A DNA stretch of 64,000 nt from Nitrosopumilaceae archaeon. Its GTDB lineage: Archaea; Thermoproteota; Nitrososphaeria; Nitrososphaerales; Nitrosopumilaceae. Of this stretch, positions 1-64,000 are shown one piece after another. Under the pieces are notes generated by a model. The model was not told where the DNA came from. It made no database searches and saw only the letters and a list, made by a program, of their open reading frames with translations. Position 1 is the first letter of the stretch; the number at the start of each line of letters is the position of its first letter. A program made the translations under genes and the position numbers. The DNA lies in the NCBI GenBank assembly GCA_965208905.1, contig OZ242365.1, positions 1,216,001-1,280,000 of the forward strand. The letters run 5' to 3'.

Positions 1-837
1 TTCTATGGCTTTATTCAGTATGTTTTGTATTCTAGTATCTTTGGATGCCATCTGGCGTATTATGCCAATCTTTGGATTCTCTGTTGCATTGTACTGCTCT
101 GATAATGATACTGGTGTGGAGTTTGCAGTGGTGTTGTCATTTACATCTGGTCCGGACACTATACTCATACATAGTTGAATGTCTGATATACTTCTGGCCA
201 TGGGTCCTATCTGTTCTATGCTATTCGCGTACGATATCAAGCCATATCGGCTTATCATACCATATGTGGGTTTGAAGCCTACTACTCCGCAGAAGCTGGC
301 CGGGTTTCTCACAGACCCACCTGTATCTGAACCTAAAGATATGGCTGATGTATGCGTGGCCACTGAGACGGCACTTCCTCCCGATGAACCACCAGGTACA
401 ACCTCTGTATTATGTGGGTTGAGAGTGGGCCCATACGCACTAAATTCAGTACTTAACCCCATGGCAAATTCGTCCATGTTGGTCTTGCCGATTATTATTG
501 CATCCTCGTCTAGTATCCGTCTTATTACGGTGGCATCATACGGTGGCATATATCCATCTAGCATATGTGATGCGCACGTTGTGGGATACTGCTTTGTACA
601 TATGTTGTCTTTGATGGATATGGGTATGCCTGCTAGACGGCCCACCTTCTCTCCTCTTTGTATACGATGATCTATCTCTTTAGCCTGCTGTATGGCATTA
701 CTGTTCATATGTAGGAATGCATGCAGATGTGATGTATCTTCTATCTGTTTTAAGGTCTGTCCAATTATATATTCGGCAGTTGTTTCACCGCTTGATATCA
801 TGCGTACCAACTCAGTGGCCGTCTGCGCAGGTATCAA
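1..837 (-). CDS. gatA: Asp-tRNA(Asn)/Glu-tRNA(Gln) amidotransferase subunit A (runs off window start)
   Basis: Manual translation from TTG at 837: IKDNI, GKTNMDEFAMG, PGGSSGGSA, LGSDTGGSVRNPASFCG (amidase signature); directly follows gatC. Confidence 0.95.
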   Translation of the reverse strand, partial: MIPAQTATELVRMISSGETTAEYIIGQTLKQIEDTSHLHAFLHMNSNAIQQAKEIDHRIQRGEKVGRLAGIPISIKDNICTKQYPTTCASHMLDGYMPPYDATVIRRILDEDAIIIGKTNMDEFAMGLSTEFSAYGPTLNPHNTEVVPGGSSGGSAVSVATHTSAISLGSDTGGSVRNPASFCGVVGFKPTYGMISRYGLISYANSIEQIGPMARSISDIQLCMSIVSGPDVNDNTTANSTPVSLSEQYNATENPKIGIIRQMASKDTRIQNILNKAIE

Positions 838-1098
838 CTAGCTCAACCTGGGAACTCGTAGGTGCCCCCGTTTATCTTGAGATTTACACTGTATTGTATC
901 ATGTGGTATATGCTTATCTGCCCTTAACTGGGATATGTTGATGTGTTGTACTAGTATGGCCTCGTCTTGTACCCCTGCTGAATCTAATACATCAAAGTAT
1001 TCTAACATACGCTGGACTTTCTTTGTATAGTCGTCTTTATCCTCTATGTCTAATCGCATCATGGAGGCTACTTGCTTTATATCGTCTTCTGTTATCAT
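838..1098 (-). CDS. gatC: Amidotransferase subunit C
   Basis: 86 aa, MITEDDIKQVASMMRL...LRAD...LRVPR GatC pattern; between aspS and gatA. Confidence 0.9.
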   Translation of the reverse strand: MITEDDIKQVASMMRLDIEDKDDYTKKVQRMLEYFDVLDSAGVQDEAILVQHINISQLRADKHIPHDTIQCKSQDKRGHLRVPRLS

Positions 1099-1107
1099 AG
1101 TGTATCA

Positions 1108-2412
1108 TCACGGTCCTAATCGGTCCACATCCCGGGGATAAAACACGGCATCTCGAATGTTTTCAGTACCTGTTAAGGCCATCATCAGTCTTTCTAGGCC
1201 TATACCACAGCCTGCATGAGGAGGCATTCCATACTCAAAGGCGCTCAGGTGATGCTTAAAGGAGGCGACCTTCATACCCTTCTTTTTCAAATTTGACTCT
1301 AGAATGTTTTTGTCTTGTACCCTTGTACTACCAGATGATAACTCTAAATCATTATACATTAAATCAAATGACTCGGATATCTTGGGGTTTTTTGCACTCG
1401 TCTTTACGTAGAACGGCTTTGGTCCCATGGGCCAATCCTTGATAAAGTACAATCCCTCTAGTTTTATCTTGCGCAACCAAGATGGGTGCAGATCATCCCC
1501 CCACTCCATATTGGAACCGGCATCTTGTATTCTCTCTGACAGCTCCTGATAGGTATATTGAGGTATTTTGTCTGTATTGGGCGGTTCAAACTTGACACCA
1601 TCATTTTGTTTTACGTACTGCCGTACCGCATCTGCAGCAACCCTTACTACTTCGGCAACTTGACTCATTATATCGTTGTAGTCCACAAACGCCTCTTCCA
1701 TGTCTATGGATATGGCCTCGGCTAGGTGCCGGTTGGTTCTAGATGGCTCGGCCCTAAATATGGATGCTATCTCAAACACCTTCTCAAATGACATTGTAAG
1801 CTGTTCCTTGTATAATTGAGGACTCTGGGCTAGAAAAGCCTCCTTGTCGTAGTAGAATATGGAGAAAAGCGATGCTCCACCTTCAGTGGCCGACGCAATT
1901 ATCTTTGGTGTACTTATCTCTGTAAAATCATTCCCCAAAAAGTAGTTGCGAATTGCTGACAGTACAACACTTCGTGCTCGAAATATGTGCTGAAGTGGTT
2001 CCCGTCTTAAATCAATACATCTGGACTCTAGACGCGTATCTATATTTTTAATTGAGATGGCTGCTGGCTCAAAGGGCGGTATCTTTGTTACTGCAGAGAA
2101 TACATGTACATTATGTGGTATGATCTCTATGCCCCCCGGGGCACGTTCAGATTTGGCCACCTTTCCGGATACGGCAACAGATGAATGATATTTTAGTGTC
2201 GATAATGTATTGCGAACCGAATCTGTACATACTTTTCGTTTTGCCACTACCTGTATTGGCCCATGTCGGTCCTGAATTGTGACAAATGTGATACTCCCAT
2301 GAATCCGCACGGCGATGATCCATCCCATAACTGTTACATCCTGGCCTTCCAGTGAAGGATTTAGGATTGATGACAGATGTGTTCTTCGTACGGTACCTAG
2401 CTCATCTACCAT
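1108..2412 (-). CDS. aspS: Aspartyl-tRNA synthetase (archaeal, likely non-discriminating)
   Basis: OB fold, LAQSPQLYK, FRAE motif 2, GMPPHAGCGIGLERL motif 3; operon with gatCA. Confidence 0.95.
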   Translation of the reverse strand: MVDELGTVRRTHLSSILNPSLEGQDVTVMGWIIAVRIHGSITFVTIQDRHGPIQVVAKRKVCTDSVRNTLSTLKYHSSVAVSGKVAKSERAPGGIEIIPHNVHVFSAVTKIPPFEPAAISIKNIDTRLESRCIDLRREPLQHIFRARSVVLSAIRNYFLGNDFTEISTPKIIASATEGGASLFSIFYYDKEAFLAQSPQLYKEQLTMSFEKVFEIASIFRAEPSRTNRHLAEAISIDMEEAFVDYNDIMSQVAEVVRVAADAVRQYVKQNDGVKFEPPNTDKIPQYTYQELSERIQDAGSNMEWGDDLHPSWLRKIKLEGLYFIKDWPMGPKPFYVKTSAKNPKISESFDLMYNDLELSSGSTRVQDKNILESNLKKKGMKVASFKHHLSAFEYGMPPHAGCGIGLERLMMALTGTENIRDAVFYPRDVDRLGP

Positions 2413-2456
2413 ATTTTTACTCTGTTGTGAACTGTATTAATTTCATTGCGTTGTTA

Positions 2457-2503
2457 GGAACTGTAGCATCTAACGCACCATGTACCTAAGATGTTACAGT
2501 GCC
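2457..2503. repeat. 47-bp inverted repeat resembling two IS6-type ends (minimal MITE or scar)
   Basis: GGAACTGTAGCATCT ... AGATGTTACAGTGCC, 13/15 complementary; related motifs at 41283, 48772, 54853. Confidence 0.4.
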
Positions 2504-2589
2504 CTTGATGCTAGCAGTAAAGATGATGCCCAGACACATACGACCTATCTGGTGTTCTGTACTGACATGAAACAGATTTTAGCATAATT

Positions 2590-2883
2590 TTAGATGTGTG
2601 AAAGCTGCAACAGGACGGTATTACTATGAACTATCTCGGCACCTGATATGTAGTGGGTCCCATCAAAGACATACTGCATATGCGCAGCTAGTTTTTCAGC
2701 TTCTATAGTGTCGTGTAACACTATGCTGTGCGCCGAGCCATCTTTAAGGGATACAATCATCTCATTACGTATTATATTTAGAACAGATATGATGTACGTG
2801 TTTCCTTTTACTAACACCATGCTGCAGAGTTTCTGCGCCTCGTATTTATCGGCGCATCTTATTTTTATATTCGGTTTCATCAA
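2590..2883 (-). CDS. Hypothetical protein
   Basis: 97 aa ORF overlapping the trpS 3' end, same strand. Confidence 0.65.
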   Translation of the reverse strand: MMKPNIKIRCADKYEAQKLCSMVLVKGNTYIISVLNIIRNEMIVSLKDGSAHSIVLHDTIEAEKLAAHMQYVFDGTHYISGAEIVHSNTVLLQLSHI

Positions 2884-3976
2884 ACATAAACTCCTTTATA
2901 TTAACAGACTCGCGTCGATTTTGATGTCTCTCCATATATGTGACCATCGCTTCAATCAGTATCTGTTTTAACTCCCCACTCAACATGGAACCGGATTCGT
3001 ACTCTTCTTTAATCTGATTGATTTTAGAGTCGTTCGGCTCAAAGAACATCCATAGATATAAAAATGATACATCAGACTGCGTATCTCCGCCTAATTGGCG
3101 ATGCTTGGCTACACTCTCCTGTCCTCCTGAGTATGCATATTTGTTTATCTTTTGACGTATCTGTTTGGCCGTATCGGTGGTGTATACTGCCGAGTTTTCA
3201 GAAGATGCAGACATCTTACTACTGGAACCTGTTAGGGAAGGGATCATAATATTGTGAATGAGGGCCGGCTTTGGATATCTCAGGACAGGTGCTATATCCC
3301 GGGTCAACCTAAAGTGGGGGTCTTGGTCAACACCCAGAGGTATCAGGACAGGCCTCTTCTCTAAAAAACAAGGCGCCGATTGCAAGGCTGTGTAAAATAT
3401 CATGCCTATATTAGTATCATTTCCAAAACCAAATGATGCCTTTGTGTTGGAGTAGTTTATCTTCTTTGCAGCCTGCGCAGCCAATGGATATAATGTATTG
3501 ATGTGTTGTGAATTAATCAATATGTGAGTCTTGTCAGGATCAAATCCCAAAGCGGCAAAGTCGCGAGCATTCTGCAGAGCCAAATTGTATGTGTCGTCCA
3601 GAGATAACTTTGAATCCCTGTAAAATTTTTCATCATCGGTGAGCTGAAAGTACATAGTAGCACCAAAACGGCTCTGTAGCCACTGCGCAAACATCCATGG
3701 TATCAGATGTCCTATGTGTGTGTTGCCTGAGGGACCTCGCCCCGTATACAAAAAGAAACCAGGACCATTCTGGTACGAGTGTAGTATGACATCCAGATCC
3801 CTGTGGGAAAAAAATATCTTCCGCCGTAACAGAAAATGGTCTTCACCTGCAGCATCTGCCACCTGACGCCTTATGTCATCTGATATTACGTTTAGTCCAA
3901 ATCTCTCAACCAATCTGGTATAGTCTATGTCCCCTTTGGACTCCCATGGTGTCAATATAAAATCACTACTGTTCAT
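2846..3976 (-). CDS. trpS: Tryptophanyl-tRNA synthetase
   Basis: YTGRGPS..HIGH, GVDQDPHFRLTRD, KMSAS. Confidence 0.97.
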   Translation of the reverse strand: MNSSDFILTPWESKGDIDYTRLVERFGLNVISDDIRRQVADAAGEDHFLLRRKIFFSHRDLDVILHSYQNGPGFFLYTGRGPSGNTHIGHLIPWMFAQWLQSRFGATMYFQLTDDEKFYRDSKLSLDDTYNLALQNARDFAALGFDPDKTHILINSQHINTLYPLAAQAAKKINYSNTKASFGFGNDTNIGMIFYTALQSAPCFLEKRPVLIPLGVDQDPHFRLTRDIAPVLRYPKPALIHNIMIPSLTGSSSKMSASSENSAVYTTDTAKQIRQKINKYAYSGGQESVAKHRQLGGDTQSDVSFLYLWMFFEPNDSKINQIKEEYESGSMLSGELKQILIEAMVTYMERHQNRRESVNIKEFMFDETEYKNKMRR

Positions 3977-4029
3977 ATGACAGCATTTTTTTTGATAAGC
4001 TTTAAAAAAGTATTTGAGCCTTGCGCATT

Positions 4030-5409
4030 ATGGACATGGTGTATCACCCACTGGAGGATGCCCTAATTCTACACATGAAGTTAAACGTAGAGTATACAGT
4101 ATCGGACATGGCTAAAAATTCCAATATTGAGATAGATCAGGCAAGACGTGCTACTGAGTGGTTACTGCAAAAAGGGGACATACGGCAGAGCAAACCCCCT
4201 CAGAGAATACTCTATCTGGGTCCCGAGGGTAAAAAAGCTAAAGAGAGTGGACTTGCCGAACAACGCCTATTAAGATACATGCTAGACGGTATACCAACTG
4301 ATACCATACGAGACAGACTAAAAACAGATTGGGGTCCTGCCATTGGCATATGTCGTAAAAATGGATGGATACGCATGGATAAGGGACAACCAGTTATAAC
4401 CTCGTATCCTGACGCAATACCCGATGATGTAATGCTGCAGCTAGACTGGGAGAATGGTGTGGCCGCCGACAGGGTCAACAAATCATTCTCAAAGAGACCA
4501 GGCTTTGTTATATCAAAGATGTCGCCGGCTCAATATGTTTTACCATCCGAGGAGACGCTAAAACAGGCCATACAGAGACAGAACCAAGTTATTCCCAAGG
4601 GCATCAATGTGGAGGCTGATACTGCGGTGTCGTATGCGGCTAGAACACATCCACTCCACGATATAATATCTGAGATACGTGAAATATTCGTCACATTGGG
4701 CTTTGAGGAGATTCATGGACGTATTGTACAGCCCAGTTTTTGGAATTTCGATGCTTTGTTTACGCCTCAGGATCACCCTGCCCGGGAGATGCAGGATACA
4801 TTTTATGTAGAGAATGTACGTGTGGATACAAACGCCATAAATGTAGAGGATGTGGCTAAAATACACAACGAATGTTGGAGGTATGCATGGGATTACAATC
4901 GAGCTACTGCGCCTGTCCTGCGCACACATAATACCTGCGTTACGATACAACATCTGGCACTGACCAATCCCAAGGATGCCCGTATGTTCTCCTTGGGCAG
5001 GGTGTTTCGTAATGAAAAACCAAGTTACAAACACTTAGTGGAGTTTCATCAAGTGGAAGGGGTGGTGGTCGGTCAGACTGTATCTCTAAGAGATTTGATG
5101 GGTATACAGCGTGAGTTTTATCGCCGAATTGGCTTGAAAAAGGTGAAATTTTGGCCTACCTTCTTTCCATATACGGAACCCTCACTACAGTCCATGGTGT
5201 ATAATGAGACGTTGGAAAAGTGGGTGGAGCTGTTTGGTATGGGAATATTTCGTCCCGAAGTTACAAGACCACTGGGGATAACAAGACCTGTTCTGGCTTG
5301 GGGTGGCGGTATTGAGAGAATAGCCATGATGCGATATGAGATGGATGATGTTCGTGAATTTTATAGAAATGGACTGGACTGGTTGCGAGGTGTTCCAATA
5401 CGCCGGTAG
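4030..5409 (+). CDS. pheS: Phenylalanyl-tRNA synthetase alpha subunit
   Basis: WNFDALFTPQDHPAREMQDTFY, GRVFRNE, FFPYTEPS, GGGIERIAM; ATG 4030 about 25 bp after TTTAAAAA. Confidence 0.97.
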   Translation: MDMVYHPLEDALILHMKLNVEYTVSDMAKNSNIEIDQARRATEWLLQKGDIRQSKPPQRILYLGPEGKKAKESGLAEQRLLRYMLDGIPTDTIRDRLKTDWGPAIGICRKNGWIRMDKGQPVITSYPDAIPDDVMLQLDWENGVAADRVNKSFSKRPGFVISKMSPAQYVLPSEETLKQAIQRQNQVIPKGINVEADTAVSYAARTHPLHDIISEIREIFVTLGFEEIHGRIVQPSFWNFDALFTPQDHPAREMQDTFYVENVRVDTNAINVEDVAKIHNECWRYAWDYNRATAPVLRTHNTCVTIQHLALTNPKDARMFSLGRVFRNEKPSYKHLVEFHQVEGVVVGQTVSLRDLMGIQREFYRRIGLKKVKFWPTFFPYTEPSLQSMVYNETLEKWVELFGMGIFRPEVTRPLGITRPVLAWGGGIERIAMMRYEMDDVREFYRNGLDWLRGVPIRR

Positions 5410-7037
5410 TTACACTATCGTACCAACGACTATCTGCACTGGTGGGGACATCTGTTGATACCATACAAGACAGGTTGCCTTTTCTAGGTTTAGATATCGA
5501 GCATCAGAATGGGGATGACGTAAGTGTAGAGTATAGTCCAAATAGGTTTGACTACTCTACTGAATTTGGGATCGCGCTGGGACTACAAGGCATGCTAAAT
5601 ATACAGACCGGCATGGTCAAGATGCAGATAAATCCTGCCAGATGTAGTTTGAGAGTGGACAATAGTGTATCAAATGTACGTCCTAGCATAACAGGGATAT
5701 TGGCTAAAGGTCGTACATTAGACGATCATACTATACGTCAAATAATATACATGCAGGAGGACTTGCATCAGGGTCCGGGTCGAAGACGCAAAAGAGTGGC
5801 TATAGGCATACATGATGCAGACAAGATAAAATTTCCCATTACATATACTACTATAAATAGGGACTTTGAGTTTGCGCCACTAGGTAGTACCGATGCCATG
5901 CCCGTACACCGTATATTAAGTGATACAGAGCAAGGTGTGCAGTATGGTCACATGGTTCAAAATCATGATAGATTGCCAATAATATTGGACAAAGATGGAG
6001 TGACAGCCTCCATGCCTCCGATAATAAATTCCAGCTATACTGAGGTGACTGAATCTACCAAGAATCTCTTTGTTGATGTAACCGGGATGAACCAGCCAGA
6101 TGTGGAGGGTGTGTTGGCCATAATTGCCGTAACACTACAAACAGCGGGATATGCCTTGGAACATGTGGATATAAGTGGAGGTACAAATAGAACGCCTCCA
6201 CTGACTCATCGCAAGATAACCTTCGATCATATGGTCTCAAACCGTATACTTGGACTAGATCTGGATATTGATCAAACTGCCCAATGTATAAAGCGGGCCC
6301 GATTGGGTGCAGTTATAGACTATAATAAAATCATATGCATAATCCCTCCATACAGGACAGACATATTTGGTATCATGGATATTGTCGAGGAGGTTGCCTT
6401 GGGATACGGCATAGATAAAATAACACCCACACTTCCAGATGTGGGTACAGCGGGAAGCACAAACATTACCACGACTTTGGAGCGTGTAATGATCGGCCTT
6501 GGATATACTCAAGTAATGAACTCGTGTTTGAGTAGTGTGGCCATACTGTCACAGGGGGGCTCCGCACCCAAGATATCCGTTGCCAACCCTAAAAGCCAGT
6601 CACACACTGTGTTGCGGGGGGCCTTGATGCCCGGTCTGCTGGAGAACTTATCACATAACATACATGAGTCTTATCCACATAGATTGTACGAATATGGTGT
6701 GATCTTTGATATGGAGGGTGGTACTATAGCAGAACGTATGCATCTAGCTTGTGTGACGGCGCACAAAAACTCCACATATTCGGAAGCAAAATCCATACTG
6801 TCTGCAATATTACATCATAATATGGAAATTAATTTAACAACACTCCCTTACAATATGTCCCCATACGAGGCAGGCCGGGCCGCCCGCATACTAAATGATA
6901 ACCAACAGCATATGGGCTACATCGGTGAAATATCCAAAGAGTGCCGGCAGGCATTCAAAATTAGAGATGATATTGTAGTATCGGGTTGGGAAGTCGAATT
7001 AATATTTGATGATAAAGACGGTTTAGTAGCCTCATAG
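5400..7037 (+). CDS. pheT: Phenylalanyl-tRNA synthetase beta subunit
   Basis: EYSPNRFD, QEDLH, PPIINS, PPYRTDI..MDIVEEVALGYG; frame extends upstream of GTG 5442 to ACG-P-V-V-T-L-S-Y at 5400. Confidence 0.93.
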   Translation, partial: TPVVTLSYQRLSALVGTSVDTIQDRLPFLGLDIEHQNGDDVSVEYSPNRFDYSTEFGIALGLQGMLNIQTGMVKMQINPARCSLRVDNSVSNVRPSITGILAKGRTLDDHTIRQIIYMQEDLHQGPGRRRKRVAIGIHDADKIKFPITYTTINRDFEFAPLGSTDAMPVHRILSDTEQGVQYGHMVQNHDRLPIILDKDGVTASMPPIINSSYTEVTESTKNLFVDVTGMNQPDVEGVLAIIAVTLQTAGYALEHVDISGGTNRTPPLTHRKITFDHMVSNRILGLDLDIDQTAQCIKRARLGAVIDYNKIICIIPPYRTDIFGIMDIVEEVALGYGIDKITPTLPDVGTAGSTNITTTLERVMIGLGYTQVMNSCLSSVAILSQGGSAPKISVANPKSQSHTVLRGALMPGLLENLSHNIHESYPHRLYEYGVIFDMEGGTIAERMHLACVTAHKNSTYSEAKSILSAILHHNMEINLTTLPYNMSPYEAGRAARILNDNQQHMGYIGEISKECRQAFKIRDDIVVSGWEVELIFDDKDGLVAS

Positions 7038-7041
7038 AGCA

Positions 7042-7193
7042 GGCACGTAGACGGATCGTGATGAGATATGCCGCATGGTTTGCTGTGAGTCATAGGTTCA
7101 CCCAGACGTGCTACACTGAGGCTCCCCGGTTACAGAATCCATGGAGGGCGTGGCTAGTACCTGTGAATTTGGACGAGTCAGAGCCGGGGGACA
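7042..7193 (+). ncRNA. Putative two-hairpin box H/ACA guide RNA
   Basis: Stem GGCACGT/ACGTGCT followed by ACA (7113-7115); stem TCCCCGGTT/AGCCGGGGG followed by ACA (7191-7193); each has an internal pocket, upper stem and apical K-turn-like TGATGA/TGTGA or TGGA/TGTGA. Confidence 0.65.
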
Positions 7194-7439
7194 ATATTTG
7201 TGATTGGCACAAATAGACAATTAAATTTCATACTGTAACATATGATCAAATATTATACTATTCAATAATTTTTAGACATTAAATATGAATTTGGCTATAC
7301 TCCAAACACAAATCTCAAAAATAGCCATATATCCGTGTAAAATAACACCCAAAATTGTTAATAGGACGATCTTTTTTTTGATTAATTAATTACATCAATC
7401 TTACCTAGTATAATGATGTTCATATAATTTCATAATGTG

Positions 7440-7830
7440 TATCACCACAGTAGTGATCACGCAGTGTCGTATATAGACGCCATGTCGATATACTCAAACC
7501 CTAGGTTGTCCCAAAACCTACCGCCACATTCTATATACTTGTGCTGCTGCTTTTTCCACGACTTGTCCGTGTGCCAACCTTCACAAACATTTTTTTGTTG
7601 TGACACTTCTACCTTGTCCCACTGATGGTCTGCCCCTCTACATCATCCTACAGCTAGATTTTCTCTTGAGCATTATTGGTTGTCCCATTACAACAATTCA
7701 TTTGCACCGATGTGGTATGTACACTCGCATATGGGCTTATTACAAATAACACTATGTACTATCTACTCTCAGAATATATGTTCCACCGGTCACTATCCAC
7801 GCTTTTTGTTTATGTGTGCCTGTTATGAAT
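7440..7830 (-). pseudogene. Degraded IS6-like transposase N-terminal fragment
   Basis: Fragment KQQHKYIECGGRFWDNLGFEY resembles KQQYGCKTCGKRFIQNLGFE of the intact transposase at 41326-42627; stops and frameshifts. Confidence 0.5.
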
Positions 7831-8093
7831 TTCTATATCTTATATCTACTATAAATATTACTAATATTTAAGATCATTAATCCAATTTTATTGACCAACA
7901 CTAAACTTTGGAGATGTTCATTTTTTTGACTCTGTATTTTTCCCACATTCTGTATTTTAGAAACCAAGAACAAACCTCTGCATCTGAGTTATGATACACT
8001 ATATAATTAGTAGTTTAAAGTGTTATACTACATTATGATCTATATTTATGGAAAAATACTGAACTTTATAACCGCTTGTTGCATATTGAATTT

Positions 8094-8516
8094 ATGAAGA
8101 TAGATCAGCCCATGGATCCAGACTATGATGCCGTCAGTGTGGGATTTGTAGGGTTTGCAGATCCATACGCGATGGAGGGTATTAGTATTCTAGAGACCGG
8201 TGATGGCCGTGAATTTCATATGAGGGCATTCTCTGGCGAGGTGGCTAAATTCATGTCCATGTATGTTGCAGGGATGCAGACGCCAGTACCATCTGTATAT
8301 AACATGATAAATGACATATGCGAGATGAATGATTTGACACTGGTCAAAGTAAAGATATATGAGTCTGGTCAAGCATTACGTGCTAATCTATACTTTAAAG
8401 GTCGTACCGAGATGGTACTGCGCAACTATAGGGCATCTGATGCACTAGCTTTGGCAACATATTTGGGCGTGCCTATTTTGGTACGTACCACACTACTAAA
8501 GAAGATGGACTCCTAG
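8094..8516 (+). CDS. Bifunctional nuclease (DUF151) family protein
   Basis: LVKVKIY...RASDALALATYLGVPILV. Confidence 0.8.
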   Translation: MKIDQPMDPDYDAVSVGFVGFADPYAMEGISILETGDGREFHMRAFSGEVAKFMSMYVAGMQTPVPSVYNMINDICEMNDLTLVKVKIYESGQALRANLYFKGRTEMVLRNYRASDALALATYLGVPILVRTTLLKKMDS

Positions 8517-8520
8517 AAAG

Positions 8521-9612
8521 TTATGTGATTATATCTGCCAACCTGTCTTGCTCTATAGCCCAACGCATCTCCATTGCTATGCGCCGGCCAACACCAAACG
8601 TTTCACCATACTGGTACTTGGTGTATGGTGTAGTTGTAGCCAGTATGGGATTTCCAGGAACACGTAGTGATACGTCGTATACGACCATCTCCAAATTCTT
8701 GGTGATTACACTTTGTAATGAAAATGGACCTATTATGCCAGGGGCATGATCTCTTTTTGATGCCTCTACAAATCTATCCCCCATATCAAATATGGCGTTT
8801 AGTAGCGACTCTCGTGCACTTGCTGGCGTGTGACCCACCTCTATATTCTGCAACTCCACATCTATCTGGGCCTGTTGGGCGGCAGGTAACGCATTAAAGT
8901 CCATAATGTTGGTCTGGAGCCTCCTCTCAATACCCATAAAGTCTACTCTGTCTTTGATGGGTGATGCAAAATAATTAAAGTTCATGTAGGTGCCTATGGC
9001 CAGTTCCTCTATACTGGCAAGCTCAAGTCCAGCATGATCAATTATGTCGGCATCTATCATTCGCTGAGATTTTTTCGTGTAATCTGAGGGCGATGATACA
9101 ATAAAGAATGCACGCTCTAATTTTCTGGATTTTTCTTGTACCTTTACTATACATGGACCATCGATATCTTGAGGCTTTTCATATATTCGAGGCAGTCGAA
9201 GGCCTGCTGATTTTAACATAAAGTACTGCCCTCGTTTTTCACTTCTCTCCTCGGCACGAAACAGCCGCCGATTTCCAAATATGGGTAGGGCAAAGTCGTT
9301 TTCTAGAGTATCATATCCTAGGTATACTGCCAAGGACCTGTGGGGAACTACAATATTCTGTTCTGTTCTTATGTGGTGCTGGTGTTCTTTACTGGCCATA
9401 TCTGCGAACCTGTCTAGTATCACAACATTGTCCACAACACGAGAAAATCGTTGATACGGCACATGACGACCTCTTTGACAGTACACTGTAGTGCGAAACC
9501 CTTCGTCTTTGGCACCATCCATTATCTCCAATGCCGAGTGACTACCCAATACTGCAATACCAGGATCTTTGTATTCCGCAACCACATCTGCCATCTCTGA
9601 ACGACTTATCAT
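8521..9612 (-). CDS. purP: Formate-dependent AICAR formyltransferase (ATP-grasp)
   Basis: LGSHSALEI.DGAKDEGF, VGHTPASARESLL, GPFSLQ, GRRIAME. Confidence 0.92.
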   Translation of the reverse strand: MISRSEMADVVAEYKDPGIAVLGSHSALEIMDGAKDEGFRTTVYCQRGRHVPYQRFSRVVDNVVILDRFADMASKEHQHHIRTEQNIVVPHRSLAVYLGYDTLENDFALPIFGNRRLFRAEERSEKRGQYFMLKSAGLRLPRIYEKPQDIDGPCIVKVQEKSRKLERAFFIVSSPSDYTKKSQRMIDADIIDHAGLELASIEELAIGTYMNFNYFASPIKDRVDFMGIERRLQTNIMDFNALPAAQQAQIDVELQNIEVGHTPASARESLLNAIFDMGDRFVEASKRDHAPGIIGPFSLQSVITKNLEMVVYDVSLRVPGNPILATTTPYTKYQYGETFGVGRRIAMEMRWAIEQDRLADIIT

Positions 9613-9695
9613 ACTGATACGGCATGGATGTTATGGTACATATTGATGTATTGTTTGCCGTACACTTTATACTGTGAATGTGAATATAATGTCAT

Positions 9696-9953
9696 ATGAT
9701 AGTAGAGAAGAGACTATTGATTGCAGGTGTGGCTTTGTTGGTGTCTGGCTTTGTTCTGTCTGCTGTAATTGCGCTTAATGCACCAGTAGGTCAGACTGGT
9801 ATGACTGAAGATGAAGTGTTGGATTTGATGGAGATGCAACAACAGAACGATGACATGGGTATATTGGCTGGTATACTGGTGGGAGTGGGTTTTCTACTGG
9901 CGCTAATAAGCTTTGGAGCCAGGCGACGATCTGGTGGAAAGAACACAATGTAG
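9696..9953 (+). CDS. Small two-TM membrane protein
   Basis: Two hydrophobic helices; TTTATA about 25 bp upstream. Confidence 0.75.
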   Translation: MIVEKRLLIAGVALLVSGFVLSAVIALNAPVGQTGMTEDEVLDLMEMQQQNDDMGILAGILVGVGFLLALISFGARRRSGGKNTM

Positions 9954-9985
9954 TTTTTATTTGATTGTACACAAATAATACCGAC

Positions 9986-10309
9986 ATGATGGCAGAAATT
10001 AGTATTACGCCCATTGGTACGAGTCAGACCAGCGTTTCGTTTTATATCGCCCGGGCATTAGAGGCCATATCTGATATGAAAGACATAAGATTCCAGCTGA
10101 ACTCCATGGGAACCATAATGGAGTCCGAAGACGCAGAGAATATATTTTTGGCGACCCAAATAATGATGGATACTATACACAATTTGGGCGTTAATCGTCA
10201 AAGTGTAATTCTCAAGATTGACTCTCGACGTGACAAATCTGCATCCATGTCTGAAAAAATCAAGTCAGTTCAGCAATACATGTCAGAGAGTCCTAACTTT
10301 TTGGAATAA
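9986..10309 (+). CDS. MTH1187/thiamine-binding family protein
   Basis: AEISITPIGT...SVSFYIA...NSMGTIME...LKIDSRRDK. Confidence 0.85.
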   Translation: MMAEISITPIGTSQTSVSFYIARALEAISDMKDIRFQLNSMGTIMESEDAENIFLATQIMMDTIHNLGVNRQSVILKIDSRRDKSASMSEKIKSVQQYMSESPNFLE

Positions 10310-11374
10310 TGTGTTTCGCTGAATTGGTGTACGCCCTATCTCACGAACTATCGTCGCCAGCTCATCTATGGATGAACCTGTTGGTTTGCCCGCAGCGCGA
10401 TATATCTCCTCAGAGAATGCAGTTCCAACAAGATCATTTCCACCATACGCCAAAGATACCTGAGCTATCTTCTTCCCATACGCTACCCAGTATACGGATA
10501 TGTTGTCCAGAACATTCGCTAACATTATTCTGGATACTGCCAATACTCGTAAATCGTATAGTGATGAACACTCCTCGGTCACCAGATTATTCTTCTCTAG
10601 TTCAGTATTGTCTAGACTAAACTTCAACGGAATAAAAGTGATGAAACCCCCAGTCTCTTTCTGCAGATCTCGTATCTTTATGAGATGATCAATCACATGT
10701 TCAGGCTTCTCTACATGACCATACAACATTGTAACATTACTCCGTATGCCCAACTCATGAGCCTGTCGTATAGTGTCTAACCACTCTTGGCCAGTACACT
10801 TACCTCTTACGATCTTTGTTCGTATATCTGGATGAAATAACTCCGCTCCACCACCAGGCATTGTGTCTAAACCGGCCTCCTTTAATCGCAAGAGTATCTC
10901 CGAAACTGAGTTTTTTGTAAGCTTTGAGAGAAAAAATATTTCTGCTGCCGTAAAGGCCTTTATGTTTAGAGATGGATGCTTCTCTTTTATGATCTTCATC
11001 ATATCTTCATAGTACTCTAGCGGAAGTGTTGGATGAAATCCTCCCACTATGTGCACTTCGGTGGCGCCCATCTGCTTGGCAATTGATACCCTCTGTTCTA
11101 TCTGTGATGGTGTCAGTACGTAGGCGTCCTCTTCATCTCCCTTTCTATAAAAGGCACACATCTGACAACTAGCTGCGCAAACATTGGTATAGTTCATGTA
11201 ATATGATGCGGCAAACGTTACTGCATCGCCCACCTGTCTTCGACGTATGGTGTCAGCCACCGCCCCCAACTCGTGTAGACTTGCAGACATCAATTCTATG
11301 CCGTCATCAAATGAGAGTTCGTCCATTGATATGGCACGTTCCAATGACCTCCTGCTACCTACAATCTGTGACAT
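10283..11374 (-). CDS. mqnE: Radical SAM enzyme, CofH/MqnE family (aminofutalosine synthase-like)
   Basis: YTNVCAASCQMCAF (CxxxCxxC), IKAFTAAEI, MPGGGAE, TMLYGHVE. Confidence 0.75.
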   Translation of the reverse strand: MSQIVGSRRSLERAISMDELSFDDGIELMSASLHELGAVADTIRRRQVGDAVTFAASYYMNYTNVCAASCQMCAFYRKGDEEDAYVLTPSQIEQRVSIAKQMGATEVHIVGGFHPTLPLEYYEDMMKIIKEKHPSLNIKAFTAAEIFFLSKLTKNSVSEILLRLKEAGLDTMPGGGAELFHPDIRTKIVRGKCTGQEWLDTIRQAHELGIRSNVTMLYGHVEKPEHVIDHLIKIRDLQKETGGFITFIPLKFSLDNTELEKNNLVTEECSSLYDLRVLAVSRIMLANVLDNISVYWVAYGKKIAQVSLAYGGNDLVGTAFSEEIYRAAGKPTGSSIDELATIVREIGRTPIQRNTLFQKVRTL

Positions 11375-11468
11375 GATTTGATACTTTTTGATACTGATAT
11401 ATTCTTTAAGAATCTCATGCATTACAAATGGTATAAAAAGAACCATTATACAACATATGACAATGGTG

Positions 11469-11624
11469 ATGCCTCTGGTAAATGAAAACCTACCAAAATG
11501 CTACATATGTCATCGTATCTTTCCAGATATGGAGAGCCTATGCAAGCATCTGCAAGAAGCTCACCCAAATGTAATATCTGCACACAGGTCGGAACCGGCT
11601 CCTGGTGATGTCACCGTATTTTGA
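11469..11624 (+). CDS. Small C2H2 zinc-finger protein
   Basis: CYICHRIF...LCKHLQEAH. Confidence 0.65.
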   Translation: MPLVNENLPKCYICHRIFPDMESLCKHLQEAHPNVISAHRSEPAPGDVTVF

Positions 11625-11894
11625 TATAAACAAGAGCATATCTGAAACTATATCACATGTAACTAGAGATGTATCTTGATATGATTGTAAGGTTTCGGCC
11701 AGTCCGAAAGTCCGTTGTGGCGTGTTACGATCTCGCACCACTCAAGAAGAGCAACCAATCTGAAAGACTATCTCATAGGTGTATTATCGCCCAACTTTGT
11801 GGGACGGCCCTGCATTATATAGCTGGATACATACATTGATGGTACAGCAAAGAATCGTTTAAACCAAATATATGAAAAATACACCCGATATGTA

Positions 11895-12998
11895 ATGGGA
11901 ATACCAGAAAAGATAAAGGCCATACAAGATGAGATGGCTCGTACTCAGATAAACAAAGCCACAGAACACCACATAGGTCTACTAAAAGCCAAGATAGCAA
12001 AACTCAAACGGGAGCAGGAAGAGCAGATTACAAAAAAGTCAGGCACAAAACAAGATGGCTTTGATGTACGTCGCAGTGGTGATGCGACAGTAGTGTTCAT
12101 AGGGTTACCCAGTGTAGGAAAGTCGACACTACTAAACCAACTTACTGGAGCCAAGTCTGCGGTGGGCTCTTTTCAATTTACAACACTTACGGTAGTACCA
12201 GGAATGATGGAATATCAGGGAGCTCGAATACAGATCTTGGACCTACCTGGAATCATCAAAGGAGCTTCAACCGGTAGGGGCCTTGGCAAACGCATACTCT
12301 CGGTAGCCCGAAGCGCCGATCTGGTATTACTCATACTAGACGTATTTCAGCCGTATCATGAGGCAGTACTGGTGGAAGAGCTAGGTAATATGGGCATACG
12401 TCTCAATACATTGCCACCAAATATGATCGTTGAGCGAGCTAACTCGGGTGGCATAGCGGTGGCCCAACAAACAAAGCTTACCCATATAGATGAAAAGCAC
12501 ATTCGGGACATGTTGCATCTGTATGGTGTGATAAATGCTCGTGTGGTAGTGCGTGAGGATATAACCTCAGAACAACTCGCAGATCATATGGCGGGAAATG
12601 TAGTATACGCTAAGGCTCTCACTGTATTAAATAAGATTGATCTCGTTGATGCGGAATTTGTTGCAAGAGTGACTGATTCTATAAAGTCAAACATTGTGCC
12701 AGTCTCGGCTAACTCTGCAGTCAACATTGATTTGCTGCGCAAAACGATATACGGCAGACTCGACTTTATTCGTATATATATGCGGCCCAAAGGTGGACCC
12801 ACCGACTATGATGAGCCATTAATAGTTCGTTCGGGGGATACTGTCGAGGATGTGTGTAATAAATTGCACAGAAATATGCGCAAAGAGTTCCGATATGGGC
12901 TTGTCTGGGGTAGGAGTGTAAGATATGGTGGTCAACGTGTTGGCATTACGCATACACTCTTGGATGAAGATGTTTTAACCATAATAAAGAGAAGATAA
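11895..12998 (+). CDS. DRG-family GTPase with TGS domain
   Basis: QINKATEHH, GLPSVGKSTL, FTTL, DLPGII, NKID, C-terminal TGS. Confidence 0.95.
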   Translation: MGIPEKIKAIQDEMARTQINKATEHHIGLLKAKIAKLKREQEEQITKKSGTKQDGFDVRRSGDATVVFIGLPSVGKSTLLNQLTGAKSAVGSFQFTTLTVVPGMMEYQGARIQILDLPGIIKGASTGRGLGKRILSVARSADLVLLILDVFQPYHEAVLVEELGNMGIRLNTLPPNMIVERANSGGIAVAQQTKLTHIDEKHIRDMLHLYGVINARVVVREDITSEQLADHMAGNVVYAKALTVLNKIDLVDAEFVARVTDSIKSNIVPVSANSAVNIDLLRKTIYGRLDFIRIYMRPKGGPTDYDEPLIVRSGDTVEDVCNKLHRNMRKEFRYGLVWGRSVRYGGQRVGITHTLLDEDVLTIIKRR

Positions 12999-13011
12999 TC
13001 ATGCAATATGA

Positions 13012-15118
13012 TCAATACATGCGACTCATGAGTCGTATCTGCTCATCGGTTGTTATGGTACCCTTGGCTACTAGAATCTCCAACAACTCTTTGAGTATGG
13101 TCTGACACTTCTCTAACTCTTCATCACTACCAGCATCACCTATTGGTCCTGCCGGCCCTTTTGGACCCTTCTCACCTGCCGGCCCTGTTGGTCCTGCCGG
13201 CCCTGCCGTACCTTGCTCGCCTTGGGGTCCTGGTGGCCCCGAAGCTCCACGTTCACCTTGTAATCCTTGAACACCTTGTGGTCCACGTATACCTTTCTCG
13301 CCAGGTAGTCCTTGCGGTCCTACGGGTCCTTTGGCGCCCACAGGCCCTGCCGGGCCCCGCACACCAATAGGCCCTTTCTCCCCCTGCTCACCAATGGGAC
13401 CAGGAAGTCCACGCTCGCCCTTCTCACCAGTAGGTCCAGTCGGTCCTTTCTCTCCTACTGGTCCTGACAGACCCTTGTTGCCTAGCGCACCAGTAGGTCC
13501 AGTAGGCCCTTTCTCTCCAAGAGCGCCTTTATCGCCAGTATTACCTTTATCACCAGTCAGGCCTTTTTCGCCTTTATCGCCCACCGGCCCTTGTGGTCCA
13601 CGCTCACCTTTATCGCCCACAGGACCTTTATCACCAGTCAGGCCTTTTTCGCCTTTATCGCCCACCGGCCCTTGTGGTCCACGTTCACCTTTATCGCCCA
13701 CAGGACCCTTCTCACCCTTATCTCCAGTTAGTCCTTGATCGTCCACGCTCACCTTTATCGCCCACAGGACCCTTCTCACCCTTATCTCCAGTTAGTCCTT
13801 GATCGCCTTTTAGACCATCAGGCCCCGGTGGACCCTTTACTCCTTTATCACCTTTATCACCCTTATCCCCAGTGAGTCCCTTATCGCCTTTATCGCCCAC
13901 CGGCCCTTGTGGTCCACGCTCACCTTTATCGCCCACAGGACCTTTATCACCAGTCAGGCCTTTTTCGCCTTTATCGCCCACAGGACCTTGCGAACCCTTT
14001 ACTCCTTTATCACCCTTATCACCCTTATCACCAGTCAGGCCTTTTTCGCCTTTATCGCCCACAGGACCTTGCGAACCCTTTACTCCTTTATCACCCTTAT
14101 CACCCTTATCACCAGTCAGGCCTTTTTCGCCTTTATCGCCCACAGGACCTTGCGAACCCTTTACTCCTTTATCACCCTTATCACCCTTATCACCAGTCAG
14201 GCCTTTTTCGCCTTTATCACCCACCGGCCCTTGTGGTCCACGCTCACCTTTATCGCCCACCGGCCCTTTATCACCAGTCGGCCCTTTCTCTCCTCGATCA
14301 CCTCGTAGACCAACAGATCCACGGTCTCCCATGACCCCACGGTCTCCCGGTAGTCCAGGCGGTCCAGGTGATCCTGCTGGCCCAACAACGCCTTTCTCGC
14401 CCTGCGGCCCAGGAAGCCCCTTCTCGCCACGATCGCCCCGCAGACCTACCGGTCCAGGAGGCCCCGGCGGTCCACGTGAACCCACCGGCCCTTGCGGCCC
14501 CGCAGATCCCGGCGGCCCCGCAGGCCCTTGCGGCCCAGTGGGCCCTACAGACCCTTGCGGACCTACCTTTCCCGCAGGCCCCGGCGGCCCAGCCGGTCCC
14601 GCAATACCAGGCAACCCCGGAATTCCCGGCGGCCCTTGCGGCCCGCGTCTTTCCACAACTTGAGCAGAATCTGTTGAACTTACAGAGTCCGTGTCACTAT
14701 CGTCTGTGTTTGATGGCGGAACTTCAGGCTCAGGAGGCTCATCAGGTGGAATTGGTAACACGTCATTGGATATAATGGATGGCTCATAAGATTTATCGAA
14801 TGTATGTTCCACATATTGATCAGTCGCGATATCTACTATCGAGTAGTTATTCGAAAATATGTCTTTGATCACCACCCACGCGGAACTCTCTACAAATACA
14901 GACTCTGGTAGTGGATTGCTATCATCTCCCAAAGTTATGGTAAATGTACCGCCATCGACTCTTAGGTGAAACTGCCCGTCCCATAGTGACGAAATATCAT
15001 TGGATATAATTGACTCCTTAGTGGGGTTGATTGAGCAAATTGTAACATGTACTTCATACACGCCATTTTTATCAAATGGTGCTTTTCCGGATATCTGAAT
15101 GGATGATGGGTATCGCAT
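13012..15118 (-). CDS. Collagen-like (Gly-X-Y) protein split by a frameshifting 64-bp duplication
   Basis: ORFs 13718-15118 and 13012-13779 both consist of long GXY repeats; frame changes at the duplication 13677-13804. Confidence 0.85.
13677..13804. repeat. 64-bp tandem duplication (1 mismatch)
   Basis: 13677-13740 equals 13741-13804 except ACGTT vs ACGCT. Confidence 0.9.
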
Positions 15119-15235
15119 AACATCCTTCTCTTATCCATGTTATTTTTACTTTTTTAAATAAAAAACCACATAACCCAAATTTTACATTGTAGTATATGGA
15201 AATTATGCCCGCGAGTAATTTGACTCTACTACCAT

Positions 15236-15440
15236 CTAGTTGAGGCCCTTTGCCTTGGTCTCCTCGGCCGCTTTCCTGGCCGAGAACGCCTTGAGCGGAG
15301 TCTCGTAGTTGGCTATGTCCAGCGAAAAGTGGAGTCACCTCTCGTTGTAATACTCGATATACTCGGGCAGGCTCTCGTAGTGGCCTATCTCTTCCTCGAT
15401 GGTTCTGTGGAACCGCTCAAGATTACTGTTCGTTTGGGGG
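15236..15440 (-). pseudogene. IS481/IS3-like integrase-core C-terminal fragment
   Basis: PQTNSNLERFHRTIEEE...YIEYYNER*LHFSL with internal stop. Confidence 0.7.
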
Positions 15441-15606
15441 TGTCTGGGGGCTTTTTACAACTAGGCAGTCATGATACATTACAATTAGGACGCAACTATG
15501 GATTTATTGGATCGATTTTTCCAACTATCTAGAGATGATGCAAACTAGGTGAGATTGTTCTGTACCACTGGCAGAAAAATCCAATTCGCGAATAATATTT
15601 AACAGG

Positions 15607-16791
15607 ATGATGTCTTATAATACTATGATGGATTTGACTGATGACACTCAAAAAAAACATACCAAAGATGATACTCAAAACTCACTCAAAAGTAGCCTAA
15701 AAGTGTCCAAGACTGATGTGACACCATTAACAGATGAGGATTACAATCGCAAGAAACTCTTCAAAAAAGGCGTCAATTTAATGGCCGACGAAAAACTTGA
15801 GGATGCATGCGAAGCATTCGAGCAGGCATTACGCATTGATCCCAAGAATATTGAAACATTATTGAAATTAGGATATGCCAGATTTCATATAGGACAGCAT
15901 ACAGAGGCATTGGCTGCCTATGATCAGGTATTGAATATTGACATAACTCACCCCGAAGCCTGGAACTTAAAGTCACTGGTGGACTATGAGAAAGAGAACT
16001 ACTCAAAAGCATTAGATGCTGTACAGAATGCAGTGGACTCGGATCCTAATTTTGGCATGGCATGGTACAACAAGGCGTGTTATCTGTCACTACTAAATCA
16101 AGTTCCTGAGTCGTTGGAGGCACTCAAGAGATCTATCGAAATAGATGTAAAGAACGCTCGTAAGGCCGTTAAAGACCGTGATTTTATCAATGTCCGTATA
16201 GAAGAAGGTTTTAGACGAATAATTGAGGTTGTGGTGTTAGAGTCGATACGACAGGGCTATCATACATTGGGCTCCATAGTCTGGACTACCCTCTTAAAAA
16301 AATCCGATGTGGAGGAAGCCCTGGCAAAACTACTGGAGAAAGGTTTGATCATACAAAATGAAAAACGTGAAGGCTTTCATCGTATACCTATATATGATCT
16401 AGTAAAGCATATCAGCGACAGAGTGACTGTCGAGAAGCGAGGATTTTTGGGTTTGACACGTAAAAAACTGACTGGCCCAATACAGAGTTTCAGAATGCTC
16501 AGCGAGTCTGTCCAGTTAGCAAAGAATACAATAGAAGAGGAAGATGTGGAAGGAACAATAAAAAGTTTGGACGTGTTTGTGAACTCAGACAAGTGCGGAC
16601 CGATCATGATAGAACAGTTCTTTGAAGAGCACAGGGATATTCGCCTGTGGCGTGCCCGGCTTGATCATAGAGGCAGAGACTATCTGATAGAGCACAAAGA
16701 ACGAATGCTAAACGTATTGGAGAATATAGGAGCTAGTGTGACAAAAAAGATGCGTAATGACTCTGACTATTCGTCAGACAAACTCCAATAA
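15607..16791 (+). CDS. Tetratricopeptide repeat protein
   Basis: Several TPRs (AFEQALRIDP, AWYNKACY..L). Confidence 0.9.
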   Translation: MMSYNTMMDLTDDTQKKHTKDDTQNSLKSSLKVSKTDVTPLTDEDYNRKKLFKKGVNLMADEKLEDACEAFEQALRIDPKNIETLLKLGYARFHIGQHTEALAAYDQVLNIDITHPEAWNLKSLVDYEKENYSKALDAVQNAVDSDPNFGMAWYNKACYLSLLNQVPESLEALKRSIEIDVKNARKAVKDRDFINVRIEEGFRRIIEVVVLESIRQGYHTLGSIVWTTLLKKSDVEEALAKLLEKGLIIQNEKREGFHRIPIYDLVKHISDRVTVEKRGFLGLTRKKLTGPIQSFRMLSESVQLAKNTIEEEDVEGTIKSLDVFVNSDKCGPIMIEQFFEEHRDIRLWRARLDHRGRDYLIEHKERMLNVLENIGASVTKKMRNDSDYSSDKLQ

Positions 16792-17027
16792 TTGATCATT
16801 ATACGTAATGTATCGCTATGTATGCGGACGTTCTATCAAGAATACTTGTAGTACTATCATACATGCCTGGCCTGTCAGCTCACTGACAACTCCTTAGAGT
16901 TATCCATGCCGGAAACGGCAACAAGGGATTTAGAGTAGTGACATTGCTGATACTCCAGTGTAGATACAACCGAAGATTCTGTGTTGTTACCTGCTGAATA
17001 CTATTTCCATATGTGATATAACTACAG

Positions 17028-18815
17028 TCACGCGGCGCATTCGCCCCGACCGGTCTTTGTGTGATAACTGGCATCACTTCCATAGTCGGCAAAAAAGTCT
17101 GAATCCTCTTCTTTGGTGGGAGGTGTGGTTAGGGGAGCTAGGCGATTACGAATGTCTATAATTTTGATATCATCGGCATCTTGGCATACACGATGTAGCC
17201 AAGACTTTAAGGTGTCTCCTTTTTGAGCATGTTCTTTGAACATAGTAATCAACTGCAAGATTGCGGGAATTACGCGCTTTGCTGGCATGCGCAACAAATT
17301 CTTACCTAGCATTGCCTGACCATCCGCCCGACCTCCTATGGACATCATATATGATGGATACATTTCACGACCTAGTCTGCCACCACCTCCGAAGAATCCA
17401 ACAGTTGCAATTCCGTGCTGGCCACACGAATTGGGGCAACCACTTATTTTGATGGATGACTCTGCTAAAGACTCGTCTTTGTCCAACTCTAGATCTAGAA
17501 ACTTTCTTTGTATCTCTTTTGCCAAACGATGTGAATTGGTTAACGCCAAATTGCATGATGTTGTACCTGAACAGCCTATGGGCGCAGCCATCGTAAGGGC
17601 TCCAGATTTTGCCAAACCGGCCTCAGACATCTTTGTATATATCGACAACAAGTCGTCTTCGTGCACATATCGTATGGCAATATTTTGTACAAAACCCAAG
17701 CGTCCTACGCCCTCTGCTGAGAACTCACGTATCAACTCGGCTACCGTCCTTAGTTGTCCTGATGTGATGTCGCCAGCTTCAAGCATAACAAAGACGGTCC
17801 TATATCCGTCCTGTTTTTGTTTGAACGTGTTTGTAGACAACCATCTTGCATAGCCTGCGGGAACATTGCCATCCTGGTGATTTACCCTTAATGGTATCTT
17901 TATCTCATCGGTATCTAGGTTGACTGGTAGGCTCACCACGACAGACTGTGTGGCTCTTACTAAATCCCTCTCTTTTAGAACCAAGTTCTGGAACTTTGTC
18001 CAACCCATCTGATTAACTAAGTATCTGAGTCTATTACGTGGCATATTTTTACGATCACCTAATCGGTCAAATAATCTGACCACACTGATGGCAGTATACA
18101 GGACGTTCTCTTCTGGTGTGAAATCTTCCAGCTGGTGACCTACATATGACTTGTTTCCTAGACCGCCACCCACAAATACCTTGAAACCACGAACTTGCTT
18201 CCCATCCACCTCGATAATCTTTGGTATGAGACCAACATCGACTATACGTGCCATCCCATGCTCCTCACAACACGAGTAAGTGAATTTGAATTTACGAGGT
18301 AGATTTTGGTTCATTGGATTTCTCAGGAAGAATTTGGCAGTGGCCTGCGCATAAGGGGTTGCATCAAATGACTCATTGGGGCATACACCACACATGGGGC
18401 TACACATCACATTACGTATGGCATTACCACATGCTTCTCGGGATGTCATGCCTGCCTGTCCAAGTTCGCGAAACACTTCTGAGACATCTTCAAGGACTAC
18501 CCAGTGCAATTGTATGCTCTCCCGTGTGGATATGTGCGCACTCCCAATAGAGAATTGCTCGCTTATCTGAGATAATTTGTCCAGTTGGTGTGGATGTATC
18601 TGTCCTGCCGGTATCTTTACCCTTATCATTGCATAGTCGGATGTCATGCGGGTGCCATATGCGCCATGTTGCAGCCTATATCTACGAAACAGGTCTTCGG
18701 GAAACTTTCCTTGGCGGAACAGTTTCACTGTTCTGGCAAAATCTTCTGCTTCCTCCATCCGAGACCAGTCGATTACAGGTACATTCATCTTTTCTCGTAG
18801 ACTAGTCTGACTCAT
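17028..18815 (-). CDS. Ferredoxin-dependent sulfite/nitrite reductase (siroheme), copy 1
   Basis: LPRKFK, GCSGTTSCNLA and SGCPNSCGQH siroheme/4Fe-4S motifs, C-terminal GECAA. Confidence 0.92.
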   Translation of the reverse strand: MSQTSLREKMNVPVIDWSRMEEAEDFARTVKLFRQGKFPEDLFRRYRLQHGAYGTRMTSDYAMIRVKIPAGQIHPHQLDKLSQISEQFSIGSAHISTRESIQLHWVVLEDVSEVFRELGQAGMTSREACGNAIRNVMCSPMCGVCPNESFDATPYAQATAKFFLRNPMNQNLPRKFKFTYSCCEEHGMARIVDVGLIPKIIEVDGKQVRGFKVFVGGGLGNKSYVGHQLEDFTPEENVLYTAISVVRLFDRLGDRKNMPRNRLRYLVNQMGWTKFQNLVLKERDLVRATQSVVVSLPVNLDTDEIKIPLRVNHQDGNVPAGYARWLSTNTFKQKQDGYRTVFVMLEAGDITSGQLRTVAELIREFSAEGVGRLGFVQNIAIRYVHEDDLLSIYTKMSEAGLAKSGALTMAAPIGCSGTTSCNLALTNSHRLAKEIQRKFLDLELDKDESLAESSIKISGCPNSCGQHGIATVGFFGGGGRLGREMYPSYMMSIGGRADGQAMLGKNLLRMPAKRVIPAILQLITMFKEHAQKGDTLKSWLHRVCQDADDIKIIDIRNRLAPLTTPPTKEEDSDFFADYGSDASYHTKTGRGECAA

Positions 18816-19003
18816 GCGTAGGCATCTTCTCTGCACCATTTATAAATTTTTGAACAGCGGAAAGTTTTGGACCAAGTCGATACATGATGTCAAAAATGAC
18901 TGGATTCTTATTTATAAAAAGTCTAGATGAGATGCCTCTGCGCAACCATTTCTATAGATATCTAGACATAAAGCAATATATCAAATCAGGCTGCTTTACA
19001 ATC

Positions 19004-19528
19004 ATGAAGATATACACAAAGGGTGGTGATTCTGGAATGACTGGCCTGCAGGGAGGCAAACGAGTTTCAAAGTCAAGCAGGCGTATAGCTGCATACGGAT
19101 CTCTTGATGAAGCCAACGCCATCATAGGGATGGCTATTGCAACGGGAACATATGAACAGATACAGACCATATTGAATCGCATACAAAACGATCTCTTTAT
19201 TTTGGGCGCCGATATGTCAAACCCTGACCTTACAATAAAGACAAACCGCATTACCACAGAGATGATTACTTCTTTAGAACATAACATAGATGAGATAGAC
19301 AAGACATTGCCGCCTCTGACCAACTTTATACTGCCGGGCGGTACAGTCGCCGGCTCTATATTGCATGTTGCTCGTGCAGTGGTACGTCGTGCTGAAACTC
19401 ATATGGCTCATATGTTGGGCGATATGAACCCGTTATGTCTGGTGTATGTCAACCGCCTATCAGACTTACTCTTTGTATTGGCCCGTGCATCTAATGTGGG
19501 TAAAACCGAGAGTATCTGGAGACCCTAA
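19004..19528 (+). CDS. PduO-type cob(I)alamin adenosyltransferase
   Basis: KIYTKGGDSG.T, AYGSLDEAN, FILPGG, RRAE, NRLSDLLF. Confidence 0.95.
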   Translation: MKIYTKGGDSGMTGLQGGKRVSKSSRRIAAYGSLDEANAIIGMAIATGTYEQIQTILNRIQNDLFILGADMSNPDLTIKTNRITTEMITSLEHNIDEIDKTLPPLTNFILPGGTVAGSILHVARAVVRRAETHMAHMLGDMNPLCLVYVNRLSDLLFVLARASNVGKTESIWRP

Positions 19529-19714
19529 GATGTACTTTGTAAATTTTGACGTGTCTGTCTTTGAAGTGTAGTAATATGGCCCTGTTACACACACTGCCAA
19601 AGTGTACAATAGTTTAGTCCATACTGATTACAGGAGAGATTAACCGTAATACTGCAAAACCACCTGACAAATATGGAATACTTTATTTTCCCCTGAAATT
19701 TTGATATTATATGT

Positions 19715-19791
19715 GCCAGGGTAGCTCAGCCCGGGAGAGCACTCGGCTGAAGACCGAGCTGTCGCGCGTTCAAATCTCGCCCCTGGCACCA
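19715..19791 (+). tRNA. tRNA-Phe (GAA), with genomic CCA
   Basis: Acceptor GCCAGGG/CCCTGGC, anticodon arm CTCGG-CTGAAGA-CCGAG, T loop TTCAAAT. Confidence 0.96.
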
Positions 19792-20291
19792 ATATCTAAA
19801 TCGTATTTATGCCTGCGATCTTTATCTGAGAGTACTTCGTATGCCTCATTTATTTTGACCATGTCTGTATCAGAGTCCTCACCACTGATATCTGGATGTA
19901 GACTCTTTACTAGTTGACGATATCGAGATTTTATCTCTTCGGATGTGGCGTCATGTGATACGCCCAATATCTCATAGTAGTTTGGCAGGTCCTGACGAGT
20001 ATGTTTGCTTGAATTGTATTCTTCGTAGTCATCCTGCCAGCCTGAGTGGTATTTTTCATAATCCCGATTCTTTTTTGATTCAAAGTTACGTTGATCATAA
20101 TCTGTACGAATACGTCGTATGCTATCTCTTGCTAGATATAGAAATAATGCAATGACCGCTACGATAAATATTACAAATACAATCATGACCTCTTGTGGTG
20201 ATATTGTATCACCATCTTGGGCCCATGCAGGTGTAATACTAGATAAAGCAACTAAAAGTACCATTACATAATACTGTCGCATCACAATCAT
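19770..20291 (-). CDS. Membrane-anchored DnaJ-domain protein
   Basis: Signal peptide plus TM; NYYEILGV...LHPD...INEAYEVLSD. Confidence 0.9.
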   Translation of the reverse strand: MIVMRQYYVMVLLVALSSITPAWAQDGDTISPQEVMIVFVIFIVAVIALFLYLARDSIRRIRTDYDQRNFESKKNRDYEKYHSGWQDDYEEYNSSKHTRQDLPNYYEILGVSHDATSEEIKSRYRQLVKSLHPDISGEDSDTDMVKINEAYEVLSDKDRRHKYDLDIGARGEI

Positions 20292-21094
20292 ACTACCTCA
20301 TTATATTATAGAGTTTGTGTGTAATGGCGCAACTTGATAGCATCATGTTGCCTTGACCTGCTCTGAGATCTGTGGGTGGTGTCGCTCATGCATCGCCAAA
20401 CTTAAACATGACTGTATCTGTCGCGTCTACAACGACACTCAAAATAAGAAAAAAGTTAAACGATTACTTTGATCGTTTAGCAGTAATTGCAAGCCAATAT
20501 ACAAGGCCAGGAGCTAAACCGACAATTAATGGTATCCATACTGGCCATCCGTCTATTACATCTGCCATACGAAATACTGGCCATGCATCATATTAAAATG
20601 TTGTGAAATTGGGTTTTTTCCTCAGATGCATGTGTGAATAAAAACATGAATAAATCCACAACCACCTTTCTGTAATATGGCACTATATGATTCAAAGAAG
20701 TGATCAAAAATGACGTATATATGCGAGATGTATACATGGATTACATACTCAATTGTCTTGGGACGCGTGGTAGAAGTTATGATGTTGACTCGTCTATTTA
20801 TCATCCAGCACGTAGTCTCAAAACCCACAACATAATGTTCAATATTATACATGACACAGTGAGGTTTATTGGTGCAGATGTGCCTCAAAGTTGTGCGTAT
20901 GACATCATCATATATCCACACGATGTCGACACTCACTGTATCCGGGTATGTGGTCGCGAGGCTTCGACCAATCTAGAAATATTTCATAGTCCTACATGCC
21001 GTATTGTCTACTGAAGTTGACACTGTGACGTTTCATACATTACCTTTGCAGGATGCGCCTATGACACATATTAGATATCCATTTCATATGTGTC

Positions 21095-21928
21095 ATGACT
21101 GGCACATACTACACATTCATGCCTGTACGTAATACCGAAAAATCAATACAGGCTGTTATCGACAGTCTATTGGAACAGACACTGCCTCCTAAAGAGATAA
21201 TAGTTGTTAATGATGGTTCAACTGATAAAACTGGAGACATACTCCGAGAGTATCAAAATAGTGCACCAGTCAAGATTATTACCACTGATAGCAAGACGCG
21301 AGACTATACAAGACTAGTAAGACTTTGGAACATGTGTTTGCAGCGTGACTATGATTATCACATGGTATCTCCTGGTGATACAATATTTCAGAAAGACTAT
21401 GCTGAAATAATTGTAAACGCCATGGATAAAGACTCAAAATTGGTCATTGCATCTGGAAACCTGCAAACAGAGAAGGCGGGGGACCCACGTGGAGCAGGGC
21501 GGTTTGTTCAACAAAATTTTTTCTACAAATTTTACAAAAAATACCCGGAAATAGTTGGATATGAGTCAGAGATCTTATTCAAAGCACAGATTCACGGATA
21601 CAAAGTTTTTGTTTTTGACGCAGCTAGGTTTGAACATGTAGATAAACTTGGACACAAACACAACTTTGTAGATTTTGGCCAAGGAATGAAGGCAATTGGA
21701 TATCATCCACTATTTGTGCTAGGGAGAACCCTGAACGAGATAAAAAAGAATGGCGATATGGGTAGAAAGGGGGCCATCAACATGCTTTGGAATTATATCA
21801 AATATAGACCAGAACGGGAGGGTTATTTCTCACTATTTCCTCAAGACGATAGAGAGCGCGTTCGTAGCATGCAGAAGCGTAGGATGTGGCAATACGTAAA
21901 AGATGCATTTACTAGATTTAAAGAGTAA
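21095..21928 (+). CDS. Glycosyltransferase family 2
   Basis: MPVRN, IIVVNDGSTD. Confidence 0.9.
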   Translation: MTGTYYTFMPVRNTEKSIQAVIDSLLEQTLPPKEIIVVNDGSTDKTGDILREYQNSAPVKIITTDSKTRDYTRLVRLWNMCLQRDYDYHMVSPGDTIFQKDYAEIIVNAMDKDSKLVIASGNLQTEKAGDPRGAGRFVQQNFFYKFYKKYPEIVGYESEILFKAQIHGYKVFVFDAARFEHVDKLGHKHNFVDFGQGMKAIGYHPLFVLGRTLNEIKKNGDMGRKGAINMLWNYIKYRPEREGYFSLFPQDDRERVRSMQKRRMWQYVKDAFTRFKE

Positions 21929-22349
21929 ATGTTGTGTGATCTCTCCGCTTACCACAATCTTACGTTCTCCCGCGAAGACCGTGAATAAAATATCATAATG
22001 TCCGCCTGTATGAGAGGCATTATGTGATGGTCTTTTAGATTGGCAGATACTATATTACTTAGTCTAACATCTTTAGTCTAAGTTACATACAGTAGTGGAT
22101 ATCAGTATGATGAGACAAGGGTTATGTGATACATGCCCAAAGTTTACTACAAAATCATTACTTACAGAATAACTTGGTAAATTTTGCCTCTGGAACACTA
22201 TCAGACTATACTGTATACTAGATTTGGAGCATTCTCAGTCTTGGAAGGAGCCATGAACTTCATGTTAACTCTAAGTTTTGTTCACATATGCAGATCCAAA
22301 AACACTAAACACCTTATCAAAATATAAGGAGGCAGTGTGTAGTATAACT

Positions 22350-22637
22350 ATGCCATTAAAACGGGCAAGTAGAGGTCGAACAAAGGGCGGAAAGGGCTCC
22401 AGTGGTGTTGTACAATGCACTAACTGTGGGCAGACCGTGCCAAAAGATAAGGCAAAAAAAGTTACCTCCCGACTAAATCTGGTAGAACATACGCTAGCTA
22501 AAGAGCTTAGGTCTCAGGGTGCATACATTGCAGCACCTACAGTTCTAAAGTGGTACTGCATATCATGTGCCATACACTATAAAATATTAAAAATACGTTC
22601 TGCAGACAATCGCCGCAAACGTGGCCGATTGCGATAA
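22350..22637 (+). CDS. rps26e: 30S ribosomal protein S26e
   Basis: MPLKRASRGR...VQCTNCG..VPKDKA...YCISCAIH. Confidence 0.95.
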   Translation: MPLKRASRGRTKGGKGSSGVVQCTNCGQTVPKDKAKKVTSRLNLVEHTLAKELRSQGAYIAAPTVLKWYCISCAIHYKILKIRSADNRRKRGRLR

Positions 22638-22644
22638 CCCCAAA

Positions 22645-23244
22645 CTATGTATTATCTTTGTAATCTTCTTGCTTGAGCTTCCTGTATATGTGCCGCATTC
22701 TTTGTGCCACAGTTATCGCGGATATGATAATTACTATAAACACCGCCAGTGTCACCATGCCGGGTATCATGCCGATTATGGCAATTACCAATAACCGTTC
22801 TGCTCGCTCGCCTATGCCATAACCCTGAATATTTATCTGCAGTGCATCGGCTTTGGCACGGGCATAACTTACCAGTAGCGACAATCCTATGGCCAACAGT
22901 GCCAAGTCTGGAGAGACTAGCCCGCCGGAGGCTAATCCTGCAAAGATGGCAACTTCGGCTATCTTGTCAAACATAGAGTCCAGAAAAGCACCTGACCGCG
23001 ATGCCTTACCGGTTACACGCGCCACCTGCCCATCTATAACATCAAAGAATCCAGATATCAGCAGCATAATGCCGCCAAATATGTATGCATATTCAGTGAC
23101 GCTACCATACAGTATGGCCGCACCAAAGGCCGTCACCAGACCCATGACCGTCCAAAAATTAGCTGATAGGCCGGTACGCGCAAACGCCCTACCCAAGCTC
23201 TCAGTATATGGCAGTAGCCTATCGCGCAGTCGATTTAGCACCAT
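22645..23244 (-). CDS. CDP-alcohol phosphatidyltransferase (archaetidylinositol phosphate synthase-like)
   Basis: DVIDGQVAR...GAFLDSMFD motif. Confidence 0.9.
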   Translation of the reverse strand: MVLNRLRDRLLPYTESLGRAFARTGLSANFWTVMGLVTAFGAAILYGSVTEYAYIFGGIMLLISGFFDVIDGQVARVTGKASRSGAFLDSMFDKIAEVAIFAGLASGGLVSPDLALLAIGLSLLVSYARAKADALQINIQGYGIGERAERLLVIAIIGMIPGMVTLAVFIVIIISAITVAQRMRHIYRKLKQEDYKDNT

Positions 23245-24113
23245 TATTTCACTCTGTCCGATACGGTCATGGCGGCCAGAATAGAAATTAATTTGGCGGC
23301 TAGCGTTCCTCCGGCCCCGTTATCAAACAGAGGATTTAACTCTACAATGTCGGCTCCGACAACATTACTTTTATCCAATGAATATATCATGGAGAATAAC
23401 TCTCTGGATGATATGCCACAACTCTCTGGATTACCCACACCTGGACAAAATGCAGGATCTAGCACATCCATATCTATACTAATGTATATGGAATCATGCA
23501 ATTTAACAAACTCTGACAGTTGAGATGGCCCTGTTCCATTTTGTATGTCTTCATCGGTTATCATTTGAATTTTGGATTCCTGAGCGTATGCCGCCTCCTC
23601 GGCAGCATATGCCCGTCCACCCACATGCAGTACACGAGAGCTGTCACGCTTCTCAACAATACGCCGTAGAAACGAGGCATGACTGAGTCTGGCACCAGCA
23701 TACTGATCTCGTAAATCATAATGAGCATCAAATATTACAAGGGCAACGTTATCAGGAAATGCCATGTATGAGCCCAACGTAACTAGATGCTCACCACCCA
23801 GAATTATTGGTATTGTATCACCTTTGCGCATCTCAGATGACACCAACCGAACCATCTTTACCATGTCAGCAGCATCAACAGTCTGTACGAGATTGCCCAA
23901 ATCATTCATGGCCATCTCCTCTAAATCCACGCCAAACCTAGAATGAAATACCTCGATGTTGTTGAACATGCCTCGAATGTAATCTGGCGCAAACCTACAA
24001 CCGGGACGATACGAGTGGGTAGAATCGAATGGAACTCCCAGTATTGTGGCTGCTGGTTTTCCATTGCCAGACAGTAGTACAGATGGATTGGTATAAAATT
24101 GAGTATAACTCAA
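23244..24113 (-). CDS. speB: Agmatinase
   Basis: GGEH, DAHYD, SIDMDVLDP ureohydrolase motifs. Confidence 0.9.
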   Translation of the reverse strand: MSYTQFYTNPSVLLSGNGKPAATILGVPFDSTHSYRPGCRFAPDYIRGMFNNIEVFHSRFGVDLEEMAMNDLGNLVQTVDAADMVKMVRLVSSEMRKGDTIPIILGGEHLVTLGSYMAFPDNVALVIFDAHYDLRDQYAGARLSHASFLRRIVEKRDSSRVLHVGGRAYAAEEAAYAQESKIQMITDEDIQNGTGPSQLSEFVKLHDSIYISIDMDVLDPAFCPGVGNPESCGISSRELFSMIYSLDKSNVVGADIVELNPLFDNGAGGTLAAKLISILAAMTVSDRVK

Positions 24114-24120
24114 TTCATCA

Positions 24121-25980
24121 TCATACCATTATTTGAGGTCGTTTAGATAGCAGTCCCGGTTGGTTTAACATGGCCCATGGCTTTCCACGAACCTCCTCTC
24201 TTATATCAGATATGAGCTGCTCTATTGTGATATTAATTATGCTGCCGCCACGTCTATCCCTTACAGATAACTCCCCATCAAGTCCATTGGCCGCTTCTTT
24301 TGAACCCACCACTATGATGTATGGTATCCACTCCTTCTCTGCTTCACGCACCCTCTTGCCGAGACTCTCGTTGCGTTCGTCGATATCTGTCCTTACCATT
24401 CTACGGTTCATATAACTTGCCAACTTTGTTGCAAACGGTATTGTATCATCGTGTACGGGAACTATTCTAACTTGTGTAGGACAAAGCCATAGTGGAAATG
24501 TTGGCTTCTCTCCTTTCTTTAACTTGTGGGAAGCATTCTCTAGTAGGGCATATATGACACGTTCAATAGCCCCGGATGGGGAGTTGTGTAGTATTATGGG
24601 ATTTTGTGGTTTATTGTTGCTATCTACAAATTCTATACCAAAATGATCGCCATTCTCCACATCTATCTGATCCGTGGAGAGGGATGTAGCCCTACCGACA
24701 GAGTCGATATAATTAAACTCCCATTTTAATACAAAGTAAAAGAACCTCTCTTTCCACATCTCCACTAAGATAGGCTTGTTGTGCTGGCGTACAAGATTCA
24801 GTACAACATCTTTATTTTCATTGTAAAAGTCCTCGGTGAGCCGTACGGCCACCTCATATCTGTCTTGTTCTATACCCATCTCGTGTAGTACGTCCTTAGA
24901 CAGATTAAAGCGAACATCCAGTTCTGAAATGGCCTGCGACATGTTGGCGCAGAATGCATGACAATCAGGCATCGTAAAGGCTCGCAAGCGCCGTAGTCCT
25001 GCCAGCTCGCCGGACTGTTCTCGCCGAAAACTGTACCGCGTAAGTTCATACAATTTGTATGGTAAGTTTTTGTATGACATTTGAAAGTCATGTGCAATCA
25101 AAAATTGACCAAAACAGGCGGCAAATCTTAGGAATAGCTGCCTTCCTTCAGAGTCTATGCTGTATTGCCGCGCAGGAAATCTATTAAAATACTTGATCAT
25201 GCTGGGATGATCCGAGTCGTACATTATGGGCGTCTCCACCTCAAACCCACCATACTCCCGCACTGACTTTGTCACGTATCGCTCTATGAGTGATTTTATC
25301 AACCTGCCGTTGGGGTAGAATCTCATGTTGCCTTGATCAGAGGCAGGCTCGTAGTCAGCGATAGCCAGGCGTTTCATAAGTGCCACATGTGGAGGTCTGT
25401 CATCTCCACCACGCTTTTTAGCTGATTCATATCTTGCTAGCACCTCAAGACTCTGATTTTTAGTAAAGTTGTAGTCTTTCAGAGGAGTCATTGTTCCATC
25501 CGGAGTCATTATGTACCAGTACGAAACTATCTTGGACTCGGCACTCAATGCGTCTGACTCGCTACCGTCCTTGCCACCACTGCGTACAATTTTTAGACCT
25601 TCGGCTAGTGGGTGACCCTTTACATGTATGGCGTAAGACTTTGTCCAACCAAATGCTGATCTATATGTTTCGCTATATTTTGACTGTTGTTGCATCGCAG
25701 TGAGTATGTCAAGAGCAATACGCGCAGGTGCAAGATCAGCACTAAGGTGAGCGTACGGGTATAGTAGTAATCGTGTGCAACCTAACCGCTCCATCACATT
25801 TCCAATCTGAAACATGGCTTTTGACGCTACAGTGTCATCATCTCCTTTTTCAACTGCAATAAATGCTGCCAGCACCTCCTCAACACGTACGGTTTCAGGT
25901 GCTATGTCTTCGGCAGCAGGAATCTCCTTTTTTGTAGGTGTGAACTCTACATGGTCACAGTGCAAATGCAAAATACGCAT
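24121..25980 (-). CDS. thrS: Threonyl-tRNA synthetase (archaeal editing domain)
   Basis: LYPYAHLS, LRFAACFGQF, FRREQSGEL, SPSGAIER. Confidence 0.97.
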   Translation of the reverse strand: MRILHLHCDHVEFTPTKKEIPAAEDIAPETVRVEEVLAAFIAVEKGDDDTVASKAMFQIGNVMERLGCTRLLLYPYAHLSADLAPARIALDILTAMQQQSKYSETYRSAFGWTKSYAIHVKGHPLAEGLKIVRSGGKDGSESDALSAESKIVSYWYIMTPDGTMTPLKDYNFTKNQSLEVLARYESAKKRGGDDRPPHVALMKRLAIADYEPASDQGNMRFYPNGRLIKSLIERYVTKSVREYGGFEVETPIMYDSDHPSMIKYFNRFPARQYSIDSEGRQLFLRFAACFGQFLIAHDFQMSYKNLPYKLYELTRYSFRREQSGELAGLRRLRAFTMPDCHAFCANMSQAISELDVRFNLSKDVLHEMGIEQDRYEVAVRLTEDFYNENKDVVLNLVRQHNKPILVEMWKERFFYFVLKWEFNYIDSVGRATSLSTDQIDVENGDHFGIEFVDSNNKPQNPIILHNSPSGAIERVIYALLENASHKLKKGEKPTFPLWLCPTQVRIVPVHDDTIPFATKLASYMNRRMVRTDIDERNESLGKRVREAEKEWIPYIIVVGSKEAANGLDGELSVRDRRGGSIINITIEQLISDIREEVRGKPWAMLNQPGLLSKRPQIMV

Positions 25981-26399
25981 AATAACTCGAACACTATAAC
26001 AAAATTAAACCTTTCATTTTGTCTGGTTTTGTGTATGTGATGTGTTGATACTTTAAATTCAATATGATGTTAAAATTTAAATAAAGACTTGGAATTTGTC
26101 GATACTACTGTATTGTGTAGAGTACTAAATATAGTGAACTTGATTATGGCCCATACGTTATAGTAATTTCGGTTAAAATCTGTACAAAAATCACATAAAC
26201 ATAGTATGGTACTAAGGGGGAATCGTAAACTAGGCTATATAATAATGGTGTCTGCGCAGTTATAGTTACTACACGACAAACAAGATACAAGTGAATTATA
26301 TAGAATTAAGACATGCACAGTCGCCCCATCTGCAACAACTCGTTGCGGTAATACGGCTAGGTACACTCTACATCTCAGATAGTCGTGCATCCTGGCTAC

Positions 26400-27300
26400 C
26401 TTTATCTCTCCTGTACAATACATACGATTTATGAACTCTATAACCGCAGTTGAAAGTGTGTTGTTTTTGTATCTTTCACTGTCTCCAACTGGAGTTAGTC
26501 TCTGAACCGTATGGTGGTAGGTATTCTAGAATGACATCTCTTCTGAACTTTTCTAGGCCTCCTTTACAGAAAGGAATTTGTGATATATGGCATCATCTAG
26601 AAATATCAAAACACTTCCATACTTAGCATGTATCTTGTATAGTCCAAAAAGATCTCCCTATTCACCTTCTCTGCAAATATACAATACTCTTTACTTTCAT
26701 CTAGAACCCCCGATTGTATAGAATCGTTGATTGGACAGTAAAGATGAAACATTGACTTTTACTCCTTTACGAAACCAACCGGTTGCTCCACTGTACCCTA
26801 CTATTGTAGAGCACTCATCTTTGTAGTGTATCTTTTCTGCAGTATTTACGAGCTAGGCGCCCAGCTTTTTTTCTCGTTAATCTCTTCTTTGGTGGGGACA
26901 TTTGGGTGGCGTGGGCGTGCCTTTCTCCATGGCGGCCCATTTTATGCAACAGACATAGCATCTTACTGCTCTTGTATTCGATATTATACTTATTTCGGAC
27001 GTGTGCTATGACCAATGGAGCCATCTAGACTCAAAGCAGCATTTGGTCGAGCCGTCTATTGGATCTTGTCTCAGCTCGTCTTGCTGCATATAGATTAGTT
27101 TGCATTCGGTACTAGGACGTGTAGTAGCCTTCAAGACTCATCTTGTGCATACGCCGTAACCACTCTACCACTGTGCCTAATGATGCGTCTAGAATGCCCC
27201 ATTTCACGTAGAGAGTAATCCTTCTTTTTATGGAGACATACTTGAAGTTTCAAATATACATTGGCACCCTTCTCTTTTTTACGCATTTTACATATCATTA
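26400..27300 (-). pseudogene. Decayed IS630-family transposase
   Basis: Fragments LLHKMG (wHTH), VLIFLDDAIYHK, LPPYGSETN; multiple stops and frameshifts; ends approximate. Confidence 0.7.
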
Positions 27301-27881
27301 TGTTGGCATGAAATCGCCATATTTGGGAAGTTATTTGTTGTTTATTAGAAAATTAGTATTTAACACTGGTACTGTACATGGTAATTTTTTATTGGAATTT
27401 AAGTTATAACTTTGTAAAAACTCCAATTATGGTCACTATACAAGTCTCGAATATCTTTTTACACATGATTGATCAGAACAGATAATATCTTGTGTATGAG
27501 GTATATGTATCTACTAAATACAAATTGCCGTACATGCGTCTTGATGTACAACTTTACTATTTTTCCGTATTTTAAAAGTAATTTAAAACAAAAATTATCA
27601 AAAATAACTCCCTTCAGGTAAAACTATGATGATCTAAAATGATTCAAGTCACTTATCAAGTTTTTTAATAATACTTTAGATGCAAAATTTACCAAGAATT
27701 ATTCTGTAGATAAGTTATGATTTTGCAATAAATCTTGAATGTTTGTTATATGACACTTGTATTATTCTAATATCCACTGCCATATAGTTGGCTTGGACTA
27801 TGATGCCAGTCTGAGTAATACAATGTCGGCCAATCTCAAATACCATGATACAGTGACATTCACACAGGTTGATGCTATGTT

Positions 27882-28256
27882 CTATTCGCAGTATTTGCGA
27901 GAGGAATCCTCCATATGCGTGTCCAAGAGTATGCGGGCTCTTAATATGATTGCAGACATACCTAATTGTGACATTGTGAAATCTGCCGTCTTTTGAAGTG
28001 AATCATGTCTACCGTACCCCTCATCATAAGTCATCTGTATGGTATGTCCACCCATCTCCAAATGTACTACTATTACATCATACGGCCTATCCTCTTGTGT
28101 TAGCCTGTATAGGTGTAATTCGATCTTTTTAATTAACATGTCATGCATGTTAAGTGGCTCTTGTAGTATTACGACAACATCATCTGGTAACTTTTGTGTA
28201 ACGGCGTTGGGGATATCATACACATTCATCAAAATTATAATTGTAGTACCATACAT
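27882..28256 (-). CDS. Hypothetical protein
   Basis: 124 aa ORF divergent from dys. Confidence 0.6.
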   Translation of the reverse strand: MYGTTIIILMNVYDIPNAVTQKLPDDVVVILQEPLNMHDMLIKKIELHLYRLTQEDRPYDVIVVHLEMGGHTIQMTYDEGYGRHDSLQKTADFTMSQLGMSAIILRARILLDTHMEDSSRKYCE

Positions 28257-28347
28257 AATTGTTAAAAATGTCTAAAAAATCACAATTGCATTATATGTGA
28301 AGTCCATCAAGAATAGTTTATAGAAACCCCCTCATAATCAAGATGTA

Positions 28348-29403
28348 GTGAGCGAATTTACTGGTCATAACATTCCACATATACAACTAGACCCGGACAT
28401 GACGATATCTGATCTGATTGACGTTTATGCATCATCTGGATTTAATGGGAGGAGTTTGGGTGAGGCGGCAAAACTATATCTAAAGATGATTCAAACAGAT
28501 GCGACCATATGTCTGACAGTGTCGGGGGCTCTATCACCGGTGGGCATGGGTGGCATAATACGTTCATTGATAGAGCGGGGATTCGTTGACTGGGTCATTA
28601 CAACAGGAGCCAACGTATACCATGAGGACCACTTTGCGTGGGGCCTTCCTGTGAAACAGGGCTATCACCATGTGGATGATGCTATACTATTTCAGAAAGA
28701 GATTGTGCGGATTCGTGATGTCTACATCAAATTTTATGAAACATTAGAAGCTCAAGATCAGGTAATTCAAAAATATTTTGATGGCGTTATGGACAAACGT
28801 CCGTTTACAACTGCCGAGTTCTGCAACCATATAGGTGAGATGAGCTACAAATATGCTGAATATCCAAACAAAAGTTTTGTAACTGCAGCATACGAGTATG
28901 GTGTTCCCGTATACATATCGACACTGAAAGACTCATCATTAGCTCTGAATTTAGCTATACAGCGACTCAAAGATAAGAGATACTCACTGGACTTTGTACG
29001 CGAGATTCTAGAACAGGCTGCAATAGTGTACAACTCAGAGTCATCCGGAATATTAGAGTTGGGTGGTGGGGTCCCAAAGAATACCGCTCAACAGACCGGA
29101 CCTTTACTGGATCAAATACTGCGCAGAAATGATGGCGGTCAAGATTATATAATACAGATAACTGATGCTAGGCCCGACACTGGAGGCCTATCTGGTGCCA
29201 CACTACAAGAAGGAAAGAGTTGGGGCAAGGTACAGAGTGCGCATAGTGGACTTGTCACTGTATATACGGATGCGACCATAGCATTTCCCATACTCGCACT
29301 ATATGTGATGAGTAACCATGTGCCACGAAAGCCCCGCCGTCTGTATGAAAAACTTGGCACATTTTACGACAAACTTGCCACAGACTACTTTAAAATGACT
29401 TAG
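28348..29403 (+). CDS. dys: Deoxyhypusine synthase family protein
   Basis: ITTGANVYHE, LGGGVPKN, GGLSGATLQEGKSWGK, DATIAFP. Confidence 0.85.
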   Translation: MSEFTGHNIPHIQLDPDMTISDLIDVYASSGFNGRSLGEAAKLYLKMIQTDATICLTVSGALSPVGMGGIIRSLIERGFVDWVITTGANVYHEDHFAWGLPVKQGYHHVDDAILFQKEIVRIRDVYIKFYETLEAQDQVIQKYFDGVMDKRPFTTAEFCNHIGEMSYKYAEYPNKSFVTAAYEYGVPVYISTLKDSSLALNLAIQRLKDKRYSLDFVREILEQAAIVYNSESSGILELGGGVPKNTAQQTGPLLDQILRRNDGGQDYIIQITDARPDTGGLSGATLQEGKSWGKVQSAHSGLVTVYTDATIAFPILALYVMSNHVPRKPRRLYEKLGTFYDKLATDYFKMT

Positions 29404-29606
29404 CCCCACCGTGCCCGTTCTAAATCTCTGTCCCCCTTTGACTCTTTTTTGTACTCTCGGTAATGTTCCTTGCACAGCACAGATCTCTTACTCTTGACAC
29501 GTATTCGTAGGCCTGCACTCTCGACCTTTGTGGTGTTCAAAGATCGTGACCCAATATTGTTGCATCCATCCACGCTGCAAGTTGTACCTTTGGACACTAC
29601 TCCCAT
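29400..29606 (-). CDS. Small conserved Cys-rich hypothetical protein
   Basis: CSVDGC...LCKEHY. Confidence 0.7.
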   Translation of the reverse strand: MGVVSKGTTCSVDGCNNIGSRSLNTTKVESAGLRIRVKSKRSVLCKEHYREYKKESKGDRDLERARWG

Positions 29607-29838
29607 AGTAATTATTTTCATTTATCATGATATAAATCCCTTTTACCCCCACGAGTGGGAATTATATCGTTGAATCCATGGCATACTATTGTACTGTCAA
29701 TAGTATCCATGATGTTGATGATGTCTGTGACCGCGACTGGGAAGTTGGTGAGGAATGGTAACCTCTGGGAAAAGCGGGGGATGGCGTCGGAACTGGGAAC
29801 AGACTAACCATAGATTACGATGTGTAATATAGAAGGAA

Positions 29839-30390
29839 GTGGAAACGTTTGAAAACGACGGTTTCACGCTCGTGCTGACAGACAAAAGCCATCAAAACTC
29901 GCGCACCTTTGGTTCGTGTGCGATCTACATGCGCGGCTCCGTCGAACCGGTGCTGATGCCGTCCGGTAATCAGAGGCAGACTGTCTACGGTGGCGCGACC
30001 TTCATAAAACACATCTGCCTATCATTGTCCAAACAAGCAATCGACAGGTCGTTCATCAGGTATCTGGACAAGCTACTGCGCCGCTTCGTCAGCCGGCCGT
30101 CATCATTGACAACTCCGCGTATCGCGACCAGAGACGCGCACGGCGGTACTTGAAAAGGAACAGCGGTTTTGTAAAATTAGTATTTCTACCCCCGCACTCG
30201 TCATTCCTGAACTCGGACAACTGGCTGTGATGCGAGGACAAGGCAAGGATATGTGGGATGTTCAGGTAGCCGACCAAAAGTTACTTTAGGTGGAAAGTGA
30301 TGCTCGTGTACGAGTCACTTGAGATAATATTCAATCCGCGCGACATTTTGTTCAAAAACTTGGACAAGATATTTCCAACATAAAGCGTAC
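29839..30390 (+). pseudogene. Decayed IS630-family transposase (DDE part)
   Basis: GFTLVLTDKSH, QTVYGG, FIRYLDKLLRRF, then frameshifted LVFLPPHSSFLN. Confidence 0.6.
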
Positions 30391-30444
30391 GAAGGGAATT
30401 TATGATCCCAACCATGTATGCTGATTGGATATACTCGACACATA

Positions 30445-31224
30445 TTATGCTGCCAGATCTCCGTATGTGGCATTCTGCTGAGTTTCGACGGGCATCTTTT
30501 GGCGCCTCCAATCTGCAAAGGAGGCCAGATAAAGCCGGACTCCATCCACCCCCACATGCTTTAGGGCATAATATGCCAGTGCCGAGAGAGTGCCCGAGTC
30601 GTTATCATACGTTATGACGTTCGATTCCACGCCTATTCCCCTGTTGGCGAAGAGATGAAGCAGCTCGTCCTTTCCTCGCAGCACGGAGCTAGGCGATGAT
30701 AGGGCTCGATATGGTATGCTCACAGCCCCCGGAATGTGCATCGCAAGAAAGTCCAGCCTTCGGCGGCTATCCACCAGAATTGTTGAGCTGTTGGTCAACT
30801 CCACATCCCGTATGGTGGCCACCATGCTTGGGTTTGTCTTGACGGAATATCCGACGTGCATAATGTCAGGCACATCATAATCGTACTCCAATCCCTGCTC
30901 CAGCCAATTCGCATAGGAGCATTCCAACAGCGACACGTTCTGGTACCCGGCATGTTCCAAGCGCCAGGCCACCAGGGCCGCGGCTGTCCCAAAATAGCCG
31001 TCATATATGACCACGAGAGGACCATTGTTGGATATGCCCAAAGAGCCGGCCAGTCTTGCGGCCGTCCCTGCATTCTGTTCAGCCACTATACTGGAGACGG
31101 ACAGATTCAGGGCGGTGGGTATGTGACCTGCCCTGTACTCGTCTGCAGTTCTAGCATCCACCACATGGATGCTTCTGTCGGCTATTCCGGATCTCAGCGC
31201 ATCCGTATTCGTTAGCACTCCCAT
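30445..31224 (-). CDS. Two-domain rhodanese/sulfurtransferase, catalytic Cys absent
   Basis: VDAR..EYRAGHIP, HIPGAV, active loop VITYDNDSGT, YLASFADW. Confidence 0.85.
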   Translation of the reverse strand: MGVLTNTDALRSGIADRSIHVVDARTADEYRAGHIPTALNLSVSSIVAEQNAGTAARLAGSLGISNNGPLVVIYDGYFGTAAALVAWRLEHAGYQNVSLLECSYANWLEQGLEYDYDVPDIMHVGYSVKTNPSMVATIRDVELTNSSTILVDSRRRLDFLAMHIPGAVSIPYRALSSPSSVLRGKDELLHLFANRGIGVESNVITYDNDSGTLSALAYYALKHVGVDGVRLYLASFADWRRQKMPVETQQNATYGDLAA

Positions 31225-31227
31225 AGA

Positions 31228-32997
31228 TTATTTAGTACACCCCCGTCCGATGACTATCTTGTATGGAATGTCGGTCCCATAGTCGGTGTAAAAGTCAGGG
31301 TCATCGTCCCGGCTGGGCGGGGAGATCAGCGGGGTCACCATGTCTTGCAGGTCGGCAACGGATGTCTGTTCGGCACCATCGCAGACTCGGCGTATCCACG
31401 ACTCCAGATTGTCCCCGTCCTGTTTCCTCTCTCGGAAGATGTCCAGCAGGTGGAGTATTACTGGAATGACACGTTTTGCGGGAACGTTCGCGAGTTTGTG
31501 GCCCAAGGTGGAGTCGGCGCCAGTCCTGCCTCCTATAAGCATGGTGTATGCAGGATACATATCACGGCCGTTCCTGCCGCTGCCACCGTACAGCCCGACT
31601 GTAGCCACGACGTGCTGACCGCACGAATTAGGGCAGCCGCTAACCTTTATTGATGATCCCCAGAGATCCTTGTCTTCGTCCAGTCCGCGTTTCAGAAACT
31701 GTCGCTGTATCTCCTTGGCCATACGGTGGGAGTTGGTGAGTGCCAAATTACACGAGGACATGCCCACACAACCCAGTGTGGCGGCCATCGTAAGCGCCCC
31801 GGTTCTGGCCAGGTTAGCCTTGAGCAGGCGCGAGTACAGGGATACGAGATCGTCTTGGTGTACGTACCGTAGTACCACATTCTGGATGAGTCCCAGACGC
31901 GCAGTACTCTCACCCGAATATTCCTCTATAATATCAGCCAAGTCAGAGAGCTGCCGAGATGAGATGTCGCCGGCTTCTAGGGTTACAAAGACTGTACGAT
32001 ACTCTGGTTGCTTCTGCACAAACGTGCTGGTCTGAACCCACTTGGAATAGCCTGGCTCGACCACCTCTTCGGCCGATATGCGGACTGGTCGGCGGACTGC
32101 GGCAGGCATATCCTCCAGATCAAGGTTCACCCTAGCCGCCTGCGTAATGCGCACGGCAGTCCTCTCTTTTAATATCAGGTTACGGAATTTTTCCCAGCCC
32201 ATCTGCTCAACCAAGTACCTAAGCCGGTTCTTGTGCCTACTCTTGCGGTCTCCCAGCCGGTCATAGACCTTGAGAACGGCTATAAGCGTGTATATGACAT
32301 TGTCCTCATCAGTAAAGTCCTCTATCTGTCGAGCTATGCAGGATTTGGCACCCAGCCCGCCACCAGCAAAGAACTTAAAGCCGCGCCTTGCCTGACCGTT
32401 CACCGTCCGGATTTGTGGCACCAAACCCACATCCGCCGTCCGGGCCCGACCATGGTTCTCACAGCAGTCGTATGTAATCTTGAACTTGCGAGGAATGTTC
32501 TGAGTCATTGTGTTCCTCAGAAAGAAGCGGCTGGTTGCTTCCGCGTACGGCGTAGGGTCAAATACCTCGTCCGGACAGACACCTGCCGTGGGGCTACACA
32601 CTACATTGTGAACGGTATCACCGCACGACTCCCGACTGGTCAGATCCACCTCCGCAAGACTTCTCAGTATGTCTGGAACATCCTCCAGTACGACCCAGTG
32701 CAGTTGCACGTTCTCACGCGCAGTGATGTGGGCGCTGCCTATCGAGTATTGCTCACTGAGCAATGAGAACCGCCTCAGTTGCTCGGGCGATATGCGGCCC
32801 GCCGGTACCTTTACCCGCAACATTGAGTAGTCTGAAGTCAGGCGCGTAACATAACCACCATTATGTATGCGATACTTTACAAATGCATCCGGTGGATACG
32901 TGCCCGCCCTGTATCTCTTCACCTTGTCAGCAAAGTCATCAACGTCTCTCACATCTGCCCACCTGAAGGTTGACTGTTGGAGCGGATGGGGACACAT
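31228..32997 (-). CDS. Sulfite/nitrite reductase (siroheme), divergent copy 2
   Basis: Colinear paralog of 17028-18815; GCVGMSSCNLA, SGCPNSCGQH; TTTTATA about 30 bp above ATG 32997. Confidence 0.9.
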   Translation of the reverse strand: MCPHPLQQSTFRWADVRDVDDFADKVKRYRAGTYPPDAFVKYRIHNGGYVTRLTSDYSMLRVKVPAGRISPEQLRRFSLLSEQYSIGSAHITARENVQLHWVVLEDVPDILRSLAEVDLTSRESCGDTVHNVVCSPTAGVCPDEVFDPTPYAEATSRFFLRNTMTQNIPRKFKITYDCCENHGRARTADVGLVPQIRTVNGQARRGFKFFAGGGLGAKSCIARQIEDFTDEDNVIYTLIAVLKVYDRLGDRKSRHKNRLRYLVEQMGWEKFRNLILKERTAVRITQAARVNLDLEDMPAAVRRPVRISAEEVVEPGYSKWVQTSTFVQKQPEYRTVFVTLEAGDISSRQLSDLADIIEEYSGESTARLGLIQNVVLRYVHQDDLVSLYSRLLKANLARTGALTMAATLGCVGMSSCNLALTNSHRMAKEIQRQFLKRGLDEDKDLWGSSIKVSGCPNSCGQHVVATVGLYGGSGRNGRDMYPAYTMLIGGRTGADSTLGHKLANVPAKRVIPVILHLLDIFRERKQDGDNLESWIRRVCDGAEQTSVADLQDMVTPLISPPSRDDDPDFYTDYGTDIPYKIVIGRGCTK

Positions 32998-33558
32998 GAC
33001 TCTAAAATATCCTTTATATCCTATAAAAATATCTTGGTGTGATCGGGACTGTTGTGTAATTCGATACTGATCCCATTGAAGCCCGCCCGTTAGATTTTTT
33101 GATCGCTGATTCCCCACACTCGGCAATGAATAGACGGCCAGACTATTGGACATGCTACCACCTGAGACACAGTAGCAAAATGTCATTCATGATTGACGCC
33201 GTGATAAATTTGGTACGGGGGCACCCGTGCCCGCTCCAAGATAGGAGCAGCCGGGGACGACACCCATTCACTCCAAGGACAAACTAGACTTCATCCGTAT
33301 ACTGATAGTCGCTTGGCACAAGACCTCCCGCGACATGGAGAGACCTGTAGGTGATAAAGTTACAGTCCTTGCCGGCATATGCCGGCAGCACCCATGTTAA
33401 GGGGCGCCTGGATGTGGAGGGTTCTTGCATTGGCTCCCTTGTGAAACATCAAGCACTGACTGGAGAACGGGGGTGCTCCATGTACAATTGTTCCTTGGCG
33501 TGACATGTAATGCTGCAAGCCGGGGAGCTGCGCGCTTGCACAAGAACCTGAGTGGTAT

Positions 33559-35043
33559 CTACTCTGTTGGTGTAGTGGCAGTCTCTCCCTGAATACTGAT
33601 CTTTGGAGAGTTGTCTTTGTATGTGTCATGAACACTACCTTGCAATGTGTCTGCAATGGTCCATCCAGATGCAGTTCCTGCATCTTCAGTATTACTGGCG
33701 GTAAACATGAGGCGATATGCGTTTCCTGGCAAGGGGTTGTCCACACTAAACACCACATGATATGTGGTATCTGCATCCAAACGTATCTCATCGTCGGCGG
33801 TAAATGTGTAATAACCCTTGGAGACAGGATTGTTCCCGTATAGTGTACCTATCAAATCTTTCGGCACACCTGAATCATCAGACGCTATACTTATACGGAT
33901 ATCACCAGGAGATCCCGCCAGAGAGTCAAACCCGGCAGTCAGACTATACAACACATACCCATTGGTGTCTGGACCGGTGTGAAATGCCTGCGATATGCCA
34001 TCTGGAGTATGACCGACAAACAACGAGCCAGGACTACTCTCTTGTGCAAGGTTGCTTACAAGGTATATGCGCTCAAACTGCAGTGTAGCTATGGGACCTC
34101 CAAGGAATTTACCCACATCGCGTATGCTCATTATGGTTTGATGCGGAGTAGTGGCATCATTATTTAGTGAGAACCCATCTCCATTCTCAGTACCTGCATC
34201 ATACGGAAATAACTCGACTAAACCGTGGTCTCTCCAAGAACCGTCACTCTGTAGTAGTGGCATACTCGATACGCCAGCAAACCAATCCGGACTTGGAGCT
34301 ATCATTGTTGCCAGCGTCATTGATGCATGTTTACCAGACATCTCAACCTCAAAGGCTGCAGAAGGCGTAACGCCAAAATCAACACCTGCCTCTATCACAT
34401 CTGATGTATGTGGTTGAGATGCAATAACCTCAGACCTTAACGTACCTGTTGTGCCCAATTCGGCCATTCTTTCGGTACCTGGGCTAGCAAGACCGCCAAC
34501 CTCCCAGAGACTTACTCCAGCATTGTGTACGCCTCCTATTAGGGTGGTGAAGTGGGCATTACCTGGTATGACAACATCTGGTATTAGTACATCTTTTGTA
34601 AATGCACCCTTAAACACAACCCGATAAGCCGCCTCTGTGGGTGGAATCACATTATACGTGACAGTTTCTACAGAGCACTCTGATGTATGTGATGTGTTGT
34701 TATACTTAGCATATATGATATGGGTGCCGACCCCAAGCTCAGCCGTCACATCCACCATATGTGTATCCGTACTATCGGAGATGTTTGTTGGAGGACTGAT
34801 GGCATTGGTACAATTATCCAAGTATAATGTGAGTGTGTCCCCTCCCTCGGGTACCATAACAGATACTGTGGGTGTGGTATCACTCCCCACATACGTTCCA
34901 TCATATAAGGCTCCAGCAGTCACCACTCCGTGAATGGATGGCGGCGCAAGATACATCTTCTGAGTATCCATCTCCAGCCCTGCTGCGGGACTGCCCAGTA
35001 TAACCGCTAATACGACAACCCCCGCAAGCACTACATACATCAT
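33559..35043 (-). CDS. Secreted spondin-N domain protein with choice-of-anchor-R-like C-terminus
   Basis: Signal peptide; HFTTLIGGVHN...ASPGTERMAELG...MIAPSPDWFAG...YDAGTE; LVSNL...SQAFHTG..GYVL; start uncertain (35040-35061). Confidence 0.8.
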   Translation of the reverse strand: MMYVVLAGVVVLAVILGSPAAGLEMDTQKMYLAPPSIHGVVTAGALYDGTYVGSDTTPTVSVMVPEGGDTLTLYLDNCTNAISPPTNISDSTDTHMVDVTAELGVGTHIIYAKYNNTSHTSECSVETVTYNVIPPTEAAYRVVFKGAFTKDVLIPDVVIPGNAHFTTLIGGVHNAGVSLWEVGGLASPGTERMAELGTTGTLRSEVIASQPHTSDVIEAGVDFGVTPSAAFEVEMSGKHASMTLATMIAPSPDWFAGVSSMPLLQSDGSWRDHGLVELFPYDAGTENGDGFSLNNDATTPHQTIMSIRDVGKFLGGPIATLQFERIYLVSNLAQESSPGSLFVGHTPDGISQAFHTGPDTNGYVLYSLTAGFDSLAGSPGDIRISIASDDSGVPKDLIGTLYGNNPVSKGYYTFTADDEIRLDADTTYHVVFSVDNPLPGNAYRLMFTASNTEDAGTASGWTIADTLQGSVHDTYKDNSPKISIQGETATTPTE

Positions 35044-35084
35044 CAAGAGGCACTGTGTCATTCTATTAAAGATTTTGATACGTC

Positions 35085-35235
35085 TGAACTGTCCCATTAA
35101 TGGCGCCTGTCCCAAAGTGGCGCCTAGAGTAGAAACTGGGGTCTGATTGTTTTGTAGATATTTCCTACGTGGAGTGGAAATGAGGTCGAAACAGTGGAGT
35201 GGAAATGATGGTAGGTGACCTGTATTTCCAGTCCA
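35085..35235 (+). repeat. Cassette-boundary element copy A (complete)
   Basis: TGAACTGTCCCATTAATGGCGCCTGTCCCAAAGTGGCGCC head, 3 direct GGAGTGGAAA-type boxes, 1 inverted box. Confidence 0.9.
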
Positions 35236-35651
35236 GATCTGTCAACCTTAAAACCTACAAAGTTATTTCTATTTTGATGGACAAGGAACCTTCTGATGCG
35301 CAAGTCAGTTGTAATGCCTCCCAGAATAAATGGCCTCCAGTACACAGATACACACCATATGTGATATGTGGTGACGTTTCTCAACCATACTTTAGTTTAG
35401 ACAGAATCATCATATTCGGAGTGACATTCCTCTGACAGAACAGGTCTTCAATACGACGCTTGGAAAAGCTCTAAGACGCGTCATACCAGAATGGAATGCC
35501 AAAAACGTACTTATACAACAGACCAAGACACTACAGGAATCCTCCTAAGGTTTTGGGGATTAGATACATGAGCATACCACCTTGTGGGGCTAGTGCTCAA
35601 TGACTATCCCGTGCACTGTTAATATATGACCACATGTGTCGGTATAACAAC

Positions 35652-35909
35652 ATGGACGTAGATACACTCAAAAGATCCATAAGTCCCAGGTACGGACCCC
35701 TCTACACTATTGGCATTACCAACGATCCGAAAAAGCGTAAGAAGGAACACGAGCAAGACGGTAAGGATACGAAGTATTGGCATGATTGGGCAGTAGACAG
35801 TAAGAGCGTGGCAGAGGCTGTGGAGAAATACTTCATAGGTAAGAAAACGAAGGGTGGTACCGGCGGAAACGTTGATGGCTCCAAGACCGTTTACGTGTAT
35901 ATATTCTGA
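35652..35909 (+). CDS. Small GIY-YIG-like protein, paralog 1
   Basis: YTIGITNDPKKRKKEH...AEAVEKYF...GGTGG...TVYVYIF; T-tract after stop. Confidence 0.7.
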   Translation: MDVDTLKRSISPRYGPLYTIGITNDPKKRKKEHEQDGKDTKYWHDWAVDSKSVAEAVEKYFIGKKTKGGTGGNVDGSKTVYVYIF

Positions 35910-36006
35910 TTTTTTTTGTAGGTGCTTCCATGTGTTTGAGTTGCTAAAACCAATTGATGTTATGTGTTGTCTACTCGATTATATAATTCCCGAAGTTGGT
36001 TGGTAC

Positions 36007-36100
36007 TGGTAAGAAACGCTGACCTGTTGTATGGTTGGGAAGGTGCTGACCCGGAGTGGAAACGGGGGTTTTGCACAATCAGGCATGCAGAGCTGAAATT
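36007..36100 (+). repeat. Cassette-boundary element copy B (partial)
   Basis: Two GAA..TGACC motifs, CCGGAGTGGAAAC, then ATCAGG spacer as in copies C, D, E. Confidence 0.7.
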
Positions 36101-36170
36101 AATTCGCGTGTAATGTATGACCGGATCCGCCCATCAACTGTAGTATGCGGACATCGGTGGTGAGTTAATA

Positions 36171-37406
36171 TTATGTGCTGGCATAATTTTCCGCCCGCTC
36201 CAACGCAAGCTTTACATCCATATCGCTAGGGTCGTGCTTTTCTGCCTTTTTGAGCCACTCTTTGGCATCCTTGTACTGTTTTAGTTTGAAATACTTCATG
36301 CCGACTTCATACGCGGTGTCAACGGTATCCGCCAACTCATGCGCCTTCTTGGAAAATTTAATTGTCATATCAGGGGTAAACCCAAGCTCCTCCAGCCTGC
36401 TGGTGGCCAACCAATATGCATCTGCTGAGTCGGCGCATATCTCAAAGGCCCTATCCACATGCCCCTGATAATCCTTACCTGCTGCTCTGAACCCGTCCAC
36501 TATATCGCACATGATCCGCGCCGCATCCATGCGTAGCCATTTGGCCTCTTTCTTCTTGCTCGTGGGAATTACCTTCACATGCTCCAAGAGGGAGTTTAGT
36601 GCCTGATGTAATACGTCTCCAGCACCTTTGTTACCGATATGTGCCAATGATCTTCCGTAACACATTAGATACTTCCAGTCGGAGTGACCGCGCACTAATC
36701 TCAGACTGCTCACCGCATCCTTATGCCTACCTGCCTCCGAGAGCTCCCGGCCACTGTAAAAAGCATAGTCGTCGCGACCAAGCACAACCTCAAACAGATC
36801 CTTTGCCAATGCGATGCATACTCTTGGGCTGAGATTCGTGTCTTCCAGTGTGTGGGTATGGGTGTGGCGTCGCTCGAACAGATCATCATATTCTTCCACA
36901 TCGATTTTTCTTTCATCAAGTACACGGTTGGTGACATCTAAACTGTTGACCGCCTCCACACTCTGGAAGTTTAGCGCGGATGCTGCAAGGGACTCTATCA
37001 GCATGGGTTGCCGTATATCACATGCTTCGTCAATCAGGGTATTAAGATCCTTGATACTAATAGTAAAACTACCGTCATTGGCAATGTCCTGAACATGTTT
37101 GCGGAGCACCTCATCATGGCGGCGCGTGTTATCCACACACCAACTGTCTGACCAGTCCAACATATCCATCACCAACAGCACATTGAGTATGAGTTCTTGC
37201 GGCATGGGTTCGCCGTCCCCATACATGAATCTCTTTTTTGTCCTGCAAAACTCCTCGATCATAGTACAGACTGCCACCGGAACCTGCTTTTTGAGAACTG
37301 GAGGGAGTCTGTACGCCTCGATATGCTCCTCAAGACGGTGCAGGTGGCTCAACGTCCGCTCATACGTGAGGTGTGAGAAGATAGTGTTTCTGTTTTTGTG
37401 TCGCAT
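36171..37406 (-). CDS. HEPN-like domain plus TPR protein
   Basis: IEEFCR helix and RHTHTH (Rx4H) motif; C-terminal TPRs (YEVGMKYFKLKQYKDAKEWLKKA). Confidence 0.6.
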   Translation of the reverse strand: MRHKNRNTIFSHLTYERTLSHLHRLEEHIEAYRLPPVLKKQVPVAVCTMIEEFCRTKKRFMYGDGEPMPQELILNVLLVMDMLDWSDSWCVDNTRRHDEVLRKHVQDIANDGSFTISIKDLNTLIDEACDIRQPMLIESLAASALNFQSVEAVNSLDVTNRVLDERKIDVEEYDDLFERRHTHTHTLEDTNLSPRVCIALAKDLFEVVLGRDDYAFYSGRELSEAGRHKDAVSSLRLVRGHSDWKYLMCYGRSLAHIGNKGAGDVLHQALNSLLEHVKVIPTSKKKEAKWLRMDAARIMCDIVDGFRAAGKDYQGHVDRAFEICADSADAYWLATSRLEELGFTPDMTIKFSKKAHELADTVDTAYEVGMKYFKLKQYKDAKEWLKKAEKHDPSDMDVKLALERAENYAST

Positions 37407-37964
37407 TATGGTCTATGATGCGCGCCCCATTGCAAAAATGTTTTGTTCATTTGTCGAATGTTATGGGTACACGTTTAGGCTAAGCGAACTTTGCGTCACA
37501 ATCATACCTGAATACCACATTAACCCATTCCTTTGATAACATAGTTGCAGGCAGACATGGAGTGCGGCGCGGACACATTCTGACAGTTCCCACCCTAGAT
37601 CTCTGTCTTGATGTTGGATTCTGCGACAGTTAACTACTTGGCGGTGGCCATGTACCAGTCGAGTATGGGGTATGCGGACCTCCCAGTACAGGTACATCAC
37701 ACCCACGGCATCCTGGAGCGGGAGCTCACCAGACTGGACGCCCTCTCCACATGCGACCTCCATACGCTGGTGCCGCGCAGACCCATACAGTACGACCCAC
37801 TGCAGGGAGTCTCTACCGAGTGATTAGTGGTTGTTAACTTGTTGTGTGGCAAGGTGCTGGCCACAAGAGGCCGCAATCCGGAGACTTACATAGATGGGTA
37901 GACAGGGATCCGGCCCACATGGGCGTTCAGACGGTTAATATGGCCATCCCATAGTTTTGAGCCA

Positions 37965-38234
37965 ATGGACAAGAACGAACTCAAGGAGTGGATAGAGGCC
38001 ACAAGAGGCAGTGTGCCTTATGGCGCGTGGACTATCGGCATTACCGTCAATCCGGCGGAACGCAAGAAGGCGCATGAGGCTGACAACAAGAATGTGGTGT
38101 TCTGATGGCATCGGGAGGCCAACAGCAAGCAAGTAGCACAAGATGCGGAGACATACTTCCTGGACAAAGGGATGAAGGGCGGCAGAGGCGGCAATATTGG
38201 TGACAACGAGACCGTCTATGTGTACATATTCTGA
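37965..38234 (+). pseudogene. Small GIY-YIG-like protein, paralog 2, internal TGA
   Basis: MDKNELK...WTIGITVNPAERKKAH...VVF*WH...AETYF..GGRGG...TVYVYIF; stop at 38103-38105. Confidence 0.8.
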
Positions 38235-38335
38235 TTTTTTAGATGGTTAGAGACGGCTAGGACACTCTATAGACGGAACTATGACAGATGTAATGGTCTT
38301 ATAGAGATGATCGATTGAGTGGGTGCGGCGGCGCC

Positions 38336-38830
38336 CTATGATATGGTTATTGGTCGTCTAATCTTTAACTTTGTTGCAATATCAATAAGGTTTCGTGTTT
38401 TGTTTTCAAGTTCGTTGTTTTCACCGTACTTCTTCCACATGTGAGATCGGCTGTTCTTTAGTACTGCCGGATCGTCGAACTTCTCAACCAGCCAAGATTC
38501 TATCTCAATAATTTGGGCAACACCTGTCGTATAGTTATCCTCATCTGGAAGTTGTGTGAGGTTGTTTTCAATATTAAGACGCAACAGTTCTAGCCGCCGT
38601 ACATGCCTTGTGAAATATAGTTCGAGCATCATCGCCTTCTCGTCACTGTCATGCATGTCCATGGATTTGGAGTTAATCGTGCTTGTAATTTTTATCAGTT
38701 CACGTACGTTGTTGTTTATTGTTTTTTTCACATACCTTTGCCGTTTATTTTCATCTGACCTTCTACTCCACCATACATATAGGCCAAATCCAACACTAAA
38801 CAAGGAGAAGTATGGTATAATTTCCTCCAT
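38336..38830 (-). CDS. N-terminally anchored hypothetical membrane protein
   Basis: 164 aa with TM at N-terminus; 21 bp downstream of the next ORF. Confidence 0.7.
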   Translation of the reverse strand: MEEIIPYFSLFSVGFGLYVWWSRRSDENKRQRYVKKTINNNVRELIKITSTINSKSMDMHDSDEKAMMLELYFTRHVRRLELLRLNIENNLTQLPDEDNYTTGVAQIIEIESWLVEKFDDPAVLKNSRSHMWKKYGENNELENKTRNLIDIATKLKIRRPITIS

Positions 38831-38851
38831 GATCTGTCCATCTACCGTATA

Positions 38852-39544
38852 TTATTTAGGTGTTTCAGGATCAAAAGTCAGATCATCCAACATGCGATAC
38901 CAGTCTGAGTCCTCAATATCAAGATAAAACGAAATTGTAAAATCTGTACGCATATTCATGGATGCCGGCTTATTCCGTTTTATTGGGCCAAATTCGAAAA
39001 TACCAAATCTTACCTTGACGGTCTCGGCCACGTTTACAAATTCATCAAACTTGTCATGGGTTGAGCCGCACGTGTTTTGGATTAGTTCGTAGTCCAGTCG
39101 GAGGAGATTTGTGCTGTTATGATATCTGATTCCATCCAGTCCAAACTCTAAACTCATTTTTTTAATAAAATTATACCGATTCACCCGAGTCAATTTCTCT
39201 CTGATATCATTTACTAATTGATGATTTGTTAGTGGCATTTCATCTATGGGTCCTTCCAAACCATGCAGGTTTTTTAACAGCACGTATGCATCCTCTCTCG
39301 CCTCCGTTATTCCGAGCAAATACAATTTCCTTGTTTTGGTACGAAAGAGAAAATTGCATAATGCCGTTCCTATCTTTGGCTTTTGTATCCACACTTTTCC
39401 GTGTATGTTACCCTCTTTCAATTTTACATCTCCTATTCTAGGGAATCGCGATTCGTCATTATTCTCTACTTCTTTAAGCGCATTAAAAATTACATCAGCA
39501 TCATTAGTCACTATTTCGTAAACCTTGGCTGAGCGACTTATCAT
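38852..39544 (-). CDS. Hypothetical protein
   Basis: 230 aa ORF, probable operon with 38336-38830. Confidence 0.7.
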   Translation of the reverse strand: MISRSAKVYEIVTNDADVIFNALKEVENNDESRFPRIGDVKLKEGNIHGKVWIQKPKIGTALCNFLFRTKTRKLYLLGITEAREDAYVLLKNLHGLEGPIDEMPLTNHQLVNDIREKLTRVNRYNFIKKMSLEFGLDGIRYHNSTNLLRLDYELIQNTCGSTHDKFDEFVNVAETVKVRFGIFEFGPIKRNKPASMNMRTDFTISFYLDIEDSDWYRMLDDLTFDPETPK

Positions 39545-39836
39545 TCACAAGCCTCCGTTATTTAGCCTGCCGAACATGAAGCACCGACCATTCAGCCGCC
39601 TCCCGCTCTTCATATCCAATGCATCTGACATGGGCAAGACCATGGTGTGGATCCGTTCCATGGCGTGGTCTCACAGCATGCCTACATAACCCCACAACTC
39701 TTATCTGGTTCACTATTCGTCAAATTAAGTGGACTAGGGTTGGGCACTTAAGTGTATGGGTCCCTGACGGCTGTTAAGTTAGTGTGACCTGGGATCTGTT
39801 GTTAAATCTGTGACTTGGGTGTTAAAGGAGTGATCT

Positions 39837-39851
39837 GGGGGGGGGGGGGGG
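39837..39851. repeat. G15 homopolymer
   Basis: 15 consecutive G. Confidence 0.9.
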
Positions 39852-39970
39852 ACAGTGTTAAATCTGCGAGGTCGTGTCGGGGGCGGTGCTTGTGCTAAGC
39901 CTAAACGCGTACGACGGCGCGGCCAGATGATATAAATAGCCACGCTGCCGATCACGCCCAATGAACAGAA

Positions 39971-40228
39971 ATGAATAGTAAGGGCATAATTGACGGCATA
40001 CTGGATGTTATAAGGCAGGACAGTGGGCCAATATGGTCCGTTGGAACCACATCAGATCCGGAGGCATGTAGGAAAAAACACAATGCCAAAGGATGGCATG
40101 TATGGGTAGCAGACGATTTGGATACCGCCTTATACGTCGAAGCCCATTTCAACCATACGAAACTAACTGGACATGGTTTGGGTTGTCCAATGAATGGCCC
40201 GAGCATCTTTGTGTATCTGTTTTGGTGA
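39971..40228 (+). CDS. Small GIY-YIG-like protein, paralog 3
   Basis: WSVGTTSDPEACRKKH...WHVWVAD...ALYVEAHF...FVYLFW. Confidence 0.65.
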   Translation: MNSKGIIDGILDVIRQDSGPIWSVGTTSDPEACRKKHNAKGWHVWVADDLDTALYVEAHFNHTKLTGHGLGCPMNGPSIFVYLFW

Positions 40229-40360
40229 GTAGGATACTCTGTACTGGTCCCGATTCTCGGCCCTACACCCTAGGAGCCGAACCCTTGGCAACTGGAAAGT
40301 TAGTGGGGGATGAGATCTCTTGAAAAGTTGGGAGATGGCGGCTCGACGGATACAATATAG

Positions 40361-40621
40361 TGAACTGTTCAGTTAACAGCGCCTGTTCAATTATAGCGCC
40401 CGGAGTGGAAACGTCGGTAGTGCACGATCAGGTGTGCGGAGTGGAGATGAGGTCAAAATGGTGGGGTGGAAATGGTGGCCGTATACCTAGGTTTCTAGTC
40501 TAGGGGAGCTGGGAAGATACGGTGACCTGTACAAAAGTGGGAAATGTGTGACCTAGAATCTGGGAAATGTGTGACCTACCTACATTTCCACTCCGCTCAA
40601 TCAACCACCATTTCCACTCCA
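40361..40621 (+). repeat. Cassette-boundary element copy C (long, composite)
   Basis: TGAACTGTTCAG head, 3 direct boxes, inverted box, 3 GGGAA..TGACCT motifs, 2 further inverted ATTTCCACTCC boxes. Confidence 0.9.
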
Positions 40622-40658
40622 GGTGTAATTGGTTACCACGAAGCATTACGTAATATTA

Positions 40659-41219
40659 CTAATCACCATCATAAGCACGAAACAGCTTCAGGAGCCACCG
40701 TTTGTTACACTCATTCTCTTTGATAAACTTCTTGACGGATTTTATTAGATTCTCTAAACTAGCCTCCATAGGTTCAGACATTGAACCAGGTAAGCGATAA
40801 AACGGTCTCAACACATCTGGATCCGACTCCCTCATAAGCTTACGGTTGTATGAATCGACAGCTCTATGTAAGTGGTGAACATCTTTCTGCAATTTGTGAC
40901 TCAGATATGAGATTCCACCGGAGTTGGCTAAACCCTCATAACCACTCTTTTGTAATGGTAGAAGGACATCCCGTAATGTCCTCGGTTGTGTAGTGTGAGG
41001 TCCCACTTGTAATGGTAGAAAGATGTCCTTACCTGAACCAAGTATATTTTTGGAGACTCTCATGGTCTCATACATTACGTCAAGATCTGCAAGCAACATC
41101 TTCGCAAAGCGTATACGATGTAATACATTGCGTACATGCCAGTGGAGGATGAAGAATACAAGTCCCACACCAATAGCAACGACTTCAATAATTGTCGGCA
41201 ACCAGTCAGGAGGTAACAT
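40659..41219 (-). CDS. N-terminally anchored hypothetical membrane protein
   Basis: TM IIEVVAIGVGLVFFIL followed by a helical domain. Confidence 0.65.
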   Translation of the reverse strand: MLPPDWLPTIIEVVAIGVGLVFFILHWHVRNVLHRIRFAKMLLADLDVMYETMRVSKNILGSGKDIFLPLQVGPHTTQPRTLRDVLLPLQKSGYEGLANSGGISYLSHKLQKDVHHLHRAVDSYNRKLMRESDPDVLRPFYRLPGSMSEPMEASLENLIKSVKKFIKENECNKRWLLKLFRAYDGD

Positions 41220-41325
41220 CACTATACATGGTGTAATGGTTACGTAAATACCCCCGCTACACACAATCGACAATCATAAATTAGATGTTACAACACCCAT
41301 CAAAAATTAAAAAATGAAAAGTTGT

Positions 41326-42627
41326 TTACTCTCTTTGAGCCTTTGTTGCTACCTCTATGAGGGTCTTCCACTTGTTTGTACCATCTATGATAATACCCGC
41401 GGCTTCAGCTGGAGTTTGACCATCTGCTAGTCCAAGGTGTGGGCGTACACAGTTATGATATATCTTCAAGCCACTTACTATGGGGGAGTCCTCGCGCTTG
41501 AGACCACGCGCTGCCTCCTCGCGATACCTGAGTGTATTACCATTGAATGATTCCATTTGGTTGTTGTGGTGGATGCCGTCAAACGCGACATCGTTTACAT
41601 GTTGGGTTTCTTTGTGTAGGAAGTTCTTGGACTTGTACTGTTTCTCCCATGCGTTGTGAAAGTTGGCCGCACCATCCGATATCAGAGTATCTGGAACTTT
41701 ACCTGCAATCTCCTTTGCATGTGCAAACATGGGCGCGACATCATCATTTCCTTTGTGTTCTGCAACCATCTTTGAAATCCAATACCTTGTACCAGAGTCC
41801 AGCATAGCGAATAGATATCTCTTCCTTCCCTTGACCTTCATGTGTAACTCATCAGTACGCCATGCCTCACTGAGCCGTGGGTGGACTGTATCGATATATG
41901 ACTCCATTAGTTCTGCATACGTAGAGCCCCAGTTCTGTATAGTCCTGTAGGTTATCTTTAGTCCCTTCTGCTTTAGATGGTTTGCCACCTTCCTAGATGA
42001 TAGTCCGGCAAAGTACATTCCTACTGCTGCGCAGACATCATCAGGCGTAGCGCGCTTCCTCTCGAATCCAAGGTTTTGGATGAATCGTTTCCCACATGTC
42101 TTGCATCCATACTGTTGCTTCTTGCCTCGTACACCCTTCTTGATGATGTGTATGGAGTCGCAGAACTTGCATCTGGTATGGTTATGTGGCTGTATTATAC
42201 GTCGTTCCCCATTATGCCACTGTACTGCCTGAATGTGCTTACATGTACTGCCCGTATGCATATGGTCTGGGCATGAACATATCCATCCATTGCCAAAGTC
42301 GCGTACTTCATAGGATTCATCCTTGCTTTGTGATTTCACTAAATAGTGGTCTGATGCGATACGTTCAACCTGTCCGGCGGCTTGATGTATCATCATACCG
42401 CGGTCAGCGCGTGCCTTCATTCCAAGCCGCTCTTCCAGCGCGTATGCGTGCTTACAATATTGTGTATTATCCGGACAGTTACAATCCCAGCCGGCCGTAG
42501 TACGGCATAGTGTATATTGTACATCTGGTGTGGTCTGTGAACAAACCTGATACGTAGACTCATCCATACGATACATCTGATGTTTCTTTTTTGTTATGTT
42601 TATTCCTCGTTGTTTTCTATAATTCAT
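41326..42627 (-). mobile_element. IS6-family DDE transposase with two SWIM fingers and a Zn ribbon
   Basis: WDCNCPD..YCKH, WICSCPD..CKH, CKFC..CKTC; WRTDELHMKVKG..YLFAMLD, ISDG, NNQMES. Confidence 0.85.
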
Positions 42628-42835
42628 TTGTGTGGTAACGTATCGGTAGTATTTAAGGTGGTAAAAGTCAATCTTAAGGTATGGAAGTACGCCTGTGAAA
42701 GTTGTGGCCATACACGGACTACGCAGAACGAAGTTTATTCCAGTATGGAAGTTAACATTCCGTACAGTTGCCAGATAGTTGGGACTAGATGACTGGAGGT
42801 TGCCAATCGATTGGTTTGACACTGCTTGAAATTAT

Positions 42836-43552
42836 TCAGTTTTTACACTCTACATACTTGGACATCTGTAAGCCGACAACAACAGATGTGAAAAAAATGA
42901 ATCCTGCTATACACCCAAACATCAAGGCCTGTGGTATGTTATTCAGACCTACACCAAACAGTGCTCCAAAATACGACATAACACCTGTAAATAACGAGCA
43001 ACCAAACAACTTAGTCCATTGCTTGGTAGGTAGTTGTAGTCTAAACATAGTATATGTCAAACAATGTGATCCGTTGTGTGATTTGGTAAGGTTATCCAAA
43101 TTCTTTTGTAGTTTGGCGCACATCTGTTCTGCATCATCTTGTAGTTTCATGTAGTTTGCCATGATGAATGGGTTTGGCTTACCGTTTGCCAACGCAGACA
43201 TGCCCAATGTGTCCTTCTTTAACAAATCAAGATATATGGAGAACGTCTCACTCGTCAACAAATTACCTGATTGCTCAAAGTGTTTACGCAGCCATTCGTA
43301 AGAGTCCAGCGTAAACCAGTGTGTATACTGCTTTATTCCAGTGGATGCAGGGTGTGCCTGCCACCTGTTGTTGCACTCCTTTAGGAATCGCCACAACGTG
43401 TCGTATGCCATCAACTGGTCTTGGATATGTTTTTGGCGCTCCTCACTCTTCTGTCTTCGTGTTTGGTCTAGGAATATCCACCTACTACCAAACACACCAA
43501 TTATACTTCCACCCAAGCCTGCTATAATTGGTATCAGAATGTCAAGAACCAT
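42836..43552 (-). CDS. Membrane protein, paralog of 58425-58943
   Basis: N-terminal TM; shared WLRxHFxxxGxLL segment; C-terminal TMs. Confidence 0.65.
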   Translation of the reverse strand: MVLDILIPIIAGLGGSIIGVFGSRWIFLDQTRRQKSEERQKHIQDQLMAYDTLWRFLKECNNRWQAHPASTGIKQYTHWFTLDSYEWLRKHFEQSGNLLTSETFSIYLDLLKKDTLGMSALANGKPNPFIMANYMKLQDDAEQMCAKLQKNLDNLTKSHNGSHCLTYTMFRLQLPTKQWTKLFGCSLFTGVMSYFGALFGVGLNNIPQALMFGCIAGFIFFTSVVVGLQMSKYVECKN

Positions 43553-43555
43553 TAA

Positions 43556-43822
43556 TCATATCCTCATACCCCTCCAATAAGAATTCTCGATCCGACTATT
43601 ATCAGACCTGAATGACTTCTTCCGATATAGTTTGTCGACCTTCATGTCGAGCTTGTGATGAGCCTTGAATAAATCTGGAGGCATTGTATTAGTATCATAT
43701 AGGTCTGCAAGAGTGGATTCCGGGCGTGCATTACGCGCGTCTAATACTACCTGCGCATATGATTCCAACACATCCAATGGTTTGTCCGGGATGGGGAATG
43801 TGTTATAAACCATGCCTCCCAC
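43556..43822 (-). pseudogene. C-terminal fragment of MmeI-like Type IIL R-M enzyme
   Basis: VYNTFP...TLADLYD..MPPDL.KAH.KLD..VDKLY; 5' part replaced by repeat D. Confidence 0.8.
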
Positions 43823-43823
43823 A

Positions 43824-43963
43824 TGAACTGTCCCATTAATGGCGCCTGTCCCAAAATAGCGCTTGGAGTGGAAGTGGTGGTCCTGTACGATCAGGAGTGT
43901 GGAGTGGAAATGAAGTTTGTTTTAGCGGGGTAGAAATAGCGGTCTTCACACGTTTCCACTCCA
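43824..43963 (+). repeat. Cassette-boundary element copy D (complete)
   Basis: Same head as A, 3 direct boxes, inverted GTTTCCACTCCA. Confidence 0.9.
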
Positions 43964-44011
43964 CTCAAATAGACTGGTTGTACACCTACTGATGTGTGAT
44001 TGGCATCCTCT

Positions 44012-46530
44012 TTACTTAACCGGGAGCATGTCGATTGCATTCGCGGAAGATCCGTCTGTCAGTCCGGTTTTGTGTTCCTTATCTATTTCATCATCAAACA
44101 CAATCTTAAAGTCGCCCTTCAAGACACCGCCTATTACCTTCAGGTTGCCAGCGTTAAGTGTCTCACCAAGCAATCCCAATACCTTCTCCTTGTATGCAGT
44201 ATCGGGGTTTTCAAGATGCCGTCCCTTGGTTTCGTATATGCGTAATTCTCTCTCATCCTTTCTGCTGAATACGGCAACGAAATCAGGGTATATTTTGTGC
44301 TCCTGCCAGCCGCGCAGATAGTACTCGCCGCGCCCTTTGGCGGCCACCCTGTGCCACCACTCTATTGCTTTGGCATCATCCAGATAGCATGCAAACTGAC
44401 GTTCCGTATTAGTGCCAAAGTCCTCCTTATATACGGGTTCAAACAGACTCCTCTGTACCGGCTTCCCTCTCTTCTTTTCCAATAGACGACCATCATCACG
44501 CAAGGCCTTATACTCGCCCCTCATTTCGAATACACCCATTGGTGCATGCATGTCAAACCGGATGGTCTTACTTTTTAGTTTTGCTTTGAACACTCCCTCG
44601 GCCTTCTCAATGACTTGGGTCTTCAAACCTTCAAGCAGCATATCCTGCAACTCTGCTTCATTTGAGAGAATCTCACCCTCGGACATTCCGGTATCGTTCC
44701 AGAACGACTGTACTATCCTTGCAGCCTGCCATGCGTTGGGAACCAAATCATCGACTATTGATACCCATTCGGCCAGATTTGGTCTATCTGGAATAACACC
44801 ATCTTCATGTACATAGTCCCATCCACCATCTACCGTACCGATTTTGACTGTGTCTGATATAGGTTTTGAATTCCCCCCAACGGTATCCACCTGAACTGTT
44901 ATGTCGTTCCAGTCTATACTGTGCAGTATGTGCTTGTCATAGTCAATATCAATCCATTTTTTACTGTCCTTATGAAGTACTGTTGGAAGGCGTATCTTCA
45001 GTTTTTCAAATTTGGAACGTCGTTTGTTGATTGGCCTGTCCGCTTCCTGCCCACTGTTGGTGTGACGTATTGGTACTTCTGTAAGACCCTCATTATCGAG
45101 TTGTTTCTGTATCCACTCGATCAGTTTTTTGATGTCATCATACATACAAGTCACATAACAACTGTCCAGAGACTCATTACCAGTAAATTCCGTGTACGGT
45201 TGGCGCAATATGCGGCCAAGCAGTTGCGTAAGAGATGTCGGACTCTTTATGTTGTCCAGAATCACCAACATGTATGCGAACGGACAGTCCCAACCCTCCT
45301 TGAGTGCATCTTTGGTTATTATGTACTGTATTACTGTGTCACAACTCATCAAATCTTTGTCACGTAGGTCGTCATCTTCCGATGTCTTTATCGCAACCTG
45401 TTCTGGCGGTATGCCAAGTTCGCGTATGAGATAGTCTTTTACGTCATAAGCGTGTATGTTTGCACCGTCATGCTGTTTCTCACTGGTACGTTCCACACGT
45501 ATTACCATTATAGGCCTGATGTATCGGTACCCCCGAGCTGCAACATCCAATTTTCGTAGTTTGACAACCGACTGCCTGAGCGTACCCTGCCAGTTTAAGT
45601 TGCTGGTTGTCACCTGAATCTGTTTCTTGATCATTGCTTCGTTTTGCAGATCCATCCCGCTGACTACACACAGTATGTTGCTCTTCTCTAGATTCGGCGT
45701 TGCAGACAATTCAATTACCAGTCTTGGTCCCAATCTGTTGACTTGTTCCGCCCACTTGCCAAAGTTTCTAGCGGATGCCTTGTGTGATTCATCTAGTATT
45801 ATTACAGGTTGTATGATACGGAGTACGTTCATCAGACTTTTGCGCGGTATGTCTGTACCATTGATCATGTCCAGCCCTGGATTGTCCCTCTTTAATTTGG
45901 AGATCTTGTCATTCTCATCGGCATCCGGAAAGAACTCACATACATTCTCATTGTCGCGGGTCATTCTTAAAAAATCATTACTAATCCGATTGGTAGCCTG
46001 TAGCGTCAAGGGCATTATACAGAGGTTGTCGCGCAGCACGTTCTTCGCAATTCTATCATCCTTTGTCACTATCTCCACCCTATTACCACTGATAATGTCA
46101 AGCAGTTGTCGTATCGGATGTGTCTTGTCCTTGAGTATGGTTATAGTCTGTTCTTTTATGGTCGTACTAGGTACCATCCACAGTACCAAACCCCGGCTGC
46201 TTCCAATCCTTTTCAGTATGGCGGCGGCCATTCTGGTCTTGCCACCACCGGTCGGGACCTGTATGCACACATGTGGTATAGGCCTACCACCCGGGCCCTT
46301 GCGGTCATGCCATTCTATAGGGGCATTTCCATGAAAATCTCGCCACACACGGGCTAAATTGATTTCTGAGTCATTGCGCATGTGTTTAATCTGATCTTCA
46401 TCAACCCAATCTGTTCCATTTTATGGATAGTGGCTTTTCTATCAGCGACCTGCTTATATTCTTCCTTCAACATGCTGTACCATCGCTCAAACTCTTCAAC
46501 TACCTCTAGTTGATACTCCTTGAGCGGCAT
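44012..46530 (-). pseudogene. res: Type III restriction subunit Res, frameshifted near N-terminus
   Basis: ATG 46530 overlaps mod stop (MPLKEYQ); frame change near 46405; VPTGGGKT, DESH, LKEGWDCP, QLLGRILR, YPDF..ETKG in the 789 aa frame. Confidence 0.85.
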
Positions 46531-48305
46531 CACACACTGCCCCCCGATATGGTATCTGGCAACCTACAGAAGTCTATATTGAGTTTGGACAGTTCGCGCT
46601 GACTCATCTCTTTGTCCGCCGCGAATACTACTGCGTGCCGTTTCTTGGCGCATATATTGTTGGCCGCTGTGGCAGTAAGAGTCGATTCTGCACTCTGTAA
46701 GTATTTGATATCGGGTTTGTACTTCAAATAATAATCTGTGTCTTTACTGGACCAGAACAACCAATCGCGCCTTGGTGATAGTGGTTTCGTAGTCGCGGTC
46801 CCGGCCGCCACGTACAGTAGGTGGGATGCAAGTGTAGGATAGTCTGGAAGGGATTTGCCAGTTAACATCTCCTCTACATCCAGGGGGTTGCCAAGCGTGC
46901 AGTACGTGAAAGAACCGCCAGTACCTTCCTGTAATAACTTGCTTTTGGATTCCGGTATGCCTTTGATAACACATCGAACACGCTCGGTAGTTACCGTATC
47001 AACATATTTGTCCTCACATTCTACCAAGATGAACTTGCGATTACCGCCATCTTGTTTGTTTAAATCAAGAACCACATGGGCAGTGGTACCGGAGCCGGCG
47101 AAGGAGTCAAGAACTATGGCATCCTTACTGGTCGCTGTTCTTATCAACCTCTTGACAAATTCAGATGGCTTGGGTGTCGGAAAAATAAACTTGATTTCAC
47201 GCGTCCCCTTTATACCAAATATGTCTCCCAACTCGGTCGTGGCATCATTGTTGTAAATTCCCTCCATGACACTGGGATTGACAAACATTGTTTTCAGGAA
47301 CAGGTCTACTTGCGAATCCGTGGCTTTTCCCCGTATCTCGGTGACAATCCGTCGTATCTTTACACCGTACTGTTTTTTCAGATCGTCAAGCACTATATCT
47401 GATGCTTCGTCAATAATGGTGGGAAACATGACCTGCCCCTTCCCCTCCTTCTCATAGTACTTCACGTAGACGGCATATTTGCCGGTTTTTAGCTTTTTGA
47501 AAAATACCTTGCCCCCTTTTTTCCATTCTTCAAACTTTTCTTGACCGGCAATCCATTGCATTGTCACCGTCTTGCCGTCAGGCAACGTTATGGGGTATAC
47601 CAGTGTCTTCCTAGAATCTAAGTTGGACTTGAATGGTCGATCATAATAGCGGCCCAACTCCGAGAAATTTTCGTCCTTTTTGGTAAACTTCCTACCCTCA
47701 CTTTCCGGCCTCTCTATCATAAACTTGTCAACTTCTTTCCTGTTCCCGTATACAAGGACATATTCGTGAAGATCAACAAAGTGGCCAGAATGCTTTCCAC
47801 CCGTATACTTTTTTTTCCAAACCAACTGCGCGATAAAGTTAGAATCTCCAAAAATCTCGTCCATTATCATACGCAGTCGGTGCTGTTCATTGTCGTCTAT
47901 GGACACAAAAATCACACCATCATCCGCCAACAACTCTTTTAGCAACTGCAGTCGCGGCCACATCATGCAACACCACTTGTCGTGCCGTTCCAGATCCTCC
48001 GAATCTACTGTCTTCCTAAGCCATTGCTTGATTGCAGGACTGTTTACGTTGTAGTTGTAGACCCACCCCTCGTTGCCGGTGTTGTACGGCGGATCGATGT
48101 AGATACAGTTAACCATACCACCATACTTTGGTAGTAGTGCTTTGAGTGCGTCTAGATTGTCTCCATGTATTATCAGGTTGTCATCAAGTGGGTTGTCCTT
48201 GTCGTGTTTGAATGACTTTTTTTGGTCCGGCTTGAGCGGCCTAGGTGACACCTGTAGATGGTGTGATGCGACGACCTCCTTGTAGGCAAACTGAAGGCTG
48301 GTCAA
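46530..48305 (-). CDS. mod: Type III R-M methyltransferase Mod
   Basis: IHGDNLDALK, YIDPPYNTG, FPTPKP, LDSFAGSGTT. Confidence 0.93.
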   Translation of the reverse strand: MTSLQFAYKEVVASHHLQVSPRPLKPDQKKSFKHDKDNPLDDNLIIHGDNLDALKALLPKYGGMVNCIYIDPPYNTGNEGWVYNYNVNSPAIKQWLRKTVDSEDLERHDKWCCMMWPRLQLLKELLADDGVIFVSIDDNEQHRLRMIMDEIFGDSNFIAQLVWKKKYTGGKHSGHFVDLHEYVLVYGNRKEVDKFMIERPESEGRKFTKKDENFSELGRYYDRPFKSNLDSRKTLVYPITLPDGKTVTMQWIAGQEKFEEWKKGGKVFFKKLKTGKYAVYVKYYEKEGKGQVMFPTIIDEASDIVLDDLKKQYGVKIRRIVTEIRGKATDSQVDLFLKTMFVNPSVMEGIYNNDATTELGDIFGIKGTREIKFIFPTPKPSEFVKRLIRTATSKDAIVLDSFAGSGTTAHVVLDLNKQDGGNRKFILVECEDKYVDTVTTERVRCVIKGIPESKSKLLQEGTGGSFTYCTLGNPLDVEEMLTGKSLPDYPTLASHLLYVAAGTATTKPLSPRRDWLFWSSKDTDYYLKYKPDIKYLQSAESTLTATAANNICAKKRHAVVFAADKEMSQRELSKLNIDFCRLPDTISGGSV

Positions 48306-48419
48306 AGAGGTAGTCTCCCGGCATGTCTAATACACTCCTCTGCGCGGATGGCCCCTTTTCGAAACCATGAAATTGTGGTGGAGATCCATTGGATCGATGG
48401 CCCCAGACTTGTAGATCTA

Positions 48420-48472
48420 GCGTAGCGACCACATCGTCGCGTAGCGACCACATCGTCGCGTAGCGACCACAT
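48420..48472. repeat. 19-bp tandem repeat (about 2.8 units) upstream of mod
   Basis: (GCGTAGCGACCACATCGTC)n. Confidence 0.9.
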
Positions 48473-48736
48473 ACACACGCTACGATCAGACAGCATACTG
48501 TATGATTTACTATTCATCGAATAGGACATCTGAAGTGTGTGGACACCACAATTCTTCATACAGAAGTATCGTAAGTGGTGTCGTATAAACATTGAACATC
48601 TCAGTTCACCTAGAGTTGGACCATCAAGATATGTGGGGGTGAGTCTGTGTGCCAAAAAGAACAACAACTCCGGGTCAGCAATTATACAGTCTCGGTAGGT
48701 CAGCAGGATCATACAGCCATTCTTGAGAAGATCCGT

Positions 48737-48786
48737 AGGTGACGCGTGTTACACTATACAACAGGTGACGTAGATGTTACAGCCCC
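48737..48786 (-). repeat. IS6-like terminal sequence; matching copy at 54853-54897
   Basis: Minus strand reads GGGCTGTAACA-N18-TAGTGTAACA; identical motifs and spacing at 54853 on the plus strand. Confidence 0.6.
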
Positions 48787-48827
48787 TTCATCTCAACACA
48801 CCTTTATAAAACAATTTATTCAAAACA

Positions 48828-50900
48828 GTGTTGAGCTCTACAGTATTTGTCTTAATAGCGGCACTGATATTGGGCTCAACGAGTCTGGTGTATGGCCAGA
48901 GTACAGACCTAGTAGTACTATACACATCTCAAGGCCCACTAGTTATAGAATTTTTCCCTGAAGATGCGCCAAATCATGTAGCAAATTTTATTGAACTATC
49001 TCGTAGCGGCTTTTATGACAACACCGCATTTCATCGCATCATATCTGGCTTTATGATACAGGGTGGAGATCCGCACACAAAGCCCGATTCCGGAGTCGGA
49101 CAAGACCGGTGGGGTATGGGCGGACCCGGTACCACTATAGATGCAGAGTTTAATGATATAATGCACAATCGTGGCATAGTATCCATGGCCCGCTCCAGTG
49201 ACCCAAATAGTGCAGGTTCACAGTTCTTTATAGTACATCAGGACTCTAACTTTTTAGATGCATCATATACGGTCTTTGGTCGTTTAGCTACTGCTGAGAG
49301 TTATGAAACATTGGATGCCATAGCTGGTATAGAGGTGGATGTCATAGACCGTCCCGTATCGCCAGACTTGGTTCGAATATTTTTTGCACAAGTATTAACT
49401 CGTGATCAGGTTGTAAACGTGCAAGACATGGACCCGTCCATGCGAATACAATCAGGTTTTGAGGAATCCTCGTCCGGTGAAGAGTACACAAGTGAGGTAT
49501 ACAACTTTTCCATTAAATTTCCTGAAGGGTGGGTAGTACAAAATATCGATAGTGAAGGCGGACCAAACCTAGCAGCAGTAAGTTCTAGTGATGCTCCGAT
49601 ACCTCCAAGTATCGCTGTATACATCGAAGAGGCTAATGGTCATACAATAGATACTGTTCGGGAGAGCAAACTCGCAGATGTAGAGGCAATGGGGGACAGT
49701 CTTCAGATTGTAAATCATGAGCTGACGACCATAAACAACTTTGATATTTTTGTATTAGATGCCACTGGTATATTTGATATAGGTACTGGGCCTTTTGATA
49801 TTGGATATAGTGAAGTGACTATAGTATCATCAGGTAAAATCTATACTTTGCTGTTCAGTGCAACATTGAGGGATTATGACTCGGGTGTACGATTATTTTC
49901 TGAATCATTGGAATCCTTTGATATCTTGGAACGCAGTGATCATACAGTAGATGATTATACAGTACCTGACTTTGTACGGATATCTCAGTTTTTCTTTCTG
50001 GGACTGAATGTAAACAGTGATCTAAGAGAACAGTTTGGAGGAGTCAGTATTTATTCTGTGGCCAGTGGCAGTATGGTTCCAGTTCTTGATGTTGGTGACT
50101 TGATCGTATCATCACCACTTGAAACATTTGAAGATGTGGCCGTTGGCGATATTATAGTGTTCAATCGTCCTTCGGATCATGACCGTGTCATAGTACACCG
50201 TGTTGATTCGGTCTTAAATGACAACCCATATACACTGCGTGCCAAGGGGGATGCCAACCCTGCGTCAATCCCAGGAACTGACTCTCCTATCACTGAAGAT
50301 GAATACATTGGCAATGTCGTCAAGATATTAGAATATCATCAAAGTATTGATACTGGAGATAATCCAGTTCTGGGAAGTGTAAGCACTCCAGTTGAAATAA
50401 TCATGTTTACTAATTTCCAGTGTCTTGAATGTAAACAATTCCATGATGATGTTTTACCATTACTTGAGACACGATACGTAGATTCAGGTTTAGCCCATGT
50501 TGTGTACAGGGACTTTTTAGACAACCATCCAAACGTAATTACGGCGGCAGTAGCATCACATTGTGCTCATGAGCAGGGAGCCTATTGGAATTATAGTGAT
50601 AGACTTTTTGAGCGTATGAGTTCATGGAGAAGTTTAGATTCTGTAGTGCAAACATTCCAAGCATATGCTACTGGTTTAGGACTTGATAGTAGTGCATTTA
50701 GCCAATGTCTTAGAACTGGCACATACACATCTGAAGTAGTAGGTGATCATGCAGAGGGTATCTCATATGGTATACATGAACCTGGGGTACTGTTTGTTGG
50801 GAGTGAAAGTACTGGGTACTATGAACTGTCAGGTGATACCTCTTATGAAGTGATTCGTAATGTGGTAGATGCGGTGTTGTTCGCCAACCTAGTACCTTAG
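48828..50900 (+). CDS. Secreted fusion: cyclophilin PPIase, PsbP-like, S26 signal peptidase and DsbA-like domains
   Basis: FHRIISGFMIQGGDP, SMARSSDPNSAGSQFF; FSIKFPEGW; SGSMVP..IVHRV..KGDAN; FQCLEC. Confidence 0.85.
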   Translation: MLSSTVFVLIAALILGSTSLVYGQSTDLVVLYTSQGPLVIEFFPEDAPNHVANFIELSRSGFYDNTAFHRIISGFMIQGGDPHTKPDSGVGQDRWGMGGPGTTIDAEFNDIMHNRGIVSMARSSDPNSAGSQFFIVHQDSNFLDASYTVFGRLATAESYETLDAIAGIEVDVIDRPVSPDLVRIFFAQVLTRDQVVNVQDMDPSMRIQSGFEESSSGEEYTSEVYNFSIKFPEGWVVQNIDSEGGPNLAAVSSSDAPIPPSIAVYIEEANGHTIDTVRESKLADVEAMGDSLQIVNHELTTINNFDIFVLDATGIFDIGTGPFDIGYSEVTIVSSGKIYTLLFSATLRDYDSGVRLFSESLESFDILERSDHTVDDYTVPDFVRISQFFFLGLNVNSDLREQFGGVSIYSVASGSMVPVLDVGDLIVSSPLETFEDVAVGDIIVFNRPSDHDRVIVHRVDSVLNDNPYTLRAKGDANPASIPGTDSPITEDEYIGNVVKILEYHQSIDTGDNPVLGSVSTPVEIIMFTNFQCLECKQFHDDVLPLLETRYVDSGLAHVVYRDFLDNHPNVITAAVASHCAHEQGAYWNYSDRLFERMSSWRSLDSVVQTFQAYATGLGLDSSAFSQCLRTGTYTSEVVGDHAEGISYGIHEPGVLFVGSESTGYYELSGDTSYEVIRNVVDAVLFANLVP

Positions 50901-51167
50901 GATGAGTAATTCGGTATTATTTGGGGTGTGTAACTGCATCCACAAGCTTCTTAATATTGGATGCAAATCCATATGGCAGCCCAGCAAATGCAGCAACTAC
51001 GGCTGGCCAGAAATATACGGGTGTATCATGGAGAAGGTATCAACTATATACGAAACTGTCAAAAAAGTTGCCGGGTGGAAATCGACGTATATGTTAATGG
51101 GACAGGGGGTTGTCGTATACTTATAAACACTGCAGAAAACCAACATACCGTGAACAAACTAACAACA

Positions 51168-53602
51168 ATGATACTAATCGTAGCACTAGTACCAGTCATA
51201 ACAGCGTATGGTGTTCATGTAGACAACAACATATGGATGGAAACGGCGGAAGGAAGTTTTACGCCGCATATAATAAAACCAGATCGATACACCGGCATTG
51301 ATTGGAGTGGACCCCATAGAATGTTACTGTTTTCGGCATGATTTTACATACATCTTCCATCATTTATTTGTCATCTCCAACTGTTCGGCAAATTCTACTG
51401 GTGTCATGTATCCGATAGAGGAATGAATCCTCTCGGTGTTGTAATCTACAAAGGCCTTTGCAATGATCGTCTCTGCCTCCTGATAGTTCGCAAACTCGTG
51501 CGGCCAGATGTATTCCTTTTTCAGCGTCTTGTGAAATGATTCGACATGTCCGTTCTGCTCCGGCGTATTCTTGTAGATGAATTCATGTTTGCCGATGCCA
51601 AGGGCCTGGACCGCATGTCTAAAGTCGTGGCTTGTATACTGGTTGCCGTTGTCCGTACGCAATCGTAATTGTGAGCAGTCAGGTTTCTCTGCGGCAACCG
51701 CGTTGGTGATTGAGGTGATTGCAATGTCTCGTGTGGCATTGACATCAAACGCGTAGGCGATCCACTTGCGCGTAAAGCAGTCAATTACGTTGAAGCAGTA
51801 GCACCAGCCGTCTATACCGCACCAGATGTATGTGATGTCCGTCTCCCACAACTGGTGTGGGGCTTTGGGTTTGAAGAGCTTTTGACCCGCTCGAATGATG
51901 TCGTTTTTGGTATTTTGTGGCTGGATGTAGCCCATTTTGCGATATATCCGCTGTATCTGCTTGCGGTTCACCACAATTCCCGTATCGCGCGTTATCTGGG
52001 CCGCCATGCGCCGTGTGCCGTACGTGGGCCTCTTTCTGCTCGTATCTAGCACAGTGCTCAATATATCCGGATTCAATCCCATGTCTCTGGGCTTGGGTTT
52101 GTAGTACCATTGGCGCCTGGATACGCCCGCATACCCTAGCGACTTGCGCAGGCTCAAATGTTGTTCCTGCATGATTTTTACCGCGTTCAATCGTTGCTTG
52201 CCTCCAAGGTTTTTTTTAAAGCGTCGTTTGCGATTGTCAGATCCCCTATGATTCGCTTTAGGTCGCCGTTCTCCTTTTTGATGGCCTTTATCGGATCCTT
52301 CTTTCCGTGATGGGTCAGTCCGGACTTGCCTGCGTCCATGAACTTTTGCCGCCAGGCTTGAAACGTTTGGGGATGAACGTTGTGCTTGCGGCACAGCTCG
52401 GCCGTGCCAATATTGGTCTTGATTGATTCCAAAACGATCTGGATCTTTTGGTCTGGAGTAAACTTTGTTCTTACCATGGCATCATCCCTCCCATTACGAC
52501 TTTAAGCTGTATGAACGTGAGTGTTCTCATTCTAGCGGGGTCCCCACCAGAAAATGTCGTAAAACTAGGTGTACAAGACGGTTTAAACCAATGGAGTAAA
52601 ATCAATGACATTAAATTCACATACACGAAGAACAAACTAGACGCTGACATCATTGTACAACAACAAATAGGAGATGCAACATCTTTTGGTAATGCAATAT
52701 CTGGGTGCCTATTCGAACAACAACAATGCACTATTCAATTATTCAGTGATGTGAATGTTGAGAACAAACAGACACTTGTAAACCGTAAATCAATAGAATT
52801 TACAATAGCCCACGAATTTGGACATCTTATAGGACTGCCACACCATATAGACCCTGGACATGTCATGAGGACTACACATGCTGACAATGTCAGAACATAT
52901 TATGAAGCCAGAGGTGTCAATGTACCAGAGTTATACGAGCCAAGAAACTATGAACGTGTATTAGCTAATAACCCACCAGACACAAGAACATCAAACTCAG
53001 AACCCGGTACATCGGACACACAAACACCAACTGCCATAGGCAGTTCACAGACCTTACACACCCTGAAAATACATTGGCTGGGTATCAAACAGTCACATAC
53101 CGAATTAACTGCAGGGGATATAGAAATAGTAAAACTGTACGCCGTATCACTTGTAAATGATATAATAGACACAATATGGAATCTACCATCAACGGCACAA
53201 ACTAAAATTGGTGGGCTAACAACAATGATAGACGGACTCACAACAATACATGAAACAGTGAAGACAATTTCAGGTCCCATTACCACCACAACCCCTGATA
53301 CTGTTATCGTACTACATCAGGAAGGATCATCTGTACCTGGTTGTGAAAATTTCGATAACTGTCTTGTACCCAGTACAGTTACCATAAATGCAGGCGGAAC
53401 CGTAGTTTGGAAGAATGTTGATAACGCAGCCCACACTGTCACCAGTGGTGTATTATTTGATGGTGGTCCAGATGGTCTATTTGATAGTGGTCTGTTTGTT
53501 CCAGACACCGAATTCTCTCTCATATTTAACACACCAGGCGAATATCCATACTTCTGTCTTGTCCATCCTTGGAAATCAGGTATGGTGATTGTACTAGACT
53601 AA
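51168..53602 (+). pseudogene. Matrixin (M10) metalloprotease-cupredoxin protein interrupted by an IS
   Basis: Signal peptide at 51168; joining 51359 to 52547 restores frame (HLP-PENVV); HEFGHLIGLPH and Met-turn; HTVTSG...YFCLVHPW; extra TGA at 51339. Confidence 0.75.
51360..52546 (-). mobile_element. IS3-family element (orfA 52187-52477, orfB from 51360)
   Basis: orfA HTH; orfB WETDITY, RTDNGNQY, NGHVESFH; A8 slippery run at 52210-52217; CCA at both flanks. Confidence 0.9.
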
Positions 53603-53778
53603 ATTTCATACAACGTATAATACTGTTCAAGATGAGGCTAAGGTAGGTTAGAGAGGTAGATCAGTGTTAGGTATCTTAATGCCTCTGGATGCCATGGCAG
53701 CCTTAGCACACATGTGCCATACATCTAAGTCGAGAACCCCCCGCATGGTTAAAAACAACTAACAACACACAAACTACA

Positions 53779-54114
53779 ATGATAACACAATCAGCAATAT
53801 TAGCCATAACAGGTTTAGTACTATTTGGTATAACCAACGCATATGCAGATCACGGATGGTACGTATCTGCTGAAAGTGAAGTGTTCGAGAATCACTTTTC
53901 AGGTGCTCAGATTATTGAAGTCATAATTCACGGAGGTTCATTAAACACACCTATTGTAACTGTGGACGATAATCCGCTTCCAATGTTTCAAGGACAAAGT
54001 GGTAACTGGTACGGTTACTTTGTAGAGAAAGATAAGGCAAGTGAGGCACAAGACCTAGGTCTGTTTGACTTTGGTATGAAGGCCGAGTTAAATACTTATG
54101 AGTGTCCTACAATT
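53779..54114 (+). pseudogene. N-terminus of a thaumarchaeal secreted/surface protein truncated by repeat E
   Basis: Signal peptide, YVSAESEVFENHFSGAQIIEV...MFQGQSGNWYGYF; ORF tail reads through the repeat. Confidence 0.6.
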
Positions 54115-54256
54115 TGGACTGTCCCATTAATGGCGCCTGTCCCAAAGTGGCGCCTAGAGTGGAAACGGTGGTCTAGTGAGATCAGGAGTGCGGAGTAGAA
54201 ACGAGGTCAAAATTCTGGAGTGGAAATAGTGGTCGTAGACCTATATTTCTAGTCCA
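54115..54256 (+). repeat. Cassette-boundary element copy E (complete)
   Basis: Head nearly identical to A over more than 40 bp; 3 direct boxes; inverted ATTTCTAGTCCA. Confidence 0.9.
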
Positions 54257-54333
54257 GGTGTAGATTGCTCTCTACAACCATGAGGTAACGGCGCGTTGTT
54301 CGATTTATATATCACACACACATCAAGGCTCAC

Positions 54334-54846
54334 ATGAAATTTGAGGAGTTGGATGCCGAAACCAGAAAGTGGATGCTGATCGAATTTGAAGCCGAAGAGA
54401 GTAGTAAGCCCTTCCGTCCCCGCACCCTAGATCACACAGGTCTAGCGAAGTTTGCGGAGATCATGAGGAAGGCGATTCAGACTGGAGACATACAGAGTCT
54501 AGAGGGCGATTTGTCACCATATGTAGTGCACTCCCCTGTTAACGCCGCCCACCGATTAGCCCACTCCGAGTTCACCACTTGGTACACAAGAGGGTTCGCA
54601 AGGCGGCTTATAGCGGAAGGTGTTGAACAATGTGAGGTTTACCGGGGAGAGGGGGCGCGGCAGCCTAGATGTGCCTGCTCACGTCTTGAAGGTAGTGTAG
54701 TGAGTGTAAAGGCTGTCTATGCCGGGCACCGGGTACCGTACCATCACAATGAGTGCAAGACGTCTAACTATGACGGTCCGCCAATCACAATCCCCAATGG
54801 TCCGCTATGCCATCACACAATTAGGCGCGCTCATAAATGCGAGTAG
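54334..54846 (+). CDS. Hypothetical protein, Cys/His-rich C-terminus
   Basis: 170 aa; TTTATATA about 25 bp upstream. Confidence 0.7.
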   Translation: MKFEELDAETRKWMLIEFEAEESSKPFRPRTLDHTGLAKFAEIMRKAIQTGDIQSLEGDLSPYVVHSPVNAAHRLAHSEFTTWYTRGFARRLIAEGVEQCEVYRGEGARQPRCACSRLEGSVVSVKAVYAGHRVPYHHNECKTSNYDGPPITIPNGPLCHHTIRRAHKCE

Positions 54847-54922
54847 ATGCATGGGCTGTAACAACTTTGCATGCTGAGACCTAGTGTAACATCTGCGTGC
54901 TGAGTGGCCGGAGTCAGATCTT

Positions 54923-55246
54923 CTATCTAATTCTACCAAACTTGACCGGTTTGAAGCCCTTACTACCACAACTTCGCCGTTTGTTTTTTGATCTCCTAAA
55001 CGGTGGTGATATGTCTATCCACCGCACAGCCGGTCTTGTGTGGTATATCACGCGTGGTTTGGTTATCTGGGCCTCTACTTCATCCATACGCTGGAGCAGC
55101 TCCATGTCTATCTCGCCACCCTCGCTGACCGCAGCAACCACCTTGTCTAGCAGGTTGCGGGTGTTTTTCAACTCCTGTTCCATCTTGGTGATTTGTTCGG
55201 TGAATTGTTCTAGTCTTGTCTCAATACCTACATCATCATTTGACAT
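54923..55246 (-). CDS. Hypothetical coiled-coil protein
   Basis: 107 aa; TTTAAAA about 25 bp upstream on the minus strand. Confidence 0.5.
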   Translation of the reverse strand: MSNDDVGIETRLEQFTEQITKMEQELKNTRNLLDKVVAAVSEGGEIDMELLQRMDEVEAQITKPRVIYHTRPAVRWIDISPPFRRSKNKRRSCGSKGFKPVKFGRIR

Positions 55247-55383
55247 GCTAGCTCAACGGGCGTGACCATTTTAAAGATTGAGGTTTGATGAAGATTCCCA
55301 CCACACAAACTTTCTACCGGATCCCATCACACAGTAAGTTTCCAGTTCTTCCCCATTTCTTCATTTTTTAGAATTCATTCGGC

Positions 55384-55509
55384 TGAACTGTCCCATCTAC
55401 AGCGCGTATCCCAAAACAGCGTGTGGAGTGGAAATATGGGGTAGAACTGATCAACCATCGATCAGGTGTGCGGAGTTAGGGTTGAACTGGGAATATACGT
55501 CAAGCCGGT
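55384..55509 (+). repeat. Cassette-boundary element copy F
   Basis: TGAACTGTCCCATCTACAGCGC head, TGGAGTGGAAAT, GATCAGGTGTGCGGAGT. Confidence 0.85.
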
Positions 55510-55654
55510 GTCGGGTCACTTTTTGTCGAAGTCAACTCCTGACACCACCAGAGTTTCAATTCAGAAGTTTTATTAAACCCACTACCTTATTATACATACG
55601 GATCCCGTCAGCCGTTGCTGGCTACGAAATCTAGAATTTCAGGGACCGACATTC

Positions 55655-56410
55655 TTATCTAACCACGTACCCAGTGGAATAGAAGCTTCCATCCAGCCGA
55701 AAGTACTTTGATTTGATTGACTTCCATCGATTCTGCTTCTCATTGTTGGATACTGCCTTGATTTGAACCGCATAGGCAAAAAAGTCCGCAAGTTGCAAGA
55801 TTGGGTGGTCGGCTGGTTCACCACTTTTGATGTTACCGAGTATGTTGTTCAATTCAACATGATGTCTTCTCGACAATGCCCATCTCAACATCCTCATTCC
55901 CCTTTGAACTCTGGCACGATCAGCATGAGTGAACCGTTCATAGATGACAGAGCCGGTTGATTTTTCATCAACCAAAAAGTCTTGGAATCTCTCCAACATC
56001 ATCAACATGGTGTATTCTTTGGGGTGTGCAGGTTCTATGTACTGTTTATAGTGGGCATCCAAGTCCAGCGTGACTGACAGGAGTGTGCAAGGCGACTGAA
56101 TGATTATGTTGAATATGTCATCGGCTAGGCGGAGTCTACTTTCACCACTTATTATACTGTATTGTGATGCTCCTTGGATGAGGTCATGATAGTGGAGTTT
56201 GAAATCTGGAGCCAATACCTTCGGTTTCAGGTATTTCTTTATCACTGACTGTATCTGCTTCTCCACCTCACCCACATCCGCATCAGGCACTATGATTCCG
56301 GCCAAGGTAAAGAATGCGGAACTGTTTTTGTATTTGGGTCGGTCTTTGACATAAGGTCCTGGATCTCCAGACTCGTCAATGTACAGAGAGTGTGTCATAT
56401 ACCCGCGCAT
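55655..56410 (-). CDS. DUF3800 (RNase H-like) protein
   Basis: LYIDESGD at N-terminus, LQLADFFAY at C-terminus. Confidence 0.85.
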   Translation of the reverse strand: MRGYMTHSLYIDESGDPGPYVKDRPKYKNSSAFFTLAGIIVPDADVGEVEKQIQSVIKKYLKPKVLAPDFKLHYHDLIQGASQYSIISGESRLRLADDIFNIIIQSPCTLLSVTLDLDAHYKQYIEPAHPKEYTMLMMLERFQDFLVDEKSTGSVIYERFTHADRARVQRGMRMLRWALSRRHHVELNNILGNIKSGEPADHPILQLADFFAYAVQIKAVSNNEKQNRWKSIKSKYFRLDGSFYSTGYVVR

Positions 56411-56463
56411 TAACCTGCTTTCTATATAGTGTTTATGATGTATGAGTTTTCCCGTAATGGATT

Positions 56464-56512
56464 TAGGGTGGAAACATAGGCGATACGAGTGGGGCAGAAA
56501 TAATAGTCAGGT
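56464..56512 (+). repeat. Cassette-boundary element copy J (degenerate)
   Basis: TAGGGTGGAAAC-N14-TGGGGCAGAAAT, same spacing as box2-box3. Confidence 0.5.
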
Positions 56513-56632
56513 GAAACACATGCCTAAACGTCATTCTGAGGTAAGCGCCATATTTGTGGGACGGTTCATCAAAAGTGAACAGTTGCAAGTCTTTAGCGAG
56601 GACATCAAGCTCCGCAAAACTCAGTGCGTTCT

Positions 56633-58240
56633 TTACATCCACATGATGGTGCAGTCAAGAGATTCAGAGATGAGTTGTACAGTTATAGCCATGCGTTCGT
56701 TGTTCTTGCACCCCACAAGTGCATTTGGAGGCATCACCTGCATAACACAGATGTTGTCTTTCAAGTCCACCCCGTCCATGCTTTGCCATACGAGTTCGTT
56801 ATACGGGCGTTGCGCAATCACAAAATTCCGCCCGGTTGGGGGAAGTTGTTTTATCTTGCCGTTGAGCCATTTTAGGGCATGCTTCCATTCAAAAACACCA
56901 TCCTCGTCCCCACATCGTCCTAGATTGTTTATGTTGAATCGCTCACCCCATTGTAGTGATTTCTGTATATTATAGGACATTTCCGTCATGCCGTCCCACG
57001 CCTCAATGTGGATATCCTTCCCATACTCGTCCTCCAATAAGATATCTACCGTTTTGTCAGATACCTTTCGTTCCACCCCTACCGATTTGAACATGCCGGA
57101 CTCATAAAACAACTTGGCCAACTTCGTGTGCCAAACATTCCCCTCTTTCCGCCGTTTCCAATCCCTAACCGTGTGCAACTTGTGCACCAGTATACACTTT
57201 CCTACTATCTTGGTATTTGGATCCTCAAGCCATGCTTCTAAGCCATCTCTCTCCTTTTTCTCGGCGGCTGTCTCAATAAACCCTATCTTGAATGTGTTAT
57301 TGCCACGCCTCCAAAACATATGATGGATCTTGGCATGAATACGAGCGATGTAGAGGTCCAACCAAGCATCCACCAAACTGATAGCATTCGCACGCTTTTG
57401 ATCAGACACCACGCTTGCATGTTCAAGATCCAACCAAGCATCCACCAAATCGGCAGTTTTTTGTTTGACTTTACTCGCCTCGTCTAGTTTGGACTGCCAG
57501 TGGTCGATGCCGAATGGACCCTCACCCATTACAAACATCATGTTGGCAAGAAGTTTTAACGCTACATCTGTTTTTTGCTTCTCACAGAGGAACATCCATT
57601 GCAGCGCCACCGGTAGGTCGTTGGGCAATACGGCAGCCACGCGCGGCGCTAAAAACCTTGGCTCTCTCGTCTTCACCAACTCATGTATGTGCCGTACACC
57701 CTCGGCGTCGAAGTGATCTCTGCATTTCCGCAACCCAAATAATATCGCCGTAAGATCTTTTGCACCTGCCTGTTTGATGGCCAAAACCAGCGCTCCCCAC
57801 ACTTTTGCTTGATTGGTCTCCATCATCTTGCCAAATACATCTTGTAGACAAGTGGTACTAGCAGCTTTCAGAATAAGAGTACAGCCTTGTTGTACCGAAA
57901 TTTTATGCTCACTGAGATATAGTTGTACTACCTCTACCCACAACCCGTCGTCCGATCGGATCGGCGTTTCTGACAGCGCTTTGATTAATCTTACTGGTGG
58001 TTTGTCTTTCCTATACCGCTCATAACACAGTTCTAACGCATCCTCCACCATGTCATATCCGCCTTTTTGAGCCTCCCTTATTTTTTCCACAAACTCGTCT
58101 GGTGGGATATCTCTGTACTCTCCTGTCTGGTTCCACCGTTTCAACATGGATTTCAAGTCTTTCATTTCACCACCTAGCTTAGCATCAAATATTAACATTC
58201 GATGTATTTGAAATAAAACCACATTGAGACTCAGGGTCAT
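56633..58240 (-). CDS. Helical protein with C-terminal PD-(D/E)XK-like domain
   Basis: H...ER...VDILL......IHIEAW; start may be 58165. Confidence 0.55.
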   Translation of the reverse strand: MTLSLNVVLFQIHRMLIFDAKLGGEMKDLKSMLKRWNQTGEYRDIPPDEFVEKIREAQKGGYDMVEDALELCYERYRKDKPPVRLIKALSETPIRSDDGLWVEVVQLYLSEHKISVQQGCTLILKAASTTCLQDVFGKMMETNQAKVWGALVLAIKQAGAKDLTAILFGLRKCRDHFDAEGVRHIHELVKTREPRFLAPRVAAVLPNDLPVALQWMFLCEKQKTDVALKLLANMMFVMGEGPFGIDHWQSKLDEASKVKQKTADLVDAWLDLEHASVVSDQKRANAISLVDAWLDLYIARIHAKIHHMFWRRGNNTFKIGFIETAAEKKERDGLEAWLEDPNTKIVGKCILVHKLHTVRDWKRRKEGNVWHTKLAKLFYESGMFKSVGVERKVSDKTVDILLEDEYGKDIHIEAWDGMTEMSYNIQKSLQWGERFNINNLGRCGDEDGVFEWKHALKWLNGKIKQLPPTGRNFVIAQRPYNELVWQSMDGVDLKDNICVMQVMPPNALVGCKNNERMAITVQLISESLDCTIMWM

Positions 58241-58424
58241 ATTTTTGGAGAGTCATAGTTCTTGACTCCTTGGAAACCTCAATACCATCAAGCCTTAGTC
58301 ACTTTTTTGAGGTCATCATATCTCACACCTCCAACCACTTTTTTTGACCCTTACTTCTCATCTCCCATCTCAACACCACTGCAACCCATTAACACCCATA
58401 TGTCCCCCACCGATTTAGGTACTT

Positions 58425-58943
58425 GTGATTGAATCCTGGGGGCCTGTGATCGGGGCTGGCATCATTGTAGTGGGAGCGGTGGCGATGCAGTTGTTTATCT
58501 ATCGTCGTACCATCAGTGAACGCCGTAAGGAACGGGAGCGCGGGCGGGTAAATGCCGTCAAGGACCTGTATTGGGGGCTACGCGCAATATATTCCCAGAG
58601 GGTGTTCACCAGTCATAAAGGCATTAAGATAGACCCGTTCTACAATTTTCTGATATACCCAGAAGACATTGACTGGCTACGGCAACACTTCCACAAGAAC
58701 GGCCACCTTCTCTCTGCCGAAATACATGAAGCATACCATGCTGAAATATCAAACACACAAACCCGACCAAGATTGCTGAACCCAGACAATATTCCCCCTG
58801 ACATTAGGAAGTTTGTTTTGTCCGGCCCGGTTTCTGGCGGCAACCTACCACTACTCTTTCTGACTACCAAGAAAGATCTATTCTCTCTAGACTCAGACAC
58901 GAAGCTACCAAACGATGCGGTACTTATCCCGAAAGACCAATGA
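58425..58943 (+). CDS. Membrane-anchored protein, paralog of 42836-43552
   Basis: TM plus WLRQHFHKNGHLL. Confidence 0.6.
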   Translation: MIESWGPVIGAGIIVVGAVAMQLFIYRRTISERRKERERGRVNAVKDLYWGLRAIYSQRVFTSHKGIKIDPFYNFLIYPEDIDWLRQHFHKNGHLLSAEIHEAYHAEISNTQTRPRLLNPDNIPPDIRKFVLSGPVSGGNLPLLFLTTKKDLFSLDSDTKLPNDAVLIPKDQ

Positions 58944-59097
58944 TGCCATGAACCTTCTGCATTCTGCTAGGTAATCTCGGCCTCTGTTTCTCACGACGAG
59001 AGCAGGTGTTGTGAGAAGATCCCTACCTGACATACTGGCGGATGTTCTATCAGGGTCATGTCCGGGATCATCCCCAGAAAACTCCAGCCCATTAGGC

Positions 59098-59340
59098 CTA
59101 AGAGTCACCACTTGGTATCTGAGTCTTTATGTTGCTCCCAAACAAATAACCGCCGATTGCGCTCATCATGGAGAGTAGTATATGACTAAAAATCAGATAG
59201 TCCGACGACACGATGCCGGCTGCCTGCAAGCACACCATCACGAAGGAACCTGCTATGATGATACCTATGAGACGCATGAAAAATTTCTGCATCGGAGTTA
59301 TTCGTTGCTCTCGTATTCTGCGAACCAAAGTCAACCCCAC
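59098..59340 (-). CDS. Small two-TM protein
   Basis: Two hydrophobic helices, AIGGYLFG. Confidence 0.5.
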   Translation of the reverse strand: MGLTLVRRIREQRITPMQKFFMRLIGIIIAGSFVMVCLQAAGIVSSDYLIFSHILLSMMSAIGGYLFGSNIKTQIPSGDS

Positions 59341-59540
59341 GATATTGGTCCTCTACATCTGGGGCAGGGGTTGGTCCCCTTCTTCACCACTAGATTACAG
59401 TATGGACAACGATAAATTTTGGTCTTGGAGTCAGTTATGGCCTTCGCCAACGCGATACCCAGTATAATCGCACCTGCTACCGCAACCCATGCCACGGAAC
59501 CTGTCTTACGGAGAACTATTTAACTTCTTGCGTGCACAGG

Positions 59541-59727
59541 TTCTGGGAAATCTGCGTGTGATGGGTGAGCCTGGGAAATGCGTGTGATGAGGTCAAGAGT
59601 GGATCTCCTCAAGAACGTTCGTTGACCGACTGGGGAGCTGTCAAAAGGAGCTGGGAAGAAATGCTGACCTGTAGAAAAGTGGAAAAGATCTGACCTAGAG
59701 TGGAAACGTAGGTTACACCAAGCCGGT
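59541..59727 (+). repeat. Cassette-boundary element copy G
   Basis: GGAGCTGGGAAGAAATGCTGACCTGTAGAAAAGTGG matches the middle of copy C; TAGAGTGGAAAC. Confidence 0.75.
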
Positions 59728-59804
59728 CAGAGTAGGCATAGTGAAGCGGTCCCGCGTGAGGGACGGATGTCGTCAAAGTGGATGGTACATAATGAGATGA
59801 GCAG

Positions 59805-61124
59805 CTACGGGGAGTTGTCTGCCGGTACCAGAAATCCAGATTCCCAAGAAACACCATCATCCTCATAATTCTTTGAAAATATCACAATGGGTATATCATC
59901 ATTAGGTCGTTCCTCCCGTATCTTGACTTGCTCTTTTTTTATCGCCGCGCGTTGGTCTGCCTTGGTTGAGTTGTGGTTGACGATGACGGTTATCCAGATT
60001 GTGTTTGCTCTCAGGCGGTATTCTGTACTGCGACCGGTTGTTTGCAACCAGCGGAAGGCTCCCCAGGCATCCCCCTCAAATGCAGTAGCCTCTTCCTCTG
60101 ATAGATCCGCAAGAGCTTCAAATATTTTTTTGGACGTCAGGATATTGGTCACTGTCTCCGCCCGGGTGTCGGCCACTTGATTCTCGATGACATCAACCAG
60201 TTCGACTACAGATGGTGGCATACCGGCCATCCTTTGCCTGTATCTCGAAATCATCTGGCCCATCTCAATTTGGATGGAGTCTGATTCAAGAACCCTCTTG
60301 CGGTCCTTTTGGACTGCTTTTTGAAACCTTCTCTCCCGTGCCGGTGAGGGCCGGAGTGAATATGGAAATGTAATCTCAACACGACTCTGTAGGAGCCCCC
60401 AGAAGTCGCCGTCGTCGATTGTGTGCGGACTTGCAATAGCCCCGCTCTTGTTGATACGCGTTCCCGTCCAGCCCTTCAGGACATGGGGGTGAACGGTTGT
60501 GACGAAAACCATGTCTGCAAGCTTGGCATATGTGTATATTCTAGTGTTGCTAGTGACCATCGTACCATCGGTGGCGCGACGCATGTACCAGTTGGTCTTT
60601 TCATGTATGCCGTCTGTAATATCCATACTTCCCAAGATGAGAAGGTGGCTCTCATAGGGATGTACGGCCTGCCTATTATCCAACAAGAACTCCCGCCATG
60701 TTGCTTCCGCCGACTCTATCTGCGGACCAAATTTAGGGTGGTTTGATTTGAATGCTTCATATTCCATCCTCAAGACTCTCCAACCCAGTGATATGGCAAA
60801 CCGCTCCAACCAACTGCCGTATTCAAGGCGGCTGTTACTGCCATTGTGGAATGGATAGAATATCTTGTCCGCGAATAATGTCTCAAGACTGGAAAATCGT
60901 TGCTCACAACTACTACACAGCATACGATATCTAAGAAGATCCTGAGCATGTTCTGCATTGTTACCGTCAACTCGTGCAAGGGTTTTGGTCGCGGATGTGT
61001 CCTTAAGCCACTTGCCTACGAATTTGGGTATTATGTGGCTTGCCTGAAGATCGCCGCTGCGTCCGCACAGAGCACATGTTTCGATGCTACGGTCCTGTGC
61101 ATCCTTGGAGATCACGTCTACCAA
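59805..61124 (-). CDS. HNH-like zinc-binding nuclease domain protein
   Basis: CALC...SHIIPK...LCSSCE. Confidence 0.65.
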   Translation of the reverse strand: MVDVISKDAQDRSIETCALCGRSGDLQASHIIPKFVGKWLKDTSATKTLARVDGNNAEHAQDLLRYRMLCSSCEQRFSSLETLFADKIFYPFHNGSNSRLEYGSWLERFAISLGWRVLRMEYEAFKSNHPKFGPQIESAEATWREFLLDNRQAVHPYESHLLILGSMDITDGIHEKTNWYMRRATDGTMVTSNTRIYTYAKLADMVFVTTVHPHVLKGWTGTRINKSGAIASPHTIDDGDFWGLLQSRVEITFPYSLRPSPARERRFQKAVQKDRKRVLESDSIQIEMGQMISRYRQRMAGMPPSVVELVDVIENQVADTRAETVTNILTSKKIFEALADLSEEEATAFEGDAWGAFRWLQTTGRSTEYRLRANTIWITVIVNHNSTKADQRAAIKKEQVKIREERPNDDIPIVIFSKNYEDDGVSWESGFLVPADNSP

Positions 61125-61156
61125 TGGCCTTCACCACTTATATTATACGCGGTTAG

Positions 61157-61299
61157 GTGGGAGTGGGAAAACACGGTGACCTCGTGAAATTTGTGACCCG
61201 GAGTGGAAATGGAGGTTTGCAGAATGTACTGCGTGGAGTGGAAATGAGGTCTAGTATGATGAAGTGGAAATACAGTAGATGACCTATGTTTCCGGTCCG
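61157..61299 (+). repeat. Cassette-boundary element copy H
   Basis: Two GAAA..TGACC motifs, 3 direct boxes, inverted GTTTCCGGTCCG. Confidence 0.85.
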
Positions 61300-61327
61300 C
61301 AGACAGTCCGGATGGATGCCCTGGCCG

Positions 61328-62404
61328 TTAATTACAGTCGGGCAAGAGACTGTTGTCCTCTTGCAGGAATTTGAAGGCCGCACTCAACGAGGCCCGTACC
61401 GCGCCTATATTGTCCGGCTCAAATCGCTGTTTCACCAACACGATTCCATTGCCGGCAGTCTGGAGGGTCTGGCCGTCAACCTCCACTGTTTCAATATTGG
61501 CATCGAACACGCGTTTTATATCGGCCGCGGGTTCTAGCGAAACCGAGATCAGCGCCATTCCGTCTTCCATCCTGTCTTTGATGATTTTCACCATCTCTTT
61601 GTCTCTATATGAGAACCCGATCACCAACAACACGTCAACCTTCTCAATCTTCTCCTCAAAGCGTTTCCACAAAGTAGAGAACGGCTCCCTGCCATAATCC
61701 TTCGCGCCCTCGGTGGGGGCTACCATAACATCCTTCTTGTTATCCCTTGCCGCAACCATTGTACCCTCCACGATGTCCCCGTCAACATTCTCATGCCAGA
61801 ATATGGAGCCGTGTAGTTTTATCAGGTGCATGTAGTTGTCCGCGTCGGTTGACCACTCGTCTCTCCAGACAAAAACCCCGCGGCCTTCCTGTCTGAAACC
61901 ATTGACTACAACAAGATCCTTCTTGTCGCAGTATTCCTCCATCACACGATCATAGTTAGTCGTAAACACCAGAAATTCACCCATCCCACCATCACCAATA
62001 ACCGACCAAACCATGTCGTACATCTGCCTAATCGAGTTACGGGAATCCGATTTGATAATGAATGATTCAAGCAGGACATCGCGGATGACGAGGTGGACAC
62101 GCCTCAAGGCATTGATTGTGTTCGTTAATAGACCATTTGCATTCATCACCAGAAAGACCGGCCTGATGTTGGACACATCGTCACGCAGGTGCAACATCCG
62201 CTCTATCCCATCGTATAATTTCTCAACATCTTTGTAGTGGTCGTGGTTAATGATGGTTTCTGTAATGCTATCCAGATTGTATGCATCTTTACCCGTATTT
62301 TTGACACGCGCCCGTACCTCGTCCATCAACTCCGTGGTGGTAGGCAGGTCCACAAACGCCGAAGCCCCGGCTCCCAGAAAAAGGGCGGTGCGCATATGCG
62401 GCAT
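61328..62404 (-). CDS. SIR2-like (SIR2_2) protein
   Basis: FLGAGAS, FTTNYD, IKLHGS, IGFSYRD. Confidence 0.88.
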   Translation of the reverse strand: MPHMRTALFLGAGASAFVDLPTTTELMDEVRARVKNTGKDAYNLDSITETIINHDHYKDVEKLYDGIERMLHLRDDVSNIRPVFLVMNANGLLTNTINALRRVHLVIRDVLLESFIIKSDSRNSIRQMYDMVWSVIGDGGMGEFLVFTTNYDRVMEEYCDKKDLVVVNGFRQEGRGVFVWRDEWSTDADNYMHLIKLHGSIFWHENVDGDIVEGTMVAARDNKKDVMVAPTEGAKDYGREPFSTLWKRFEEKIEKVDVLLVIGFSYRDKEMVKIIKDRMEDGMALISVSLEPAADIKRVFDANIETVEVDGQTLQTAGNGIVLVKQRFEPDNIGAVRASLSAAFKFLQEDNSLLPDCN

Positions 62405-62481
62405 GTGGTGCAGACCATAATAAACCATTCTGCCGCATGGATCTGTCAAAAACCAGAGTCCTATACAACGCTGTCAAAAAA

Positions 62482-62528
62482 GTGACTTGGGGTGGAAATG
62501 GTGGTTGTATACCTACGTTTCCAGCGTA
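62482..62528 (+). repeat. Cassette-boundary element copy I (partial)
   Basis: TGGGGTGGAAAT-GGTGGTTGTATACCTAC-GTTTCC, near-identical to box3-box4 of copy C. Confidence 0.75.
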
Positions 62529-62712
62529 CAGTACTCAACTCAATAAACCTTAAAACAGCACCGCCACTACGTTTTATACAGGATGGTAATTTGAATGAAA
62601 TGTCAGGAATTTGTATTTGAACCGACTCTGAAGGACATTATACATCGGGGACTTGTGTGTGTTGGAGTCAATATGGGCGCAGCCATCGCCAAAGGCAGAC
62701 GTCCGAATAGTC

Positions 62713-62767
62713 CGATATAGTCGCCGCACGACGATATAGTCGCCGCACGACGATATAGTCGCCGCAC
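62713..62767. repeat. 19-bp tandem repeat (about 2.9 units) upstream of second mod
   Basis: (CGATATAGTCGCCGCACGA)n. Confidence 0.9.
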
Positions 62768-62937
62768 TCAATCTAACGAAGCTCGGTCATCATGTTCACC
62801 GTGGCAGATATTCACAATTTCAAGGTTTTGGGATGAGTTTGTAGGGGATGATATTGTAGATCATCCACACACATTCAAGGTAATACCGCGGTGTTACACC
62901 GGGAAAATCAAGTGTTTAGTAAGACGGGTGGTGGAGT

Positions 62938-64000
62938 TTGGGTAGACGGCGCACCAAACAATCGGGTAGTGGTCCAGTTGGTGAATACAAGCACGAGAAA
63001 TTCAAGCGTAAGAACACCCCACCTGCCGGGCTGGTCAAAGGAGAGAAAGACGTAGAATCCTACAAATCATACTATCCTGAAATCGATCCGCATGACTCAC
63101 CATTTCTGATGTTCAAGAACAGGCACGAGTCTGACCAAATTAATGTCCAGACGGTCTCACTACACACACATGAATCAATACACCCACCCACAATAGTAGA
63201 ACCGATTCTCAAAGGGCGGCAACACGTACTGGATGACTTTTTTGAGATAACGCGACCACGCAACGAGGCCGTTGAGTTTTACAAGCATAATGATGACTGG
63301 ACCAACCGCCTAATTGCCGGTGACAATCTACTGGTAATGAACTCGTTATTGGAAAAGGAGAATAAGGCTGGCCAGGTAAAGATGATATACTTTGACCCAC
63401 CATATGGTATCAAGTTTAACAGCAACTTTCAACCCAAAGTTTTTGATACAAGTGTAAGAGACCGTGTAGATTCCATAGAGGAGCGACCAGAGAGTATCAA
63501 AGCATTCCGTGACACATGGATGTTAGGCGTTCACTCATATCTATCTGCAACACGAAAGCGATTGGAGTTGGCACGGCGCCTATTGTCTGATACAGGCTCT
63601 ATATTCGTACAGATATCTAATACAAATCAACACTTCATGAGAGTACTGCTTGATGAAATATTTGGTCCTGAGAATCTTGTGTGGCAGATTTTGTTTAGGA
63701 CGAAGGGTGGCGCAGGTGTTGGTGCTTGGCCTCATGCATACGACTACATATTATGGTACGCCAAGGACAAAAAGCAAGCCATTGAATCTGGACATTTACA
63801 CCAATTATGGGAAGATCGTACAGATGAGAGTATTAAAAAAACATTTGGAGGTATGGAGTTAAAGGATGGGACAGTAAAATCGCATGGTGGAAAAGTGTTA
63901 CCACCGGGAGCCAGATATTGTAAAATTATGCCTCTGCACTCACAGGGAGAATCGACAACAGATAGATCAAAACCACACACATTCCCAAATAATGAGACAG
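62938..64000 (+). CDS. mod: Type III-like adenine DNA methyltransferase (runs off window end)
   Basis: Manual translation from TTG 62938: WTNRLIAGDNLLVMNSLL, MIYFDPPYGIKF, AFRDTW..GVHSYL, GSIFVQIS. Confidence 0.88.
   Translation, partial: MGRRRTKQSGSGPVGEYKHEKFKRKNTPPAGLVKGEKDVESYKSYYPEIDPHDSPFLMFKNRHESDQINVQTVSLHTHESIHPPTIVEPILKGRQHVLDDFFEITRPRNEAVEFYKHNDDWTNRLIAGDNLLVMNSLLEKENKAGQVKMIYFDPPYGIKFNSNFQPKVFDTSVRDRVDSIEERPESIKAFRDTWMLGVHSYLSATRKRLELARRLLSDTGSIFVQISNTNQHFMRVLLDEIFGPENLVWQILFRTKGGAGVGAWPHAYDYILWYAKDKKQAIESGHLHQLWEDRTDESIKKTFGGMELKDGTVKSHGGKVLPPGARYCKIMPLHSQGESTTDRSKPHTFPNNET

Follow-up and report, generated by a model that had tools for sequence, protein, structure and literature searches.

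Repeats punctuating an archaeal defence-gene array are probably the ends of a cargo transposon family with a DDE transposase distantly related to IS6

A row of defence-type genes punctuated by co-oriented copies of a repeat raises the question of what system brought the genes together. Such a row lies in the window analysed here, the whole stretch of 64,000 nucleotides from a Nitrosopumilaceae archaeon, where an initial annotation had listed ten elements of one type and proposed an integron-like gene-capture system. All ten were found, exactly or a few bases off. With at most one mismatch, the box YGGAGTGGAAAY occurs 21 times in the window (17 on the plus and 4 on the minus strand), against a mean of 1.14 and a maximum of 4 in 100 shuffles. 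Across the genome, with at most two mismatches, 87 boxes were counted against 4 in a shuffled genome. These 87 are divided almost evenly between the strands (44 plus, 43 minus), and the co-orientation of the units is therefore local rather than general. The repeat unit is present in seven of nine congeneric genomes and in none of the 31 genomes of other genera searched.

The box spacings described for these elements hold up: starts lie 36 and then 25 nt apart, an inverted box follows 21–29 nt downstream, and the last direct box of a unit forms with it a palindrome with a 3-nt spacer. It is also roughly right that seven of the ten elements follow the stop codon of a minus-strand gene at a distance of 30–150 bp, the gaps in the ORF table being about 28–175 bp. 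A single uniform element type stands in part only. Four of the ten, at 35085, 40361, 43824 and 54115, are full units in which a TG(A/G)ACTGT head comes with a tandem pair of units; the unit at 55384 has this head but is truncated, four others (36002, 59541, 61157 and 62468) have different heads made of GGGAAG..GCTGACC-like or CTGTCAAAAAAGTGAC-like boxes, and that at 56464 consists of boxes without a head. Similarly, the ten do share one orientation, but an eleventh unit (40503–40621) points the opposite way and abuts the copy at 40361.

The region under study is the interior of one 34,881-bp transposon, which entered the genome in a single insertion, with a spondin-domain gene on one side and a DUF6659 gene on the other. 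It spans genome positions 1251085–1285965; its left end is at window 35085, the part within the window is 35085–64000 (plus strand), and its far boundary is 5,965 bases beyond the window. The right end and the transposase gene are found 4.5–6 kb past the window end. The 40-bp termini are identical (40/40 nt). Outside both lies an 8-bp duplication, GATACGTC, with its left copy at window 35077–35084 and the other after the right terminus, at genome 1285966. The sister species G005 retains the empty site, where GATACGTC is single and the two flanks (98% and 96% identity) overlap by exactly 8 bp. In long contigs from the public runs X5 and X10 and in one of 1.8 kb from X15, which belong to three studies, the match to the left flank ends at 35085/35086. 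The initial annotation had proposed to check whether gene content changes exactly at an element, and at 35085 both the empty site and these contig breaks give a positive answer. The transposon cargo was sought in five sister genomes and was not found there.

A loose terminus motif (715 plus, 726 minus) was used to scan the whole genome for pairs in inverted orientation, no more than 60 kb apart and with identical outer 8-mers. By our estimate about 14,000 pairs were tested, and about 0.2 would be expected by chance. Three were obtained, all with long matching termini around a transposase and restriction-type cargo. Inverted termini together with an 8-bp target duplication are the signature of DDE transposition. 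The duplications are exact in three elements, one of them backed by the empty site.

A cognate enzyme had been reported as not visible in the window. This was mistaken, since a transposase of the family is encoded at 41326–42822 on the minus strand (probable true start near 42714). It matches Pfam DDE_Tnp_IS240 with 43.2 bits (cut-off 27) and contains a SWIM zinc finger; across the transposases scanned here the Pfam score is 43–54 bits, and a CxxC zinc-binding motif accompanies the SWIM motif. The best NCBIfam model is IS6, at 84.8 bits and below its cut-off of 125, and IS1 matches too. Relatives at E ≤ 1e-10 number 646, some of which carry the NCBI name IS1/IS6 family transposase, and in all 15 relatives that were aligned residues D277, D318 and E359 are conserved without exception. 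The genome holds at least 12 paralogues. Two copies are cognate to this transposon: an intact one inside the window, and another 4.5 kb beyond the window end. The copy in the window belongs to an inner, inverted transposon. The right end of this inner copy is present at 40503–40621 (minus strand), with three terminal boxes followed by two GGAGTGGAAA boxes, a layout shared with the right end of a copy at genome 1100770–1100895; a left end was sought and none was recognisable. Between the transposase and this right end lies a passenger ORF of 204 aa with no family (40659–41273, minus).

In complete elements the left end is followed by the cargo, and the transposase stands between cargo and right end. 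Two or three tandem boxes of about 20 nt make up each terminus, and together the termini form a true inverted repeat that begins (T/G)G(A/G)ACTG and is about 40 nt long, with tips that read GGAACTGTCAAAAA, GGGACTGGGAAG or TGAACTGTCCCA. These are followed by inner boxes, GGAGTGGAAAY..GGTC, which are not inverted and run in the same direction along the element at both ends. They are spaced 36 and 25 nt with a closing palindromic pair in the left end, and 26 and 18 nt in the right end. Units of 3.7, 9.0, 12.4 and 34.9 kb all carry cargo between unlike ends, with one transposase by the right end. A box array stands at the transposase-distal stop in four of four long-type copies and in none of nine short-type copies. 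In G008 a compact copy consists of left end, transposase and right end. In the sister species G002, contig C73 contains a 12.4-kb element with matching termini, both abutted by the 7 nt TTTGGGC. It combines a stack of three co-oriented left ends with a single transposase and a single right end, and carries as cargo a helicase-methylase fusion, a Schlafen/AlbA_2 protein and a trypsin-pentapeptide protein. The 9-kb element (genome 1100770–1109752) has one inner left end, again co-oriented.

With ends, target duplication, empty site, transposase and recurrence in a sister species demonstrated, we consider it very probable (about 85%) that the repeats are the composite ends of a family of cargo DNA transposons whose DDE transposase is distantly related to that of IS6 (and IS1). 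One locus counts against it: between genome 1695225 and 1709895 the termini are identical in 40 of 40 positions, and the flanks match in only four of eight, with no target duplication. Swapped flanks of two identical copies are only suggestive of replicative cointegrate formation.

The nine inner co-oriented left-end-like units would then be former or alternative left ends left behind by stepwise growth. This may proceed through nested insertions that later lose their own transposase and right end. Alternatively, an upstream left end may be adopted and the DNA between captured. Alternative left ends of one transposase cannot by themselves cover all inner units, because only those at 43824 and 54115 match the outer right end, and head types are several.

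The outer left end (35085–35235, plus) begins with two tandem terminal boxes with the head TGAACTGT, its first 40 nt being the inverted right terminus; three GGAGTGGAAA-type boxes in direct orientation come next, and then a single inverted box. Within the whole transposon 17 of 22 boxes are on the plus strand, and three of the five on the minus strand are palindrome partners. Among the cargo are a SIR2 and a DUF3800 gene, two type III restriction-modification systems, fragments of genes, ordinary paralogues and insertion sequences of other kinds. One cargo gene encodes a TPR-containing protein of 411 aa (36171–37406, minus; Pfam TPR matches, all under gathering cut-offs), and both of its halves recur beside other units. 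Past the full unit with a variant head, TGAACTGTTCAG.. (40361–40500, plus), and the inner inverted copy lies a membrane-like ORF of 238 aa (42836–43552, minus), which likewise recurs beside other units. The next gene (43556–43822, minus) is a fragment of a type IIG (MmeI-like) restriction-methylase, of which only the C-terminal 88 aa are left (Pfam MmeI_C 82 bits; positions 819–898 of 912 in the PADLOC REase_MTase_IIG profile). The fragment ends at the head of the full unit at 43824–43966 (plus), whose terminus equals the outer right end in 37 of 40 positions and at which the match to the X10 and X15 contigs starts exactly. A type III pair follows on the minus strand (44012–48305), with res at 44012–46381 and mod at 46530–48305 (PADLOC REase_III 437.8 and MTase_III 460.5 bits).

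Further along, the full unit at 54115–54259 (plus) equals the outer right end in 39 of 40 positions. The truncated unit at 55384–55490 (plus) has the head type found at the bounds of TnpB-only elements, and is followed by the DUF3800 gene (55655–56410, minus; Pfam 59.8 bits) and by a relic unit of two degenerate boxes 25 nt apart (56464–56508, plus). At 59541–59716 (plus) two sets of terminal-type boxes precede one GGAGTGGAAA-type box, and the first set resembles the terminus of a transposon in G005. A full unit with a GGGAA..GTGACC-type head (61157–61300, plus) adjoins the SIR2-family defence gene (61328–62449, minus; Pfam SIR2_2, PADLOC SIR2 86.4 bits), whose paralogues at two other loci likewise adjoin units. 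The last unit is short, with one CTGTCAAAAAAGTGAC-type box and a palindromic box pair (62468–62527, plus). The second type III mod gene starts at 62938 (62938–64000 in the window, plus), and mod and res run past the window to L046:4075.

Inner units might also have arrived one by one, as independent MITE-like non-autonomous elements hopping into a permissive, non-essential island, in which case their shared orientation would be due to chance or selection and would record no growth. We regard this as unlikely. Discrete copies of 140 and 168 bp with sharp boundaries do occur at unlinked loci at 89–91% identity; for instance, the unit at 40361 has 89% identity over exactly 140 bp to genome 1695225–1695364. 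Short complete units with inverted terminal boxes also exist (e.g. genome 1698525–1698698), and the head types of the inner units are mixed. Nevertheless, an 8-bp duplication of its own was found at none of the five full-form units examined, inner or solitary, and all nine inner units are oriented as the outer left end, which has a chance of about 1 in 500 if they are independent. Co-oriented stacking recurs in the G002 element (two of two inner units) and in the 9-kb element (one of one). Moreover, one unit travels with the end of its neighbouring gene: the decayed unit at 36002–36107 (plus; GGGAAG..CTGACC-type head) recurs at genome 1767264–1767790 with the next 465 bp of that gene.

The inner boxes also resemble archaeal origin-recognition boxes (ORB and mini-ORB). 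The inner 12-nt box is identical in 12 of 12 nt to the core YGGAGTGGAAAY of the boxes beside orc1/cdc6 in the source genome and two other genera, and this origin layout is conserved in six genomes of three genera. The exact 10-mer of the box is found 50 times in the genome against 4 expected, with three of the 50 at the origin; the G-run comes 2 nt earlier in the transposon box than in the origin box. On these grounds the arrays could be taken for secondary replication origins, or for relics of integrated Orc1/Cdc6 plasmids or viruses, rather than parts of a transposon. This is very improbable. The arrays always stand between terminal boxes and cargo, with fixed spacing, at both ends of elements flanked by duplications. 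They come in dozens and occur in a single genus, while the origin box extends across the family. No AT-rich unwinding stretch or initiator gene was found with the arrays, and G000 has a single orc1/cdc6 gene.

As transposon ends, the repeats may combine two kinds of site, terminal boxes that would be bound by the transposase and inner copies of the host origin-recognition box, predicted from their sequence to bind the host initiator Orc1/Cdc6. A tentative proposal, which we hold to be possible but rather doubtful, joins this with the stacking of left ends. The cell's single Orc1/Cdc6 would bind the end boxes, all of which are directed from the left end towards the right end, and would load the replicative helicase. 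From there the host replisome could copy an element of tens of kilobases, either as its strand-transfer intermediate or as an excised circle. The stack of left ends would be a record of growth, in which the defence cargo was enlarged by adopting upstream left ends. If so, the system would be a gene-capture device built on transposition and not on site-specific recombination. The outside end of IS50/Tn5 carries a DnaA box, a site for the host replication initiator that is used as a host factor. The two systems are alike in having a transposon end with a predicted site for the host initiator; in bacterial IS50 there is one box, whereas in this archaeon there are three or four per end, polar along the element.

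The idea of an integron-like platform, in which the repeats are cassette sites and a site-specific recombinase moves single-gene cassettes, fits the gene-element-gene-element layout with co-oriented units and defence genes between them, yet is hardly tenable and already contradicted, as the same unit serves as one terminus in elements that have inverted ends and an 8-bp duplication of their target, units lie on both strands genome-wide, the intervals hold 0–8 genes, gene fragments or whole insertion sequences rather than single promoterless cassettes, and no tyrosine or serine recombinase, such as the IntI enzyme that accompanies attI beside an integron array, was recognised by Pfam in 39 ORFs (29 at window 31228–64000, 10 of L046). 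The initial annotation is borne out in its general idea: the region is mobile, has recombination sites of its own and, as integrons do with defence-type or adaptive genes, stacks defence genes between co-oriented units. The sites themselves are ends of an insertion-sequence family found genome-wide on both strands, an outcome that the initial annotation had named as refuting its view. They consist of direct boxes with one terminal palindrome, whereas attC sites, which bound single cassettes, are imperfect palindromes that fold as single strands.

The IS6 family is described in passages of one source (PMC7986276) as having an 8-bp duplication, GG tips with cTGTt/caaa motifs and repeats of 14–20 nt, and IS26 as building cargo arrays punctuated by co-oriented repeats. 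The elements here share the 8-bp duplication and the punctuated arrays, and their transposase passes the Pfam DDE_Tnp_IS240 cut-off. Their tips, of the GGnACTGT..AAA type, are similar in motif, but the repeats are about 40 nt of tandem boxes, with non-inverted inner boxes behind them. IS6 elements are 0.7–0.9 kb (long clades to about 1.7 kb) with one gene, and carry cargo only between two whole IS copies. In contrast, the units of 3.7, 9.0, 12.4 and 34.9 kb are not small single-gene elements; one transposase serves each, between unlike ends of about 120–150 nt with two kinds of repeated boxes, and the punctuating repeat is a left end and not a whole IS. The transposase also differs in its SWIM and CxxC motifs and in scoring under the NCBI IS6 cut-off. 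Harmer and Hall (PMC6807381) argue for keeping archaeal 'IS6' elements out of the IS6 family.

Tn7 has ends with spaced versus packed layouts of binding sites, and its target duplication is 5 bp; Tn7-like transposons combine a TnsB-type transposase with a TnsC-type ATPase and target selectors. The present elements are similar in their asymmetric ends with several spaced boxes and their large, variable, defence-rich cargo, but differ in the 8-bp duplication and the archaeal host. No TnsA, TnsC, TniQ-family or AAA+ regulator gene was found in the scanned ORFs of three G000 elements and the G002 element; apart from the one transposase, Pfam recognised no protein for transposition encoded by the elements here. 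Defence cargo in Tn7-like transposons is reported by Benler et al. (2021, PMC8649781).

Passages of Krupovic et al. (2019, PMC6563490) give composite transposons with passenger genes as undetected in archaea, including thaumarchaea, and a literature search of limited depth found no description of archaeal passenger-gene transposons of this kind. The 35-kb transposon, proved by the empty site, mobilises SIR2, two restriction-modification systems and further genes, and related elements move other defence genes, so that these transposons are a tangible means by which defence islands can form in ammonia-oxidising archaea. Because the polar inner boxes of the unlike ends match the host origin box exactly, a connection of transposition with the archaeal replication initiator can be tested directly, and the stacked left ends may serve as a model for the growth of cargo transposons. 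Nested in the cargo of the 35-kb element is an unrelated IS3-family insertion sequence (51322–52543, minus; NCBIfam IS3 215 bits), one of 13 copies in the genome with 99.7–100% protein identity, and shows about ten-fold contig depth in X1.

The ten repeat units described in the initial annotation are all present in the sequence where it placed them. The window holds 21 occurrences of the 12-nt box YGGAGTGGAAAY at no more than one mismatch; shuffled sequences average 1.14 and never exceed 4. The full form consists of a TG(A/G)ACTGT head, two tandem units of about 18 nt, three direct boxes whose starts are 36 and 25 nt apart, and an inverted box that pairs with the last of these in a palindrome. 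Four copies have this complete layout (35085, 40361, 43824 and 54115, all with the CTGTCCCA..GGCGC head); the others differ from it. The unit at 55384 is a shortened one with the same head, those at 36002, 59541, 61157 and 62468 carry other head boxes (GGGAAG..GCTGACC and CTGTCAAAAAAGTGAC kinds), and that at 56464 is made of boxes only. A further unit at 40503–40621 is oriented opposite to the ten. Rfam gave no match at the gathering threshold in window 33000–64000.

An integron-like system had been proposed for these repeats; that reading is replaced here by the ends of a transposon. A loose terminus motif (715 occurrences on the plus strand and 726 on the minus strand) was used to scan the whole source genome for inverted pairs lying at most 60 kb apart with identical 8-mers outside. 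Among an estimated 14,000 or so pairs tested, three were obtained versus about 0.2 expected by chance, and the matching termini are long in all three. The first, at genome positions 157876–161563 (3,688 bp, duplication GTCAATAC), carries a transposase and a methylase-HNH gene. The second, at 1100770–1109752 (8,983 bp, duplication GATATGGT), carries a transposase, an Eco57I-type enzyme and DUF5655. The third, at 1251085–1285965 (34,881 bp, duplication GATACGTC), starts at window position 35085 and ends 5,965 bases beyond the window end; the outermost 40 nt are identical between its two termini, and a 433-aa transposase (4505–5806 of the extracted locus L046) adjoins its right end. In the sister species G005, the two flanks (left, 98% identical; right, 96% identical) adjoin each other with an overlap of exactly 8 bp, leaving an empty site with a single GATACGTC in the alignment. 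The left flank is also matched by long contigs of the public sequencing runs X5 and X10 and by a 1.8-kb contig of run X15, from three studies, and the match ends at 35085 or 35086; the latter is the expected limit, since the element begins with the same two bases that come next in the empty site. Thus the proposal that gene content changes exactly at such a repeat is borne out for the one at 35085. Stretches uncovered in the three runs are not informative on presence or absence. Contig joints between units were considered as deletions at the window locus and rejected, being other repeat copies in those metagenomes. The region represents an archaeal transposon of 35 kb that is laden with defence genes, has its left ends stacked and carries mimics of the origin box.

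The terminal boxes read the same inward from either terminus and form a true inverted repeat, while in the 9-kb and 35-kb elements alike the inner boxes keep a single direction from one end to the other. At the left end the terminal boxes are followed by boxes at 36 and 25 nt and then by the palindromic pair; at the right end, boxes at 26 and 18 nt precede the inverted terminal boxes. In genome G008, a compact copy fits a left end, a transposase and a right end into about 1.2 kb, and the short-type 3.7-kb element has terminal boxes only. Terminal box types match within each element and differ between elements, with the inner box constant throughout.

The transposase encoded at window 41326–42822 combines a SWIM zinc finger with a DDE_Tnp_IS240/rve domain according to Pfam. 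Its best NCBIfam model is IS6, at 84.8 bits and short of the cut-off of 125, followed by IS1 and then the IS1/IS1595 zinc-binding domain. The source genome holds at least 12 paralogues, and 646 relatives were found at E≤1e-10, some of them, from Thaumarchaeota, named IS1/IS6 family transposase by NCBI. The residues D277, D318 and E359, as well as the CxC..CxH (SWIM) and CxxC..CxxC motifs, are kept in all 15 aligned relatives, window copy included. No relevant hit came from a sequence search of solved structures, where an antibody chain scored best at E 0.024, and a search for related loci using one protein returned only two. A box array lies at the transposase-distal stop in four of four long-type copies in this genome and in none of nine short-type copies; the boxes of the long-type array are spaced 26 and 18–19 nt and are followed by inverted terminal boxes. 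Window 42640–42900 lacks terminal-type boxes that would give the inverted inner transposase a left end.

Within the 35-kb element, 17 of the 22 boxes lie on the plus strand, and the remaining five are accounted for by three palindrome partners and two boxes of the inverted inner transposase copy; hence all nine inner left-end-like units are oriented as the outer left end. Of five units examined, none is surrounded by its own 8-bp target duplication. The shared right terminus is matched at 37 of 40 positions by unit 43824 and at 39 of 40 by unit 54115, and the others have different head types. One unit recurs at another locus together with the end of its neighbouring gene. Stacking is seen elsewhere as well: an element on contig C73 of the sister species G002, with matching termini and seven nucleotides abutting both, combines three left ends of one orientation with a single transposase and a single right end, and carries a helicase-methylase fusion, a Schlafen/AlbA_2 protein and a trypsin-pentapeptide protein. 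In the source genome, the 9-kb element has one inner co-oriented left end. We lean slightly towards regarding stacked left ends as a regular product of how these elements grow, by either of two routes. By the first, a second element would insert with matching orientation, after which one of the two transposase-right-end segments would be lost by recombination between them. By the second, the transposase would pair its right end with a left end further upstream, capturing the DNA between. The mixed head types favor nested insertion with recombination, or else independent arrivals of the units, while the two matching heads at 43824 and 54115 would allow adoption of an upstream left end.

The exact 10-mer GGAGTGGAAA occurs 50 times in the source genome versus 4 expected from base composition. 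Three copies fall within a 270-bp stretch directly upstream of orc1/cdc6, which is single in this genome and is followed by the gene for the small subunit of DNA polymerase D; the remaining copies are mostly in mapped transposon units, and a handful stand alone. The stretch contains a pair of direct boxes at a distance of 61 nt, then an inverted box and an AT-rich run, with a fourth box ahead of the start codon, which is the archaeal origin layout described in an excerpt of PMC4010727. With its four boxes and AT-rich run, this chromosomal replication origin is located at G000:C1:410800–411075 (4300–4575 of locus L082). The layout and the core upstream of orc1/cdc6 are also found in the sister species G005 and G002, in G007, and in G023 and G017 of two other genera, giving with the source genome six genomes in three genera. 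Counts of the 12-mer range from 0 to 7 in other-genus genomes and from 11 to 40 in eight of nine congeners; G003, which is 87% complete, has 0. The core is invariant across species in origin and transposon boxes, and the G-run is two nucleotides earlier in the transposon box than in the origin box. The layout in three genera and the high box counts in this genus mark the origin box as old and family-wide, with its core copied by genus-specific transposons.

The DnaA box in the end of IS50 offers an analogy for a host initiator site within a transposon end. A comparable role for the inner boxes, as a site for the host factor Orc1/Cdc6 rather than for the transposase, may be put forward tentatively and is on balance doubtful. 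It is suggested by the constancy of the inner boxes across elements with different terminal boxes, by their polarity along the element and by their equality to the host origin box.

The cargo includes a type III res and mod pair at window 44012–48305 and a second type III pair starting at 62938 (both by PADLOC and Pfam), SIR2 at 61328–62449, DUF3800 at 55655–56410, and an MmeI-like gene represented by a C-terminal fragment that breaks off at the head of unit 43824. Since it also holds several family-less ORFs, two ordinary-looking paralogues (a cyclophilin-thioredoxin fusion and a matrixin-cupredoxin protein) and a nested IS3-family element at 51322–52543 with 13 genome copies (99.7–100% protein identity), the load is mixed, though defence-rich. 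When the cargo in window 35085–64000 was compared with five sister genomes, only transposases, units and a cyclophilin paralogue were matched. The contig depth of the IS3-family element is about ten-fold in sequencing run X1.

The 690-aa ORF at window 48828–50900 joins cyclophilin, PsbP-like, signal-peptidase-like and thioredoxin parts, each of which has separate paralogues elsewhere; its first 367 aa are 88.6% identical to a copy at genome position 366931. It looks like a mosaic built inside the transposon. The two halves of the TPR gene at window 36171–37406 each show about 91% DNA identity to a different locus (genome 1767264–1767728 and 1587981–1588449). Because each of these loci abuts a repeat unit, the gene seems to have been pieced together or repeatedly broken by these elements. 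Both type III mod genes have perfect 19-nt tandem repeats about 115–225 bp upstream, at window 48420–48472 and 62713–62767 (2.8 and 2.9 copies), and the units of the two are related to each other when read in gene orientation.

In the source assembly, a single contig of 2.21 Mb whose positions 1216001–1280000 make up the window, a profile built from four window copies gave 41 matches at E≤0.001 on both strands. The extended box with at most two mismatches occurs 87 times (44 on the plus and 43 on the minus strand) versus 4 in a shuffled genome. The unit is present in seven of nine other species of the genus and in none of 31 searched genomes of other genera. Of 84 non-origin boxes, 74 lie within 1.1–2.0 Mb, the chromosome half around the point opposite the origin. 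Box orientation gives no evidence of a replichore bias (right, 25 plus and 14 minus; left, 17 plus and 28 minus), since the boxes are clustered; without the 35-kb element the right-hand counts are 8 plus and 9 minus.

The IS6 family is characterized, in an excerpt of PMC7986276, by 8-bp duplications and by short repeats that have GG tips along with cTGTt and caaa motifs; archaeal members are argued in a part of PMC6807381 to be at best distant relatives. The present cargo elements share the duplication length of that family, have a similar tip motif and would share its chemistry; they differ in size, single-unit cargo, unlike multi-box ends and zinc motifs. Portions of PMC6563490 list 244 IS in thaumarchaea and state that transposons with passenger genes were undetected in archaea. 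No paper listed in our literature search describes archaeal passenger-gene transposons; the supplement to PMC6563490, beyond those portions, might list this transposase family under IS6 or IS1.

Related structures occur at other loci. Two TnpB-only elements of about 1.44 kb, at genome 394383–395827 and 402423–403864, have the same two-unit head as inverted repeats at their bounds, and the 8-mers flanking the former, TCTTACAG and TCCTACAG, agree at 7 of 8 positions. On the basis of the shared head and the near-identical flanks, TnpB seems to be carried as cargo by a non-autonomous member of the DDE family of the window transposase. Two identical cargo transposons of 3.6–3.95 kb have swapped flanking 8-mers, GTCCGTTG..AAAATAAC at 1337692–1341644 and AAAATAAC..GTCCGTTG at 1851328–1854929, which would be the trace of recombination or replicative transposition between the copies; the former has two candidate right termini 351 bp apart. 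At 1695225–1709895, a left and a right end lie 14.7 kb apart with termini identical at 40 of 40 positions and flanks agreeing at only 4 of 8, so that this is either a rearranged element or halves from different insertions. In G005, a segment of at least 3.8 kb is present three times with 100% identity (loci L041–L043 on contig C1); the copies have candidate ends only, with no target duplication seen around them. Each contains a transposase of the same DDE family, an ISH3-family transposase and a small zinc-ribbon ORF for which the TGA of a unit's head serves as stop codon.
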